Source: Girardia tigrina
Taxonomy: Eukaryota
Assembly: GCA_001938485.1 (NCBI GenBank)
Contig: MQRK01217781.1
Coordinates: 21,397 to 85,396, forward strand
Reading direction: 5' to 3'
Length of the DNA stretch: 64,000 nucleotides
Shown: positions 1 through 64,000 of the stretch, piece after piece
How the letters are laid out: every line of letters begins with the position of its first letter
Numbering within the stretch: position 1 is the first letter of the stretch
Notes under the pieces: generated by a model
Seen by the model: the letters and a program-made list of their open reading frames with translations, nothing else
The model's database searches: none
What the model was told of the DNA's origin: nothing
Position numbers and translations under genes: made by a program

Positions 1-524
1 AGGAAAAAAATCCAAACTAAAATAAACTATGTTAACCTTTATTAATTGCTTGGTTAAAGGTTAATACACTGAAGTAGGTGTGTTAACGCTCCTCTATTTA
101 TACCTTTTTAGAGGCTATTTACTCATTGCTGAGTAATTATTACTAATGAACAACTAATAACAATTTATTAAGAAATATGTTATTAGTAATTTATTAATGC
201 CATGCAGACAATAAATTTTTATTATAGCCGACTGCGTTTTTCNNNNNNNNNNNNNNNNNNNNNNNNNNNNNNNNNNNNNNNNNNNNATTTTTATTAAAGT
301 CGATTTTATAATAACCGATAAAAAATACATACATTTCTGTAGGCAGATGCTATTGCCACAAAATTATTTTACTATACCCGATTTTTTATTGTATCCGACT
401 TTACTATATCCGGAAGATACTGTATATATATAATAAAAATGACGGTATTTTTTCTATTAATCTTAAGTGTTTAAGAACCATTTAATTATTCAAAAATGAA
501 TTAATTAATACTATTTATTATTAA

Positions 525-800
525 AAAGTGAATGCCATTTTTCAAAATTTATTTTTGTAATTAATTTCGGCGGATTACTCGCCATCTTCAGACTAAATTA
601 ACACTGGCTTTTTGCAGCTTATATATGAGAAAAGTGATTATGTAATCAATCGTGTAATAAAGGCTCTTTTTGAAAATGTTTAACAGTTTAAATGTTAAAT
701 GTTTAGTCAAGTTGAGTGTGAAGCTTGAATATTAATTTTTGGATCCATGGATCTTATTAATAAGGCCTCACACGTTACTCTCTCCCAGTAATTTTTAAAT
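525..800 (-). mobile_element. Penelope-like retroelement 3' end (GIY-YIG C-terminus plus pseudo-LTR)
   Basis: The reverse complement encodes ...FKNYWERVTCEALLIRSMDPKINIQAS..., nearly the same as the GIY-YIG ORFs at 12735 and 52266. A TATA-like box and a hammerhead motif follow. Confidence 0.85.
557..595 (-). ncRNA. Minimal hammerhead ribozyme motif (PLE-type)
   Basis: Reverse complement reads CTGAAGA-T-GGCG-agtaatc-CGCC-GAAATTAAT-T: conserved core, stem II and palindromic stem III. Confidence 0.75.
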
Positions 801-1286
801 CGATTCAAAAATTTTTAAAAAGTGTATTTTTTAATTTTTATTTTATTTTAAATCTTATTGTTATGTAACTTATTATTTTTATATTATTAAAAAAGTATTG
901 CAGGGCGAAAAAAAGACTGTTATGTCAGTAGGGGAAAAAAGATAAGGCCCTGAGAATCAATTGATATTGCGATGAACCATGGACTGGGTCACATGTAATC
1001 GCATCATTTCACGTAGAGCTTACACGGGGATGATTACACCACAGACAGATATGACGAAGTTTTAGAACAGATACCTCACGAGGTAGGAACTGATTATACT
1101 TCAGATAGTGATGATGAAAGGGAAGAACCAGTAGCTCTAGAGATAGTTACAGAGTATATTAGTACTTATTACCGAATAGTACTTTATTAAAATATAATAT
1201 TTATAATAAAATTTTCCATTTAGTTTAAAAATATACCTTAAAATATTATAAATTTCTTAAAATTTTTCTCTCACAGTTTTTTCAGC

Positions 1287-3030
1287 ATGAATCTTCAATT
1301 CTTTACTTCAAAATCTGGAAATCCGATTGTTGTGTATACAGGTTATTCTTATCGCTTTGATTATGACTTAAAATCCCTAGATGGAAAATCCTGGTGCTGT
1401 GTTGCTTATGAACAATATAAATGTAAAGGAAGAATTCGTACTTCAAACAACAACGAGGCATATATTATTTTAGGTCGTCCTTCTGAGCATCATCATGCTC
1501 CTGAGCCAGGTAAAGTTGTCGGTAGGCACATTGCTCAGGTGGTTGCAACTCGTGCATCGCAGACAGTAGAGGCCCCGAGGCAAATTATTCAGAAATCTAG
1601 GACTGGGATTCCACTTGACGCTGCAATATTTCTTCCAAATTATCACTCTAGTCAACGTACAATTCAACGAAAAAGAAAACAAGAGAACGCTCCTTGGCCA
1701 ATCCAAATCATCTTTCAGAAACTAATGTTCCTGAAAATTTGAGGTTTACAACTAGAAATGAATGCCAACCGGATAATGCTCTTCAGTACAACTGCAAACA
1801 TAAATCTGATGGCTTCTTGTGAAAATTGGTTTATGGATAGGACATTCTCTGTCACTCCTCGATTATTTTACCAAGTTTATACTATACATGCTTTAAAATC
1901 AAACAAAGTATTCCCTCTTGTTTATGCATTGATGACCAATAAAACTCAATTAAATCACACTCGTATGTTTGAAGAGCTTTTAAGACAACAACCAAATTTA
2001 AATCCACAAACTATTATGATGGATTTTGAAAAAGGAGCAATGAACGCTGTTTCCACTGTATTTGGTAATGCTAATGTTAAAGACTGTTTTTTTCATCTGA
2101 ACCAATCAATTTGGAAAAAAATAAAAGAAACATCAAATCTTCCGGATCTCTATTTAAACAATGATGAAATGAGAACCATTCTGAAATCACTGATGGCCTT
2201 AGCGTTTTCCCCTGAGGATGGTGTTATCACTACCTTTTTGGCACTACTTGATCTTTCTAATGATTATCTAGAACTCGATGATGTCTTTGCATATTTTGAG
2301 GATACATTTATTGGCCGTGCTCGTGGAGAACGAAGATTACGTCCTCGATATTCAATTCAGTGTTGGAATATATATGGCCGCGTTATTTCTCATCTACCAC
2401 GCACAAACAATGCAATAGAAGGTTGGCATCGTGCGTTTCAAAATTCTATCGCTTGCAAACACCTAACTGTTTATAGTTTGATAAATCAATTTCGTACTGA
2501 ACAAGATTTTGTTGAACTAATTTTGCAGCGCATTAGAGCAGGTGAAGAATTCCCACAATTCTCATCGCAATTTTATGCCAAAGTAAGTGAGAGGATTGAA
2601 CGTGTCGTTAAGCAATACAATAATTTACGAATATTGGATATTAATTTAATTTAATATATAAGTTTAATGTTTTTGTATCTTTCTTCTATTTACACATCAC
2701 ATTTTTTTGGTGTGTTATTCATTTGTTCTAGAATGTTATTTGAATTTTTTAAATTAGGAATTTACTAATTTTTCGTATGTTGCTTGTTTATTTTTTATAT
2801 TAAAAAGAATAATTAAATGTCATGTCCATCTGAAATTTTCTATCCATTTATGTTTTAAAATTAAAACATTTGTATGATTCATTGTTTTATCATTACATAA
2901 TTAAAATTTTTTATTCATATTTTAGATGACATTGTTCACTTTTTGATAATTTTGTTGTAAATTTTTCGCTGTAAAGTCGTCCGCGATAAAGTCACCCGCG
3001 GTAAAGTCGTCGTGGTAAAGTCGCCGTACC
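1287..3030 (+). mobile_element. Degenerate Mutator (MULE) transposon: FLYWCH-type zinc finger plus MULE transposase, frameshifted
   Basis: ORF1 has WCC..CKGRI..H-H-H. ORF2 has WFMDRTF, MMDFEKG, CFFHL and RTNNAIEGWH. There is a frame break or deletion near 1700-1760. The right end has tandem taaagtc subterminal repeats ending ...cgccgtacc. No left TIR was found. Confidence 0.85.
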
Positions 3031-3489
3031 CAATTTATTGACTCAAATCCGGTGCTTCAGTTGAGTACCTTGTTCACTTTTTGACAATTTTGTTGTAAAT
3101 TTTCCGTTGTAAAGTCACAATAAACTTCTCGAAATTTACTTCGATTATCGAAATTTTGTCATTTTAATAAGTTTTATAGAGTTTTGAAAAATAGCTGTAC
3201 AAACTCTAGCCACTTTTTTAAGATTCTTTTTCAAAAACTTTTTTTTAAATTCTAGAACATTTTTCCTGTAATAGAAAGTAGGATATAAAAGGATCATACA
3301 TTTTAAAAATTCATCCGACAGCTGGTAAAAGAACTAATCAGTGCGTTTTACTGTATCCAATTATTTTCTGATATTCGACTGCCGCAGTTTCGCAAAATTA
3401 TTTATGCATTTCAACGCGCACCCTTGTATTGGTAGAGATAAGAATGTTTTAATAACCATATTTTCTATTTCTATGGGCTAAAAGTCAGC

Positions 3490-4570
3490 AGCTGTTTGAA
3501 TGAGATTATACATTTTGCACAGTGAACATTGCACAATCAACAGCATTAATGTTTTTGATTAATTCATGAAAAAATATTTTTTGTAACCACTTTTCGGTTT
3601 TCCTCCATATATTTTTCGTTTTTTCTGCAGAATATGCAATCATTTTATGTTTAAACTGTTTAGTCCTTTTCAAATTGTCTCTTAGGTCTTCCTCTTGGTC
3701 TCTCTGATAAGACTCTCCCTCAATCATAACCTTCGCTAGTACTTGGTTTGTTATCTGATGTCTACAGAAGTTCAACTTCCTTCTTTTGATGGTCTCTTCG
3801 ATTTATTCCAGTCTTTAATTCAGCATTTCTGTTACTCTCTTCAAAACGAATTCATTTATCTTTTTATCTTTCAAAATGCTCTTCAGTATTTACCTGTATC
3901 ACTTCATTTCTAACACTATATGTTTATCAATGCTCTTCTGATTTAGTATCCAACTCTAGTATTCATAGAGAAGTGTTGTCGAGGCAATAGCCTCAGTGAT
4001 TTTCATTCTACTTTTAAGTTTGAATTCTTGGAGGTTAACAACTGGGCTAAGCCTAATCATTGCTTTTGATTCAATATCAATTATTATTCAGATTTCTTCT
4101 TCTGATCCTTAATTCTCAGTGATATGAAATCCTAGATATTTAAACTCTTAACTTGTTCTCGCTTCCCTATTCAATATCAATATCCAGTTTAAGTTTGTTG
4201 CTACGGCTTCTTGGTATCTTTTTTCATTGATAATTTCTATTCCAAATTTCTCGATAACTTTGTACATCTGTTTTTAAGTTCCTGAATCTCTGCCTTGTCT
4301 TTGTCAATTAAGTATATTTTTTTCATCAAATAATAACTACGCTTTCATCTGCAGTTTCTTCAACCATCAAATAATAACTACACTTTCCTCTGAGGCTTAT
4401 TCAAACATAAACTAGGTCGTCTATTGCTTCTATAAAAACTTTCTCTAGGAAAAGTTGTATCATTGTTGGTGAAAAAATGCAGTTTTGTCATAGTCCTACT
4501 GATGATTTAAAACCAATTGCTAAATTACACGCTTGTCAATATTTTGATCTTTGTGACTTATTAAGGCTTT
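3490..4570 (-). mobile_element. Degenerate non-LTR (RTE-like) reverse transcriptase remnant
   Basis: The reverse complement gives GL*QNCIFSPTMIQLFLEKV (compare GVRQGCILSP) and a FKYLG-like motif, with many stops. Confidence 0.6.
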
Positions 4571-4800
4571 TAATAAGTTTTGTCCAATGTTTTGAATATT
4601 TACATTTTCCACCCGAAATAAAAATAAATAATTTTGCAGAAATTTCAGTTTATTTTTGCAAATGTAGGATAACTTTTACTTATCCTAAAATTAAAATTTT
4701 ATTAATAATTAAATAATGTTACTTACTATAAAGAATATTTTTGTGAAATAAGTGAATTTAATCTAATTTAAATTAACAGATTTTAATGAAAACTAGTTAA

Positions 4801-4958
4801 CCTTTTCAATATTGCGGGGATAAATAAGCTCATTGCATTTTTCAAAAACCATATTTTCTAAAAATCTGAAATTGTGTAAACATGTTCCTTTACTTATTTA
4901 CAGCACATTTAGTTCAATTATACAGAAATATCTTCAATGTCCATAAGTCGTATTGAAA
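4801..4958. mobile_element. Truncated piggyBac-type MITE (same family as 29404-29636, opposite orientation)
   Basis: Starts TTAA|ccttttcaatattgcggg. The internal sequence is the reverse complement of the 29404 copy. Confidence 0.7.
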
Positions 4959-5299
4959 CAGATTTATTTTAGAAATATTTTAAGGTCCTGACTTATTTTA
5001 ATTTTTTTCTATGTTATAAAATGCTCAATCATCCTCTTTTTACAACTACATTAACTCTAATATTGACAAATTCTTTCATTCAGGTACATATTCTGAAGCT
5101 TTTTATTACAATGACAAATTTATCAGTCGTTAAATTAAAATAAAAAGTTCTAAAATTGGATAATTTTTTATCAAAAAAATGTTTATTTATCAAATATAAA
5201 TTTTATAAAAATAAATAAAAATTAAGCCAAAAAGGAAAAAATATTTTCAATGTTTTCACAAATCAATGCAACTATATTAACATTATGCACAAAAAACGA

Positions 5300-8200
5300 T
5301 CACGGAAAAGATAATTTGTTAACAAAATGAAACGATGATTTGCTTCTTCGAATAGTTTTCAAACGATTTTTTGATCTAGCTCTCACGCCGTGACCTTCCG
5401 GGGTCTTGTTTGTCAGTCCTGACCGTCGAGCTGGCTTAAATGTATAACCCAGCTGCCTTGTGTGATGATAATTATTCGAATCTGATTCATTTTCACTCTC
5501 CTCCAGTATGACATCTGGTGCAAATGTAGGCATGGACAAATTTCGAAGCTTTTTTGACTCATTGATTCTCTTTTTATTACAGAGTTTAGTGTAATACTTT
5601 ATGTAAAATATTTGCATGTCGAAACAGCACTGATTTATTTGCTCTTGGGAAATCTATTTTAAATAACTGAATTAAATAAAAATAATAGTTTCTAAATAAA
5701 AATATTTTATCACAAAAAAATCCAAATTAATGAAATCTAATAATTACATGTATAAAAAGAGCTTTTTATATTACCACGTTTTTATAACAATCAATTTTTT
5801 CCACTATATTGTCCTTAAAATTTCAGTTTTCGATTTTAAAATATTTAATCACTCTATTCTCACTAAACAAACACAAAATACACAAATTTTTACGAAATAT
5901 TTAAATAATTTACATATCAACTGTTTACATAAACTATTAAAATCCCTATACTTTCAACAACGCCATTTATCGATGTTCTTCTTCAATTTCTATATATTTA
6001 AATTGACCGGTATTAGTGTTAACTAGAATTGATAAAATAAAATGAATTAAAATTAATTTATATCGTAAGCTATAATCTGATTTGAGCTATTAATAATTAT
6101 TAATTAACAACAACGGAGATTCAAATTTGATCAAAACAAAGATTCAAATCATTTTATTATACAAAATTTACCCATTTAAATTGTCTCCATACAAACTGTT
6201 TTTTGCCAAATGACAACTTAGACATGTCCGATCAACTTGAAATATTTTTTTCATATATCGTCTTCGGGTTATGATCTACTCTGAAAATTTCAGCCCGATA
6301 GCTAGTCGGGGATTTGGTCAAATTTGAGTTGAAAGATTTTTCCCGGACAGAATGACAAACCGACAACAAGTGAAGTTTATAAGAACGTGGAAATAAATAA
6401 TATTTTATTAGACAGTGTTACAAAAATAATATAAAATCTTCTTTGTATGGTAAATTAGAGTCTGACAAATAAAGTATATATATATGGACATTTTAAAAAA
6501 TAGAATCTGAAAAAAATGGAATTTTGAAGTTAAAGAGTTGATATAGCCATATGATTCTCGCAAAATCAATCTCTTAGTAATCTTCTGTTTTTCAATTGAT
6601 TTATACATGGTGATATATAGACATTAGTCTCGCATCGAACATGGTTAATAGCTTCCTTTGGTGTAGCAGTTGATAAATCTACTTTAGTCAATTCCGATTT
6701 AATTACACTACTTGAAAGCTTGTCATTGGATTCATCATTACATGTGTCGATCATATTGCATCTCGTAATAACAAAAGAATTAATGATTTCCTTATAGCAA
6801 ACATTTAAATTAAAACTGCATTCAAGCTTTATATATTTTTATTTCGCTGTATGACTTTGTTACTTATGCCCTTTAACGGCGATGATTTAGAAAACATGTT
6901 AAGCAACTCCTGGATAGAACTGAACATGTTCCCCATTGGAAATTCCAGTTCTAGTTGCTTTGCTCTTACACTCCTTATATTTAAAAAATCGAATTCTATT
7001 TTTTAAATAAATAATAAAAAAAATTCTATTTTTTAAATTGTTCCAATATATATATGATTGATATAAAAATAAATAATCTATTTATTACTTTAACTCTACA
7101 TTTACCTAACTCATCAGTCACAGTATTTATCATTTTTGCATTATTTTATTCTTTGAGTGCTCCAGTTGATCGCGAAATCACCCATATAAAAATAGCTTGC
7201 ACACATAAAAATGTTGCATAACTCTGATTTGAGTAATTCAGATTCCATTTAATATCTGAAAATCATGTCTAATCCAATTAATAAAATACAAATAAATCAT
7301 TTTTGATTGTTTTTTATTTTTCTTTATTTTTTATAACTAAAATTGAGATTGTCTGGTAGTATGTTTTGCGAGAATATATTAATTAATAAATATTCTTGAG
7401 TGCGGAATTAATTTATACGTAGAATTATATTATAATTAGATTTATATATGGTATAACACTAGAAATTATTAATAATCTTTAAAATATTTATGCCCAACTT
7501 AGAAGTCAATTATTTATTGTCTTAGTTTACTTCAGAGAAATTTATAACGTTTTGAAATTATAAAGGGTTCGCTTAATAAGAGTTTTATTATATTGTTTTC
7601 GAAAATGAAGAGTAATTATATATTATTAATCGATAAAAATCTTAATTTATAATAAAAACCTTAATACAATCAATCAACTATTTTAAACTAAAGGATGAAA
7701 TTCGGAAATATGACGAAGGATATTATAACTTGAATATTATAACAAATGTTTGTTCGCACTAAGGACTGAGTGCGAAAAATATTACTAACTTTAAAATCCT
7801 CTATCTCCAAAACCATATTTTTGATTAAAAAATTACCGACTGTTTTGAAAAATGTGTTTAATTCAAAATAATTTGAGTAAGCTAAGAAAGATTATTTTTT
7901 AATAAATTCTGCGAGCTTTTTCGGAATACCTGCCATTAGGCTTGCAATTGTAGTTTCTGTCACGGTTTTGGCTACATTATTCCACTTGTTCCGAAAATCT
8001 GCGATTGTCTGTGCCCTCTTGTTTGTCGATTGGGATTACCTATCTTTGCACCAAACGACGTTATTGCCTTCGTACCACTTCTTGGCTGCCTTACCATAGT
8101 AGCACGATGCCAAATCCGGCGAAAAGAAAGTAAGACCTCCGTGCTGTTTTTCAAACAACAGCCCACTTAATTAGTTTTTGTAATTTGTGAATTTATGTTG

Positions 8201-10772
8201 GAGTTATACAGATTTAAAGTTAGTAATATTTGTCGCACTTAGTTCTTAAATGCTTCCTCTATATGAATTGATCAAGAAATGATGAACTGCATCACCTGAT
8301 AAGTCATATCTGATAGCCTTGAATTTTTGCTTTGCTCAACATTATTTAAGTATCTGTATCCCCACACATATACAATATATTTTTACAAAGGATTATAATA
8401 AAATAATACTGCTCCATTCCCGAAATAGGTGTCCGATTTGGATTTTTTCAAAAGTAAAGAAAATGTGGCTTTACTTTCAAAAGATGACTATTATTTTGAA
8501 AACACTTTTTATTTATAATGTTTTTTTACAGTTATTCAAAGTTTTTCTTAAAATATTAGCTTTCAATTAAAAAATAGGAATTTTCAAGACCTCATATGAA
8601 GATCTAGACTTGAAAATATTTTTTCTAAAAATGATCAAGAAAGACATCAATTAATTCTTTAACCACTTAATGCTCGGATTATTTTTACAAAAATAGTAAT
8701 AAGTTAAAAAATAAAGTCAATTAAAAACAAAAACACGCCATTTATAAAATATATTTTTTACGACAATTAATTTCGACGGTATAACCGTCATCGTCAGGTC
8801 TCAAGAAAAAAATGATTTAAAAAATCATACTTAAAAATCTTTTTTTCTTGAGACCTGACGATGACGGTTATACCGTCGAAATTAATTATCGTAAAATTAT
8901 GTTTTATAAATGGCGTGTTTTTGTTTTTAAACATAATTTGCCATTATTTTTTAATTTTCTGAATAAATAATATTTAATAATGTCTTCAAAATGAAACAAC
9001 CCAAGATTAAAAAAGGCAAGTCGACATTATAGCTTTATGGATCGTATACATGTAAACAAGTCGAAATTCTGGAGCAACGTTCGTATTAAGGCTATTTGAT
9101 AAGTACAAAGCGCACGAATGCTATTCGTTCAAAAGCATTAGATGGTTAATAAATAAAAAATAATTATTAATATCTTTATAGACTAAAATGAATTTTCTTA
9201 AATTTACTATTTATTTTAATGTACATTCAAATTAACATTCGAAAATTTTAAATAGCAAATTATAATTGATAATATTAAACATAGAAAGGGGTTACTGGAC
9301 TAAATTCAACAAATGAACTTGAAATCCCCCTAACCCTAACCTAAACCTTTGTTGAAATTAATTCTGCATCCCCATAGAAAGACGCTTGAAAATCATTTTC
9401 TTAAACATACTTTAACTAAATGACTTTTTTAATATTAAATTACCGTTCACAATAATCAATAATATATATTAGTTCATATAATATATGTGTTCAATACTGC
9501 AAATATTTAAGGCATAACTTATTAATTAAGTACACATTGATCAAGTCTGATACTATCTAACTTTTTTCATAAATAAGTAGACTTATATTCAGATAAATTA
9601 CATTTTACAGACCAAAAATTAATCACGTTATTCAATATTTTGAAAATTGAAAAAAAATAGTAAATATTGTGCTGTAAGAAATATCAAGAATTGACCAAAT
9701 TTTTCAATACAAAAATAAATTTAAACAAAGTATCTGAAAAGTATAATGCATTGAATTAAAAATGTCATATAACAGTAACAAAAAACCAAAAGTTACCTTT
9801 AAATAGTTACGAAATTCAGTTATGCGAGTAGGAGAGAAAAACAATATAGGAATTGGAGGTAATACTGACAACTGTTTTTTTATATCTGGATAGAAATCGA
9901 TATGTCGGGCAGCCCAACTGACAACACTGAGAGCTTGGCAAGCGATACTGTGTTTTGTGAGCTCACAACTTGTACACAAAATCATAGCCAAATTAATGAC
10001 ATGATGAAATCTTTGACTTGAATCAGGATTGTAATTTAAAATCAATTCGAGATAATTCCATATTGTTAAAGTAGACAAATCATTGTTAATTAAATTACAC
10101 AAAGTATTTTTCATTCTATCCATATCATTTATATACGATTTACAGAAATTTGTCATTTGTAATAATAGGAATATTTCATCACGAGACATCGTCTAGAAAC
10201 AAACGATAAATAGTCATCTTTCTATATAATGATTCATCGTAAGAATGGACTCACGTAGTTCATAATTTGCTTGACACTGACGACATATGCTGTATTCATG
10301 AGAAAAGAGAAAATTTTTAAATCAATTGTTTTTTCATCAATAGCTCGAAAAGTGTAATGAATGGCATCGAAAAAAACTTTTGGAGGATGATCGAATATAA
10401 TTTGATTAGTAAATCGAAGATTGTTTAGATGTGTCGAAATTTGATCAACAGTTGCAAATTTTGTGACATTAAACTTATTCTAGGTTTCAATAAGAAAAAA
10501 AAGGAAATAAAAACAAAAAACCAAAGTACTTTCTCTAAGTTAATTCGGCTTGAAATATTGAACTTGTATTTTGATTCCAGAGATTGGAAAAAAATTAGAG
10601 CATTTATTTCATCATCTGATAATGGAGATGCTTTCTGAAATGAAATCAATGTTGTAAATTGCAATTGAATTGCTTGTAAATTATGATGAAATAATGCCTT
10701 AAAAATATATATCCGTCTATCTAAATAGAGTTACGTAACATAATTAAATAAATTCATTCTCATGCTTTCCAT
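5300..10772 (-). CDS. Divergent cyclin G/I-like protein, about 392 aa; exons 10772-10740, 10697-10530, 10479-10255, 10192-9797, 5653-5300
   Basis: GT-AG introns (42, 50, 62 and about 4140 nt) are all phase 0 and join into one open frame. Cyclin-box-like segments: HPPKVFFDAIHYTFR, AYVVSVK, DMDRMKNTLCNLINNDLSTLTIWNYLELI and CELTKHSIACQALSVV. The first exon is the least certain. Confidence 0.6.
5770..6394. mobile_element. Non-autonomous DNA element bounded by 17-bp inverted repeats
   Basis: attaccacgtttttata (5770-5786) matches the reverse complement of tataagaacgtggaaat (6378-6394) at 15/17. The end is gacag/gacaa-rich, as in Helentron/HINE-like elements. Confidence 0.45.
7905..8165 (-). mobile_element. 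Tc1/mariner-superfamily transposase C-terminal remnant
   Basis: The reverse complement reads LTFFSPDLASCYYGKAAKKWYEGNNV... and ...ADFRNKWNNVAKTVTETTIASLMAGIPKK (FWPDLASCHY-type motif). Confidence 0.65.
8765..8800 (-). ncRNA. Minimal hammerhead ribozyme motif (left arm of palindrome)
   Basis: Reverse complement reads CTGACGATGACGGTTATACCGTCGAAATTAATT, with a perfect 5-bp stem II. Confidence 0.75.
8851..8888 (+). ncRNA. Minimal hammerhead ribozyme motif (right arm of palindrome)
   Basis: CTGACGATGACGGTTATACCGTCGAAATTAATT. Confidence 0.75.
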
Positions 10773-12719
10773 GTGAATATTTCATTTTTTGACACACTAA
10801 GCGCCAGTGTGCCTTAGAATTCGGTTATGCATATGATACATGCTGGACTGTTTATCATCACAATTTGAATTTTATCACAGTAAATTATCATATAAAGATT
10901 TTTGATTTTTAATAATCCTCGACATAATTTCTTTTTCTTTCCTTCAAATAATTTCATCCAATTTTAAACGAAAATATATAAAAACTGATTAAAAAAACAA
11001 TTTTATTTAACTAAATTAAAATCAAAATTCGTTTCCAACTCAAAAATCAATATAAAAATGAAAGTCAAGTCAATATATTTATCAAGAAAATATGAATAAA
11101 CAATAAAGTCAAAAATTATTTAAATTAGGAATTATAATTATTTATTATTAGACTAGTAAATTGATAAATTAAATCGAAATTATAAACTTACCATTAATAT
11201 GAAAAAATTGACTATGAAATTAGAATTCGTATTATTTTAAATAATAATTGAATATTTAAACAAAATCAGAAGATTTATTAAAGATGCAGAAATAATTTTT
11301 CAATTTGTAATTTTAAATTTATAAATTTAAATTTATAAATTTAAATTTAGAAAGACAAAAAATTGAATTTAAATTATTATATTTAGTTAAAATTAAGAAT
11401 GAAAAATTTTAAGTTAAACCATTGAAACCTAATAAAAAACTTTTTATCAAAACTTTTAAAGAATTTTCGTTTATTTGAAACGGAAAAAATATCATTCACT
11501 TAATCTTTATGCTGTATTTATATTTTATATCGTTTTTTCTTCAAAATCTAAATTTTTTATTTGTTTTAGAGTGTAAAAGAGATTATTTTAATTAACCTGA
11601 ATAACCTAAAGCATGTTATTATCAGAAAATATTGTTACTATAACTCGACTTCTAACTTGTAGATAATAAGCATTTAAATAAGTTAACATTAAAGTGAGTA
11701 CTTTCAAATTTTTTTAAATCAAACTGAATTTTACTCAAATATAAAAAATATATTAATGTATAAGATAAATTTATATTTTATAATAATCACATATACAAAG
11801 GTATTTTATCTAGTAAGAATGACTTAATGTTAGTTTTTAGCAAATACTCACGAGTTTATATTTTGATAAAAGTTATGATAAAAATAAAATTTATTTTAAT
11901 AATAAAAATTGATGATTTCAAATAAATACTAAATAAAGTTTATTGAATTTAAATAATTTTACATCGTTAACAGGAGAACTAATAAATATTAACCTATTAG
12001 ATTTTTAAAAAACTTCAATTAATTCTTTATCCCGTTCAGTTTTGCTCAGATTTCTTAAATTTCCTGGTCGATTTAGATGAAAAATGTAAATACAAGTGAT
12101 GAATGAAAATTGTATCCCGTTAATTTATTCACAATCTTAAATTTTTTATCCATTAACGAAATGAAAATCCTGATGACATTTCTTCAATTTCCATGTCAAT
12201 TTAAATAGTACGACTTGTGTTCACAATTCGCAATTAAATTTCTCCTGTCCCCTAAAAATGTATGTCTTCTTGAATTCACTAGTATCTTATTTTTTTTATT
12301 TTTAAAAGAAGTTTACTTATGACAAAACTACTTCATATTTTATAATTTTTGAAAAAATGTGTCTTTAATTGTCTACTGATCTCTTGTTAGTACTTGTTTA
12401 TTTTTTTCATTTTAATAGTATTTTCTGTTTCTTTTTGGTTCATCTATTTACTTTCAACTTTTTAAAGCAATGTCCTTTATTTACTTTTGTCTTCTTGAAT
12501 AATACCCTTTTTATTGCTCAAATAATTTTTGTCGTTAATATAATTTTGTAATGTTATATATTAAAATTATCTATTAAAAAAGCTTTTAAAAATAATAGAG
12601 TATATATACATTAATAATAAACAAGTTTATTTTGAAACGAACAACGAAAATCGATCATTTTTGTAAGATTTTTTTGTAAGATTTAGTATATTCAGTATAT
12701 TCAAAGTATATTCAGCAAT

Positions 12720-13170
12720 AAATCTCGTACTCCTTTGAGTTTATGTTTCAATTTGGTTTATCAATTTTCGTGTAATTGGTGCAACACTACATACATTGAA
12801 AAGACGTCTCGTCATCTCTGTAAACGGATTCAGGAGCATGGACGATTGGGTAATGGGAGTAATATTGCTGGACATATGAAGGGTTGTAAATCAGAGGTGA
12901 AAACAACTAATTTTAAAATATTGTGCAGTAATTTTAAAAATTATTGGGAAAGAGTTACTTGTGAAGCATTATTGATTAAATCGCTTAATCCGTCCATTAA
13001 TGTACAAACAGGTTTCTCTTCCAATTCGTTGAAAATATTTAATTAGTCATTATGCAAGATGTTTACATAATCATCAGTTTGCTATATATAAGACAGCGAA
13101 TTCAACCTGAAGATGGTGGAAAATCCACCGAAATATATTGCGACAATAAAATTTGATTTTAATGGCGTTC
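12720..13170 (+). mobile_element. 5'-truncated Penelope-like element: GIY-YIG endonuclease plus pseudo-LTR
   Basis: ORF 12735-13046 has [30 protein letters not shown]...EALLIK..NPSIN, followed by TATATAA and a hammerhead. Confidence 0.9.
13107..13139 (+). ncRNA. Minimal hammerhead ribozyme motif
   Basis: CTGAAGA-T-GGTGG-aaaat-CCACC-GAAATATAT-T. Confidence 0.8.
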
Positions 13171-13415
13171 TTAATTAAATATTTAGTTATGAATGATTAA
13201 AGATGTAAAAATATTAAAAAAAGTGTTTTTTAATAAATTATATCTATTTTATATAACTTATATTAATCGTATAAAAATCTTTTCTAATAAAAAACTTATC
13301 GTTTTTTCAAATATTTAGCCAAATAATGCAAACCTTTAAAAGAAAACTAACTTCCATAACTTAGCAAATCTTAAATAACTTTGCATTTTCGAAGAACTCG
13401 TTATTTTCGAAGTTA

Positions 13416-16091
13416 CCATATTACTTCGATTTAACCTTTTCTTTCATAGTGTTGTTTTACAACAACATTAAGTTTATTAGCTGAGGAATTTTAAGCAACA
13501 GAAATTCCGCTATCTATTTTAGTGTTGTGCTGCAACAACATTGCGAATATTTATATTGATTTAGGGAAACTTGAATGAATTAATTTTATGTTTTCAAGCT
13601 TGGAGTGTAATTAAAATTAACATGTAAGTTTAAGAATTATAATTTTATTTTTTATTGATGGTATATATATATTATTCAAATACATAGTTTTCTGAGAATA
13701 AAAAATATGATCCATATTATTTGAACCTTTACTTTTGATTGCAATTAATAACATTTTGCAATTAATAAATAATACCACATGTAAAAAATATAATGTATTT
13801 TATTAAAGTTGTTCACAAACAACATTGCGATGATTTGGATTCTCATTTGATAACATTTATTTAAATTTTTACATTTTAGAATGGCATCCCGTTATAGTTT
13901 GCGAGCTTCTCGTGCAAGTGTGACAGATTTCAGGCAACTAATGGCACGTGGTGTTCTGATACTACCAGAAAATACAGGACAAAGGGATGAATACATTGAG
14001 GATGTTATTGACGATGTTGACGATGATATAGAGGAGCATGAAAGTGAGAATGAACCTCAAGAAGATAAAGAGAATGAACGAGTTTACCGTTGGAGAAGGG
14101 GAATTTCTACACTTCCTGTTAACACACAATTTACTGGAAATAATGAGCTAATAGTTGTTGATGTGAAAGAGCCTTCAGAATACTTTCGTGAATATTTTAC
14201 TCAAGAAGTTTTTAAACATTTGGTTGAACAAACAAACTTATATTCTGTTCAGAAAGGTGGAAAAAGTATAAAAACAGATGAACAAGAAATTGAGCAATTT
14301 ATTGGACAGCTACTATTCATGGGATTTCATAAATTGCCCTCCTATCGAATGTACTGGTCTCCTGAAACACGAATCGAGTCTGTAGCTGGGGTTTTAAGTT
14401 TGAAGAGGTTTGAGACATTGAAGAGATATTTTCACGTGAATGATAACTCTAAAATTCCCGATAATAAACCTGATCGCCTGTACAAAGTTCGACCACTTTT
14501 GGATTCAGTTTTTAAAGTCTGTCAGTCTAAAACTCCCAAAGAATATAATTCAATTGATGAACAAATGATACCTACTAAAAGTAGGACAGATATGTAGCAG
14601 TACCTTCCTAAAAAGCCCAAAAAATGAGGAATTTAAGTTTTTGCAAGAGCCAGTACCGATGGAATGGTCCATAACTTTGAAGTATATGGGTATTTGAAAA
14701 GGATGCCAAAGAATCAACGGCTGATATTGTTGTACGGCTATGTGAATTTCTGCCATAAAAACGTTGGACACAAGCTTGTTTTCGATCAGTATTTTCACAC
14801 CTTGGATTTAGTAATTCATCTGAAAAATAGTGGATATCACTTGCTGGGAACAATGCAGTCTATAAGAATGAAAGGAGCTCAAAAAATACTTCTTTCAGAA
14901 AAAGAGCTGAAACAGAAGGGCCGTGGTTCAATGGATTCGGTTATTGATGCCAATTCTGGAGTAGTTCTTGTCCGATGGTCGGACAATGGACTAGTGCAAA
15001 CTATATTAACGTTTTTACCACCAGAGAAAGGCACTGACTGCAATAGATGGTCTTCTCGAGAAAAAGAATATGTAATTGTCCAACGTTCTAAGTCAATAGA
15101 AGCCTACAATAAGAACATGGTAGGTGTTGACCTCAATGATAAGTTAATGACACTTTACAGATTACGGCTGGGCACAAAGAAGTTCTACATACATGTAGTA
15201 TACGTTTGCTTGAATTTGGCTGTTATCAATTCTTGGCTCCAGTACCGAAGAGACTGCATACAACTTGATATCCAAAAAAAACAACAGTTCAGCCTTTTGA
15301 AGTTTCATTGTTCCATAGCTGACTACTTGTTAAAATACAAAAAACAAAATCAAACCTCAGTGGAAGGCAATCTTCATCTTCAAATAATTCTAATTTGTCT
15401 AAAAAAAGCAAAACTAACGCTGCTGAGCCGATACTTGGTAAAGAAATTAGAAATGATGAAAAATGCCATTTTCCATTATTTGATCAACAATTGCAACACA
15501 GATGCCGCTTTTGCAAAAAGGTTATACATATGTCAAATGCTATAAATGTAATATTTTGTATGCCTATTATCATCTCGTAACTGCTTTTATGACTTTCAAC
15601 ATGAATAATGATTGTTTCTGTTGCATTTTTATTGTAAAAATACTAACGTATTATTTTAAATGTAAGTTATTTTCATTTTAATATATGCAACTCATTATAT
15701 GTATACATTTTAAATTATTTATGTGAATTTCTAATTTTCGCAATGTTGTGCATGAACAGCATTCTTATAAATCGATAAATCAATAATCGATTATGTAATA
15801 CATTAAAAGTATGATATATGGGTCCCAAACAAGTCTCATGAATATGTTTAAAAATTTTGTTAATAAGATCTCATAATTTGGGAAATAAAGGGTTAACACC
15901 GCGGCCTTTATTTCAAATGCTGATTCCGAAGGTGCGGTATATATATTTTTTCCATCACAAATATAATTTTCAAGATTTTTTAGTTTAAAGACAAGTGAAA
16001 GGTTTTTTTAAAAAGAGAAAAAAATCATAAAAAAACGGCGTTTATTACAAAATATCGCATAAGGATGCGGCGTTAAATCGAAGTAATACGG
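13416..16091. mobile_element. TA-flanked Tc1/mariner/pogo-type MITE whose left TIR is split by the piggyBac
   Basis: Left end TA|ccatattacttcgatTTAA...caccgc; right end gcggcgttaaatcgaagtaatacgg|TA. Confidence 0.8.
13435..15892 (+). mobile_element. Full-length piggyBac (PGBD2/3-like) transposon, transposase inactivated
   Basis: TTAA TSDs at 13431-34 and 15893-96, with TIRs ccttttctttc / gaaataaaggg. Motifs include LVEQTNLYS, RFETLKRYFH, LYKVRP, SIDEQMIP, FDQYF, WSDN and YNKNMVGVDLND, plus a Cys-rich tail in another frame. Stops and frameshifts near 14597-14660 and 15360. Confidence 0.93.
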
Positions 16092-16965
16092 TATTTTCCA
16101 AAAAAGTTATTCGAAAAAATGTTCATTCGAAGAATTTATTATTCGAAGAAATCGTTTTCAAAGAACTCATTTTCGAAGAAAGTTTCGGATAACATTATAA
16201 CACAGTAATTGTGTGAAAGTTAGTAACAATGGTTATTCTTAGGTGTTTAGGAGTTAGTTTTCGTTTATTTGAATCGATTCAATCGCCACAGTAATAAAAA
16301 TAGCAATTGACGATATTTATGTTCTGACTTGACATTCCGTTAATAAAACTTTCGGAAAATGTATCAATGAAAAGAATATAATTAAACTTATTGATAAAAG
16401 ATTCTGTTTTGAATGTTAGAAAAATTTCACAATTCCCTGTCTCAATGGATTGACATAGGAAGGCCTGGCTCCGTATGGTTGTCAGGGTGCGATCGTTTCA
16501 GGGAGATGGATCACACAGTTTGAACGAGAGGGGACAAGATGTTTTCTTTTTCACATATCCACGAGGCTGGGAATTATGACTAGGGCTACGGAACGTAGCA
16601 ACGGCGCTACTCAAGCTACTCTGGGATCAATAAAATTTAATATAAAGATTTTGATAATTATTTGTGAAATTTAACATTTCTTTAATGATTTAAATAGAGA
16701 TTTTTGAAGAATACTATCCCACAAACAATTTGAAACTTGAAAACAAATGATTGTGGGGTAAAATTGATTATATTTTTCTCAGTTTTTCTAATGAAACCTA
16801 AATTTGTGATATTTCATTGTTTTTGTAGGGTACTTCGTATTAGAATCATGTTTATATTTTTGTTTATTTTCTACATAAAGTGAAATATTTTTGAATGATA
16901 CTCAAAGCGATAAGGAAAATCGTATTTCTAAAAATATACAATAATTATTTTTATTTAAATTTGTA

Positions 16966-18612
16966 TTAAATGTTGCATTTTAAGTTTTCTAATGCCTTGA
17001 ATTTATTTTTCAAACGATTTAGTATATCTTGAAACAATTTGTATTCATGTGATTCGAACTTAATAGTTTCCTCTAAAACATGAAGTGTATGTTGTAAAGT
17101 TTTAAGAAATTTGGCCACATGAACTTGGACATTGGTTGACAAATCCGAAATATTATTTATATTTCTGAATTCTTTTTCCAGAATTCCTAAAAGTACTAAT
17201 ATATTGTAAACGTTATCCATAAGGGGTTTATAAATGTTTTTAAGGTTATAGTTGTAATGAAATGTATCGGAATAATCAAAGAAATAATTTACATAGTTGA
17301 TGAATCTGAAGTAAAAATAGTAATCCGAGAAATGTTTAATTATTGATTCTGTTTGACTTTTGATTAGGTCTTCCTTATGGAATATTAAAATGGTTTTGAT
17401 AGATTGAATAATAGTGGTTTTCATTGGAAGGTTGCTATTAAAATCTTTTTTATTGCACTCCATTAAAAGTATCTGAAACTGTTCAATAACTTTTTCAATG
17501 TTGGGTTTGTTGACAAAGTCATTAAACATATTTAAAACGAAAGTCTTTACTTGATTTACCAATCTTTCACCGATTATTTCTCTTTTACTCATTAAGTGAT
17601 CCAATATTCGATGATTTTGTTCTCCATCTGGTTCTCCACAAACATTATACCTTAAATCCAAAATTTCTGTATTGTCAAAAGGACAGCATCCTAGAAATAT
17701 TACGTTTCCCAAAATGCACCGAGAACATATTTTATGAGAACATGATGAAAATGAACCATAAAAATCCCAATTTTCAATAGCTAGCAGACAAATGAGGCAT
17801 TTTTTAAAATCAGTTGGATCCATTTCCGGTTGAAATTTAAGATAAAGTTGATTATTATTTCGTACAAATGAAACTACCAAAACCGATACAATTTTTAACA
17901 CCTCTTTCATTTTTTCGATATCATTTTTAATGTTTTCTATGATTTCTTGAATTAGCTGTTTTGAGAGGGTCGCTTCCGACGGAATTCCTTTTCTGGAAAA
18001 AGGGAATTGATACTTAAATTTTCTTAAACCCGAGGTTAAATTTTCTGCGAAATAAAAACCATTCATGGGTGCAATCGGTTGCTTATACTTTCTGTGCATA
18101 ATTGTATGGAAAACTGTTTCCTTTGAACAGTGCCAAGGAATTTCTATTAGAGATTTATAGATCGCTTTTTCAGTTTCAAAAGTCATTTGGAGAAGATTAG
18201 AGAATTCCTCTTTTGTGATTTTTTCATTTTGATTTAGCCACTTTTTAAAAAGTATTTTTGATTTGTGCAGTAATTCGATTGAATAAGAAAGAGGTTTGTG
18301 GAACATTGAAAGACATATAGAAAGATTGGTTTCTATTTCTTTGATTATTTGCTCGGGATTTTCTATTAACACTTTATATTGGTATTGGGAAACTGTTTTA
18401 GTATCATCTTTTTTGCCATTACAAAATCGAGTAACATGCCTTAATGGTTGTCTATCAAAAGGACAAGAAGTATTTTCTTGAAACAAAATTTCTTTTGAAC
18501 ATTTCAGACAACAAATATGATGACATTTTTCAAATTGCAAGAAAGTATTTTCAAGATAAAAATCAAAACATAAGGGACACTGATTTTCATCGATATCTAG
18601 TTTATCATTCAT
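16966..18612 (-). CDS. Intronless protein with two RING-type zinc fingers, putative E3 ubiquitin ligase (about 548 aa from the first ATG)
   Basis: CPLC..CHHICCLKC..CPFD and CLIC..CSHKICSRC..CPFD, each followed by a long helical region. The ORF is uninterrupted for 1.6 kb in AT-rich DNA. Confidence 0.8.
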   Translation of the reverse strand: MNDKLDIDENQCPLCFDFYLENTFLQFEKCHHICCLKCSKEILFQENTSCPFDRQPLRHVTRFCNGKKDDTKTVSQYQYKVLIENPEQIIKEIETNLSICLSMFHKPLSYSIELLHKSKILFKKWLNQNEKITKEEFSNLLQMTFETEKAIYKSLIEIPWHCSKETVFHTIMHRKYKQPIAPMNGFYFAENLTSGLRKFKYQFPFSRKGIPSEATLSKQLIQEIIENIKNDIEKMKEVLKIVSVLVVSFVRNNNQLYLKFQPEMDPTDFKKCLICLLAIENWDFYGSFSSCSHKICSRCILGNVIFLGCCPFDNTEILDLRYNVCGEPDGEQNHRILDHLMSKREIIGERLVNQVKTFVLNMFNDFVNKPNIEKVIEQFQILLMECNKKDFNSNLPMKTTIIQSIKTILIFHKEDLIKSQTESIIKHFSDYYFYFRFINYVNYFFDYSDTFHYNYNLKNIYKPLMDNVYNILVLLGILEKEFRNINNISDLSTNVQVHVAKFLKTLQHTLHVLEETIKFESHEYKLFQDILNRLKNKFKALENLKCNI

Positions 18613-18939
18613 TTTAAAATGAATTATAATTATATAAAAATATATAAACAAAATAGTTAGAAAATTATTGCATAATAAATAATTAGGGAAAGGAATAATG
18701 AATATTTAACTTATCTGTTATTTCACTTTTCAACCCTTACCTTTTCAAGAGAGAATACAGTCACATAATCTATGATTGAAAGTTAGAGTCCTCCACTTTG
18801 CATGAATATTTGTACGTAAACTTTCTGCAATTATTCAGGATTGAGTTTAACAACTCTTTCATTTAAAACTATTTTTCCTTATAGGGTAATGTTTGTTGCT
18901 TCTCTGTTTTCTAGCAAATTAGTCAGGGTTAAACAACCC

Positions 18940-20487
18940 AACTGTATAAATGTCTCGGAAACAAATCCTTTGCTAGACCAAATTGAGAAACTCACGGATG
19001 CAATAAATCAACCCAAAAGGAGAATCGACAAAAGCGAAAACCAAGACCAGACCGTCATGTACTATTATCACCGCAGATTCGGTCACAAAGCACAGAAATG
19101 TCTTAAACCATGTAACTGGAAAAAACACAGATCTTCGGAAAAAGTCAAAGTTTCGGCGTGAAACCGGTAAGGTATCTTCAATTTTTACTGTTCCAGCCAC
19201 CGCAAACAACAAGGTACTTTACTTTCTCGTCGGCACGGGCACCGACGTAAGCATCCTACCCTACAGCCTATTCCAACCCAGCGGCAGATCGGAAACTCAG
19301 AAACTCGTGATGGCAAATGGGCAGGATATCCCTACCTACGGGAGACATACGATCGAATTCGAGTTCACAGGGATACAAAAAAAATTCAAATTGAGCTTTA
19401 TACTGGCCGACGTCCAGAGACCGATTTTATGATCAGACTTCCTTCCTCACGAGGACATCACTGTCAACTGCAAAAGGAATCAAATCTTAACAAGAAACCA
19501 CACTATCTCGGGATCAGCGAAGACATGCCACAACTTCACGCCCTCAGAAACCGAGGTCTCACCAGCATTGAGGATAGAAACAAATGGTTCTACAATCGCC
19601 AGAAACCGAGAAGAATTTGGAATCACATCCTCAGCACGATCCGCGAGGAATTCGATCGCCTATTAGCAGAAGGTACAATTAGAAGAAGCTCGAGCTCCTA
19701 GTCTTCACCTTTAGTGCTCGTCAAGAAACACGACGGGAGCTACCTTCCTTGCGGTGACTGCAGGCTTTTAAATTCTGTAACACGACCAGACAGCTACCCT
19801 CTGCCCAGAATGTCAGACATCCTGGATCGAATTCAACGCTAGATCTAAAGAAAGCGTTTCACCAAATTCCGATTCATGAGACCGACATCCACAAGACGGC
19901 CGTAACGACGCTCTTCGGGCTATTTGAATACACCACCATGCATCTTGGCTTACGCAATGCATCCAAGATGTTTCAAAGATACAAGGATGCTTTGTTTCAC
20001 GGTACTGAAGCCTTCGCAGCCTGCTACATTGATGACATCATCCTATTTTCAGACTCGCTCGAGCAACATGAATAACATCTGTCACATATAATGAACCTAC
20101 TACAACAGAAATCATTAAAAATAAACGAAGATAAATGCAACTTCAGAGCCACCGAAGTTCAATTTCTTGACTTTATGATTTCCAATAGCGGGGTCAAACA
20201 ACTTCAGAAACAAATTGACGACATCGCAAACATCAAAGAACAAAGCGATACAAAAGCACTCTGAAGGTTCCTGAGAACAGCTGTATTTTATCAATGGATG
20301 ATTCCAAAATTATCCGAAACAATGGCTCCACTCCACGATCTGCTCGCTAAATCGGACAGAAACAAGAAAATCACACTGAATGACTCACAAAAACAAGCAT
20401 TTTTCTCAATCAAACCGAAGCTCAACGAAATCACCAATATGGAACCATTCGTTCATAAAAAGGATCTAATTCTTTGCACTGATGCCT
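18940..20487 (+). mobile_element. Degenerate Ty3/gypsy gag-PR-RT-RNaseH fragment (CsRN1-like knuckle)
   Basis: YYHRRFGHKAQKCLKPCNW; protease FLVGTGTDVSILP; RT SPLVLVKKHDGS..YPLP and YIDDIILFS; RNaseH LCTDA. Many stops. Confidence 0.9.
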
Positions 20488-21196
20488 TGGTGATCCAAGA
20501 GCGGGCGCAGTGGTTTTGTGGCTGCGGCGCACCGGCGGCGGGAGCGATTGTCAGGTCGGGGGGGAAATTTAGTACCTTATTATGAGATATAGCTCCTACT
20601 TGGAAAACCTTTTCAACATTTAATTCATACGTGGTACGGTTTCTAGAATCATTGATGACTCTAGGAGTTGATTGATTCATTTATGCAATCCTGTGTTGCG
20701 CTAAGAATACATGAAAGTTCACAACTGAATGTACTGTTTCTTAACTTGAAAGGTTGCTAATGCAATTGATAAAAAACTTTTAGGTTTTCCTCTTTTTTTA
20801 AACTGAACAAAATTATTACACCGTCGACCAAATTTGAAAACTGACAATCAGGTGGTGAAACATCATCTTCAAGAATCAACATCAAACAACCACCATCATC
20901 GTCCAAAATCATTTCCTTCCAAAACGGCCATCTCCGTCATTTTCATTTTGAATATATGTTCCCGTCACGTATAAATGAATTAATGACGACCTCCCACTAC
21001 AACTGCCACAAGGCTCTCCCAGCCGCATTTCAGTTATTCCATATGTTCGTGCCCATTCACGATGGTTAATGAAAGAATCAACACAGTATACAAATTCGTC
21101 AATTTGATTAGACATTTTCGATTCAAAATTCATTCATAGAACAATTCAAAACTTTTATTGACCAAATTGAAAAAAAAACACAATGACGACTTTCGA

Positions 21197-21746
21197 TTTG
21201 GCTGGGGTTTCTTTTGCACCCCCACTTCATTTTATCCTTTTTGAAAAGTATTAGTATCTTACTTTGTGATTGCAAAATAATTTCCGAAAAGGATGTTCCT
21301 GAGCTGAGAAAAATAGGTTTAAAAATGACTTAAAATTTAAAAAACCACCATACCTATAAATATTTAAATAGTTCATTTAAACAAATGTTATTAAAATGTT
21401 TAAAAAATAATTATTTAACTATATTATTAATATATTAGTTTTTATATTAGTTAATTATTAGTTACTATTAGTTATCTATTTTTTAATATATTTTTTAAAT
21501 AATATAACAACGATTTTATGATTTTAGTGAAAATTTTTAATAACATTTTAATAACATTTGTTTAAATGAACTATTCAAATATTTATAGGTAAGGCGTTTT
21601 TTTAAATTTCAAGTTAATTTTAAACCTCTTTTTCTCAGCCCGGGAAGGTTTTTTTTGGAAGATGCTTGTTAAGTATAACGTAAGTAACATATATTATTTC
21701 AAAAATCTTAAAATGAAGTGGGGGTGCAAAAGAAACCCCAGCCAAA
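21197..21746. mobile_element. Foldback/MITE, about 550 bp, almost entirely palindromic
   Basis: Perfect terminal inverted repeat tttggctggggtttcttttgcacccccacttcatttt, with complementarity continuing to the centre. Confidence 0.9.
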
Positions 21747-21859
21747 ACATTAAAAACTAATTGTAGTGCATCTCAATACATCTAGTTGACATTTAAATGA
21801 CAATCCTGTCGGCTATTGATTTAAAAAACGGTTGTATCTTGAGTTTAGTACGTATGTTG

Positions 21860-24800
21860 ATGAATCACGACCACGTTATTCCGAGCATTAGAGGTCCGGA
21901 GATTTTTGATGGATCAGAAACAAAATTTGAGATATTCATAACGAGCATTAACAGGTATGCGAAGATAATGGGATTTTCAGAGGAGAGGAAAATCTTATTA
22001 ACAACACCATATATGACTCCGGATGTCATAATAAAATATGAAGCAGCGGCAGGTGAAATATGTGAAGAGAAACTAAGATCCGCGTTTTCAAAGGAAAAAT
22101 CTATCCTGGATCTAATGAAGGAACTGGTAGAAATGAGAATTGGATCCAGCGATCCAACAGTAACATTTAGAAAGGCTGAGGAAATCACTGAAAAGTTAAT
22201 TGAGAAAAGTTAGGTAAAAAATAACTATCAAATTTGGTCTACGCTAATCCGATAGATGATGAGAACGTACAGAAAGAAATAGCTGTTAGAGGTGTCAAGA
22301 AATCTGAAGAGATTGAAAATATTCAAACGAGAATGTTCGAATATGATAAAAAAAAGCTCCTGTAGTGGCATATAACACAAAAAGAGAAAATGAATGGAGA
22401 ACAGTGGAAAATAAAAAAAGAACACCAAGACCACAGAACGAGAAATTCATAGAACAAGAAACAAGAAGAAATTTTAAAGTGCGAAAAATTACCTGTTGGG
22501 CATGCCACGAAGAAGGACATGTTAGAAAAGAGTGCCCAAACGTGAAGTGTAGTCATTTGTCACGACCCCTTCGAGTGGAAACATTTTTGATAGGTCATGA
22601 GCCCCCAGTGGTTATTAAGGGTCAACCACAACCCAATATAGTGAGGTTATTTATAAGCGGGTCGGACGCCTCTTCTTACTCGACATCTGACTAGCAGTGC
22701 CAAGCTCGAAGGGCCTTCGGGTTCTGTTCAAGATAGGATAGGCTCCGGGCCCCCCACCTTGGTCAGTAACGATAGGGGTATGTGATATATTCCTTTGATG
22801 TACGTGTCGCTCATGTCTGTTCAATGTAATCGATATGTTCAAGTAGCGGCACTGTTGTGTCTTGTGACATTACTACATCGGGTTTACCTGAAATGAAGTC
22901 TTGTTACACTGTAAGAATCCCTCTGTATTGTTATTATTATATTTTATCGTACAGGATTATCAAGTAATTTCGCGTCAAGGTATGTCCTTATAATCAATTT
23001 ATTTATCAGTACCTCACTATAACCTTGTCATGCTGGTAATTTTATTATCATAATTTTAACAAAACTTTGTAATGATTATAATTCCTTGCTGAAAAGAATT
23101 TACGTGCCAAAATGTCATTATTGATAAATTATCATAGAATCAGAAACTACTAAATGATTAATGGTTTATCTGCGCACATCTATCAGTAGACTGGTGCTAT
23201 ATTCAGTGACAAATTAAAACAAATCTAAATCGATTGGGCAGGATATTTGTTCTCAACTACCTTAAAATTATTATTCTCTTCGACTGACTAGTGTGTTGCC
23301 CCAACTCTCTTCTCGAAGTCGCGAACGAGATAAATCTATTTTTAGTAAAAGATGGTTATCTATTAGCGATCGATGACATCCAATACCCAATTCCCCTGAA
23401 ATCTTATCTGTCAATTTACTGTGGCATGTCTATGCGGATGATTGGGATTTATCACTTTATATCGATTGTTTCGTGTCATCATATTCAACGCTATATCAAC
23501 AACAGGTTTCTTATTATAGTAGCTCTGAAAACAAAATCATGAATTATATTTATATTAAACAGGTTATCATGCTATTAGTTCCACACATAAATATTTTACA
23601 ATCCGCCCTCATTTACTGACCGAATCGAATCATAGAGTCGCCATTGTATTCATTTCCACCTAATGCGATCGGGTCTGGTGCATAACTCGACTGCACGGAC
23701 CTCACATTTGTGACCATCGGGAGTTGCTCATATCCCTTAACGAGATTCTCGTCATCAATGGATTTTATCAAGTCATCTACGACTCCCGAATCTTTCTTAT
23801 CTGAATTATTTGATCTGCAATTATCTTGAGACATTTCCTATGGAACGGCGACTGAGACGACGACGGGCTTAATGTACTTATTAAAACTAAAAGAGTTAGA
23901 AGTTAAATTATTAATATAATTATGAAAACTTGGTCATAGATTTATACATTTATTTTAATAATATCAAAATACGTAATACACAATATGACAGTCACAAAAT
24001 TTACGTTTTGTTTAAACTCGGGCTCTGGAGGTATCTGTTCTCTTCAATGGCTATTTATTCTCGAAATTCTAATCATGCGTTCCTCGTAGAATGATTCATG
24101 TGGATGTTCGTCCCTCCTTTCAAATGTCAGAAATCTATGTAAACTCTCAAATAGCGTTCACGAGTGTAAGTTGCAAGTTCTCAAAGCGTTCTGTAAAGGT
24201 GTCGCTAAAGTGTTCTCTTACTGGTTTGGTTCTGACCCTACTGCAGAACGACTGTTATTTTATATTAGTAATTTTCAAGCTACGGGTGTGCAAAATCGTC
24301 GTGGATATATTCTATTGTCGTATATTAATAATTCTGGATTTTCATTCGCCGGACTTACAATGCATGCCAATTTCTTGACAATTATCTATCATTCTCAGAG
24401 CACATGGTCTATATTAATCACCGGTGATTCATGGTAATTCATAATCATCTGGTGATTCCAGGTTTCGCTGTTGAGTCATGGTAAGTGTTAATTAATTTCT
24501 TTATATTGGTTAATTAATTCTTTCAACTTTACAGGGGTATATCTCTGCTCAGAAAATTTTTTTCGATTCGCGGATTTCGATCGGGGACTTGGTTCGATGA
24601 GAGCTTTCTGGGGAGGTTCGGTTGACCTCATAAGTCTTTCGGGGAGTTCGGTAAGAAACTTTGTTATTTTTCTGGTTCGTATTTAATTAATCTGGTAATT
24701 TTCTCAGACTAATGACTTTCTCAAATTACTGAAAAACTTCTGGTGGGCCGCTATTCAAGGAAAGGAGCCGCTTTGTTCTGTTGTGCCGTTGTTATGTATG

Positions 24801-25260
24801 CTTAAATACATGTATTATTTCTTTTTCTTCCTATCTGTTATGTTTTCTTTTGAGTCAATGCTTTTGTAAGGGGTCATACAAGTTAATGCATTTCGGACCG
24901 CAACACATTGTAATGGAAAATGCTCTTTAAGAACACAGTGTTATGAAAACTCTAATAGGTTTAGGGAGCGGGATCAATGGAAAAGGTATAATGGAAATAG
25001 ACAAAATTACTCGAATCCACGGTATAGAGAACGGTGAACATACACGAATAGGAAATACTCAGTAGCAGAAGTGGACGAACTAGATGATGAATTGTACATA
25101 AGAGAAGAATCTAGAAAAGGAGACTATTCTGAAGGAAAGTATAGAAGAGAAGATGACAAAAGACTGGAATATCCAGGAAGCAACAGAAAATTCAAAAATG
25201 ATCAGAGAAACGAGAATGCACGATCACAGGGAGAAGGGATCAGTGTGCTACAATAGGAAC
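21860..25260 (+). mobile_element. Ty3/gypsy gag remnant (two CCHC knuckles) interrupted by an LTR-like insertion
   Basis: PEIFDGS..FEIFI capsid-like region and CWACHEEGHVRKEC. The second knuckle CSH|CNGK..LRTQC is split at 22557/24906. Confidence 0.75.
22558..24905. mobile_element. Long (2.35 kb) solo-LTR-like insertion
   Basis: Starts TGT and ends ACA, flanked by the 4-bp direct repeat CATT (22554-57 and 24906-09). The TIR tgtcacgacccctt pairs with aaggggtcataca near 24879. Confidence 0.65.
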
Positions 25261-25449
25261 TCAATGTAGATGTATGATTAATTGTATGTATGAATGTGTT
25301 TGATATTGTATGTTTGATGATGTGTTTGAAAATATTTCTCTGAAGATGTGTAGATTAGATAATGAACCTGAAGAAGACAATGAAATATGTGCTAGTATGA
25401 CTATAGAAAATGAGAAAAAGATAAAAAAAGAATGCTAAATATGTACTAA

Positions 25450-25820
25450 ACCTTCCTCCCACATAACGAATGTACTCCGTGGTCCGTTTAAGAGCCTCAT
25501 TTACTTCGCTCGAGGGGCTGTTTCGCACGACGTCAGTGAATTCATCTAACTTCCAGAGACGTTCTATGTCCCTCTCTGCTTCAATTTCTCTGGAGAAGAA
25601 TGTCATACACAGATTGGTTTGTTCTGGTTTTCGACGGCCGGCCATTCTCCCAATGCACGTCCATCCAAGGGGAGTGAGTCATGCAACCGGTTCTCCGGGT
25701 TGGCGGCGGATCTTTTTCAACGATACTTACAAACTTGCATGGTTCGCCCGATCAGGCCGTTCACTCTTTCTTCCTGATCGTGGGAAACCTTATCCTCTTT
25801 AGATGCTCCAATCTCGACTT
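25450..25820 (-). mobile_element. BEL/Pao retrotransposon polyprotein fragment
   Basis: DIERLWKLDEF...EALKRTTEYIRYVGGR resembles the Pao pre-RT motif LERFWELE..GRY. Confidence 0.6.
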
Positions 25821-26363
25821 TTCTTCGCTCCAATCGGTATATACAATTACCATAAAATATATATATATCACCTTTTTATTATTAATTTTTTATTCTTTTA
25901 ATTTTTTTCTCTATTATAAAAAAATCATTTGAAACAAAAATTATTCAAACGAAATCGAACAACTACCATTTATTAAAAATCACATTAATTTGCAGTTATA
26001 AATGAGAAAATGTTGTGTTTGCTGTTTGTATCAGAAATATACATTTTTGTCTGAATTTTTTTTCAATGTTTTTTTGAAAGTTGTAATTAATCCTTTGATT
26101 AAAATTAATCCTTAATAAATCTGTAATTTATATTTGACTAATTAACTATAAAATGAAATCAATATTAGTAACTCATTATTCAGTTCTTTTCTTCCATTTA
26201 TTCTTTTAAAGACACTATTAAATTAATTAAAATTTTAATTCTTGTATTAAAATTGAGTAAATATTTCAAAAGTAATATTTAGAATAATAATTTTTTCTAA
26301 ATTAATATGTATATTCTTTAAATATTCAAACTTTCAAAATCATTTTCGGCGAAATTTTAAATT

Positions 26364-29300
26364 ATGAACAAACTAAATTGTTTTAGAAATGTGAAAATTA
26401 TTCGACACAGAAATTTGTGTTCAGAAACCAAAAATTCCGTCAAAATGGATTCAAATGAACACGATAAATTTGTTAATCTATCATCAAAGTGGTTCAAAGG
26501 TATTAGTTACAAGAGCCTTTGAGAGTTATTTTTTTGTGCAATAAGATGAATTAGCTCCGTTACGTACATTAAATAATATTCGCATTCCTTGGATTAAAGA
26601 CAGTTTAGCGTCTACTAGTTCTGTGGATTTTGACTCGTTGCTTCCTTTGAAGAACTTAAAATTACTTGATGTCGGCTGTGGTGGAGGAATACTGACCGAG
26701 GTTCGTCTACTTAGCACTCTATTTTGATATTGAACATTTAGACTGTTTAAATATGGGCACTGCCACATTTAAATAAGACACATGTAATTATTTGTCCGAG
26801 CAAAGTAAAAATTTGTGTTTATTTGGATTTTACACATTTTTATTTTTAATACAAGTTAGATGAGCACTGCGACAAAAAACGGGCGTAGTTCCGTATGGGC
26901 CCAAGTTAATATAAAAATATTATAAGCATATCTGGAGAAATATTTTTATAAAATTTAAAAATTTATTTGAAAAACCACTTAGACAAGCAAAAATATAAAA
27001 ATTTGATTATACAATCACTAACCTCTGGTTTATTTTATGTATATTTTAAAATTAAATTTGTTTTCTCTCATTTTAAAAACTATTTCTTATTTTTTCTTAT
27101 TTTCGCATAGAAAAATTAATTGAAAATAATTTAAAAAATAGAAAAAACAATTCCAAAAAATTATTCAATTTTAAATATTGGAGCGGAGAATTGCTGATTT
27201 GACCGAACATTTTTGCTAGTTTCAGGAAAATATAAATGAAATATATAATTAAATTAAAAGAAATAATTAAATAAGTAAATAAATTAAAAAAAAAATAATA
27301 AATAACTAAATAAATTAAATAAATGAATTTTAATTGAATCTAATGAGAGTGGAAAAAATTGTCGACATATAAAAATAAACATCATGTAATTAAGAATGTT
27401 TAATCTCAAAATAATCAAATAAAGCGAAAGGGAAATGTAGATCGATAAAGACGATTTCGTAAATAAAAACTGTCGAGTAATTACAAATTCGATATTATTC
27501 GTTTAGGATTTAGTGGAAAATTCTGATTCCGGTGAGATCGGTCGTGATTTGTAATCAATTTGAATGTCCGATATAATAGGGTGTGTTTGAATAGTCTAAT
27601 TAATAACGTTGTTGAAATTATGTATGTGTGTGTGTAAATTATGTTATTTTTCTGACCAAATGGTGAGCCTCTTTTGATTGTGTGAGTGTCTGGATTGCGT
27701 GTGTGTTAAAATGTGATATGTATATAAATGAGTGTGAATGCACGTGTGTTTATGTTATGTCCAATAGGACAAAAAATGTAAAATAAATAAATCTAATTTG
27801 TTGGTAAACGTGTGTAAGGTATGCGAGTGTGTGTGTGTACCCAGAGAATTGTTGTTATGAGCATTTGTCAGAAATTTGAATGAAAGTTGGAAAAAAAGTT
27901 GAATTTTGAGTTGTATTAAAAATTTAAAAGAACAAATAAAATATTTCAAGTTGGAAAATAATTTTTTGTCTTCATTTTCAATTCCACGTAAACTTAAAAA
28001 TGATCTTGCTGACAAATTTAAAAATAAACGATGCCATGGTGTTAGCGGCCTCAATGCAAGAAGATTAAAAGTTTAAATAATCATCAAAATCAAGCGAAAC
28101 TATTGTTTAAGAAAATGACTAATTTATATTATTCAATTTGTTCCATAAAAAGTGATCTATATATGTTTCATGATTTAATTGATAGAGAAATTTGTTGTAT
28201 CATAACTAAAAAGGAATTTTCTAAAAAAGTGGCATTTGCATTTTTGTTTGATATTATAGGTGAATTTCATAATAAATATGGCAATAAATTCGAAATTGCA
28301 TCGAGACCGTATGCATTTATTGAGTTCGATAAAGATATTTAAAATTCACAAAACAATTCACTCGAACACCAATAACTTTTACTCAAATTAATTCTAATTT
28401 AAACGTTCAAAGAATTATAGTGAAAAACATTGACGATGTAATTCAATGAGGAGAATCTCTGAGTGCTTTAGAGGATAAATTGACCGACAGTTCTTCTCTT
28501 TTCAAAACATGGAGACACGGCTTCCTGTCCAAATATGAATAATATCATAAGCGTACGTGGAAAAATATGAAATCAATTTTAAACATTTATTTCCATGTGA
28601 AATCGTTGTATGAATATTTTCTAAAATAAGTCTGTGAATTTAGTGTTTACTCATTCACTTTTTTTTACTTAAAAAATTTTAAATAAATTTTTTAAAATAT
28701 TTTTCCTCATATGCTTATAATATTTTTTATAATAGATTTGGCCGCTATGGAATTTAACCCTAAAAAATTAATATAATTGGACAAAAAATCACTTTGAATA
28801 TTTAAATTATGTTTATAAAACTTTATTAATAGTTTCAGTACCTATTTTTTCATAATTATGATCAAAGTTACTATTTTGGTCCTTCTATGATTTAAATGAC
28901 ATCTCACCAACTTATCCTAGATTTAGCTTTATCTACTTGATTGATTATGTTCAACAATTTTAGTAATTTTCCTCCAGTGTGGCCTCTCCCGACTTTATGG
29001 ATAACTGGGTTGCAGCATTGGTGCACATGGTATTGAACCATACACTCTGAGTGGGTTAAACCTTTGAATCGAAATAGAGTTCGTTCTCCAAGTCCAAGGG
29101 TGCATGTTTGTGATCTTTCAGAGCCATCGGCCGTTTTGGTTTACTGCATATGAAAGACAAGTTGTCATTCTTGTTCCTTAATTTTGTAAACCTTTTGCTG
29201 AACCGACACTTTTCTTACAACAAGGAAAAGAACAGAGGAATGTACCTTTGGTTTTCATGCCTATGAGTCGAAAAGGTTTTACTTCGCCTTATTCAGGCCT

Positions 29301-32300
29301 TTCAGAATATATTTCCATAACTAAGAATCTTTCATTCGCGAGAATTAACTGAATTTTACTTTTTCCTGATTCTTTAATCAACATACCAGTCTATAATCTT
29401 TAACCCTTTCAATACGACTTTTGGCCAGTGAAAATATTTTGGTATAATTGAACTACATGTGCTGTAAATGGGTAAAGGGAGATATTTACGTAATTTCATA
29501 TTTTTAGAAAATATAGTTTTTTGAAAAAATACCTTTGGTAACATATGTCCCTGCAGTAGTTTTATTATGGAATAAATATATCCCAATAATATTTGAACAT
29601 TTCTGGGATTTATATATCCCCGCAGTATTGTAATGGTTAACACATTCACTGTTCAAGGGTTTATTAACTATTTACATTATGAATCATATGTGATACTTGG
29701 AGAGTGAATGTGTCTCTGTCTAGTTAAGACTATTTAATATCATCATGATTATATTAATCATTCATTTGTTTTGTAGCTATAAATATAGTTATCCATTGGG
29801 TATATAAATAAACCACCTCTTCTTCTGGGTTGTGCGATAATAAATTCCACTCACATCATATATCTTTTCAGCTCTTTTTATTCTGAATATTCTTTTAAAC
29901 ACCATGAACCTGCAACCAATAATAGTACCACGTGGTTGCTACATTTTCTGATAAGTGATACTCTGTTCTTCTGTTTTGTGAATTATTTCACTTATCGAAC
30001 CTTTACTCATGTGTTTGAATCCCTCATTGTTTCGAGATCGGGCTGTTTCTACTAAACTTTATTTAAATTCATCTATTTCTTTCACAGCACCAAATAGTCA
30101 TAACATTTTAATTTATTCTTTCTCATATCAGCTTCTTCTGTCATCTGCTGATTTTATGTTTGTCTGATTTTTTCACCATATGAAACCCTAAACCATATTT
30201 ACCAGAAATTCCACTAATTGGGATGGGAAGTCTGAAGTTAACCTCGGTATTTTCTTGACCTTTTCCCTTTAACTAACACTTATTAAAAGCTCTGTAAGAT
30301 TATTTACATTCGAAAACATTCATTTATCATAATTATGTCAATGTAGTCCTTATAATTTATTTTGCTTAATAATCATATTAATTCTTAGATTCATAAATCT
30401 TTTATCTGAAACGTAATAGTAGATACAAAATAATGAAAATAACATTGTGGATGAAAAATAACAAATAAAACAGTCTCTTCTGGATTTTTATTAAAAAAAC
30501 GAAATTATTTTCTTTTCAACCTAATTTTTTGAGGACTTTAAAATTTTTAGTTAAATACTGTTTTTCTAATTTGTATAATATTTTTAATGTTTTAACTGTA
30601 GTCTGTTAATTTTAGCCATTGGCTCGATTGGGGGCTTCTGTTACAGGAATAGACACCGTTAGAGAAAATATAGAGTTTGCTAAATCAAGAATAGCAAATA
30701 ATTTTCCTGGTTTAGATCGAAAAAGATTTGGTTAAAATATTACTTTTATAACTATCTCAATAAAATCTTTTATAGAATCAAATATTGAATTTCTTCATAG
30801 TGATGTTGAAACTCTTCTGTCGAACAATCGAACATGTTATTATGATGGAATTATTGCATCAGAAGTTCTTGAGCACGTGTCAGATTGGAGATTAATGATT
30901 GGTCATTTATTTCAATTATTGAAGGTTTTTGAGTGTTTTATAATGATAATTGAATATTAATAAAATCTATGGTTCATAATTCAATGTCACTATTGTGCAT
31001 AATCTTCATATAATTTTCTAGTCATTCTTTTTCAGGCAAATGGTATTCTTTTTATTACCACCTTAAATCGAACGTGGTTATCATATTTGTTTGCAATTCA
31101 ACTCGCCGAAAGATGTATTGTTCCAAAAGGAACTCATGATTGGGATAAATTCATAACACCAGATGAGCTTAACAGCTGTTTGAAAAAGAGTAAATCTTTA
31201 TTTATCATAATTATCTACAAGTTTTCATACGTAAATAAATTAGGTATTAAAAATTTTTTAAATAATAACAATCAGGCGCGTATGTAGGGGGGATTAGGGA
31301 GATAAATGCCACCGTAAAAACATTTTTTTAATTACGATCTTTATTATTTCTAAGCTTTTTAGCAGCATATTATTAGGGTGAACCAAAAGTCTTTTCGTAT
31401 TGTTTATTAAAAATTTAAACATAATTTTACAACAAATAAAAAACATTTAAGTTTCAAAGTAAAGGCCATTTGAATCTATAGCTTGAACCAATCTATGGGC
31501 AAGTTGTGCGATCCCGCTGCGGTACCAATCCTTGTTCTTAGAAGCGAAGAACTGGTGACACCCGTTTTTGACCTCGGCCAGATTATTGAAGCTATGATCA
31601 TGAAGAAAGTGTGCCATAGAGCGGAAAAGGTGATAGTCGGATAGCGCAAGATCCGGACTATCCGCTGGGTGTGGAAGAAGTTCAAAGGCGTCGAGATTTT
31701 TGATTTTTTCCTTTGTTTGTTTGGCGGTGTGCGGTTTTGCATTGTCTTGTTGTAGAAGAACTCGCTTTCGATTGATCAAAGCGGAGTATTTCTCGCCAAG
31801 TGCCGCATACATTCGATCAAGTTGGGTGCAGTAAAGGTCAGCGTCGATGGTATGACCATTTGGAACCAGCTCGAAGTGAATCACGGCTTCGAAATTCCAC
31901 CAAACACACAAAAGTGCCTTCCTTGAGAAACGATCTCGTTTCGCTCCGGTTTCACCATTTGTCCGGGGTCCAACCATTGATTTTGTTGGTCTGGATAACT
32001 GAAGTAAACCCACTTTTCATCGCAAGTTACAATTCGACGGATGAAACGGTCATCGCGCGGATTTCCAAGCAATTTTTGACAAGTTTCGAAACGCTTTTCG
32101 GCTTGAATTTGTGTCAATTCATGAGGCACTTCTCGACATCATCTATTGACCTTACCAAGAGCGTGAAGGTGTCGTACAATGGATTTTTGAAGAATATCGA
32201 GTTCGGCCGACAATCTGCGAGTACTTATTGACGGATTTGTCTCGACGGCTTCACGAATTGCTCCGGAATCTACGGTGATAGGTCGGCCTGAACGTGCATT

Positions 32301-35300
32301 GTCTCCGAGGTCAATGTCGCCTTCGTTGAATCTTTTGAACCAATTTTGTGCAGTACGATTTGAGACCACATGATCGTCTTTAACTTCGCATATCTTCTTT
32401 GTTGCTGCAGTTGCGTTTGAGCCCTGTTTCCAGTAATGGCGTAAAAGAACACGAATTTCAAAATTTTCCATGATTTTTCTAAAAAACCATAAAAATTATA
32501 TTAACGATTAATTAGAAGTTTTAATATATATTGTGATAGAGCAGTTCAAGAGCTTTAAAAACATATAACACATGTATATAAAATATCTTTATTTGGTAAT
32601 AAGAAACAATTGAACAAAAAGACGTAGAAAATACGAAGACTTTTGGTTCACCCTAATAATAAGAATAATTTAAAATTCTTATGTTTAAAATGTGAAATCT
32701 ACAAATGTTTAAGAATTTTTTTTAAAAATTTAAGTAAATTGCCCACTGAAAAAAACTAAATTATTATCTTAATAACTTCAATGTTTTTAACCAATAGGAA
32801 TAAGTTAAAATATTTGAGTTATAATTTGTGAACTATCCGAAACAATTAATATTTCGAAAATTTAAGAAAATCCCTCCCCCACCCAAAAAAAATATAATTA
32901 TGATCTTTATTACCCATAAGTTTTGCAGAACATAGAAAATTTTCTTCTTCAAATCATAAAACATGTTGCAGACAACGAAATCCCCCTATCTATAGTAGAG
33001 ATGGGCGATTGTGACCCGACCCGGTATCGGATCGGGTTCGGGCGGGTTAGCGATTTGTTACTTCGGGTCGGGTCGGGTTACAGTTTAAAAAATCGGGTTG
33101 AGTTCGGGTTGATAAATTTCCGATTTAGCACAATGTTTCAAATCCAACATGTAGTGGTTGTAGTGTATTATCTACCTTTCTTATTTTTATTTTTTAATAA
33201 TAATAATTTTTTTAAATAATAATATTATTTTTTTAAAAAGTAAAATATTTTAATGTTAATATCCTTATTAAATATTTTAAAATTAAAAATGATATAATAA
33301 AACAACTATTAAAAAATCAAATACGTATTTAAAAATAAAATGTTTTTAATGTTTTTTTTAAATATTTTGAAAAAAATTAAAAATGATAAGAACACCATTA
33401 AATATTTATTTATAAATAAAAATATTTTTATTGTCATAACAATTTATATATTTTAATAGAAGTATTAAGCAATTTAAATAAATTTTAAAATATTTTTTGG
33501 TTTTAATGTGAAATGTATTTAATAAATTTGCAAGATTTTAAAAATTGAATCGAAAAGAATTTAATAGATTAATTTGTGGCGAGATAATTAAATTAACAGA
33601 AAAATTTGTTTTAAATATGTGAATAAATGTTATATAAATAAAGTTTGGTGTTAAAAAAATAAATTCGGATATTGATGTTGCAACTACCTCTCATTCATTA
33701 TTTTCATTTCATTCATTCATTTAATTCTTATCCAACTTACTTGTAATAATTCTTTCATGCATAATTAAAATATCCATGGGATAATATTAAATTTAAAAAT
33801 TAAATCAATGCAGAAATTAATGAAACAGAATTAAGAAATACAATTCATTAAACTGAACGATTGAAATTTACATTTGTTTTTTTTCGTAAGAATTAAGAGA
33901 ATCGAATTTCTCTTAACTAAAATAAAATAGTTTTGACACTAAAAATAATCAACAGTGGCAATGAAGTTCTCCTAAAGTGCATAAATAAGTGTCTATTGGA
34001 TGATTTGATTAGCTTTTTGACAGAATTTCGTAATGAAGCTAAAGAAAACTGATAACAATTTCTCCTCCAAAATTAATCAAGAACAAGTGAAAAATTTAAA
34101 CGGAAAATATCCTTAAATTGGTTGAAGTTATAAAGTCCCACCAACATAGCTCAAAACTGAACTATCCAATAATCATTTCTTTTGTCTGAAGGCCATGTTT
34201 TTGAGAAAATTAGAAGACAGTATTGTTAATTCTTATCTAAACGGGTAGGGTCGCGCTATAATAAAATCGGGTTGGCTTGGGTTCGGGTTTGACTCATGAA
34301 AATTCAACAAGATTGATTAAAATTAATCGAGCGAATAGATTAAAGTAACTTTATTTGTTATTATCAATACCTCTTCGCTGACTCATTTCTCGTTATTGTG
34401 ATCTCAAAGACCTTTTTTTAGATCTTTCTTTTAAAGTGGCAATCGTTCAATATATTATTATAATAGATCAAATTGTTATTATTATAAAGTTAAATCAAGA
34501 TATTGTTGTTAGATTCGATTGAAGAGTAATTTCTATTTCAATCGGGTTTCACAACAGTGGTCACCATTTTAAGATAAATTTAGAAAATTAATTTCTATAT
34601 AAATATTTATACATATAAATTAAATATATTAAAATTCAATACGCCAAACTTTCCGGCCTCAATCGAGATTTACCAAAGACAATAAAGCAAAATGTTGTTG
34701 TGCTTTGGAATAGCGATCTTGTTATGTTGGAAAGCGTAGCATTAACATTGGACGAACTGACACTAAAAATAATCAACAGTGGCAATAAAGTTCTCCTAAA
34801 GTGCATCAATAAGTGTCTATTGGATGATTTGATTAGCTTTTTGATAGAATTTCATTGAGAACTCCAACAATCCACTGTGTGCCTAACTGGATAAGGCGGC
34901 TGCAGCATTTGTGCTCTCAAGAATGCCAGCGAGTTTCACTCAATACATGAAAGTCAGTAGCAAGTCTTGCTATTCGTGGTAAATTTTTGGCGCTGCTTTC
35001 TCTTATTCATTTCACTGTTGTTTTCCTGAATCCTCGAGCTAAAAATTCGTCCACCTTTCTGATCTCTGAGCAACAGTCATTCGCTCTTCAGTACATAAAA
35101 GAAACTTTGAAACTAGTTCAGCAATTTGTTGACGTAAGTGAAAGTGTCGTCACTAGTGAAAGTGAATTTTGTCACCTATAATTTGTTGTTCAATAAAGAT
35201 TTATTTACATTCGGGTTAATTCGGATTGTTGTGAAATACATTCGGGTAGGGTCGCGCTATAATAAAATCGGGTTGGCCTGGGTTCGGGTTTGACTCATGA

Positions 35301-36438
35301 AAATTCGGGTCAGGTTGAGAGACTTTTAAGGTTGAACGCCAATCTCTAATCTAAGAGAAGCCAGTAATGAACAATGACCAAGTGATATTAGTTGTATAAT
35401 TGGTATTTACTCTTGGTATTGTACTGGTAATATACTCTTGATGGAGGTGCAGCAGGTCAAAGGCAAGACGACACACGTACAGCCGGTTTTAGATTACAGG
35501 TTATTGATCTAACACATTCATAGCTAACCGGACGGGAATGGAGAAAATTAAGTGCTAACTGCTTTGTAATTGATTTGAAAAAGGCTTACTTACAAGTCCA
35601 TGTGATGAAGAGGTTATGGTTCGGTATGTCGATTGCATTGAAAGACATGTCTAGGATAGTCGAAATCATGCTCAATAAAGAGCGAAATGATTTCTTCGTC
35701 AGGATTAATTGATGACGTATTTATTGTAAAAAGCTATTGCCTTCCTATTCTCCTTTTTCTAAATCAAATTGAAAACACGTTCAGTAATTTGAAGGAAATT
35801 ACAAAAAAAGGTCCAATCAAATACTTGAGACTGGCCTAATGGCAGCTATATATAATGGCTCAAAGACTGTGAAGGCTATTTTAGGTACATGTTGTCTTAT
35901 ATTCCTAGGTGGTTGAATCAAGAAGACATTGTATTTGACTGTCTTGATTTCGAACGAGGATGAACCGTAGATATTGGTACGTCAATAGAACCAATAAGTA
36001 TTCCACTGCTCTTTTTGGCAAAAAATAATCAACTTATCTTCTAGTATATCCTCAGTTCGGAGATTTGTATCAGGCCTCAACAAGCATGTTTGATTGAAAG
36101 CTTATATTCTAAAAAAAATCTACAAACTTTTTTGTTGGTAAAAAACTTCACCCATAAAAAGTATTTTCAAAATAACAGTCAGCTTTTAAAAGCAAAGGGA
36201 TTCTGAAACGAAATCCCAATAGGACATTTATTTCTGGACTAATTGTTATTATATGATTTTATAATATTTGGTTTTTATATATGCAATATGATTAAGATTT
36301 GTTTTGATAATTTAAGATAATTTTCGAGTGGTTATGGTTCAAGGAATGACAATCAATCCATTGACTTTAAATTGGAAATGGATTAACTCTACGTCGGTAA
36401 ATTTTGCTGTGGAAGCTTACAAATTATCAGATCAATGA
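26364..36438 (+). CDS. COQ3: Ubiquinone biosynthesis O-methyltransferase, 276 aa; exons 26364-26499, 26546-26700, 30616-30730, 30776-30924, 31036-31189, 36317-36438
   Basis: The spliced frame gives LRTLNNIRIPWI, LLDVGCGGGILTE|PLARLGASVTGID, IIASEVLEHV, LFITTLNRT, IVPKGTHDWDKFITPDEL and GMTINPLTLNWKW. Splice sites are GT-AG, with AATAAA downstream. Confidence 0.95.
26881..28760. mobile_element. Non-autonomous long-TIR element (GGG..CCC ends) carrying captured host DNA
   Basis: Imperfect TIRs of about 80 bp (gggcgtagttccgtatgggcccaag..aatattataagcatat.. versus its reverse complement at 28680-28760). Degenerate 8-bp flanks caaaaaac / taaaaaat. The backbone is homologous to 42504-43400. Confidence 0.7.
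28000..28497 (+). pseudogene. SEC22B: SEC22 (longin R-SNARE) pseudogene, intronless and lacking the transmembrane segment
   Basis: MILLT..LAASMQED*, QNQAKLLFKK, FSKKVAFAFL, SRPYAFIEFD and VQRIIVKNIDDVIQ*GESLSALEDK, with stops and frameshifts. Confidence 0.9.
28900..30250 (-). mobile_element. Highly degenerate LTR-retrotransposon pol/integrase remnant
   Basis: Fragmentary coding-like sequence on the - strand with many stops, interrupted by the MITE at 29404. Confidence 0.4.
29404..29636. mobile_element. piggyBac-type MITE
   Basis: TTAA TSDs at 29400-03 and 29637-40; TIR ccctttcaatac / gtattgtaatgg. Confidence 0.85.
31373..32656 (-). mobile_element. Full-length mariner (DD34D) element, 1284 bp, frameshifted transposase
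   Basis: TA-flanked TIRs ttagggtgaaccaaaagtctt. The transposase (32471 to 31447) spans three frames, with IVTCDEKWV, QQDNAKPH and SPDLALSDYHLF. Confidence 0.96.
32996..35348 (+). mobile_element. Internally deleted and rearranged hAT element
   Basis: TIR tagagatgggc / gccaatctcta, subterminal CGGGTT repeats at both ends and a residual FLNPR transposase segment. Internal duplications: 33936-34030 matches 34758-34850, and 34242-34306 matches 35243-35306. Confidence 0.75.
35370..35935 (+). mobile_element. IS630/Tc1-type transposase C-terminal remnant
   Basis: A degenerate LP.YSPFLNQIENTFS motif and a DCEGYFRYMLSYIPR tail. Confidence 0.6.
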
Positions 36439-36796
36439 GATGTTTCGTGTTAATATTCAATAAAACGATTAATTTTGCATTAACTCTTTCTTTTTATGTT
36501 AAAAATTTGTAATAAAATTGAGAATTTTCTATAATATGAAAAGTTAAAGAAAATAATATTTCCTGATATATGATGCCTCAACTATGACATGATTTGTTTA
36601 GTAAATAAAAATTGTTTGATTAAATTTTAACGAATGAATCATTTTACCATATGTTAAATATTTTATAACCGTGTTAATCACTATTGTCTGACAGGCAGCG
36701 CAGTGGAAACATAATTATAGTTCATTACGTGACTCTTGATAACCCCATATAACGGACCAATAGTTAAACGAATGTCTAAGATTGTGCTGAAATTAA

Positions 36797-36987
36797 CCCA
36801 TTATTGCCGAAAATTATGTAATATGAATTTTTCATAATTTTTCATGGCATTTCTTGGTCAAGGTCAGCCGGCTACTGCGCATGCATGCCTGGTGACAGAG
36901 AAACAAAACATAGCTAAATGCAATGTCTTTACTTTTACAGCCATTTTTATTAGCTGGGCACGAATGTTCCCGTTCGGCGTTAATGGG
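36797..36987. mobile_element. piggyBac-type MITE
   Basis: TTAA|cccattattgccgaa ... ttcggcgttaatggg|TTAA. Confidence 0.85.
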
Positions 36988-37899
36988 TTAAGTCGTTATA
37001 TATATCATATGTCCTATAATTAACAAAAAAAAAGTAAAAACGGTGTCTCTTGTGGGATCAACATCGTTCTCTGGATCTGTTTGACGGTCATTTCATCTAT
37101 TCCTTTTTATGTCCCCAATAATCAGAATTAATAGATCTGAATAGAGATTTTTCTCGATTTTCTGGCGATTCGTCAATTCATCTTTTAGGATTACATATCC
37201 AAGATATGACTCGCAACCAGTCTAACCTCGCCAAGACGAACATCACATTTCACCATTTCATTAGTAGGCTCAAAACACACATTGTTAATCTCAACAACAC
37301 TCAGTTGTTCAGTTCCGCAAGTTAATATAAACAAATTCATGCATTACATGTATATATAACTCATATTTATTTAATTTAAGCCGAGATCGATCAACTATTA
37401 AAAATCAAGCTCTGTTTTACATGTTGTTTACTAATTTATTATTTAGAACTGAACGGTGTTGTAATTGATTGTCGAAGATTTGAATTATTCATTGAAACTT
37501 TAAATAGTACAATTGTTAAATAGTACACAATTGTTAATAGATAATAAAGTTTTATTGAAGAATTTGTGTTCGCTTCTCACATATTTATATTGGCAGGAAA
37601 GGAGTCGTTTGACGTAATTTTAAAGTATGTTTTAAATACTATTCTACCTAAAGATGAATTTACCACATATATAACTTAAGAAAGACTCATCCTCAACGAA
37701 GGTCATTGACAATATTGAGTAAGGTCCAAAGGATGAGACGATTGACACACAAAGACTTGATTATCTCCGGACATAATAGTTTATTTCGAAAAGATTTGAC
37801 GACATCAGCGAAAATTCAGACTATAACACAGTGGAGATACATACAAGTACTGTCATCGATATTCTGGAGAAGATAGAGGAGATGGGATACAGAAGCCAT

Positions 37900-38045
37900 G
37901 AAAAATGCAGACCTGGAGAAATTCTTTTTTGAGCCCGAGACAATGTATGAATTTCAGAAATAAATTCTAGGGAAAGACATTGGAAACTATAAAAGGTGGG
38001 TAAAATCTTTCCCGGACGTGACAACATGATAAGAAAGACGATATT
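37900..38045 (+). mobile_element. BEL/Pao post-integrase fragment
   Basis: WKL..VKIFPGRDNMIR motif, frameshifted. Confidence 0.5.
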
Positions 38046-38952
38046 CGTTCAGTATAATAATATTTTAAATCAATCTATAACAATTACAGAATATTTTCTT
38101 TTTACAAATAAAATTACAAGTGTTAAATTGTGTATGTATGTGTGAATCCCCTTACTTATTCCCTTTTACATTAAAGGACTGGTTTTCGTTCAGAGTCTAA
38201 TAATTTAGAAAAAACGGTAACCCGGTTAGTAAAAATAAAATAATAATATCAAAGTGATTTTATTAATATTTAACTCTGTAGATAAAAGTAAAGATTTTAA
38301 TATTATTTGCTTAAAACCTTAGATCCGTGCCGCTGGAACAATTAAATTTTTCAGGCACAATCTAGTCTTCCACAAATTATAAGGCTTCGGTAATTATACT
38401 GAATTTCAAGAAAGTTGTCTCGGATTTCTTCGTATATAATCAAGTGAATTAACTGTCTTCTTCCAAGGAGAGTTTCTTGAACTGAACTATGGATAAAATT
38501 CTCGCCTAGTCCTTTTTCTTACCTGAACTATTGATAAAATTCTCGCACTAGTGATCTGTAGTGTTCACTAAATCAGATCATCAGCAGCAACCAATTAAGA
38601 ATTTTTTTCAGGTGATATGTAATTTAATTTTTTGATTTTTAATTTTGAAAAAAAATTCTTAATTGGATTTGCGACCCCTGAAATTTTTAAAACTGAAAAA
38701 TTCAGATGCACATTAAAAAATTTTTAAAACAATTAAAGAAAATTTTGAAATATAAAAAAAACTGTTATGAATTTATAAAAAATGACAAAAAATCGAACTT
38801 TGTTTATACGAATTAATTTTTGATTATTTCGCGAGTTTATTATAAACATTTGTATATTATCCAAAGTCGCCATTGAAAAATTGTTCTCGAGAATTAACTG
38901 TTTAACTGAATCATTTTTGGTCTTTTTTCTCTCACTTTCCATTTAATCGAGT

Positions 38953-39735
38953 ATGGAAGCAATCGGTTTATATAATTTCACTTCAAAAGAACCCGATGAA
39001 TTGAGTTTTGCCAAAGGCGCTCAACTCAAAATTCTCAATATGGAAGACGATCCCAATTGGTTCAAAGCCGAATGTGATAGTAAAACGGGTCTCGTCCCAG
39101 CCAAGTACATCGAAATGCAGCCCCATCCGTGTCTTTCAGTAAATATGCAATCGATCGATGACACGATCGTATTGATGTTGTCGAAAATCCGTAACGAATA
39201 CAACCACCAGGCGATCAATTCGGTCGATCATTCCGGGAATAGCGCTTCCGATTTGTCCTGGATATCGTTGATCGATCACGATCGATCGTCAAAGGGAATT
39301 GTCGCCAATAACAACATGGACTCGTCGAATTCGAAACCGGTGGTGTTTCCCGACTCGTATTATCCGCCAATCGATCAACCTCAACTTCAACAGTCAATTA
39401 TGATTGGTAAATCGCTATCGACCTCGACAATCAAGAAACTGGTGAGTTGTCGAATTGAATCGTCAACGGGAACAACGACCGAACCACAATCTTTCATCGT
39501 CTGGATCACGGTGCGTGCAGGTGTGGTGGCGACGCTTCGAAAGTACGAACGCCACCAAAATATGGTAAGCTTTATCGATCGGCGAGCGAATCTTCCCGTG
39601 TCACATTTCAGTACACGACCACTTGGCTCGTTCCATGAGATACACGGAACACATCCCGGGCACATCAAATATCGATCTCAACATGCTCTGTTATTTCTTC
39701 TTTTTATACCTTCTTCTAACTCTGTAGGCTGCTAA
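38953..39735 (+). CDS. Chimeric ORF: GRB2/Drk-type N-terminal SH3 domain followed by unrelated sequence (no SH2)
   Basis: MEAIGLYNFTSKEPDELSFAKGAQLKILNMEDDPNWFKAECDSKTGLVPAKYIEMQPHP matches the GRB2 N-SH3. The similarity stops at HP. Confidence 0.6.
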   Translation: MEAIGLYNFTSKEPDELSFAKGAQLKILNMEDDPNWFKAECDSKTGLVPAKYIEMQPHPCLSVNMQSIDDTIVLMLSKIRNEYNHQAINSVDHSGNSASDLSWISLIDHDRSSKGIVANNNMDSSNSKPVVFPDSYYPPIDQPQLQQSIMIGKSLSTSTIKKLVSCRIESSTGTTTEPQSFIVWITVRAGVVATLRKYERHQNMVSFIDRRANLPVSHFSTRPLGSFHEIHGTHPGHIKYRSQHALLFLLFIPSSNSVGC

Positions 39736-40442
39736 GGCTTTGTGAGTTATTAACTCTTAACTTTGTAGGTTGTACCTAAATTTTCTTCTATTGTTGTTTT
39801 TTAACCTTTATAATCTAACTTATTTTCTTAACTTCTTCTTATAAATAATAATATTTACCTTTTAATATAAATAATTATATAATATAAATAATTATTTCTC
39901 ATATTTATTTATTTAATTATATATATATTTATTTAATTATTTCTCATTTCTTATATAAATAATAATTCTTATTATTTACTAAAAAGGACAAATATAACAA
40001 AAATATATTGTTAAATAATATAACGAAAATAAATAAAATAACATATTGTTCATATAGCTCAACATATTCGAGAGAAACTCAAATATTTATCAAAAAAAAT
40101 TTTTGTAGAGTAAATCTTAAAAAACAACTTTTTTTACGATTAATTTTAATAAAAACATTTAATCAATTTAAAATTGATTAATTTAAAATCAATTTAAAAT
40201 TTGGTTCAAAGATGTGAGAAAATTTTTTTTCATTTTTTACAAATAATGATTTTTTTGTTTATCTCGAATACAATTACTAGGTGTTTTTTTCGAGATAAGA
40301 CGGTAGTGCAGCACAAATAAGCTAGAAAGTAGATGGTCAGTATCAGATCAAAAAGCTGATGTTAAATTCTAGACAATATTAAAAGGACTTATGTTTGTAT
40401 GATTGTTTACATTATTTTGTTATTTAAAAACATTGTTTAAAT

Positions 40443-40529
40443 CAGGGCTGCGGAGTTGGAGTCAGAGTCGGACATTTTAAAAATATATGAGTTGGAGTCG
40501 GGTAAATTTAGTCCGATTCGGGTGCCCTG
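40443..40529. mobile_element. 87-bp hAT-type MITE
   Basis: cagggc..gccctg termini, a perfect 8-bp TSD gtttaaat and internal ggagtc repeats. Confidence 0.85.
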
Positions 40530-41498
40530 GTTTAAATTAACTCACAAAAAAGATTATAGTTAAGAAATCAAATATAAAAATTAAATAAAATATTCGTAGC
40601 AATTTTTTATTGCGAAATAACAATTCATATTATGTCTTAGTGTTGTTATTTGTTTAACTAAACCTAATATAAGTAGTCATTAATAAATCTCTTTAAGACT
40701 TATTTTAATTAAGTATTTATAATCAATTCGTAACATAATGTTAAATATTCCTTTTAGAAAAAATATCGAAAATAATTTAATCTTCTTAACCATTCATTTA
40801 ATTCAACATATAGTTTATAGTTTTGACACTGAATTCATTATTAAATTAGATCTTTAAATGCAATAAACAAATTAACTTGGTTAATCACAAAGCCAATTCC
40901 TTATTTTATCATGCTAATTTCAATTTGTAATTTGGCTAAAAAATATGTTTTAAAATATTGTGACAATGGAAATAAATCCTTTTATCAAAAATTTGGTTTT
41001 AATAGTTTTGAGTTAAACCCAAAAACTATAAACTATAAAAAGTCAAAACTATTTTATATTTTGTTAAATTACGTTACTCTAATTTCAACTGTATATAATT
41101 TAAATTTATATTTTAAATGGTGTAAAAACAATTTCTACATCAAATAATTGTTGCTCTAAATTATTGCATTTCAGATCGTTCATGTTAAATCCTAAGTTTT
41201 TCTTACAGGTTCAGAATTTAAAACATAATATTTCCTATTCATATCATTAGTAATAAAAACAACAAATCCATAAAGTAGATAGTAAATAATTTTTTAAAAA
41301 AAAACAAAATATATAACAAATTAATTTTTTTAAATTAAACGAAAATAATCTGTTTAAATGTTTGATTTTATTTACAAAGTAAAATTTGTTTGAATTTTCA
41401 AATTGAAAATTATTTCCAAGGTATTTATAATATAGGACTATAGATTTTTTTTGTGAAATTTGACAATTAATATCGATATCTCCAGAGCTTTTTGTACA

Positions 41499-44400
41499 AT
41501 GAATATTGAAAGCAATAATGAAAAATATTATCCAATAGCTGTTCTCATTGAAGAACTGAGAAACGATGATGTTCAATTGCGTTTAAATAGCATTAAACGA
41601 TTAACAACCATATCTCTTGCCCTGGGAGCCGAAAGAACAAGATCGGAATTGATTCCGTTTTTAACAGAAACGATTTATGATGAAGACGAAGTGTTATTAG
41701 CTCTGGCGGAACAATTGGGCAATTTTATAACGTATGTCGGAGGACCGGAATTTGCGTACACGCTTTTACCGCCGCTGGAGAATTTGGCGATTGTACGGAG
41801 GTTTTATCGATTTTGGGTGTTTTTGGTTATCGATCTCCACCGGTTTGAGAGTGTGAATCTATGGAAAAAAATTAACTTTTCATTCCTTCGTTTTTATACA
41901 TTTTCTTCAGTTAAGTTGCTTAATTCTCTGTATTTTTCCAGTTTTATTTTGAATTTTTTTCTACTTTTATTTTAGCTAATTTTAAAATATTCGAAAAATT
42001 ATTTTAATTTAAAAAAAACAATTTTTTTATTTTTCTGGCAATATTTGATAATTTTTAAATAATTAAATACATTCTATTTATTTCTATAATAAAACTTGTA
42101 TTTTTTTGAAAAATATTTTTGTGATTCTTTAAATATTCAATATTTGGTAATTTTATGTATATATATATATACAATTAATTTAAATATAATTTATTAATCG
42201 ATTTCTAAAATTTAGAAAAATTGATTTTGTTTTGAAAATAAGTTTTGTGGGTTGAGGGAAGAGAAGTTATTTTAATTTGATAAAAAATCTTAAATATTCT
42301 TTAATATAATCTTTAATCTTAAATATTCTTTTTATTTTTTTCAGTTAATATTTTATAATTCTTAAATATTAAAAGAACGAAAATCGATTTTATTATTAAA
42401 ATTTATTAATTTTTTCAATTTTGAAAATATAGAAAAAAATACATTATAAAATAAAAGAATGTTTTTTGAAATAAATATAGTATTTTTTAATTTACAGAAT
42501 TTTGGGTATACGGGCCACTGCAAAAATAAAAGTATGAAAATATATGAAAAATTACAAGCATTCCAGGAAAAATAATTTAAAAATTAAAAAAAAATATTTA
42601 AAATGCTTAAAAGCAACCTAACAAGAAAAATATCTACATTTCTTATGTAATCACTTGCTTCTCTGACTTATTTTTTTCTTCTCATAATATTTCGAAATAT
42701 TTCTTTTCGTTGCAATTTGTTTAGCTTTTATTCGGATTGCAACTGTTAAGATCCCTCTGTTTGCATTTCTAGAGTTTATGATTCAATCTTTAAGTTCAGT
42801 CTCCAATTCTGACTATATTCCTTTGTTCTTCATCTTGAACGTTTAGTCGGCGGCATCTTCTCCAAAACTTTTTCTAATTTTCTTCAATCGCGGATGCATC
42901 TTTCATCAATCTTATAATCGTTCTGTAGCTCTATTTCTATGTGCTATATCGTATGATACAATCTCAAGTTTCATTGCAGCAACTTCTTTTTCTTCTCATT
43001 TTTTAAAACTATTTTTTATTTATTCTTTTTTTTAGTAAAAATTTACCTAAAATAATTTTAAAAACAATTCAAAAAAATTATTTCATTTTAAATATAAAAA
43101 AAATACTTATAAAATATATTAAGCATACCTAAAAATATTCATATTTGTTTCAACAAATTATTAAACATTTATTTCATTCATCTAATCGGGGTACAAATAT
43201 TTCCTAATTTAATTCGAATAATTTCTAAAAAAAGCCAGTGGTTACATAATGACTACATATGTTTTCATTGATATCTTGTGACTTCAAAAACATTTATATA
43301 AATTTTGTAAAATTATAGAAATATAGATAATAGGAATATAGATAATTTTTATATATTGTCATACTTTTATTTTTCCTGGGGCTCGTACGGAACTATACCA
43401 ATTTTTTTCAATTTAAATTTCGTTTTAATTAGAAATTTGTTACTAATATTTAATTTTAATAGTTTTTAAAATACTTATTAGTTTTTTTGCAGTTTATTTC
43501 TAAAAAAACATTCTTTTATTTTGTAATAAAATTATCTATTTTTTATTAGATTTTCAAAATCGATTAATTAATAAATTTTAATAAGTTGACTTTCGTTTTT
43601 TTTGGAATATTTTAGAATTAAAGAATATTAACTGAAAAAAATAAAAAGAATATTTAAATATTTAAAAAGTATTTTTTCGAAGTAAATTAAAATTTCTAAA
43701 TATTTTTAAACTAATTAAAAAAGTACAAAATATTAAAAATTATAATAAAGAATTTATTTTTTTAATAAATTTTCAAATTTTAATCAATCAAAAAATATTT
43801 AAAAAAAAATAAAAAAAATTTGTTCTATATTAAAATATTTTTTTGAAAATTTTAAAATTATCTAAAAAAATATTTGTAACAAATTTCAAAATATTTTTAA
43901 CATAAACGGTAGAGATACTTAAAATAATGATAATGTACAAGAACGAATGACGAACACGTGGTTGTATTTAAATTGTTTTTCGTTGATCTGAAAGCATAGC
44001 CAAAAACACCCTCGATTTCTAGTAATATTTTACGGTGAAAATCCAGGTCGAAGAGTCTGTTGTGAGAGAAAAAGCGGTCGAATCGTTGCGTAAAATCGCC
44101 CCCGAGCATAACTCGTCCCATCTCGAGGAATATTACATCCCGCTCATCAACAAATTGGCCAAGGGTGAGTGGTTCACGAGCCGGACTTCTGCGTGCGGCC
44201 TACTGAGCGCTGTCTACTCGAGAATCGGGGATTTATCGAAGAACAATATGAGAATGCTGTATAAAGTGTTGTGCAAGGATGACACGCCGATGGTGAGGCG
44301 AGCGGCGGCTGCTCGATTGGGAGAAATGGCGGCCGTGATGGAGCCGGGCTTGGTGCGGTCGGATTTGGTGCCTTTATTTGCTCAAATGATCCAGGACGAG

Positions 44401-47400
44401 GATCATGATTCTGTGCGACTGTTGGCGGTCGAGGCGACAGTTCAGTTGTGTGGGGCTATAAAAATGTCGTGTTCCATTGCCGATATGGAAAGTTGGTCGG
44501 TTTCCTATGAAGAAGAACTGGAAAAATGTATTGTGCCGCAACTATTGAAAGCTGTTGTTGATAAATCGTGGCGAGTTCGATATATGGTTGCCGATAAAAT
44601 AGCTGAAATCCAGGGCGCTTTGGGAACTAATTTATCGAAAAAACATTTACTGGTGAGAATAATTTATGAGTTTATTATTTTTTTTTTAATTTGTGATTTA
44701 ATTTAATGATATTTTTTGTATTTATAATTTTTATGTTTTAAATGTTTTTAAATACACCGATTGATTTTTTTTATTAAAAATTATAAGTAAATGTACACGG
44801 CTTTAGGAGATCCCTTTAAGGTGTGGAATTTACAATATTATACACAGATTCCTTTGAGATTGAGGTCCACTTGTCCTGTTAATAATAACTCAGAGCAACG
44901 AGTGTTCCATTTCTCTCTCTTACTTCTCACAAATCTTCTCTATTTGCTTGACGTCGGACCTTTGAGGTACCTATGGCATTACAGAAATTCTTGTAATCTC
45001 AAACCAGCTCTTCACCATTTAAAAGTCTTGTTCGAATGTCGTTGCACTCACCCCCGACTATAAGTTAATGAGACCATTCTCAGAGATTTCGACATATTCC
45101 TGGTTATTGACAAAGGGATGATACAAACTATTCAAGATACAAAGGCAGTGGTCCAAATACCTCTCGGATAAAGCAATTGCACACTATCATCGACCCTCTA
45201 CTGTGTTTTAAAGGGTAACCTAAATAAAACACCATAAAACTTATTATTTCTACTGATGTTTATTGCAATAAATGTGGTATGAACATAACTGGTAGTCACG
45301 GGGATACAGCTCTTTTTGTCGCCAAACTCACACTCAACCATCCGATTTGAATAACGTAAGATGTGACTCGTCAGACCAAACGATGTTAACCAACTGTCCA
45401 AGACTTTCGCTCTTTTCACCACGATAATATCTGTCTTCTGTTTGTCTCGCGAATATCTGATTTTTTCTTTCCAAGTCTTCTGAAGTAGCGGTAGTAGCGA
45501 CGGGCAGTGTATAGAAAGGGCAGGGACGTAATCAGCGCAAGTTAGTGACTTGCGCTTACTAGGAATTCCTTGTTCAAGTGGGATAATTTCAATCCACTAT
45601 TCCTGACACGACAGTGATTCAGCAGGTTACCCGGTCATTTCTAGCTAGGAATAAAACTCGCTGGTACTGCCATTGTAGCGCGCGTGTGGCCCCGGAAATC
45701 TAAGGGCATCACAGACCTGTTATTGCTCCATTTCATTTAGCTAAACACTATTTATTCCTCTAAGATGTCAGCATTTTGTGATTTCCATAATAAGTCATTT
45801 CATGCAGACGTCTCCTTATGGTCCACTTGGAGACTGGGAATGGGATATATAAAAAGTGATTTGGGTGAGGGAAGAATTTCTGGTTTAGAGGGCTAGCAAG
45901 ACATTTATCGATGGGAGCCACAATAAGAAAAATGTGGTAATATATTACATAATATATTACAGTAAACATAAAACCAAGGTTTTCAAAATTTTAAAAATCT
46001 TTAAGCGGTACTAGATCTAGCAATTCTTCATTGACATCTGCAGAAACATATCAAATAAATACAGTCAATATTGGAATATATTGAGTATCCGTAGATTTGC
46101 CAAGAACTAAATTGGTTGCAACACAACTTTTTACATTTCTTATCAACTGCTCTAGACAATACTTACTGATTTCAGTAAGACGTCACTCAGTTTTATGACA
46201 TGACATTAAAATTTGCTAAATTAATGAAGTAGTTTACTATTTATGAGATACAGATAGTTCTAAACCCCTTGATATTCTTAATAAAATCACCCTTTGTATA
46301 TGAACGTTTTGCACGAGCAATATTTCACAATATAGCAAAGCCAGCGTTGACCACAGAATTATGTTTGTTAGCAAAATGCGAGATTAATTTTTTCTAAATA
46401 AGTAGCGAAGACTTCAAGGAATTTATTTTACATCTTAAATTAGAATTATGCGGATATTCAACAATAAAGTAAGCATGGTTTTGATCATGGTATCACTTTA
46501 GATTACTTACTTTGTACTGAGAAAGTGATTGACTGAAAATAAACACAGTGATTTTCCGTTTCTATCGACAAATGCATTATTTTCTTCGTATTTTGGTCTC
46601 AAACCTCTACTTTCATCTTCATATCTTTTCTTGTTATTTGACATTCATTGATTTTGCTAATGATTTTCAATAAACAAACTATTTTTCAGTACATTCAAAA
46701 TATTTTATTGTAAAAGCGTCATTCATTGAATATATGTAAATATTACTATTAGTCGTGGATAAAATCTTAGTGATTTCTTATAGTTAAAAAAGTTTGTCCT
46801 CGTTTGAATAATAAACTATTACAATTTATAAAATTTTGAATAACGAAACCATAAATTTAGTTATCTTGTGGTTTAAAAAGATAAGTTTTTTATAAATGAA
46901 TGACTTCTAAATGTTAAGCTTTGCTAACTGAAGCATTTCAATATTTAATGTCTATTTTTTATTTTAATGAGTAATAAAAAATATTGATTAGTTGTGGATA
47001 CAAAAGAATTGATAATAACAATAAAATGAATGTAAAATAATCTTCTACTTATATAAAATTTTAAATTTAACCATTTCCAGTCCATTGTTGCCATATGGCA
47101 ACATATTTGAAAAATTAAATTACAGTTATCTCTTTTACCCAATTTAAATTTTACACATAGTAATAGTTTCTAAAAAGTCTAATAGATGACACTACACATA
47201 TTAGAATGCAAAAAACGCGATTCTCACTTTTTTCTTAGCAATTTAAATCAACATTGTTTTTTTTCAAAATTAATAATTTGGGCTTGGAAGGGTTAACTCA
47301 ATTTTAATGCATAATAAACTTTACACTAATTAATAATTACACTTTCAAATAAACAGAAAGTTAGAGATGACATCATGATTACGAGAATTGATCACATAAT

Positions 47401-50400
47401 TTTCATATTCGATGTCTATCTTTTTCTAATCTTAAAATATTTTTGTATCTTTGCACATTTATCAATTGGAAACAGATGAATTAATCTAATTTTCTGATGT
47501 TGGCATTAGCAAAATTACTCATTTTTTTATTTCTTCTTAAGAAAATGAATGATATCATTTCAACATTTTGTATCTTATTAATTTTTTGTGTGACAAAATG
47601 TGATATACGTTTTAAATTCTAAGAAATTAATTTTAAAAACCGAATGATTTCTTTAAATTAAAAAAATAATCTAGGGTGACCAGTTGCTTAAAACCGGTAG
47701 GATGACAATCATTGATAAAAATCCAGACAGTCATATATTTCGTTGATTCATCTGCGTTAGATTAAATATGAGGTATTTTCCTTCAAAATATATGTTAAAA
47801 AGATGTATATTTTTGGGATGACAACAGGTTAAGCTGACAGAAATTGTTCTAAATTTTCATTTTACAGAATTTGAATTTAAAATATTTAATTAAATGACAT
47901 TGTTCAAATACTAATACTCATACATAATTCTCGTATAAATTTACGACTTCTTTCACAAGTACCTTCTTTTATGGCATATTTTCACGCTTAATTAAAATTT
48001 CACACTTAACATTAAATGTCTCAAAATTAGATAAAAATTTTATGAAACATAGACAGTTTTTCAAATCCCGCCCGGACGAGCATAAGAACCCGGACATGTC
48101 CGGAAAAATCCGGATGTATGGTGACCCTAATTAATCTTATATCACAGAATCTCGGTACAAATATTGAGACGAAAAATTAAAGGAATTGAAGTGCTTATAT
48201 TTTCATGCTATATTTTTTTATTTATTTGTATAAACGAAAATGTTCTTATTAATTGTATTATTAGGGAGCATTTATAACCCTTCTTAAAGACAGCCAAGCT
48301 GAAGTTAGAGCAGTCAGTGCTAGTAAGATCAATTCATTCGCATCAGAACTTTCGGACGATAACAGGAAACAAATCATCAAAGAAACTATGATTCCAGTTG
48401 TAAAAGAATTGATGATAGACACCAATTGTCATGTCAAATCATCTTTAGCTACTTCAGTTATGGGACTAGCTAAATATATTGATACACAAGATACAATAAC
48501 CCATTTATTACCAATTTTTATTCAACAATTGAAGGATGAAAATTCAGAAGTTTTAACTAAATTTCTCACCATTTCAATTTAATTCTCCATTTGCAGGTCA
48601 GAGTGAACATCATTTCTAACATCAATGCAGTACACGAAGTATTGGGAGTTGAACAACTGAGTTTAAATCTTCTGCCTACAATAGTTGAACTGTCATCTGA
48701 TAGCAAATGGAGAGTAAGACTGGCGATAATTGAAAATTTCCCGCTATTAGCTAGACAATTGAGTCGAAAATTCTTTGATGATCAACTGAAAACCGTTTGT
48801 TTGTCGTGGCTGGTGGACCATGTCTATGCAATCAGAGAAGCTGCTGTGAATAATTTGACCAAATTAACGGAAATTTTCGGTGTTGAATGGGCTGAATCTA
48901 TGATTGTTCCACGTGTAAGTTTTCTCTTTATTCAATCAATTTGGATTTTTGTTTGGCTATATTTAACTTTTTTACTAATCGATATAGCAAACACGTGATC
49001 AATATTTTTTACCATAACTTGTTTTTATATCAATTTTAACACTAAACTCTCAAAATGGCGGATTGAACATTTAATAATTTCAATTTCCATTATAATTATG
49101 TGAATATGGTTTTATAAGATTATGAAGACTTTCCATAAGACAACATTGTAATTATAATTCAATGATAATGTTCCTTTTAAGCACTTTAATTTAAATAATA
49201 GAATGAATTAAACCGAATACACATTTTACGTCGGTAGCTCTAGTGTTAAAGCAAAAAGTGGCACTTATATCCTTTAAATGTTTTCGCTAACCATCTTTTA
49301 TTTCTCACAAAAAAGGTCAGTCGTAATTGCATTTCATGAAATGCTTTTTACAATTGACTCTGTAAGAGAGTGTAACTCTTTACCGTGACGAAGCGAAGGC
49401 AGAAGAACAAGCCACTAGTCGGTTATCGAGAAATCTGCATGCAAATGTCTCCACCTAAACGGTGCGATTAAATTAAATTAAATTAAACCCCTTTCTCCAA
49501 ACAACTTGTTTCCAGGGACATGGTTATGTATACAAAGAAAAGATAACTCTTCCCAAAACACCCGCTAACGTCTCTGATATCGCTTGTTGCCAAAACAACA
49601 AATCTCCGTTTTCAAGTTCAGGAATATTAAAGTTGCGAGGGGGGAATGATTTTATGAGCCAGCGATACCCACCAATGAACAATGTTTTTTCACACACTGA
49701 AGTTTTACCAGAATAAAAAGTCCAGGATCTGGAATTTCAACTGTTGCTTCACCACTCTTATAGTCGACACGTTGCCCCGTTAGATTTTTATTTGTTCTGA
49801 TCGATGGCTCACTTCTTGCATGGTCATAAATTGTGGACGTTGAAATTAGGCGTGGAAAGTTTTTTGTTTCAAACGATATAAAAATTGTAGATGATTTGAT
49901 AAAAATAACTGATTTAAATTGATTGTGGTTTGTCGAATAAATAGATAATTTGATGTTGCTTGAATTTCAGTTTAAGTAAAGTTGATTAAACAGTTGATAT
50001 TATTTCAAAATATCCTCCGCCATTGACTGACCAGAACAGAGTTCATACATCAATCCCATACTTTCACACTTAAGAATCAATATTTAGCAACGAATCACCG
50101 GTGTTTTCAACATTCCAAATATTAAGCTGTTTTTCCAAGTTTATATTTTTTGTTTATACATCATGGAATTCATTTTTACGTTTCCATGTCATGTGTCAGA
50201 TTAACCCTTCGTAACATGCTGTGACACTTCTGTAACAAACCGCTGTAACTCTAACTATTAACATATCACATTTTAAATCACCGGTACATGCTCGGTGTGT
50301 AACAGATATGCAACAGTGATTTAAAATGTGATATGTTAATAGTTAGAGATCATATAAGAGTTGCAACGGTTTGTTACAGAAGTGTCACACCATGTCGCCA

Positions 50401-53345
50401 TATAAACAACATCAATATGAGGTTTACAACATTTATTAATATTACAAGCGCATTCACTATTTGACATCTCTCTTGATCAATTTTTTCTGAGTTCAAACTA
50501 ATTATTTTCAATAAATGAAAATCTGTTAATAAGAATTATTAAATTATAAAGAATCTAATTGGTTAAAATTAAATTACATTAAAAAATAAATAATACATTC
50601 AAAAATTATTTTAAATCTTTTTACTTTAAAATTAAATTAAATTATTTTTAATTAGTAAGAATCAAAGAAAATATCAATCATCCATCTGTGTAGGAGAGGC
50701 ACAATCCGAATCAACATTCTACATGCACAATATCAATACACAATTCAAAACATTCCTCACAATAACAAATGAAATAAATTTGGAGTCAGCTGTAATTATG
50801 GGAGATAATCATAAAAATCGATTCGTTTATGTGAATGATTTTTATTTCGGAATTAATTTAATTGCTAATTAAATCGTTAAGTTCGTTTATATTGATATTA
50901 ATAAGGAAATTTCAAAGACCAATAAATTTGTTTACATATTGGCAACAAATTAAAATGACATTTTTAAGTTTATATAAAGTTTATATATAAGTCCATATAA
51001 AAAAATATTTCGCAAATGTTTTATGTAATAGAAATTATGGATACATCGACTTGGAAGGTTTGGAAAAATTAGTTATAGAAAGTAATGTGCAGAGTGACCT
51101 TAGAATTGACCTAAAAGTAATAATAATATTAATTTAATTCGACGTTTTTATTCGCGGTGTTTTGTCCAAAAAACGTGTTGGTTATTCAAAATATATTGTT
51201 ATTAATTTAGACGGATCAGCCGCCATCATCAGACCGAATTAACGATGATATACTCGCGTTTATATATCAATCATTAATTTTATATATCAATTACCGTTTT
51301 CCAACCGTTTATATATAATCATTATGTCATTTAAATCATGAAAATACTTTCAATAAAGTTGAAGAGGATAAAAAGATTTGATCAACAATACTTCACACAT
51401 CGCCCTCTCCCAGTAATTATCGAATTGTGAACACAAAATCTTAAAATTACTTACAAATTATGGAGAAATAATGTTAATGAACACCATTGCTGTTCGGGAA
51501 TTGTTATATTTTGCAACATCGAATTTACGATTTCTATTTAATAATGATTGGTATCAACAGGTTGATGGGGTAGCTATGGGTTCTCCATTAGCTCCAACTT
51601 TAGCTTCGATATTTCTTTCAAAGGTTGATAAGTCTATATGATGGTATAAACGTTTAAAATTTATAAACGTTATGTAGATGATATTTTTCTATTGTTTAAT
51701 AATAAAGAACAAGTCGAGCTTTTCTTAAATTATATGAATTCCCTACATTCAAATATAAAATTCACGGTAGAATATGAAAACAATAATGTTTTACCATTCT
51801 TAGATCTTTTGATAGAAAGAGCGAAAAACAACCATTTTGAAACTGGGATCTATAGAAAGAAAACTAACAGTTTTTGTGAACCTAAATATATAAGAAATAT
51901 GATAAAAATATGATGAAATCTATAGATCTTGGACACTTTCATCTACGTACACTAAATGTAATGAAATTATTAATAAGTTAATGAATTTACTCCATAAAAA
52001 TGGATATTCCAAATCGATAGTTGAAAAATTTACTCGGGAAACTGTCGATAAATTAATTAAATCGGAAAATGAAAATGAAAAATCAAATACAATAAATGGC
52101 GACAGAAACAAAAATGAGATAAATACTAATTATGATAATATTGGTTTTGCTTTGACTGTTCCCTACTCTGGGGGTTTCAGGAAATTCAAAAACTCTATTT
52201 TGAAACATGATTAAAATAATTTATTAAATTTAAAAATTGTATCTGGATCATGCAAGATAGGAAGTTTGTTTAGTAGTAAATCTATCACTCCAACTGGGTT
52301 ATGTTCCAATTTAGTTTATCAATATAAATGTAATGGGTGTGACGCCACATACATCGGAGAGGCTTGTCGTCATCTCTGTAAACGGATTCAGGAACATAAT
52401 CGCAGGGAAAGTGATAGCAATATTGCTCAACATAAGAAGAACTGTTTGAATAGTAAAGTTGATGTAAGTAATTTTAAGATTTTGTGTTCACAATTTGATA
52501 ATTACTCGGAGAGGGTGATGTATGAAGCATTGTTGATTAAATCTTTTGATCCTAAAATCAATGTCCAAACACCATCCTCTTCAACTTTATTGAAAGTATT
52601 TTCATGATTTAAATGACATAATGATTACATAAACATTGCTTGGATATATATATAATATACATATAATATATATCTATATCTATATATTATATGTATAATA
52701 TATATATATTGGATATCGTTAATTTAGTCTGATGATGACGGTTGATCCATCGAAATTAATCATAATATATTTTTATGAATTTTTTTTTGTTTTTTAAAAA
52801 TTCCTTGTCGTCATTTTTTAAATATGTTACAAAATTACATTTTTAATAAATGTTGAAAATGAAAACGAAGGAAAAATGCGCCTCTCAGAAATGATTTTCA
52901 TATTTACAATCCGTCTTATCGAAATAGTCGCTCATTCCGAAATGATTATTGATTTCCAATTATTTCGACAGATGGTCCAATTGTCGAAAGATGCCAATTA
53001 TCTTCATCGCATGATCTGTCTCCAATGCATCAGTTCCCTGGCACCTCTGCTGGGTCCCAGCTTGACTAAAGAAAAATTTTTACCCACTGTTCTATACATG
53101 AGGGACGACAAAGTCGCTAATGTCCGATTCAAAGTAAATTCTCTTCATCATTGGAAATATAGTGCTACAAATCGTTTCAGACAGCGCAAACACTGGCTAA
53201 AATATGTATGTCACTTGATGCTCCGGTTCTGCAGTCGGAAGTGAGACCGTGCTTGGATAAGCTTGTTTGCGATGAAGACTTGGATGTCAAATTCTTTGCA
53301 TTGGAAGCAGTCGAACAACTTCAGTCTCATTTGAAATCGGTTTAA
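41499..53345 (+). CDS. PPP2R1A: Protein phosphatase 2A 65 kDa scaffold subunit A, 609 aa; exons 41499-41792, 44047-44652, 48265-48549, 48597-48914, 52972-53133, 53181-53345
   Basis: [84 protein letters not shown] and DVKFFA. All introns are GT-AG and phase 0, with AATAAA after the stop. Confidence 0.97.
42000..43900. repeat. Long imperfect AT-rich inverted repeat filling PP2A intron 1
   Basis: 42320-42480 is the reverse complement of about 43490-43655. The outer boundaries are approximate. Confidence 0.7.
42504..43400. mobile_element. Long-TIR element (same family as 26881-28760) carrying a pogo transposase N-terminal fragment on the - strand (about 42680-43000)
   Basis: The right TIR reverse complement is ggtatagttccgtacgagccccagg. 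The cargo reads [46 protein letters not shown] (BrkDBD/CENP-B HTH-like). Confidence 0.7.
45230..45488 (-). mobile_element. Possible non-LTR RT fragment abutting the 18S fragment
   Basis: [30 protein letters not shown] resembles the LINE RT segment before the GVPQG motif. Confidence 0.35.
45489..45748 (-). pseudogene. 18S rRNA gene fragment (3' region) within PP2A intron 2
   Basis: The reverse complement contains GCAATAACAGGTCTGTGATGCCCTTAGA and GATTACGTCCCTGCCCTTT..CCCGTCGCTACTACCG, with substitutions at normally invariant positions. Confidence 0.93.
45990..46640 (-). mobile_element. hAT (Charlie/Buster/SPIN-like) transposase remnant
   Basis: YKVSNLK*YHDQNH (BED finger), [10 protein letters not shown] and [20 protein letters not shown]. 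Confidence 0.7.
47672..48129. mobile_element. hAT-type MITE
   Basis: TIR tagggtgacca / tggtgacccta, with subterminal ccgga repeats. Confidence 0.75.
50201..50396. repeat. Palindromic piggyBac-type MITE remnant
   Basis: Starts TTAA-CCC. The arms acatgctgtgacacttctgtaacaaaccg...atcac and gtgat...cggtttgttacagaagtgtcacaccatgt are complementary. Confidence 0.7.
51200..51235 (-). ncRNA. Hammerhead motif, probably inactive (GAAA changed to TAAA)
   Basis: Reverse complement reads CTGATGA-T-GGCGG-ctgat-CCGTC-TAAATTAAT-A. Confidence 0.6.
52729..52761 (+). ncRNA. Minimal hammerhead ribozyme motif, sense to the PP2A pre-mRNA
   Basis: CTGATGA-T-GACGG-ttgat-CCATC-GAAATTAAT-C, giving an AUC cleavage triplet with one mismatch in stem II. 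Confidence 0.7.
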
Positions 53346-53619
53346 ACTATTCAAAGTATTCTTTGAAACAATAAAGAATTATGATTGCTTTTTTGTGTGT
53401 ATGTTTATCTGTGTGTGTGTGTGTAAATGAAATATATGTCCGGATTTATTTGTGTGAAGATCGATAACTTTATTCAGAGTAATAATATTAGTTTATAATG
53501 ACTCATTTAACTGATCACTCTTTCATTTGTCACGAAATCTGTAAATTTACAATTACAATTTTTTCGGACAGTTTTTTGCATTAGAGGTACTTTTTAACAA
53601 AGAAAGGCTCATATGATTG

Positions 53620-54069
53620 AGGTATAATGAATTTAATAAAAAAATTAACCTAAACTAGCAAGAGAACAAGTAAACCTAGAAGGAGATATTAAGATTTTTT
53701 ACATGTCAGGAATTACGTCTTATGATCAAAAAAATAGACTTCCCTAGAAAATACAAAATATTGAATCGAGGTTGAAGATGCATCGAAAGAGGATTAAACA
53801 ATATAGAAAAAAATCAAAGATTAAAGGATTTTTATCAATTTAAAAAAAATGAATTGAGTAGAGTAACAATTTTAAAATTAATATAATAAACAACTAGATT
53901 ATAATAAAAAAAGTCATTACGAAACCCATTTTTTTTTATTATAATCTAGTTGTTTATTATATTAATTTTAAAATTGTTACTCTACTCAATTTATTTTTTT
54001 TTTAAACTGATAAAAATCTTTGATTTTTTTCTATATTGTTTAATCCTCTTTCGATGCATCTTCAACCTC
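53620..54069. repeat. Dispersed repeat (second copy at about 58658-58890) with a local inverted duplication
   Basis: aggtataatgaatttaat...ctagaaggaga...tgaatcgaggttgaagat occurs at both loci. 53767-53801 is the reverse complement of 54036-54070. Confidence 0.7.
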
Positions 54070-54107
54070 GTAATGATATTCATTTCCTTTCCTTTTTATG
54101 CTATATA

Positions 54108-54211
54108 CAGGGCCAATCCTGACGATGGGCGAAAATTGGGGAAAATCTCCCCGTCTACAAATTTGGGACATGAGACCGCACAGAACGGCCACCTACCCAG
54201 GATTGGCTCTG
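54108..54211. mobile_element. Small TIR MITE in a TA context
   Basis: cagggccaatcctg / caggattggctctg. Confidence 0.65.
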
Positions 54212-54263
54212 TCTATATAATTATATATATGCGTCTGACTATATATATATATATATATATATA

Positions 54264-56018
54264 CAGCGGAACCCCGTTATAAGGAAGGAATTTTGTAGTC
54301 CTTGCCGCATCCTACATGTTTCAATGTATTTTCCATCCCGTTATAACGAACCCCTCTATAACGAAAACCCCGTTATTGCGAAGAAAAAATGGCCCAAAAT
54401 GTGGAAAATTGATCTCGTTATAACGAAGTCAATGCTGCTCATATGGAAGCAACCATATGAATAAATTGCATTTCTGGGTGTGTGAGTTTTCAGTAATAGA
54501 GACGTCAGTGTCTGTCGTCAACTGACAGAGACAAAAATATCTTGTTCAATCAGAATAAGGTTTGAGTGGATTAGTGAGGGATAGATTGTTGTTATGTGGT
54601 GCCATCGCTCTCTATTCTCATTTGAAAAAGGTGGGTTATTTGTATTACGATAAACCGAAGCTTGGATACTGTCCCTCAAAATGAGGTTTTCCAGCGCGAA
54701 CACAAATTACAATTTCCTTTTCTTAATCCAATTATCGCAACTGAATCCGCGAGTTCATGTTTCATTGATGGATGTGGGTGAGTGGGTATTAAACTGTTGT
54801 TATGGCCGAGCCATTGTTGTCTGTACTCATTTGATAAAATGCGGGTCTTCTCCTTTCGCCGTCTTCTCCTTTGGGTGGAAGCAAAAAAGGATCTTCAGTC
54901 GTTTGGCATCACAATCTTTGACTGTGTTCAACTTTCGTCTCGTGCTTTGAGTGAAGTGGATACACAGACAATCGTCAATTGTTTTCATCATTCTAGTTTC
55001 CTACACGACCCATTTCCAGAAACAATTGATAATTCTGCTACAGGGACATCTGAATCCACTCTAAATGAGACTAGGAACATTTTCACATTCCTCGGCAACA
55101 ACTTTGGAAAGGACGGCTGCGTGGAGGACTTCTTGGGAGTGGACGAACTTGTGTCAACGGAAGGTATCCTTCAGGATTCCGAGATTCTCGAAAAGGTTGG
55201 TAAATACTGTAACAGCATGTGTCAAATATTGTATGATGTCGTAATTCTTTGTTTCTGTAAATTCGTCCTGGCTCCTGTGTTGAGGATGAGCAATCAGATG
55301 GTGACGATATGGAGGAAAACGTTCCACCTGTGACCCTTGCGTCTATGTTAGAAAGCTTGACTACACTTCGACGCTACTGTGCCGAGCGAGGACGGGACAT
55401 TTTACAACCCTTGGAGATTGTAGAGAAGGCTGTGGCTACGAGTTACATATCTCGTCAGTCAAAAATAACCGATTTTTTCCCTATATCTACTAAAAATGAT
55501 CATTTGGTGTTGTTTTGACAAAAAAGGTTTTATTAAAATAGTTTTCTTATTTCTGATGTTTTGTCATAATTCTTGTGTGAATAAATGACAAATTTTTGTA
55601 CCAATTTTTTTCTCATGTACAAAATAAGAGGCTTCTTGGTTGAATACATGTGGGAACAACTAGTTTGCATCGAAGAAATGAGGTTTAGATGAGTTTACAT
55701 ATAGTTATAGGCTGGGGTCAGCGTATGACCCCACAAAACCTGAGTGTGATTTTTTGAGGTGTGATAAAATCATTTTTTATCACAATGACAAAAGGAGTAA
55801 GGTGCATCTTCTGGTTTTATTTTCTACAACATGTAACAAGAAATGTCACAAAAAAATAAAGCTGCAGAATATTTACTCTTTCCACAGTCAACTTTGATAA
55901 ATTACCGTGGGGTCATACGCTGACCCCAGAGACCCTCTAAGGGTTAAAACAGGTTGCTTCTCGCTATAACGAAGAAATTTCTCGGTCCCGTGCACTTCGT
56001 TATAATGGGGTTCCACTG
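54264..56018 (+). mobile_element. Internally deleted pogo/Tigger element in a (TA)n tract
   Basis: TIR cagcggaaccccgttataa / ttataatggggttccactg|TA, with Tigger C-terminal motifs TIVNCF, EDFLGVD and QSKITDFF. A nested element end at about 55710-55947 has ggggtc..gacccc hairpins and ends agggTTAA. Confidence 0.88.
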
Positions 56019-56400
56019 TATATATAATTTATTATAAATAAAAAATAAATAGTAGGGTACTACAATAACAAATGAACAGTTTCGTAGCGGAATGGTAGAA
56101 ATTTTTCATTACAAAGACATAACCAAAAAATAGAATTAGTAAGGAATCCAAAAATATTACTTACGAAAATAATGAAAAATTCAAAAAATTATTACAAATA
56201 AAAAAAAGTACAATTTTAAACAAATTTTTAGTAAATTGATGTTTCTAATCCGTGCATCTTTAATCCGACAGGTCCGAAAATCCCCTGCCTTAATTAAATA
56301 TTTATTTAAATAAATATATATCCTATAAATTTTTTCGGACAGTTTTTCGCATTTGAAGTACTGACTATTTGACAAGGAATTATTTGTTTGATTGTTAAAG

Positions 56401-56669
56401 GGAGGGGTATTAAAAGCGAATGGAGACGAGCTAAACTTCAATCAGACAAGGACGAGCTCAAAACCAAATTTGAAGACGTCAACAAACGCACGATCGAATA
56501 TAAACTACACGCCGATGAGTTAAAAGAGAAAACCACAACAATCGAAGCTCAATTACGAGAACTAGAAACGAATAAATTGAAACTGGAACAAGATGCTATG
56601 AAAAAGGCAATTTCTCATAACGAATCTTTGACTAAATATGCAGTTTTAGAACACAGATTAGCGAAAATT
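56401..56669 (+). pseudogene. Orphan coiled-coil exon-like fragment
   Basis: Heptad-rich EWRRAKLQSDKDELKTKFEDVNKR...LEHRLAK between a candidate AG (56400) and GT. No partner exons were found. Confidence 0.4.
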
Positions 56670-56788
56670 GTGATAAAAGACAATCAAATCAAACATTCAA
56701 GACAAATAAATTATATGTTCGCACAAATATTCTAATTTCCAATTGTCCGCAATTTTTTTCTGTTAATTAAAACAACTGTTTTACTGTA

Positions 56789-57260
56789 TCAGTCGTTTTC
56801 CTCATCACACGCCACCGTGATGTCATCATCATCAATTTCAAAATCTTCTAACCACCCAGGAGCGCGACGAACCCTCCTCGGTCGGCTTGTCGCCGCATCA
56901 AAAACTGCCTCTCCTACCTCCTCCTCAATTCGACTCTTCATTGCGCTCTTGCTGTGGGCCTTCTCCATCGATTCCAACCTCGTTCATGTCAACTCGTTCT
57001 GATATTGCTGGCACACGTCTAAAATCGGCCACGTGCCTAGGAATTCCGTCTACCTCGACAGACTTTTCAGAATTGATTCGAGACACCACTCCTTTAGTCC
57101 ACCTTGTCGTGCACCTTGCGCCACCCGGCTTCACATACGATTGCTCACCGGGTGCAAATTCCACTCCATACCGTTGTTCGATCATAGAAGTCGTCATTGA
57201 AAATCGCCACTCATACGAGAAGATTCCATTGCTGACACTGAATCACCGCTTAAACCTGTT
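56789..57260 (-). mobile_element. Ty3/gypsy integrase C-terminal fragment
   Basis: YVKPGGARCTTRWTKGVV..VEVDGIPRHVADFRR and RPRRVRRAPGWLEDF. Confidence 0.75.
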
Positions 57261-57779
57261 TTTGGGGTCAAAGTATAATAGTATACCATCTCTAAAAAAC
57301 TTATAAAACTTTCATTTATAATAAATAAAATAATAAGAAAGCTCAGTGGAAATATTTTGAAAAAATATTTTACATGTAAATAACGACATTCAAATTCGAC
57401 CTGCAAGTGGTAATGAAAATCCAATTATAGTGCAGGATTTATTCCTTTGAAAAGTTCTTTCTGGTTAAACTGATTTGACAGTAATATTTTGGAAAATAGA
57501 GGATCGAATGATATATCAGAGAAAATGTCAGATACTTCAAAGAAATTTCACTGAAATGGCCATTGCCGTGATGACAATGGTATATGAGAAAGTCCCTCAA
57601 AGTCTTATATTCTTTTGATTCGAACTTTAGAAAATGTTGAACAAATGTGACAAATTTGGCGTAATTTGTGATTGGTCGTTTTCTTTTTGGTGACTCGCTT
57701 CGATTTTTGAAATTTATAAAATTGAAAGAGTAATATTGCTGAGCATAAAAAAACGTGTAAATGTAATATAAGCATAAAT

Positions 57780-58050
57780 GATTTTAAGATTTTGTGCAAG
57801 CATTTTAAAAATTATTGGGAGAGAGTGTCATGTGAAGCATTGTTGATAAGATCATGTGATCCTAAAATCAATGTTCAAACAGCACTCTCAACTAATTTGT
57901 TAAGAGTTTTCGATTAGACTTACATAAGTGATTACATAATCATTCTTTTCATATATAAAAGCAATAAAAAAGAACATAATCAGTGATCTGATGATGACGG
58001 TTAAACCATCGAAATATATTATCCTGAAATATATTTTTAAATGGCGTTTA
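57780..58050 (+). mobile_element. Penelope-like element 3' end
   Basis: [37 protein letters not shown], followed by TATATAAA and a hammerhead. Confidence 0.88.
57981..58026 (+). ncRNA. Hammerhead ribozyme motif with plausible stem I
   Basis: cagtgat-CTGATGA-T-GACGG-ttaaa-CCATC-GAAATATAT-T-atcctg; cag(t)gat pairs with atcctg. Confidence 0.8.
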
Positions 58051-58085
58051 TTTGTTTATAAAGTTTGGAATGTTTGTTTTTTGTA

Positions 58086-58531
58086 ATGAATACAAACAAA
58101 ACGATTGACAAAGTAAATGAAACCAAATTGAAATGCGAAATCGTGAATTCCAAAGGTTCATGGCACAGCGGATGCAATGAGAGTTGTTGGGTCTACGTTG
58201 ACGGACTGGGATACGAATAATCCGAGGGCGATGTTGCTTGTGTTTTTTTTCTCAATATGCAGAGATCGTTAATTTGAATCTCATTCGCGACCGACGCACT
58301 GGTCGATCGAGCGGATTTTGTTTCGTTTACCATGAGGATAAAAGAAATGGTCAAACATTGATAGTCGATCATGTCGAGGATTGCAAACTGCCGGTTCTCG
58401 ATAAGGACGAGAAAGACGTGTTGAAGAAGTTAATCTGTGAGCGCGGAAACGGACCGGAGCACGTGGAAATATTAACAATTACAGATCAAATCGGAGGAAG
58501 GCAAAAGGCGATTGTATTTGGGAGTAGATGA
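58086..58531 (+). pseudogene. RBMX2: RBMX2/IST3 (Snu17) RRM splicing factor pseudogene, intronless
   Basis: SWHSGCNESCWVYVDGLGYE*SEGDVACVFSQYAEIVNLNLIRDRRTGRSSGFCF..EDKR[deletion]..VDHV, with a stop, a frameshift and a deletion. Confidence 0.88.
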
Positions 58532-60492
58532 GTTCGAATGGAGGAGGAGAGTAAGGTGAGCTTCAATCCTTTCCCCCCTGCTTCCCTCATTAAACCCACC
58601 AACCCCAGGACGCCGCTACCATGCTGCGCCTGCTCTAACACTAACACATATGTTCAAGGTATAATGAATTTAATGAACAAATTACCCTAAATTAGCAAGA
58701 GAACAAATAAACCTAGAAGGAGAAAATAAGATTTTTTTACTTGTCAGGAATGACTTCATATTTTGTTTCTTTTTTGAATCGATGTTTTGAAACGATGTCT
58801 TTTGAATCACATAAAATAGACTTCCCTCAAAATACATAAAGGCCGATATGGTGAATCGAGGTTGAAGATACATGGGAAGAGGATTAAACTTGCTTTTCTT
58901 CTACCGACATGGATTTCTTTTACTAGTCCGATTTCCATATCCATTTGTATAGTAATACCTTTCTTACGGTTTTCTCGTCTTAATAGACCACTACATTTAA
59001 ACTTATATAACTGTTAAATTGATCGATTATCGCGAGTATATATTGATATCCATAATTATTTCTTTGAAACGGTTCGCAGAAATTCATATATAGTTTTGGA
59101 AGTTTTCATTCGCGCATTGTTTCATGTGTTTCTCTTTTGTTTTCGCTGTTAGGGTCTTCGTCTACTGACAATTTTAACAGCTTTTTACAATTTCCTTTAT
59201 TGTTTTACTCATATCATCAATATCGAAGTCATCTTTTAAATAATTTTAAGTTTTCTTGCTACCAGCGTGACATATGTTACGACAGAGATATTTGAGTAAC
59301 CGAACGTATCTCGAAAGAAAACCCCTTGCAATCCACACCCCGTACGCCCGAGACCATTGGAGAGAATTGTGAGGATAGTCTAGCTCGATTATCCCCGATT
59401 AGTTTTAAATTGGTCCCAAACATTTTGGGGCAGTGAAAATGCGAGGAATTTCCCTGAGTCCGTCCCAATTACCGCTTGCGGTTTCCAAGAGTCTCTTGAG
59501 GCTTCCTAAAATAAAATAGAAAAGTTAACAATTTTAATTAACTTAATTATATTACCTTGAGAATTTATAAAGTCCATTTGAAAGTTTACCAAAAATCCAC
59601 CCGATGATTCTATGTACGAGAATTCATCGTTGTTTACCTTCGTGGTAAACTTTGCACGAACATCCTGCAGGTCGCGAAATGACTGCAGATGTTGCACCCG
59701 CAAGGCAGGATGTCGCAGAGACAACGACCGACGTGAAACAAACAGTGCCGACGAATCTACTACCACAGTGTTTATTCCGTGGCCAAATAAACTTCCTGCC
59801 AAATAAACATTCAACTCCGAAGGGTATAAAGACCCGACACAAGCCCCACGCAAACAGAACGAAAAAATTTTAATTTGATAAATTTTGATTTAATAATTTT
59901 CAATTCGATAATTTTCAATTTGACAGTTTTATTTTCAATTCGACAATTTTATTTTCCATTATTATCGCACACTTTGGCAACGCACATTTTGCACAGCACT
60001 TTGCAGCACAATTTTTCTATTTGATTTATATTCCAAAATATTATTTCAATTTGTTGGCAAGCGTTTAACCTGTACTCAGCGACGAAACTATCAGTTATAT
60101 TCACTAATTTGGGAGAAAAAGAACACCGAGAGGTATCATCATTGTTTGGGTCTATTCATTTCATCTCATTATATTTCATTTGTCGTTTTATTATGTTTGA
60201 TAATTATAATTTTCGCTTTAATTGATAATTTGTTGAACTATTTCACGTCGTGTTACTCCTAATTCTATTTCCAATTTATTAAACAGTTGCAGTTTTAATT
60301 GAAATATTAAATAAATATTCAAATCCTTATTGTTGATTTATTTCATTAACGTTATTTAATATCGATATGATCAATGCGAGGAGGAGACGTTTTATTAAAA
60401 CGGAATCGATAGAAGTTGTGTACCAGAGATACGATGTTGGTTCCTTCCCGTATCAAAGGACCGAGCGGAGCGGTCTTTGGGTTCGGGTATGT

Positions 60493-60897
60493 CAGTGGTT
60501 CTCAACTAATTTAAAAACGCGGAACACAATTCACATGAATTTTTTTACGCGGAACACTGACAAAAAATTCATTGAAAAATTCTCTATCGAACGTATTATT
60601 TCGTTTNNNNNNNNNNNNNNNNNNNNNNNNNNNNNNNNNNNNNNNNNNNNNNNNNNNNNNNNNNNNNNNNNNNNNNNNNNNNNNNNNNNNNNNNNNNNNN
60701 NNNNNNNNNNNNNNNNNNNNNNNNNNNNNNNNNNNNNNNNNNNNNNNNNNNNNNNNNNNNNNNNNNNNNNNNNNNNNNNNTGTTTGATTTGTATCTTAAA
60801 TGCAAATTTAAAGATAAAATGTAGATATTTTCGCGGAACACTGAAAGCGGATTCGCGGAACACTGATGTGCCGCGGAACACGGGTTGAGAACCACTG
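60493..60897. mobile_element. hAT-type MITE spanning an assembly gap
   Basis: TIR cagtggttctcaac / gttgagaaccactg, a perfect 8-bp TSD gggtatgt and repeated cgcggaacac. Confidence 0.92.
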
Positions 60898-63048
60898 GGG
60901 TATGTGATCGGATCGTACAAGCAAAATTATTGTAAATAATTGTAATTAGTTCCTGTACGATAATCTTCTGAACAATTTAAAAATTTTTTTTATTTTCTTT
61001 ATGATATCGTAATTTAAGATAAAAAGATTTGGGATTTAATGGTGATAACTGATTAATTCTTAATACCCTTGAGTGTATCATTTTATTTTTCTTGGTTTAT
61101 TTTAACAGTAATTTCATTAATGGATTTTAAACACTTAGTTTTAATGTTTATAATATTGTAAATAAATAATATTGTTAATATATAAATAACAGTAAGTAAA
61201 ATAATAAAATATTAATTAAAATATTAAATATAAATGCTTAAAAATAGATAGATAATATTAATTTTAAACATTTGCAATTTTCTCGTTTTATTTGTCTTGG
61301 CTTTCTTCCTAATTAAATTAATTTGATCCGTATATGATTGCTCAGAAGTTTAACGGTTTCCTTTTGCGATGACACAATAAATTTAAACTGCTCGAAAGTT
61401 CATGGTTAATGTAATCGAAACTAAAGTTAAAAAAAGAGGAAAAACTATAAAAAGGAAGTTGAAAATACTGTTCGAAGTAATTCTGGTTAACTGAGTAGTG
61501 GTCATTTCGAACCGACTACTGGGAACAAAACAAACCCGATTTCTTCGTGCCAAATGAAAATTTTTATTGTCGGCTTGATTACCGAAATAGATGATCACAA
61601 AATTTCCTTGACCGTCTCTAATAATGAGCAGTCTATGACAGAGTCAGGAATGTCAAGTTAAAGCTTTTCAACACTTCAGAGCTCAAAAACTTTAATATTT
61701 AGATTTCACTAATTTAATAAATTCATTATTCATTCCTATTTTAACTACATTTTTTGTAAACGATCAAAAGTTCTTAAGAAATTTTCTTTAATAAGTAGTA
61801 ATAATTAATTTTCTTTTGTCTTATTAATATTGGATTCCATTTTAAAAGTAATTAACCGATCTCTCATTGTACCGTATGTAAAATATTTGATTACACCTAA
61901 CAAAGATGTGTCTCCTGAGGTACATGTCCTTTAAACAAATATGATATTCGAATTATAAATGCTATCCAACTAAAGTAATATAATATAACTGTGATGATAA
62001 AGAGGCGATTATTGATTGAGAATGTCGATGGATTTTTGAATTGACCAGATGCCGAATAAAACAAAAACCATAAAATTTAAAAACCAAAAAACTGCTGATC
62101 GATTGGAATTATTTTCTTGCGAACTGAAATTCGATAACCCTATATTCGATAATCAATGACTTGATTTTACAATAATTTGCATCATTTGAAGTATTTATCT
62201 CGATCAGTGCGACGGTAATAATAATATTGAATTGAAATTTCAACAAAAAATCTTTATTTACAACATTGGATTTTTTATGTTTTATACATTTAAACAAAAT
62301 CCTTGTATAAAAAATATTGAATTAGCAAAATATCAATTAATAATTCTGTAAATAATACAAATCGATTTTTAACACTTAAATATTTCAAATATTTCATTAT
62401 AAATTTTTCCATTGAATAATACACATAATTGTTGTGGTACACAACAATAACTAATAATGTAATTGGAGTAAAGCTCAACCATTAAACAATCTTGATCATA
62501 AACTACCAAGGTATTAGAGGAGCGGCATATCGCTTCGATCATAGTTTTCATACTACATAAATTATCAAGTTCTCAAACTCTCATTGTTACTCACATAAAT
62601 CACCATCCGACACAATCAAACTGATATACAACCGAACACGAATATGAAATATAATATGTAAAGATATATGAATTTATATAAATATGTGAATATAAATATA
62701 ATTTAAATACCACAGAGATGAAGGACCTTCGGCAATGACACAGGGTGCTCGTAGCATGCAAGGGGCACGCGGGCAGTTCGACGTTTGTTTCCGTGGGATC
62801 CCCTTCGTCTTTCAGCGATAACGTAATGTGAAGTATAGTCCTAATTCGAATTAAAGTCATCCCCTCCAGAAGCTCAACCACCAGTCGGGTCATCCTCGGT
62901 TCTGGTTAAGAACCCGAAGGCGCTCCGACACAACCCGTTGATGTGAGTGAAGGAGTCGTGTCTGTTCTCCATTGACATGTAATTAGTTGAGTTTGATAGA
63001 GTTGCCGTTGAACTCTAATGGAAAACGGATGGGAGCTCGGAGTCATCA

Positions 63049-63390
63049 TTAATGTTGTTTGAAGGGGAGCACGACACATATCATCTTGTGTAAATCTTCC
63101 AAAAATATGGTATTGATGCACACTCTAATACTGAATTCTTCTGTCAGACAAGAGACACATTGTTTTAAAGTTTTTTGACAATCTTCCTCAATCCACTGTA
63201 TCATTCTATCGACAGTTTCTTGTGTCTTTTTAGTTTTCTGCACTCTCCTTTTGAAAGTGGCTTGTTTTGATTGTTGCGAATCCAATTATAAGCTCTTCTT
63301 GTATTTATTTCGTAGAGGTCACTGGCTGACTTCCAATCACCTCCATTTTCATAGATTTCTTAAATTTTTCGACGGGCACTTCTGTCATTT
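63049..63390 (-). mobile_element. IS630/Tc1-type transposase N-terminal (HTH) remnant
   Basis: TKKTQETVDRMIQWIEEDCQKTLKQCVSCLTEEFSIRVCINTI. Confidence 0.6.
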
Positions 63391-64000
63391 TTATTATATT
63401 TTCTGCGTGGCATGATGATTGGTTTTTTTTATAAATTGATGAAATAAAACAAATATAGAAGGAATGCAATTTTTACTATTACATACATCAAAAGTGAAAA
63501 AATCAAATTCAAGATATTCTTAAATAATTCAAGAGATATTTATATTTGACATTTATTTTCATATTTATATTTTTGTTAAATTGATTTTCAATTATATGAA
63601 ATTGAATTGTAAAAGGTATAGCAATATTAAATGTCAGACGTGCAATACAATTGCCTGTTGATATATGTAAGCAGTATGAATTATTGTGTATGATACTCCG
63701 TTTAATATGTATTACGATGCACATATAATTAATTTGGATAAATGTATACACCCGTTTATACACATATAATTTATAAGGGCCCTCTTACATTGAATAAGGG
63801 CACTAGATGAATCTATTTATAGATTTGTGATATATTCTGATATTTTTTTGTGATATATTTTGGATTTATTTTGAATTACAATAAAAAATCAATAATAAGT
63901 AAGATTTTTTTAATAAATTTATTTATTGATTTAAATTTTTTATACAACCTTTTACAATTTTTTTTCAAATATACAAAAAAATTTTTTTAATCAATCTCCG

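Follow-up and report, generated by a model that had tools for sequence, protein, structure and literature searches.

Why does a 64,000-nucleotide stretch of the Girardia tigrina genome (hereafter the window) hold seven small hammerhead motifs, and what would such a ribozyme do for the retroelement that carries it? A preliminary description had claimed seven motifs, and all were present, with C3 at 591(-), 8797(-), 8855(+), 13107(+), 51232(-), 52729(+) and 57988(+); it had placed the minus-strand copies by their low coordinate, and their C3 positions (591, 8797, 51232) differ from those given. A strict hammerhead descriptor matched four of the seven motifs and one allowing a single stem II mismatch matched six, against means of 0.007 and 0.023 matches respectively per shuffled window (300 block-wise dinucleotide shuffles). 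A covariance model trained on nine genomic subfamily copies from outside the window recovered exactly the seven motifs at 44–61 bits, the next best match scoring 14.6 bits. No hammerhead family was among the 13 Rfam matches at E≤10, and the miRNA and sRNA matches at 8.76–8.90 kb were artefacts of a fold-back insertion. Genome-wide, at least 22,366 exact pattern matches were counted, with 0 for the reversed control.

Seven motifs in five truncated insertions

The core CUGANGA..GAAA..UH was found in type I order in every window copy except 51232 and in all nine subfamily representatives. The GAAA described as common to all seven motifs reads TAAA at 51232, where G12 is lost. The extra U between A9 and G10.1 was present in 7/7 copies as claimed, stem III was palindromic, and AATGGC[G/A] lay downstream of five motifs, being absent after 51232 and 52729. 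The G10.1–C11.1 pair was likewise formed in all seven copies and was invariant in the nine representatives. The stem II reported as covarying has a C·A mismatch at 52729 and 57988, which had been omitted, and 591 also has a broken pair; altogether a stem II pair or the core is broken in four copies. Stem I comprises 2–3 bp, stem III is very weak, and position 17 is U in five copies. The earlier observation of seven hammerhead motifs was thus partly confirmed, and the window copies are predicted to be inert stubs.

The motifs had been assigned to minimal type I hammerheads in pseudo-LTRs of endonuclease-bearing Penelope-like elements (PLEs), and this identity was supported. Upstream of five lie a TATA-like box and the stop codon of a GIY-YIG frame, as had been noted; the remaining two are subfamily F copies, and locus L098 links that subfamily to RT-EN. 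In the element, DKG precedes the RT, and a GIY-YIG endonuclease follows it with the CxxC and two His of a CCHH motif. The 603-residue frame of L098 matched RVT_1 at E 1e-6 (29 bits, just below the 29.6 cut-off), with DKG, CxxC and the two His seen by reading the sequence. On inspection its RT-EN linker was without the CX2-5CxxC zinc finger that is a feature of Neptune and Nematis (PMC8557442). The window itself gave a Pfam match to PF01541 at 52215–52604 (E 2e-5). Because 8797 with 8855 and 51232 with 52729 are inverted pairs, the seven motifs represent five insertion events (Table 1), one from each of five subfamilies of Penelope/Poseidon-type retroelements. Non-LTR retrozymes carry type I hammerheads related to those of PLE pseudo-LTRs (bioRxiv 10.64898/2026.07.22.740005), but they form head-to-tail tandem arrays, whereas the copies in the window occur singly or as head-to-head inverted pairs, five of them downstream of endonuclease sequence. 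A PP2A-A exon showed 45–55% identity to all 120 animal matches listed. Taken together, five truncated Penelope/Poseidon-type insertions probably left the seven motifs as their 3' pseudo-LTR ends, each with a minimal hammerhead overlapping an in-frame AUG that is likely to be the RT-endonuclease start codon.

Table 1. Features of the five insertions and their surroundings in the window
Feature	Position	Strand	Details
Minimal hammerhead, subfamily E	555..594	-	C3 591; AUG 585-583; cut predicted after 559 (U17); stem II has lost one pair; hairpin 2 5' arm near 538
GIY-YIG endonuclease gene 3' end, then promoter-like pseudo-LTR	595..800	-	Palindromic element 646; TATA 625
Subfamily F fold-back insertion	8714..8955	.	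Two head-to-head pseudo-LTR stubs, endonuclease and TATA both absent; short left end (+71 from AUG), long right end (+99); end positions approximate
Minimal hammerhead, subfamily F	8762..8800	-	Core, stem II and 3-bp stem I intact; AUG 8791-8789
Minimal hammerhead, subfamily F	8852..8890	+	Stem I 1.1-2.1 pair mismatched; AUG 8861-8863
Predicted hairpin 2	8910..8944	+	5' arm 8910; 3' arm 8939; within the long 'tail' end
GIY-YIG endonuclease 3' fragment, subfamily D	12687..13046	+	62-74% DNA identity to the 52262-52607 copy; no Pfam match found for the fragment alone
Minimal hammerhead, subfamily D	13104..13142	+	Core and stem II intact, stem I weak; AUG 13113-13115; hairpin 2 5' arm 13162; short end ~+70
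Inferred GT..AG intron of host PP2A scaffold-subunit gene, holding the subfamily A element	48915..52971	+	Exon join inferred from sequence
Inverted 5'-truncated pseudo-LTR of subfamily A element	51188..51455	-	Hammerhead C3 51232; G12 to U, predicted dead
Broken RT core (YVDD), thumb and GIY-YIG endonuclease of 5'-truncated Penelope-like element	51456..52607	+	
Minimal hammerhead, subfamily A	52726..52763	+	Stem II C·A mismatch; C17; AUG 52735-52737; long end ~+90, taking in hairpin 2 3' arm at 52808
Subfamily B GIY-YIG 3' fragment with pseudo-LTR promoter region	57728..57983	+	Palindromic element 57931; TATA 57952-57954
Minimal hammerhead, subfamily B	57984..58046	+	Stem II C·A mismatch; AUG 57994-57996; hairpin 2 5' arm 58041; short end ~+68

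Among the nine subfamily representatives 96% of 99 cells were paired, with two-sided change in five of the 11 pairs. Covariation between subfamilies was present in stems I, II and III, the variants being UA/CG and GC/AU/UA in helix I and UA/AU at the centre of helix III. The third helix I pair was formed in just five representatives, the stem III palindrome was kept in all nine with its central pair swapped in four, and the catalytic-core positions were all invariant. Thus stem II covariation is real between subfamilies, but two of the forms cited for it, GGCG/CGCC (591) and GGCGG/CCGTC (51232), are departures from the subfamily form seen in a single copy, that is, decay. The proposed selection on RNA structure fared similarly: it agrees with the covariation at subfamily level, whereas individual copies of one family decay without sign of selection. 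In 24 family A copies, found via the endonuclease, stem II had 15 changes in 235 bases compared with 67 in 3,784 upstream. Selection acts on source elements, not on genomic copies.

A likely start codon in the ribozyme core

With its neighbours the extra U spells an AUG (A9-U-G10.1), and in each of the six subfamilies examined this triplet is in frame with the RT-endonuclease ORF. The frame test was drawn from 91 loci, leaving out 67 without a sense motif match and four without an anchor. Among 18 distinct 5'-complete loci in which a sense hammerhead precedes the N-terminal domain, representing all six subfamilies at a spacing of 207–222 nt, the AUG was in frame in 16, and the frame from AUG to N-terminal domain was stop-free in 13 (five of these contain N). 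In the first 100 of 755 longer variants, counted by hand, the addition was 3 nt in 75 and 6 nt in two. Judged from these frames, the RT-endonuclease protein of the element is therefore likely to start at the AUG in the ribozyme core, and the extra U has a second explanation in that it belongs to the in-frame ORF AUG. A whole intact ORF was not found in any copy among the loci fetched, and the longest listed 'open frames' (1,112 and 752 residues) were runs of N. AATGGCG was rejected as the ORF start codon, being out of frame in B, D, E and F and absent in A and C; in the ORF frame it spans Lys-Trp-Arg (B, E), Trp-Arg (F) or Asn-Gly-Val (D).

Overlap of a ribozyme with the ORF start has already been published for PAc, a Poseidon element of Anolis carolinensis whose ORF starts at stem II (Frangieh et al. 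2024, PMC11167929). Our literature search found start-codon overlap in that paper only, although Arkhipova 2006, Schostak 2008 and Pyatkov 2004 may bear on the point; the main text of PMC4209133 makes no mention of AUG or start codons. The extra base is U in 98% of genome matches here (22,366 versus 432), whereas a hand count of 56 published motifs gave A in 30, U in 12, C in 11, G in one and none in two (PMC4209133). Since the base is mostly A in these other animals, the AUG overlap is not general. Nor do the N-termini of 50 homologous proteins of at least 760 residues support a general overlap: the start peptide of the present elements was not found among them, those starts being predictions. 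Of ten published motifs that spell AUG at this place, six were open by eye over the sequence shown, and five of the six have GAAA in the same codon phase, including those of Schmidtea, Clonorchis and Schistosoma; this open frame implies that the arrangement may be common to a wider PLE lineage.

A TATA sequence lay 31–40 nt upstream of C3 in 90/139 copies (background 2.5%), at a spacing of exactly 34 nt in 68. The source-element pseudo-LTR would be a Pol II promoter composed of the palindromic element, TATA and an initiator-like site, and the transcript would begin 3–6 nt before C3, which would explain the 2–3 bp stem I. In the general PLE plan, likewise, a TATA box is accompanied by an initiator-like site, and the pLTR holds the first ORF codons (PMC3846280, PMC8557442). 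The initiator-like site also reads as a 3' splice acceptor, in which case the TATA-like box would be intronic and the true 5' end, possibly with the start codon, would lie further upstream. An AG after a U-rich tract is present 1–4 nt before C3 in six subfamilies, and the intron of D. virilis Penelope ends at helix I (PMC4209133). Given the tight TATA–C3 spacing, the missing AG in subfamily G and the fact that no GT..AG joint was listed at the site in read contigs, mostly from runs that are possibly DNA, we consider splicing here unlikely. Among 14 runs listed, all in contig form, two were recorded as RNA; the contigs of four runs were examined and gave no site at which large numbers of molecules start or stop, a feature that contigs would not reveal. 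A fall in contig depth after the ribozyme, considered as a sign of cleavage, mirrored copy number only.

Predicted hairpin 2 and the ends of copies

A second hairpin (hairpin 2) is predicted, with AATGGCG as its 5' arm. Its cognate arms pair better than mixed arms (58 of 362,880 permutations were equally good). The test windows were chosen after the hairpin had been seen; shifted windows, with subfamily G excluded, ranked 245, 614 and 650 of 720 compared with 6 of 720 unshifted. The hairpin is thermodynamically weak (z +1.0 to -3.9 in 18 segments), its arms are in shifted registers in subfamilies A and C, and its 3' arm doubles as coding for a conserved Leu-Pro/Ser motif.

The 3' ends of 138 assigned copies, taken from local alignments in AT-rich DNA with a possible overshoot of several bases, fell at +65–74 in 34 and +90–104 in 47, with none before +30. 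In the subfamily assignment of the 139 copies 12 were left unassigned, their subfamily being without a 5'-complete reference. The ends are bimodal, clustering within and just past hairpin 2 with modes ~30 nt apart. Inverted pairs with two truncated ends combined a short and a long end in nine of ten cases (binomial p ~0.01; three of 13 pairs were excluded for a 5'-complete or unscored end), which matches the Penelope 'tail'. Reverse transcription would start at two sites, within and just past hairpin 2, giving short and long ends. In PAc, two RT start sites in a stem-loop similarly bound a 30–40 bp tail, but they lie 111–118 nt into the ORF in an AC-rich stem-loop, whereas the hairpin here is U/A-rich and the ends are at ~+65–74 and +90–104 (PMC11167929). 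The PAc result is biochemical and concerns one family; ours is comparative across subfamilies and drawn from sequence. An inverted 5'-truncated copy with a tail on one end only is also known from Adineta vaga Penelope (PMC3846280, PMC8557442); in contrast with that element, neither of the two inverted insertions in the window showed a convincing target-site duplication. We found no description of a covarying tail hairpin in the literature, to which Arkhipova 2006, Schostak 2008 and Pyatkov 2004 may again be relevant.

What the ribozyme may do

A cut after codon 9 would split cap and AUG from the ORF, so the role of the ribozyme is most likely to be processing or shutting off the element's own RNA rather than making the insertion template. 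The template for reverse transcription would be uncut at the hammerhead or re-joined, and cleavage by the ribozyme would be slow and would depend on a partner copy (through the palindromic stem III) or on the element's protein. With cap, a very short leader, start codon and ribozyme core on the same ~35 nt, translation and ribozyme folding would be mutually exclusive. We tentatively propose, as one possibility, that the pseudo-LTR is a compact switch: binding of the element's protein would trigger the cut after codon 9 and shut off its own mRNA, and the covarying hairpin 20–60 nt downstream would set the two RT start sites that create the 'tail'.

The fold might instead be retained because the element's protein uses it as a binding or promoter-proximal signal, with cleavage incidental or absent. 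U17 hammerheads cleave slowly, and U17 in five of the seven copies, the 2–3 bp stem I and the very weak stem III would fit such a signal; however, an invariant core in nine representatives and covariation of both stem I pairs beside the cut site are expected if catalysis is selected, making a mere signal improbable. Far less credible is that selection maintains dispersed copies as functional host elements that, for instance, cut pre-mRNA of the host within introns. The 52729 copy does lie in sense orientation inside the inferred PP2A-A intron, but the excess of stem II changes among family A copies and the broken stem II pairs or core in four window copies argue against it, and the 8797/8855 pair would fold back upon itself (-141 kcal/mol).

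According to a published hypothesis, cleavage as a dimer through stem III would cut tandem read-through transcripts to unit-length RNAs. The palindrome kept in every representative, with its central pair swapped in four, the existence of partial-tandem copies with a 5' ribozyme, copy ends 40–75 nt beyond the cut site, which fit a circular template, and weak in vitro cleavage by dimers and trimers (PMC4209133) all favour it, and re-ligation would also restore the AUG–ORF joint. However, the A-U-only palindromes self-pair at just -0.2 to -0.8 kcal/mol. Moreover, the PAc ribozyme requires protein and is dispensable for insertion in vitro, where its mutants insert normally, and its cut site is without mapped RNA-seq reads (PMC11167929). 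We regard dimer cleavage as possible but doubtful.

The class of motif is already known and common, and our additions are modest. The minimal hammerheads (min-HHR) of metazoan PLEs described by Cervera and De la Pena 2014 (PMC4209133) share type I order, a short helix I, an extra base between A9 and G10.1, the G10.1–C11.1 pair and a palindromic helix III. They too comprise many consensus families per genome, mostly as single copies from truncated elements, with opposite-strand pairs. Closest in shape is that of Schmidtea mediterranea (Fig. S3 therein), with a 5-bp stem II, a 5-nt loop, an A-U helix III and an extra U. The count here exceeds the 'remarkable' 9,000 in Xenopus (PMC4209133), the descriptors differing. 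The value of the present system lies in the open question of PLE hammerhead function, for which one genome with six or more diverged subfamilies and insertions in the tens of thousands provides natural mutants and junction statistics. These point to insertion templates other than RNAs that end at the cut site, to loss of the start codon upon a cut, and possibly to a tail defined by the second hairpin.

Hammerhead motifs and the elements that carry them

All seven minimal hammerheads of the preliminary description were present (table). A strict hammerhead descriptor matched four of them (mean of 0.007 in 300 shuffles) and six once one stem II mismatch was allowed (mean of 0.023 in 300 shuffles). 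A covariance model built from nine copies outside the window returned exactly the seven motifs and nothing else above 15 bits in the window; the Rfam models run on the window detected none of them. Across the 1.43-Gb genome, the strict pattern had 22,366 exact matches and its reversed control none. The copies are less uniform than had been described: the GAAA core is not common to all, as G12 is absent at 51232, stem II carries a previously unnoticed mismatch at 52729 and 57988, and, of the four stems given as covarying, two reflect a change in a single copy. We predict from sequence that the window copies are inert: in four of them the core or stem II is disrupted, another two would pair with one another, and stem I is weak in the seventh.

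Features of the window (C3, the core position giving each motif's coordinate)
Feature	Position	Strand	Remark
Hammerhead, subfamily E	591	-	
Hammerhead, subfamily F	8797	-	
Hammerhead, subfamily F	8855	+	
Hammerhead, subfamily D	13107	+	
Hammerhead, subfamily A	51232	-	
Hammerhead, subfamily A	52729	+	
Hammerhead, subfamily B	57988	+	
GIY-YIG endonuclease fragment	52215-52604		Pfam PF01541
RT-endonuclease element	51188-52825		5'-truncated, with inverted pseudo-LTR
Fold-back	8714-8955		two head-to-head stubs
Palindromic element (examples)	646, 13062, 57931	-, +, +	
Small-subunit rRNA fragment	45534-45674	-	divergent, eukaryotic; Rfam RF01960, 65.7 bits; in PP2A-A gene region
Host PP2A scaffold subunit	~41.5-53.3 kb	+	
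579-aa uninterrupted frame	16966-18705	-	N-terminal RING finger (Pfam, below cut-off) and second RING-like cysteine cluster
Broken MULE, piggyBac-like (DDE_Tnp_1_7) and mariner transposases, LTR-like fragments	1242-2654, 13854-15545, 31447-32495, 18820-20585		
Long inverted repeats	21197-21746, 50249-50348, 53767-54070		

As had been claimed, five of the seven motifs come after a GIY-YIG endonuclease fragment and its stop codon, and the contexts of the motifs indicate five insertions from five subfamilies. The RT-endonuclease element appears to lie within the PP2A scaffold gene, in a putative 4-kb intron, and the subfamily of the fold-back was tied to RT and endonuclease in L098, a locus outside the window. 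The elements comprise DKG, RT and, C-terminally, a GIY-YIG domain with CxxC and two His, with a linker lacking a zinc finger; judged by these domain features, they would fit Penelope/Poseidon as defined in PMC8557442. A second, more divergent GIY-YIG fragment of a Penelope-like element lies directly upstream of the subfamily F element (L098:576-1208, +), and a search downstream of it with this hammerhead pattern gave no match. Further families of minimal hammerheads, whose cores measure 30-31 nt and whose stem III palindromes contain G+C, likewise have the extra U between A9 and G10.1; they were seen at L235:1531(-), L240:1173(-) and L061:1255(+), where no GIY-YIG end was observed upstream of the hammerhead.

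Elsewhere in the window, the rRNA fragment is probably a dispersed piece of rDNA, and the RING frame is possibly a lineage-specific retrogene. Some of the transposon fragments look like an LTR retrotransposon, a Pfam search with a selection of the LTR-like pieces giving no match, and the inverted repeats resemble MITEs or else fold-back insertions without relation to the hammerheads. Divergence of the PP2A scaffold subunit is unusually high, with one exon at 45-55% identity to 120/120 listed animal homologues; the host is, by such comparison, a fast-evolving animal.

A probable start codon within the hammerhead

A9, the extra U and G10.1 together spell AUG. Among 91 loci sampled around the N-terminal domain, a sense hammerhead lay upstream in 20 rows, representing 18 distinct loci that cover all six subfamilies at a spacing of 207-222 nt. 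The AUG was in frame with the N-terminal domain in 16/18 loci, and the stretch between them was stop-free in 13/18, five of which contain N. Family A has an in-frame stop four codons upstream of the AUG, and no further in-frame Met common to the subfamilies was found before the conserved domain. Genome-wide, 22,366 matches had U as the extra base, compared with 432 that had a different one; the 100 listed of these 432 resemble scattered variants of the same motifs. The sole amplified length variant seen was +3 nt (75 among the first 100 of 755 longer variants). A variant of subfamily E with several hundred copies (L025, L186, L204-L212) has a 3-nt bulge inside stem II, which preserves the reading frame and distorts the helix.

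In a manual count over the 56 published motifs in PMC4209133, the extra base is mostly A (30 cases; 12 have U and 11 have C), and 10 motifs spell AUG, so the overlap of AUG and hammerhead is, on the sequences compared, lineage-specific. An overlap of this kind is on record for the Poseidon element of Anolis carolinensis (PAc), where the ORF starts at stem II and the cut lies 26 nt downstream (PMC11167929).

Covariation, a predicted tail hairpin and copy ends

Of 99 cells scored over nine representatives of the subfamilies, 96% were paired, compared with 26-64% in slid controls, and two-sided changes affected 5/11 pairs: two each in stems I and II, and the central pair of the stem III palindrome. 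Since this count was reached in 112/500 shuffles and the shuffle control takes no account of relatedness, the covariation is supportive and not a formal test. Covariation between subfamilies supports the earlier suggestion that the structure was kept under selection; individual copies carry no sign of selection. In 24 family A copies retrieved through the endonuclease, changes affected 15/235 bases of stem II, 3/240 of the core and 67/3,784 of upstream DNA. CpG sites of family A copies (L030-L059) had changed approximately fivefold more often than elsewhere (17/234, 7.3%, compared with 67/4,528, 1.5%), a hint in these sequences of CpG methylation of repeats.

The downstream motif AATGGCG was rejected as a start codon, being out of frame. 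It is predicted to be the 5' arm of a hairpin (hairpin 2) spanning approximately +40 to +85 from the AUG. The arms of subfamilies A, C and G differ in sequence with pairing retained, and subfamily D keeps the pairing with its 5' arm in another codon phase. A closing stem of at least 6 bp formed in 15/18 segments folded, with modest z-scores. Cognate arms paired better than mixed arms (58/362,880 permutations did as well) and, when four dissimilar families at a time were compared, ranked 1/24 in each of three such sets; control windows shifted into the ORF showed no better pairing of cognate arms. A literature search, covering the subscription literature in part, gave no account of hairpin 2 covariation.

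Among 138 assigned copies, the 3' ends had a bimodal distribution: 34 fell at +65-74, within the loop or shortly past it, and 47 at +90-104; 17 copies extend into the ORF and none ends before +30, the region of the cut site. Inverted pairs had one short and one long end in 9/10 cases, in agreement with the one-sided 30-40 bp tail of Penelope elements. For PAc, too, a stem-loop with two RT start sites is described in PMC11167929, although the distance differs from that of the Girardia tigrina ends.

The upstream region and a proposed cycle

A TATA-like box begins 31-40 nt before C3 in 90/139 distinct copies (background 2.5%). At 40-70 nt upstream of C3, 5' of this box, 95/139 copies have a palindromic element (background 0.4%), which we take to resemble a bZIP binding site. 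An initiator-like site, a loose motif given as a raw count, places C3 at +4 in 70 copies and +7 in 29. A transcript from this site would have just 3-6 nt ahead of the core, consistent with stem I being short. This position may also be read as a splice acceptor, and one occurs at a comparable place in D. virilis (PMC4209133).

Building on the observed anatomy, frame, covariation and end distribution, we propose that in source elements the pseudo-LTR would drive transcription and the AUG within the ribozyme would serve as the translation start. A cut would separate the ORF from its cap and start codon. Slow cleavage is predicted, given the ribozyme's short stem I, A-U stem III (computed self-pairing energy of -0.2 to -0.8 kcal/mol) and mostly U17, as is a need for a partner or for the element's protein. 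The template for copying would be RNA whose 3' ribozyme is either uncut or re-joined, with reverse transcription beginning at two sites fixed by hairpin 2; the published circular-template model is a live rival to this proposal. Apart from the TATA box and downstream motif, every feature of the preliminary description is described by Cervera and De la Pena (PMC4209133). The motifs belong to a known class; what is added, modest but open to test, is the start-codon overlap over six subfamilies together with the tail hairpin.

Follow-up and report, generated by a model that had tools for sequence, protein, structure and literature searches.

The 64,000-nucleotide stretch of Girardia tigrina DNA analysed here (the window) contains a short palindrome with a hammerhead motif in each arm, and the question it raises is whether this is a new protein-free mobile RNA or the footprint of an element already known. 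The original prediction had placed two Penelope-like element (PLE) ends back to back at 8721-8930, and the near-perfect inverted repeat was confirmed: 3 substitutions and 2 single-base gaps separate the arms, whose identity is 94.9% across an alignment of 98 columns, and the minus strand of 8700-8990 folded at -143 kcal/mol (z = -23), a stability equalled by none of 200 shuffles. The insert contains no RT, GIY-YIG or TATA sequence, as had been claimed, and the arms had been rightly recognised as PLE ends, but a 33-nt tail present on one of them had been missed. Neither did the proposed 210-bp unit with TTAA ends agree with the empty sites, which gave 242 bp instead. The insertion, its parts and its carrier are the following:

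8722..8963, no strand: whole insertion, from empty-site comparison
8722..8818, minus strand: left arm, an inverted pLTR end of the PLE that lacks the tail and matches many genomic copies at 92-97% identity
8819..8830, no strand: inversion junction, unique in the genome and placed where the pLTR is locally quasi-palindromic
8831..8963, plus strand: right arm, a PLE pLTR end with tail, sharing 89.7% identity with the 3' pLTR of family locus L087 across 136 bp
8931..8963, plus strand: PLE tail of 33 nt, only on the right arm; a tail is present in 20 of 34 family arms
8663..9145, no strand: host MITE with imperfect TIRs of 12 bp, an empty length of about 241 bp, and TTAA at 8659-8662 and 9146-9149

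Because the insertion landed in a multi-copy MITE, which we take to be piggyBac-like from its TSD rule, the site before insertion can be specified at single-base resolution. The empty-site check proposed earlier was run on other copies of this host MITE in the same genome, and the left flank adjoined 8964 directly in all 19 of the 19 loci fetched; the joint 8721>8964 was also present in contigs of sequencing runs X1, X2 and X4. The flanks of the 242-bp insert are repeat themselves. TAAA stands at both 8722-8725 and 8964-8967, which leaves its ends ambiguous by 4 nt; this 4-nt TAAA overlaps the arm end and may be its target duplication. Since the empty sites and the TTAAs of the host MITE fix the boundaries, the right TTAA of the predicted unit (8927-8930) is internal, with PLE family sequence extending 33 nt beyond it, and the left one is target sequence overlapping the arm end. 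A TTAA duplication at both ends of the insert was absent, the genuine one being that of the host MITE. The short TAAA stands against a textbook event, given that TSD-like repeats of 10-19 nt, AT-rich and counted without a shuffle control, were found in 10 of 15 paired sibling loci; target site duplication in PLEs is described in passages of PMC3846280 as optional and about 8-10 bp long.

When the genome was searched with the 210-bp unit, 40 of 352 candidates were scored and yielded 86 matches, which were single-arm apart from the locus itself and one partial palindrome (L002). The 27-nt hammerhead core was present in 1,506 exact genomic copies (control, 0). In several family loci the arm sequence extends upstream into the end of a GIY-YIG frame, and the parent copy L087 (2,774 bp) consists of an inverted pLTR, an ORF with YVDD and GIY-YIG motifs, and a 3' pLTR, its ends diverging as they do at 8722-8963. 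Pfam RVT_1 matched L087 with E=1.1e-6 and 29 bits, slightly below the 29.6 cut-off, and the GIY-YIG of the parent family was matched weakly (E=0.0069) and was assigned mainly by its motif. In many copies, no stop codon interrupts the ORF frame between its ATG within the hammerhead and the end of the tail, and in L087 the tail peptide runs on into the long ORF. Judged from these sequences, the insert is a 5'-truncated, endonuclease-positive (EN+) PLE in inverted head-to-head arrangement, of the Penelope/Poseidon type according to domain order.

The inverted head-to-head layout was found at lengths of 204-2,774 bp in 15 of the 19 loci examined, the other 4 being without a scorable pair. Exactly one end carried the tail in 12 of these 15 paired loci, both ends in 1 and neither end in 2; L087 has it at both ends and L005 at neither. 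The endpoints of 34 family arms fell at the tail in 20 cases, at 70-90 nt past the core start in 12, an endpoint shared by the left arm of the insert, and earlier in 2. Both arms begin immediately downstream of the family's TATATAAG, and the TATATAAG box lies upstream in 22 of 26 other arms. All 3 substitutions and both single-base gaps that distinguish the two arms sit on the right one, and each substitution was found in at most one other locus. A tail of 30-40 bp at one PLE end is described in excerpts of PMC8557442. The Rfam scan over the element produced just generic hairpin matches, all of them below the gathering score; MIR9486 (70.4 of 100 bits), WsnRNA46, MIR1888 and mir-4659 were dismissed as shape-only.

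The locus is very probably a single short 5'-truncated insertion of this abundant endonuclease-positive PLE, formed by two pLTR ends placed head to head, one of them with the tail, in a TTAA MITE within a likely intron; it was likely built on site at integration and is likely inert. The arm identity, the RT/GIY-YIG parent, the unique junction, the empty sites and the tail asymmetry were observed, and the mechanism is the part that we infer. The GIY-YIG of the element would nick both strands of the AT-rich target, and each free 3' end would prime reverse transcription at one of two internal starts bracketing the tail, located at about +111 and +78 from the C3 of the hammerhead. Both cDNAs would stop after about 100-130 nt, and the two would be joined via microhomology or a short templated patch. 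Double priming of both nicks in this manner probably built the inverted stub; fold-back self-priming of one cDNA is a possible, if rather doubtful, origin. In the part of PMC11167929 considered here, the PAc protein cuts and extends both strands of the target, and two RT starts bound the tail. Inverted 5'-truncated PLE copies with a one-sided tail of 30-40 bp appear in excerpts of PMC8557442, and passages of PMC3846280 contain head-to-head pLTRs and junction palindromes in PLEs, together with Arkhipova's self-priming model for the inverted PLE half. The quasi-palindrome at the site of the junction is noted alongside that model, and 8819-8830 itself looks as if a short stretch had been copied by fold-back and 2 bases added. 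When haplotypes of the arms were compared in 13 pairs, both alleles were present at other loci in 4 of 47 substitutions and the rest were mostly private, a result that fits one template haplotype under double priming or under fold-back.

An improbable alternative is that a longer inverted PLE insertion was shortened later by internal deletion between its arms. Palindromes are prone to deletion, and longer ones do exist in this family (L016, 1,183 bp, besides the 2,774 bp of L087). Microhomology deletions have also been reported in PLE copies, according to passages of PMC3846280, but the junction carries extra, apparently templated bases instead of a clean deletion, and many independent short junctions were found in the genome. 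Sibling junctions mostly showed 1-8 nt of overlap or a few extra bases, and the short palindromes formed a continuum of lengths with differing junctions. No longer allele turned up incidentally in the sequences compared.

The palindrome had been assigned to a "cyclin intron". The exons around it are:

10255..10479, minus strand: preceding exon, followed by an intron at 10193-10254 (GT..AG, minus strand) that is skipped in contigs
9797..10192, minus strand: host-gene exon upstream of the intron, from spliced contigs of runs X3 and X4, with a GT donor after 9797
5300..5652, minus strand: candidate next or last exon, with an AG acceptor and an open frame; putative join to 9797

In contigs of X4 and of X3, the latter presumably an RNA run, 10193-10254 is missing, 9797-10192 is covered, and 350-490 nt follow that lie outside 6500-10800. 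These spliced contigs, the donor after 9797 and the acceptor at 5652 indicate that the 242-bp insert likely lies in a host-gene intron of about 4 kb, in which 9797 would be joined to 5652. The intron part of the assignment is therefore likely, but neither the Pfam, PDB and ESM Atlas searches nor a structure model confirmed the gene as a cyclin. The gene is real, since its exon has a homolog at 38% identity (P0001, E=1.4e-18), the one homolog among 1.84 billion representatives, and it is highly divergent (9797-10730), with no Pfam family. No cyclin box was matched in Pfam by the single exon pieces or by the homolog, and no cyclin in the PDB by phmmer with the single exons and the homolog. The best ESM Atlas match to the exon query (0.85) was unnamed, a homolog search among longer proteins yielded 0 of 40 candidates, and an AlphaFold model from a 2-row alignment reached a pLDDT of 36. 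The likeness of the host protein to a cyclin box is presumably a loose one, perceived by eye. Another high-copy element with terminal inverted repeats (7760-8248) occupies the same likely intron, where three CCCTAA telomere-like units (9329-9347) were also seen.

Each arm carries one hammerhead:

8762..8800, minus strand: minimal type I hammerhead of family-type sequence, with stem I GAC/GUC, core, extra U, 5-bp stem II and helix III AUUAAU
8852..8890, plus strand: minimal hammerhead with G1.1>A at 8888 and a stem I mismatch

Both contain CUGACGA-U-GACGG(UUAUA)CCGUC-GAAA (plus strand 8855-8881, minus strand 8797-8771), and the motifs diverge. They share a 3-bp stem I, an extra U ahead of stem II, the G10.1-C11.1 pair and a loopless palindromic helix III, AUUAAU, of the dimer type. 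The left arm shows all the features of a minimal hammerhead (min-HHR), with a cut predicted from its sequence between 8765 and 8764; the right arm has a mismatch at pair 1.1-2.1. There, the plus-strand copy has an A at position 1.1, where 33 of the 37 arms read have a G; stem I loses its first pair, and the modelled dimer energy changed from -16.4 to -10.6 kcal/mol with this A1.1. Hence, of the intact core and perfect stem II attributed to each arm, the core and the stem (GACGG/CCGUC) are present, but the plus-strand hammerhead is not intact. An ATG at 8861-8863 in the right-arm hammerhead is the counterpart of the likely PLE ORF start. No hammerhead family was reported at E<=1 in the Rfam scan of the locus.

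By sequence, a transcript of either strand would contain a ribozyme, as had been proposed, but the modelled minus-strand fold buries the motif, the probability of stem II being ~1e-15 in the transcript of 8601-9100. Both hammerheads are predicted, from a model of the minus-strand transcript, to be fully sequestered by the hairpin and are likely inactive. A single minimal motif did not cleave in vitro in the experiments described in the available part of Cervera and de la Pena 2014 (PMC4209133). The head-to-head geometry puts the antisense arm before the sense motif, so that no co-transcriptional folding window would be expected. Because transcription always reaches the antisense arm ahead of the sense hammerhead, and because the motif needs a same-sense partner, the proposed switch found no support, and hairpin sequestration together with this order of transcription makes such a role unlikely. 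We regard the hammerheads as passengers, given that a pLTR always carries one, that a same-sense partner is required and that the predicted hairpin buries the motifs.

More generally, it is very unlikely that the palindrome was co-opted as a regulatory hairpin, acting on the host pre-mRNA as a ribozyme switch or a source of siRNA. Its great stability and its likely intronic location would suit such a role, but the insertion is young, lineage-specific and placed within a repeat, its arms are decaying, no alternative fold was populated in the model, and any siRNA would amount to ordinary TE silencing. The failure of minimal hammerheads to cleave as monomers in vitro, as far as the available part of PMC4209133 goes, argues in the same direction.

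The prediction of a new non-autonomous mobile RNA, retrozyme- or MITE-like and copied as a palindromic unit by PLE proteins, was addressed genome-wide. Pairs of hammerheads that point away from each other, their cores separated by 10-150 nt, occupied 40 genomic places (spans of 70-181 nt), a count that is limited to cores no more than 150 nt apart and includes this PLE family as well as sister families. They formed 21 clusters; flanks and junction divide one of these into 3, so that the pairs represent about 23 junctions. Five of these junctions recur, in 2-11 loci each, which could speak for a unit that moves, and pLTRs are able to mobilise sequence in trans according to passages of PMC3846280. 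Nevertheless, the 28-nt central junction of the insert had one copy in the 1.43 Gb genome with up to 2 mismatches allowed, so the search for copies that had been suggested ended in the single-copy outcome, and the genome yielded no set of copies that agree in junction and ends while lying in unrelated flanks. Junctions found in 2-4 loci had outer flanks common to their copies and, therefore, point to passive duplication. The 11-member set, from a sister family, is embedded in a more extensive repeat: the flanks of most members agree for several hundred bases, and some members are interrupted by contig ends or gaps. The insert lacks the TATA of the family, lengths are continuous, and junctions differ elsewhere. 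We consider a mobile unit of this kind extremely improbable; the palindrome is real, but it is the footprint of a single ordinary PLE, of known architecture, and not a new mobile RNA family. Of the two options in the original prediction, the data agree with the first, a collapsed inverted-pLTR Penelope. The sister-family palindrome with 11 copies in a multi-copy carrier repeat has a core span of 149 nt (L031, L036, L041, L042, L093, L094, L096 and L108).

Direct hammerhead pairs within 150 nt numbered 17 genome-wide, and 16 of them straddle N gaps, so there is no sign of short same-sense retrozyme arrays of this family at that spacing. Collapsed palindromes are possibly undercounted, as the assembly is fragmented. 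A bolder version of the mobile-unit idea would hold that PLEs have given rise to a second class of non-autonomous elements, the head-to-head min-hammerhead stubs, which silence themselves and are recopied as a unit by PLE protein from read-through transcripts that present a pLTR end on either strand. We think this highly improbable. If it were true, the stubs would be hidden from short-read assemblies, 8722-8963 would be one member, and its hairpin would trigger siRNAs directed at a family that numbers more than 1,500 copies.

The contigs of the four sequencing runs break inside the host MITE and, therefore, neither show nor exclude the junction. A fold-back chimera created by the assembly is extremely unlikely too: the assembly is fragmented and gapped (255,254 contigs), 16 of the 17 direct pairs cross gaps and none of the contigs listed spans the junction, but the insert contains no N, its arms differ at 5 places, one of them has the tail, it fits the empty site exactly, and the same biology is found at many other loci.

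The architecture of the insert is already in print, as inverted truncated PLE copies and as dual opposite-strand minimal hammerheads, in excerpts of PMC8557442, PMC3846280 and PMC4209133. With the EN+ PLE insertions of PMC8557442 and Pen2a_Av (PMC3846280), as far as those excerpts describe them, it shares head-to-head pLTR ends, 5' truncation, the one-sided tail, a pLTR with the ORF start, an AT-rich target and a parent with RT and C-terminal GIY-YIG; it differs in being extremely short (242 bp, without the ORF body) and in its 4-nt duplication overlapping the arm end. PLE remnants of Schistosoma mansoni carry "dual min-HHRs" about 100-700 bp apart on opposite strands, according to the available part of PMC4209133. 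These share with the insert the minimal type I fold, the extra nucleotide between 9 and 10.1, G10.1-C11.1, the palindromic helix III and the close opposite-strand motifs, whereas the insert has cores just 57 nt apart, a 5-bp stem II and a 3-bp stem I. Similarly to PAc of the Anolis Poseidon, as portrayed in parts of PMC11167929, the ORF ATG lies at the start of stem II, two preferred 3' ends bound the tail, and the predicted cut falls 27 nt downstream of the ATG (26 in PAc); those parts treat PAc as a full element without inverted stubs, in contrast to the inverted stub described here. Non-LTR retrozymes (bioRxiv 10.64898/2026.07.22.740005) are, like the insert, protein-free and PLE-derived with a type I hammerhead, but they form direct tandem arrays with at least two same-sense hammerheads, and no such tandem was found at the insert, which is inverted, single-copy and unable to form a dimer in cis.

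The locus itself is of small importance, being one among dozens of such stubs in the genome. The approximately 23 independent short junctions and their tail asymmetry provide material for the question of double priming versus self-priming, and palindromic double-hammerhead matches and miRNA-like Rfam hairpins in animal genomes are often PLE stumps.

Other PLE sequences were seen in the window. A second inverted insertion, of 1.6 kb and from a related family, lies at 51188-52773. It holds an RT-thumb/GIY-YIG fragment, with a tblastn match to L087 (E=1e-67), between two hammerhead-like motifs that point away from each other (about 51200-51232 and 52726-52761). Three further PLE 3' ends (534-842, 12687-13139 and 57728-58062) each consist of a GIY-YIG tail and, behind it, a minimal hammerhead whose stem II differs. 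A near-perfect MITE-like palindrome of ~300 bp occupies 53767-54070, with no hammerhead core seen in it, and a 100-bp hairpin at 50249-50348 gave a sub-threshold Rfam match of miRNA shape. Broken ORFs at 13854-15545 resemble a piggyBac-type transposase, a possible relative of the helper of the TTAA MITE, and a 579-aa minus-strand frame (16966-18705) contains two cysteine-rich stretches that we take to be RING-like. Finally, a eukaryotic SSU rRNA fragment was detected on the minus strand at 45572-45674 (65.7 bits, above the gathering score).
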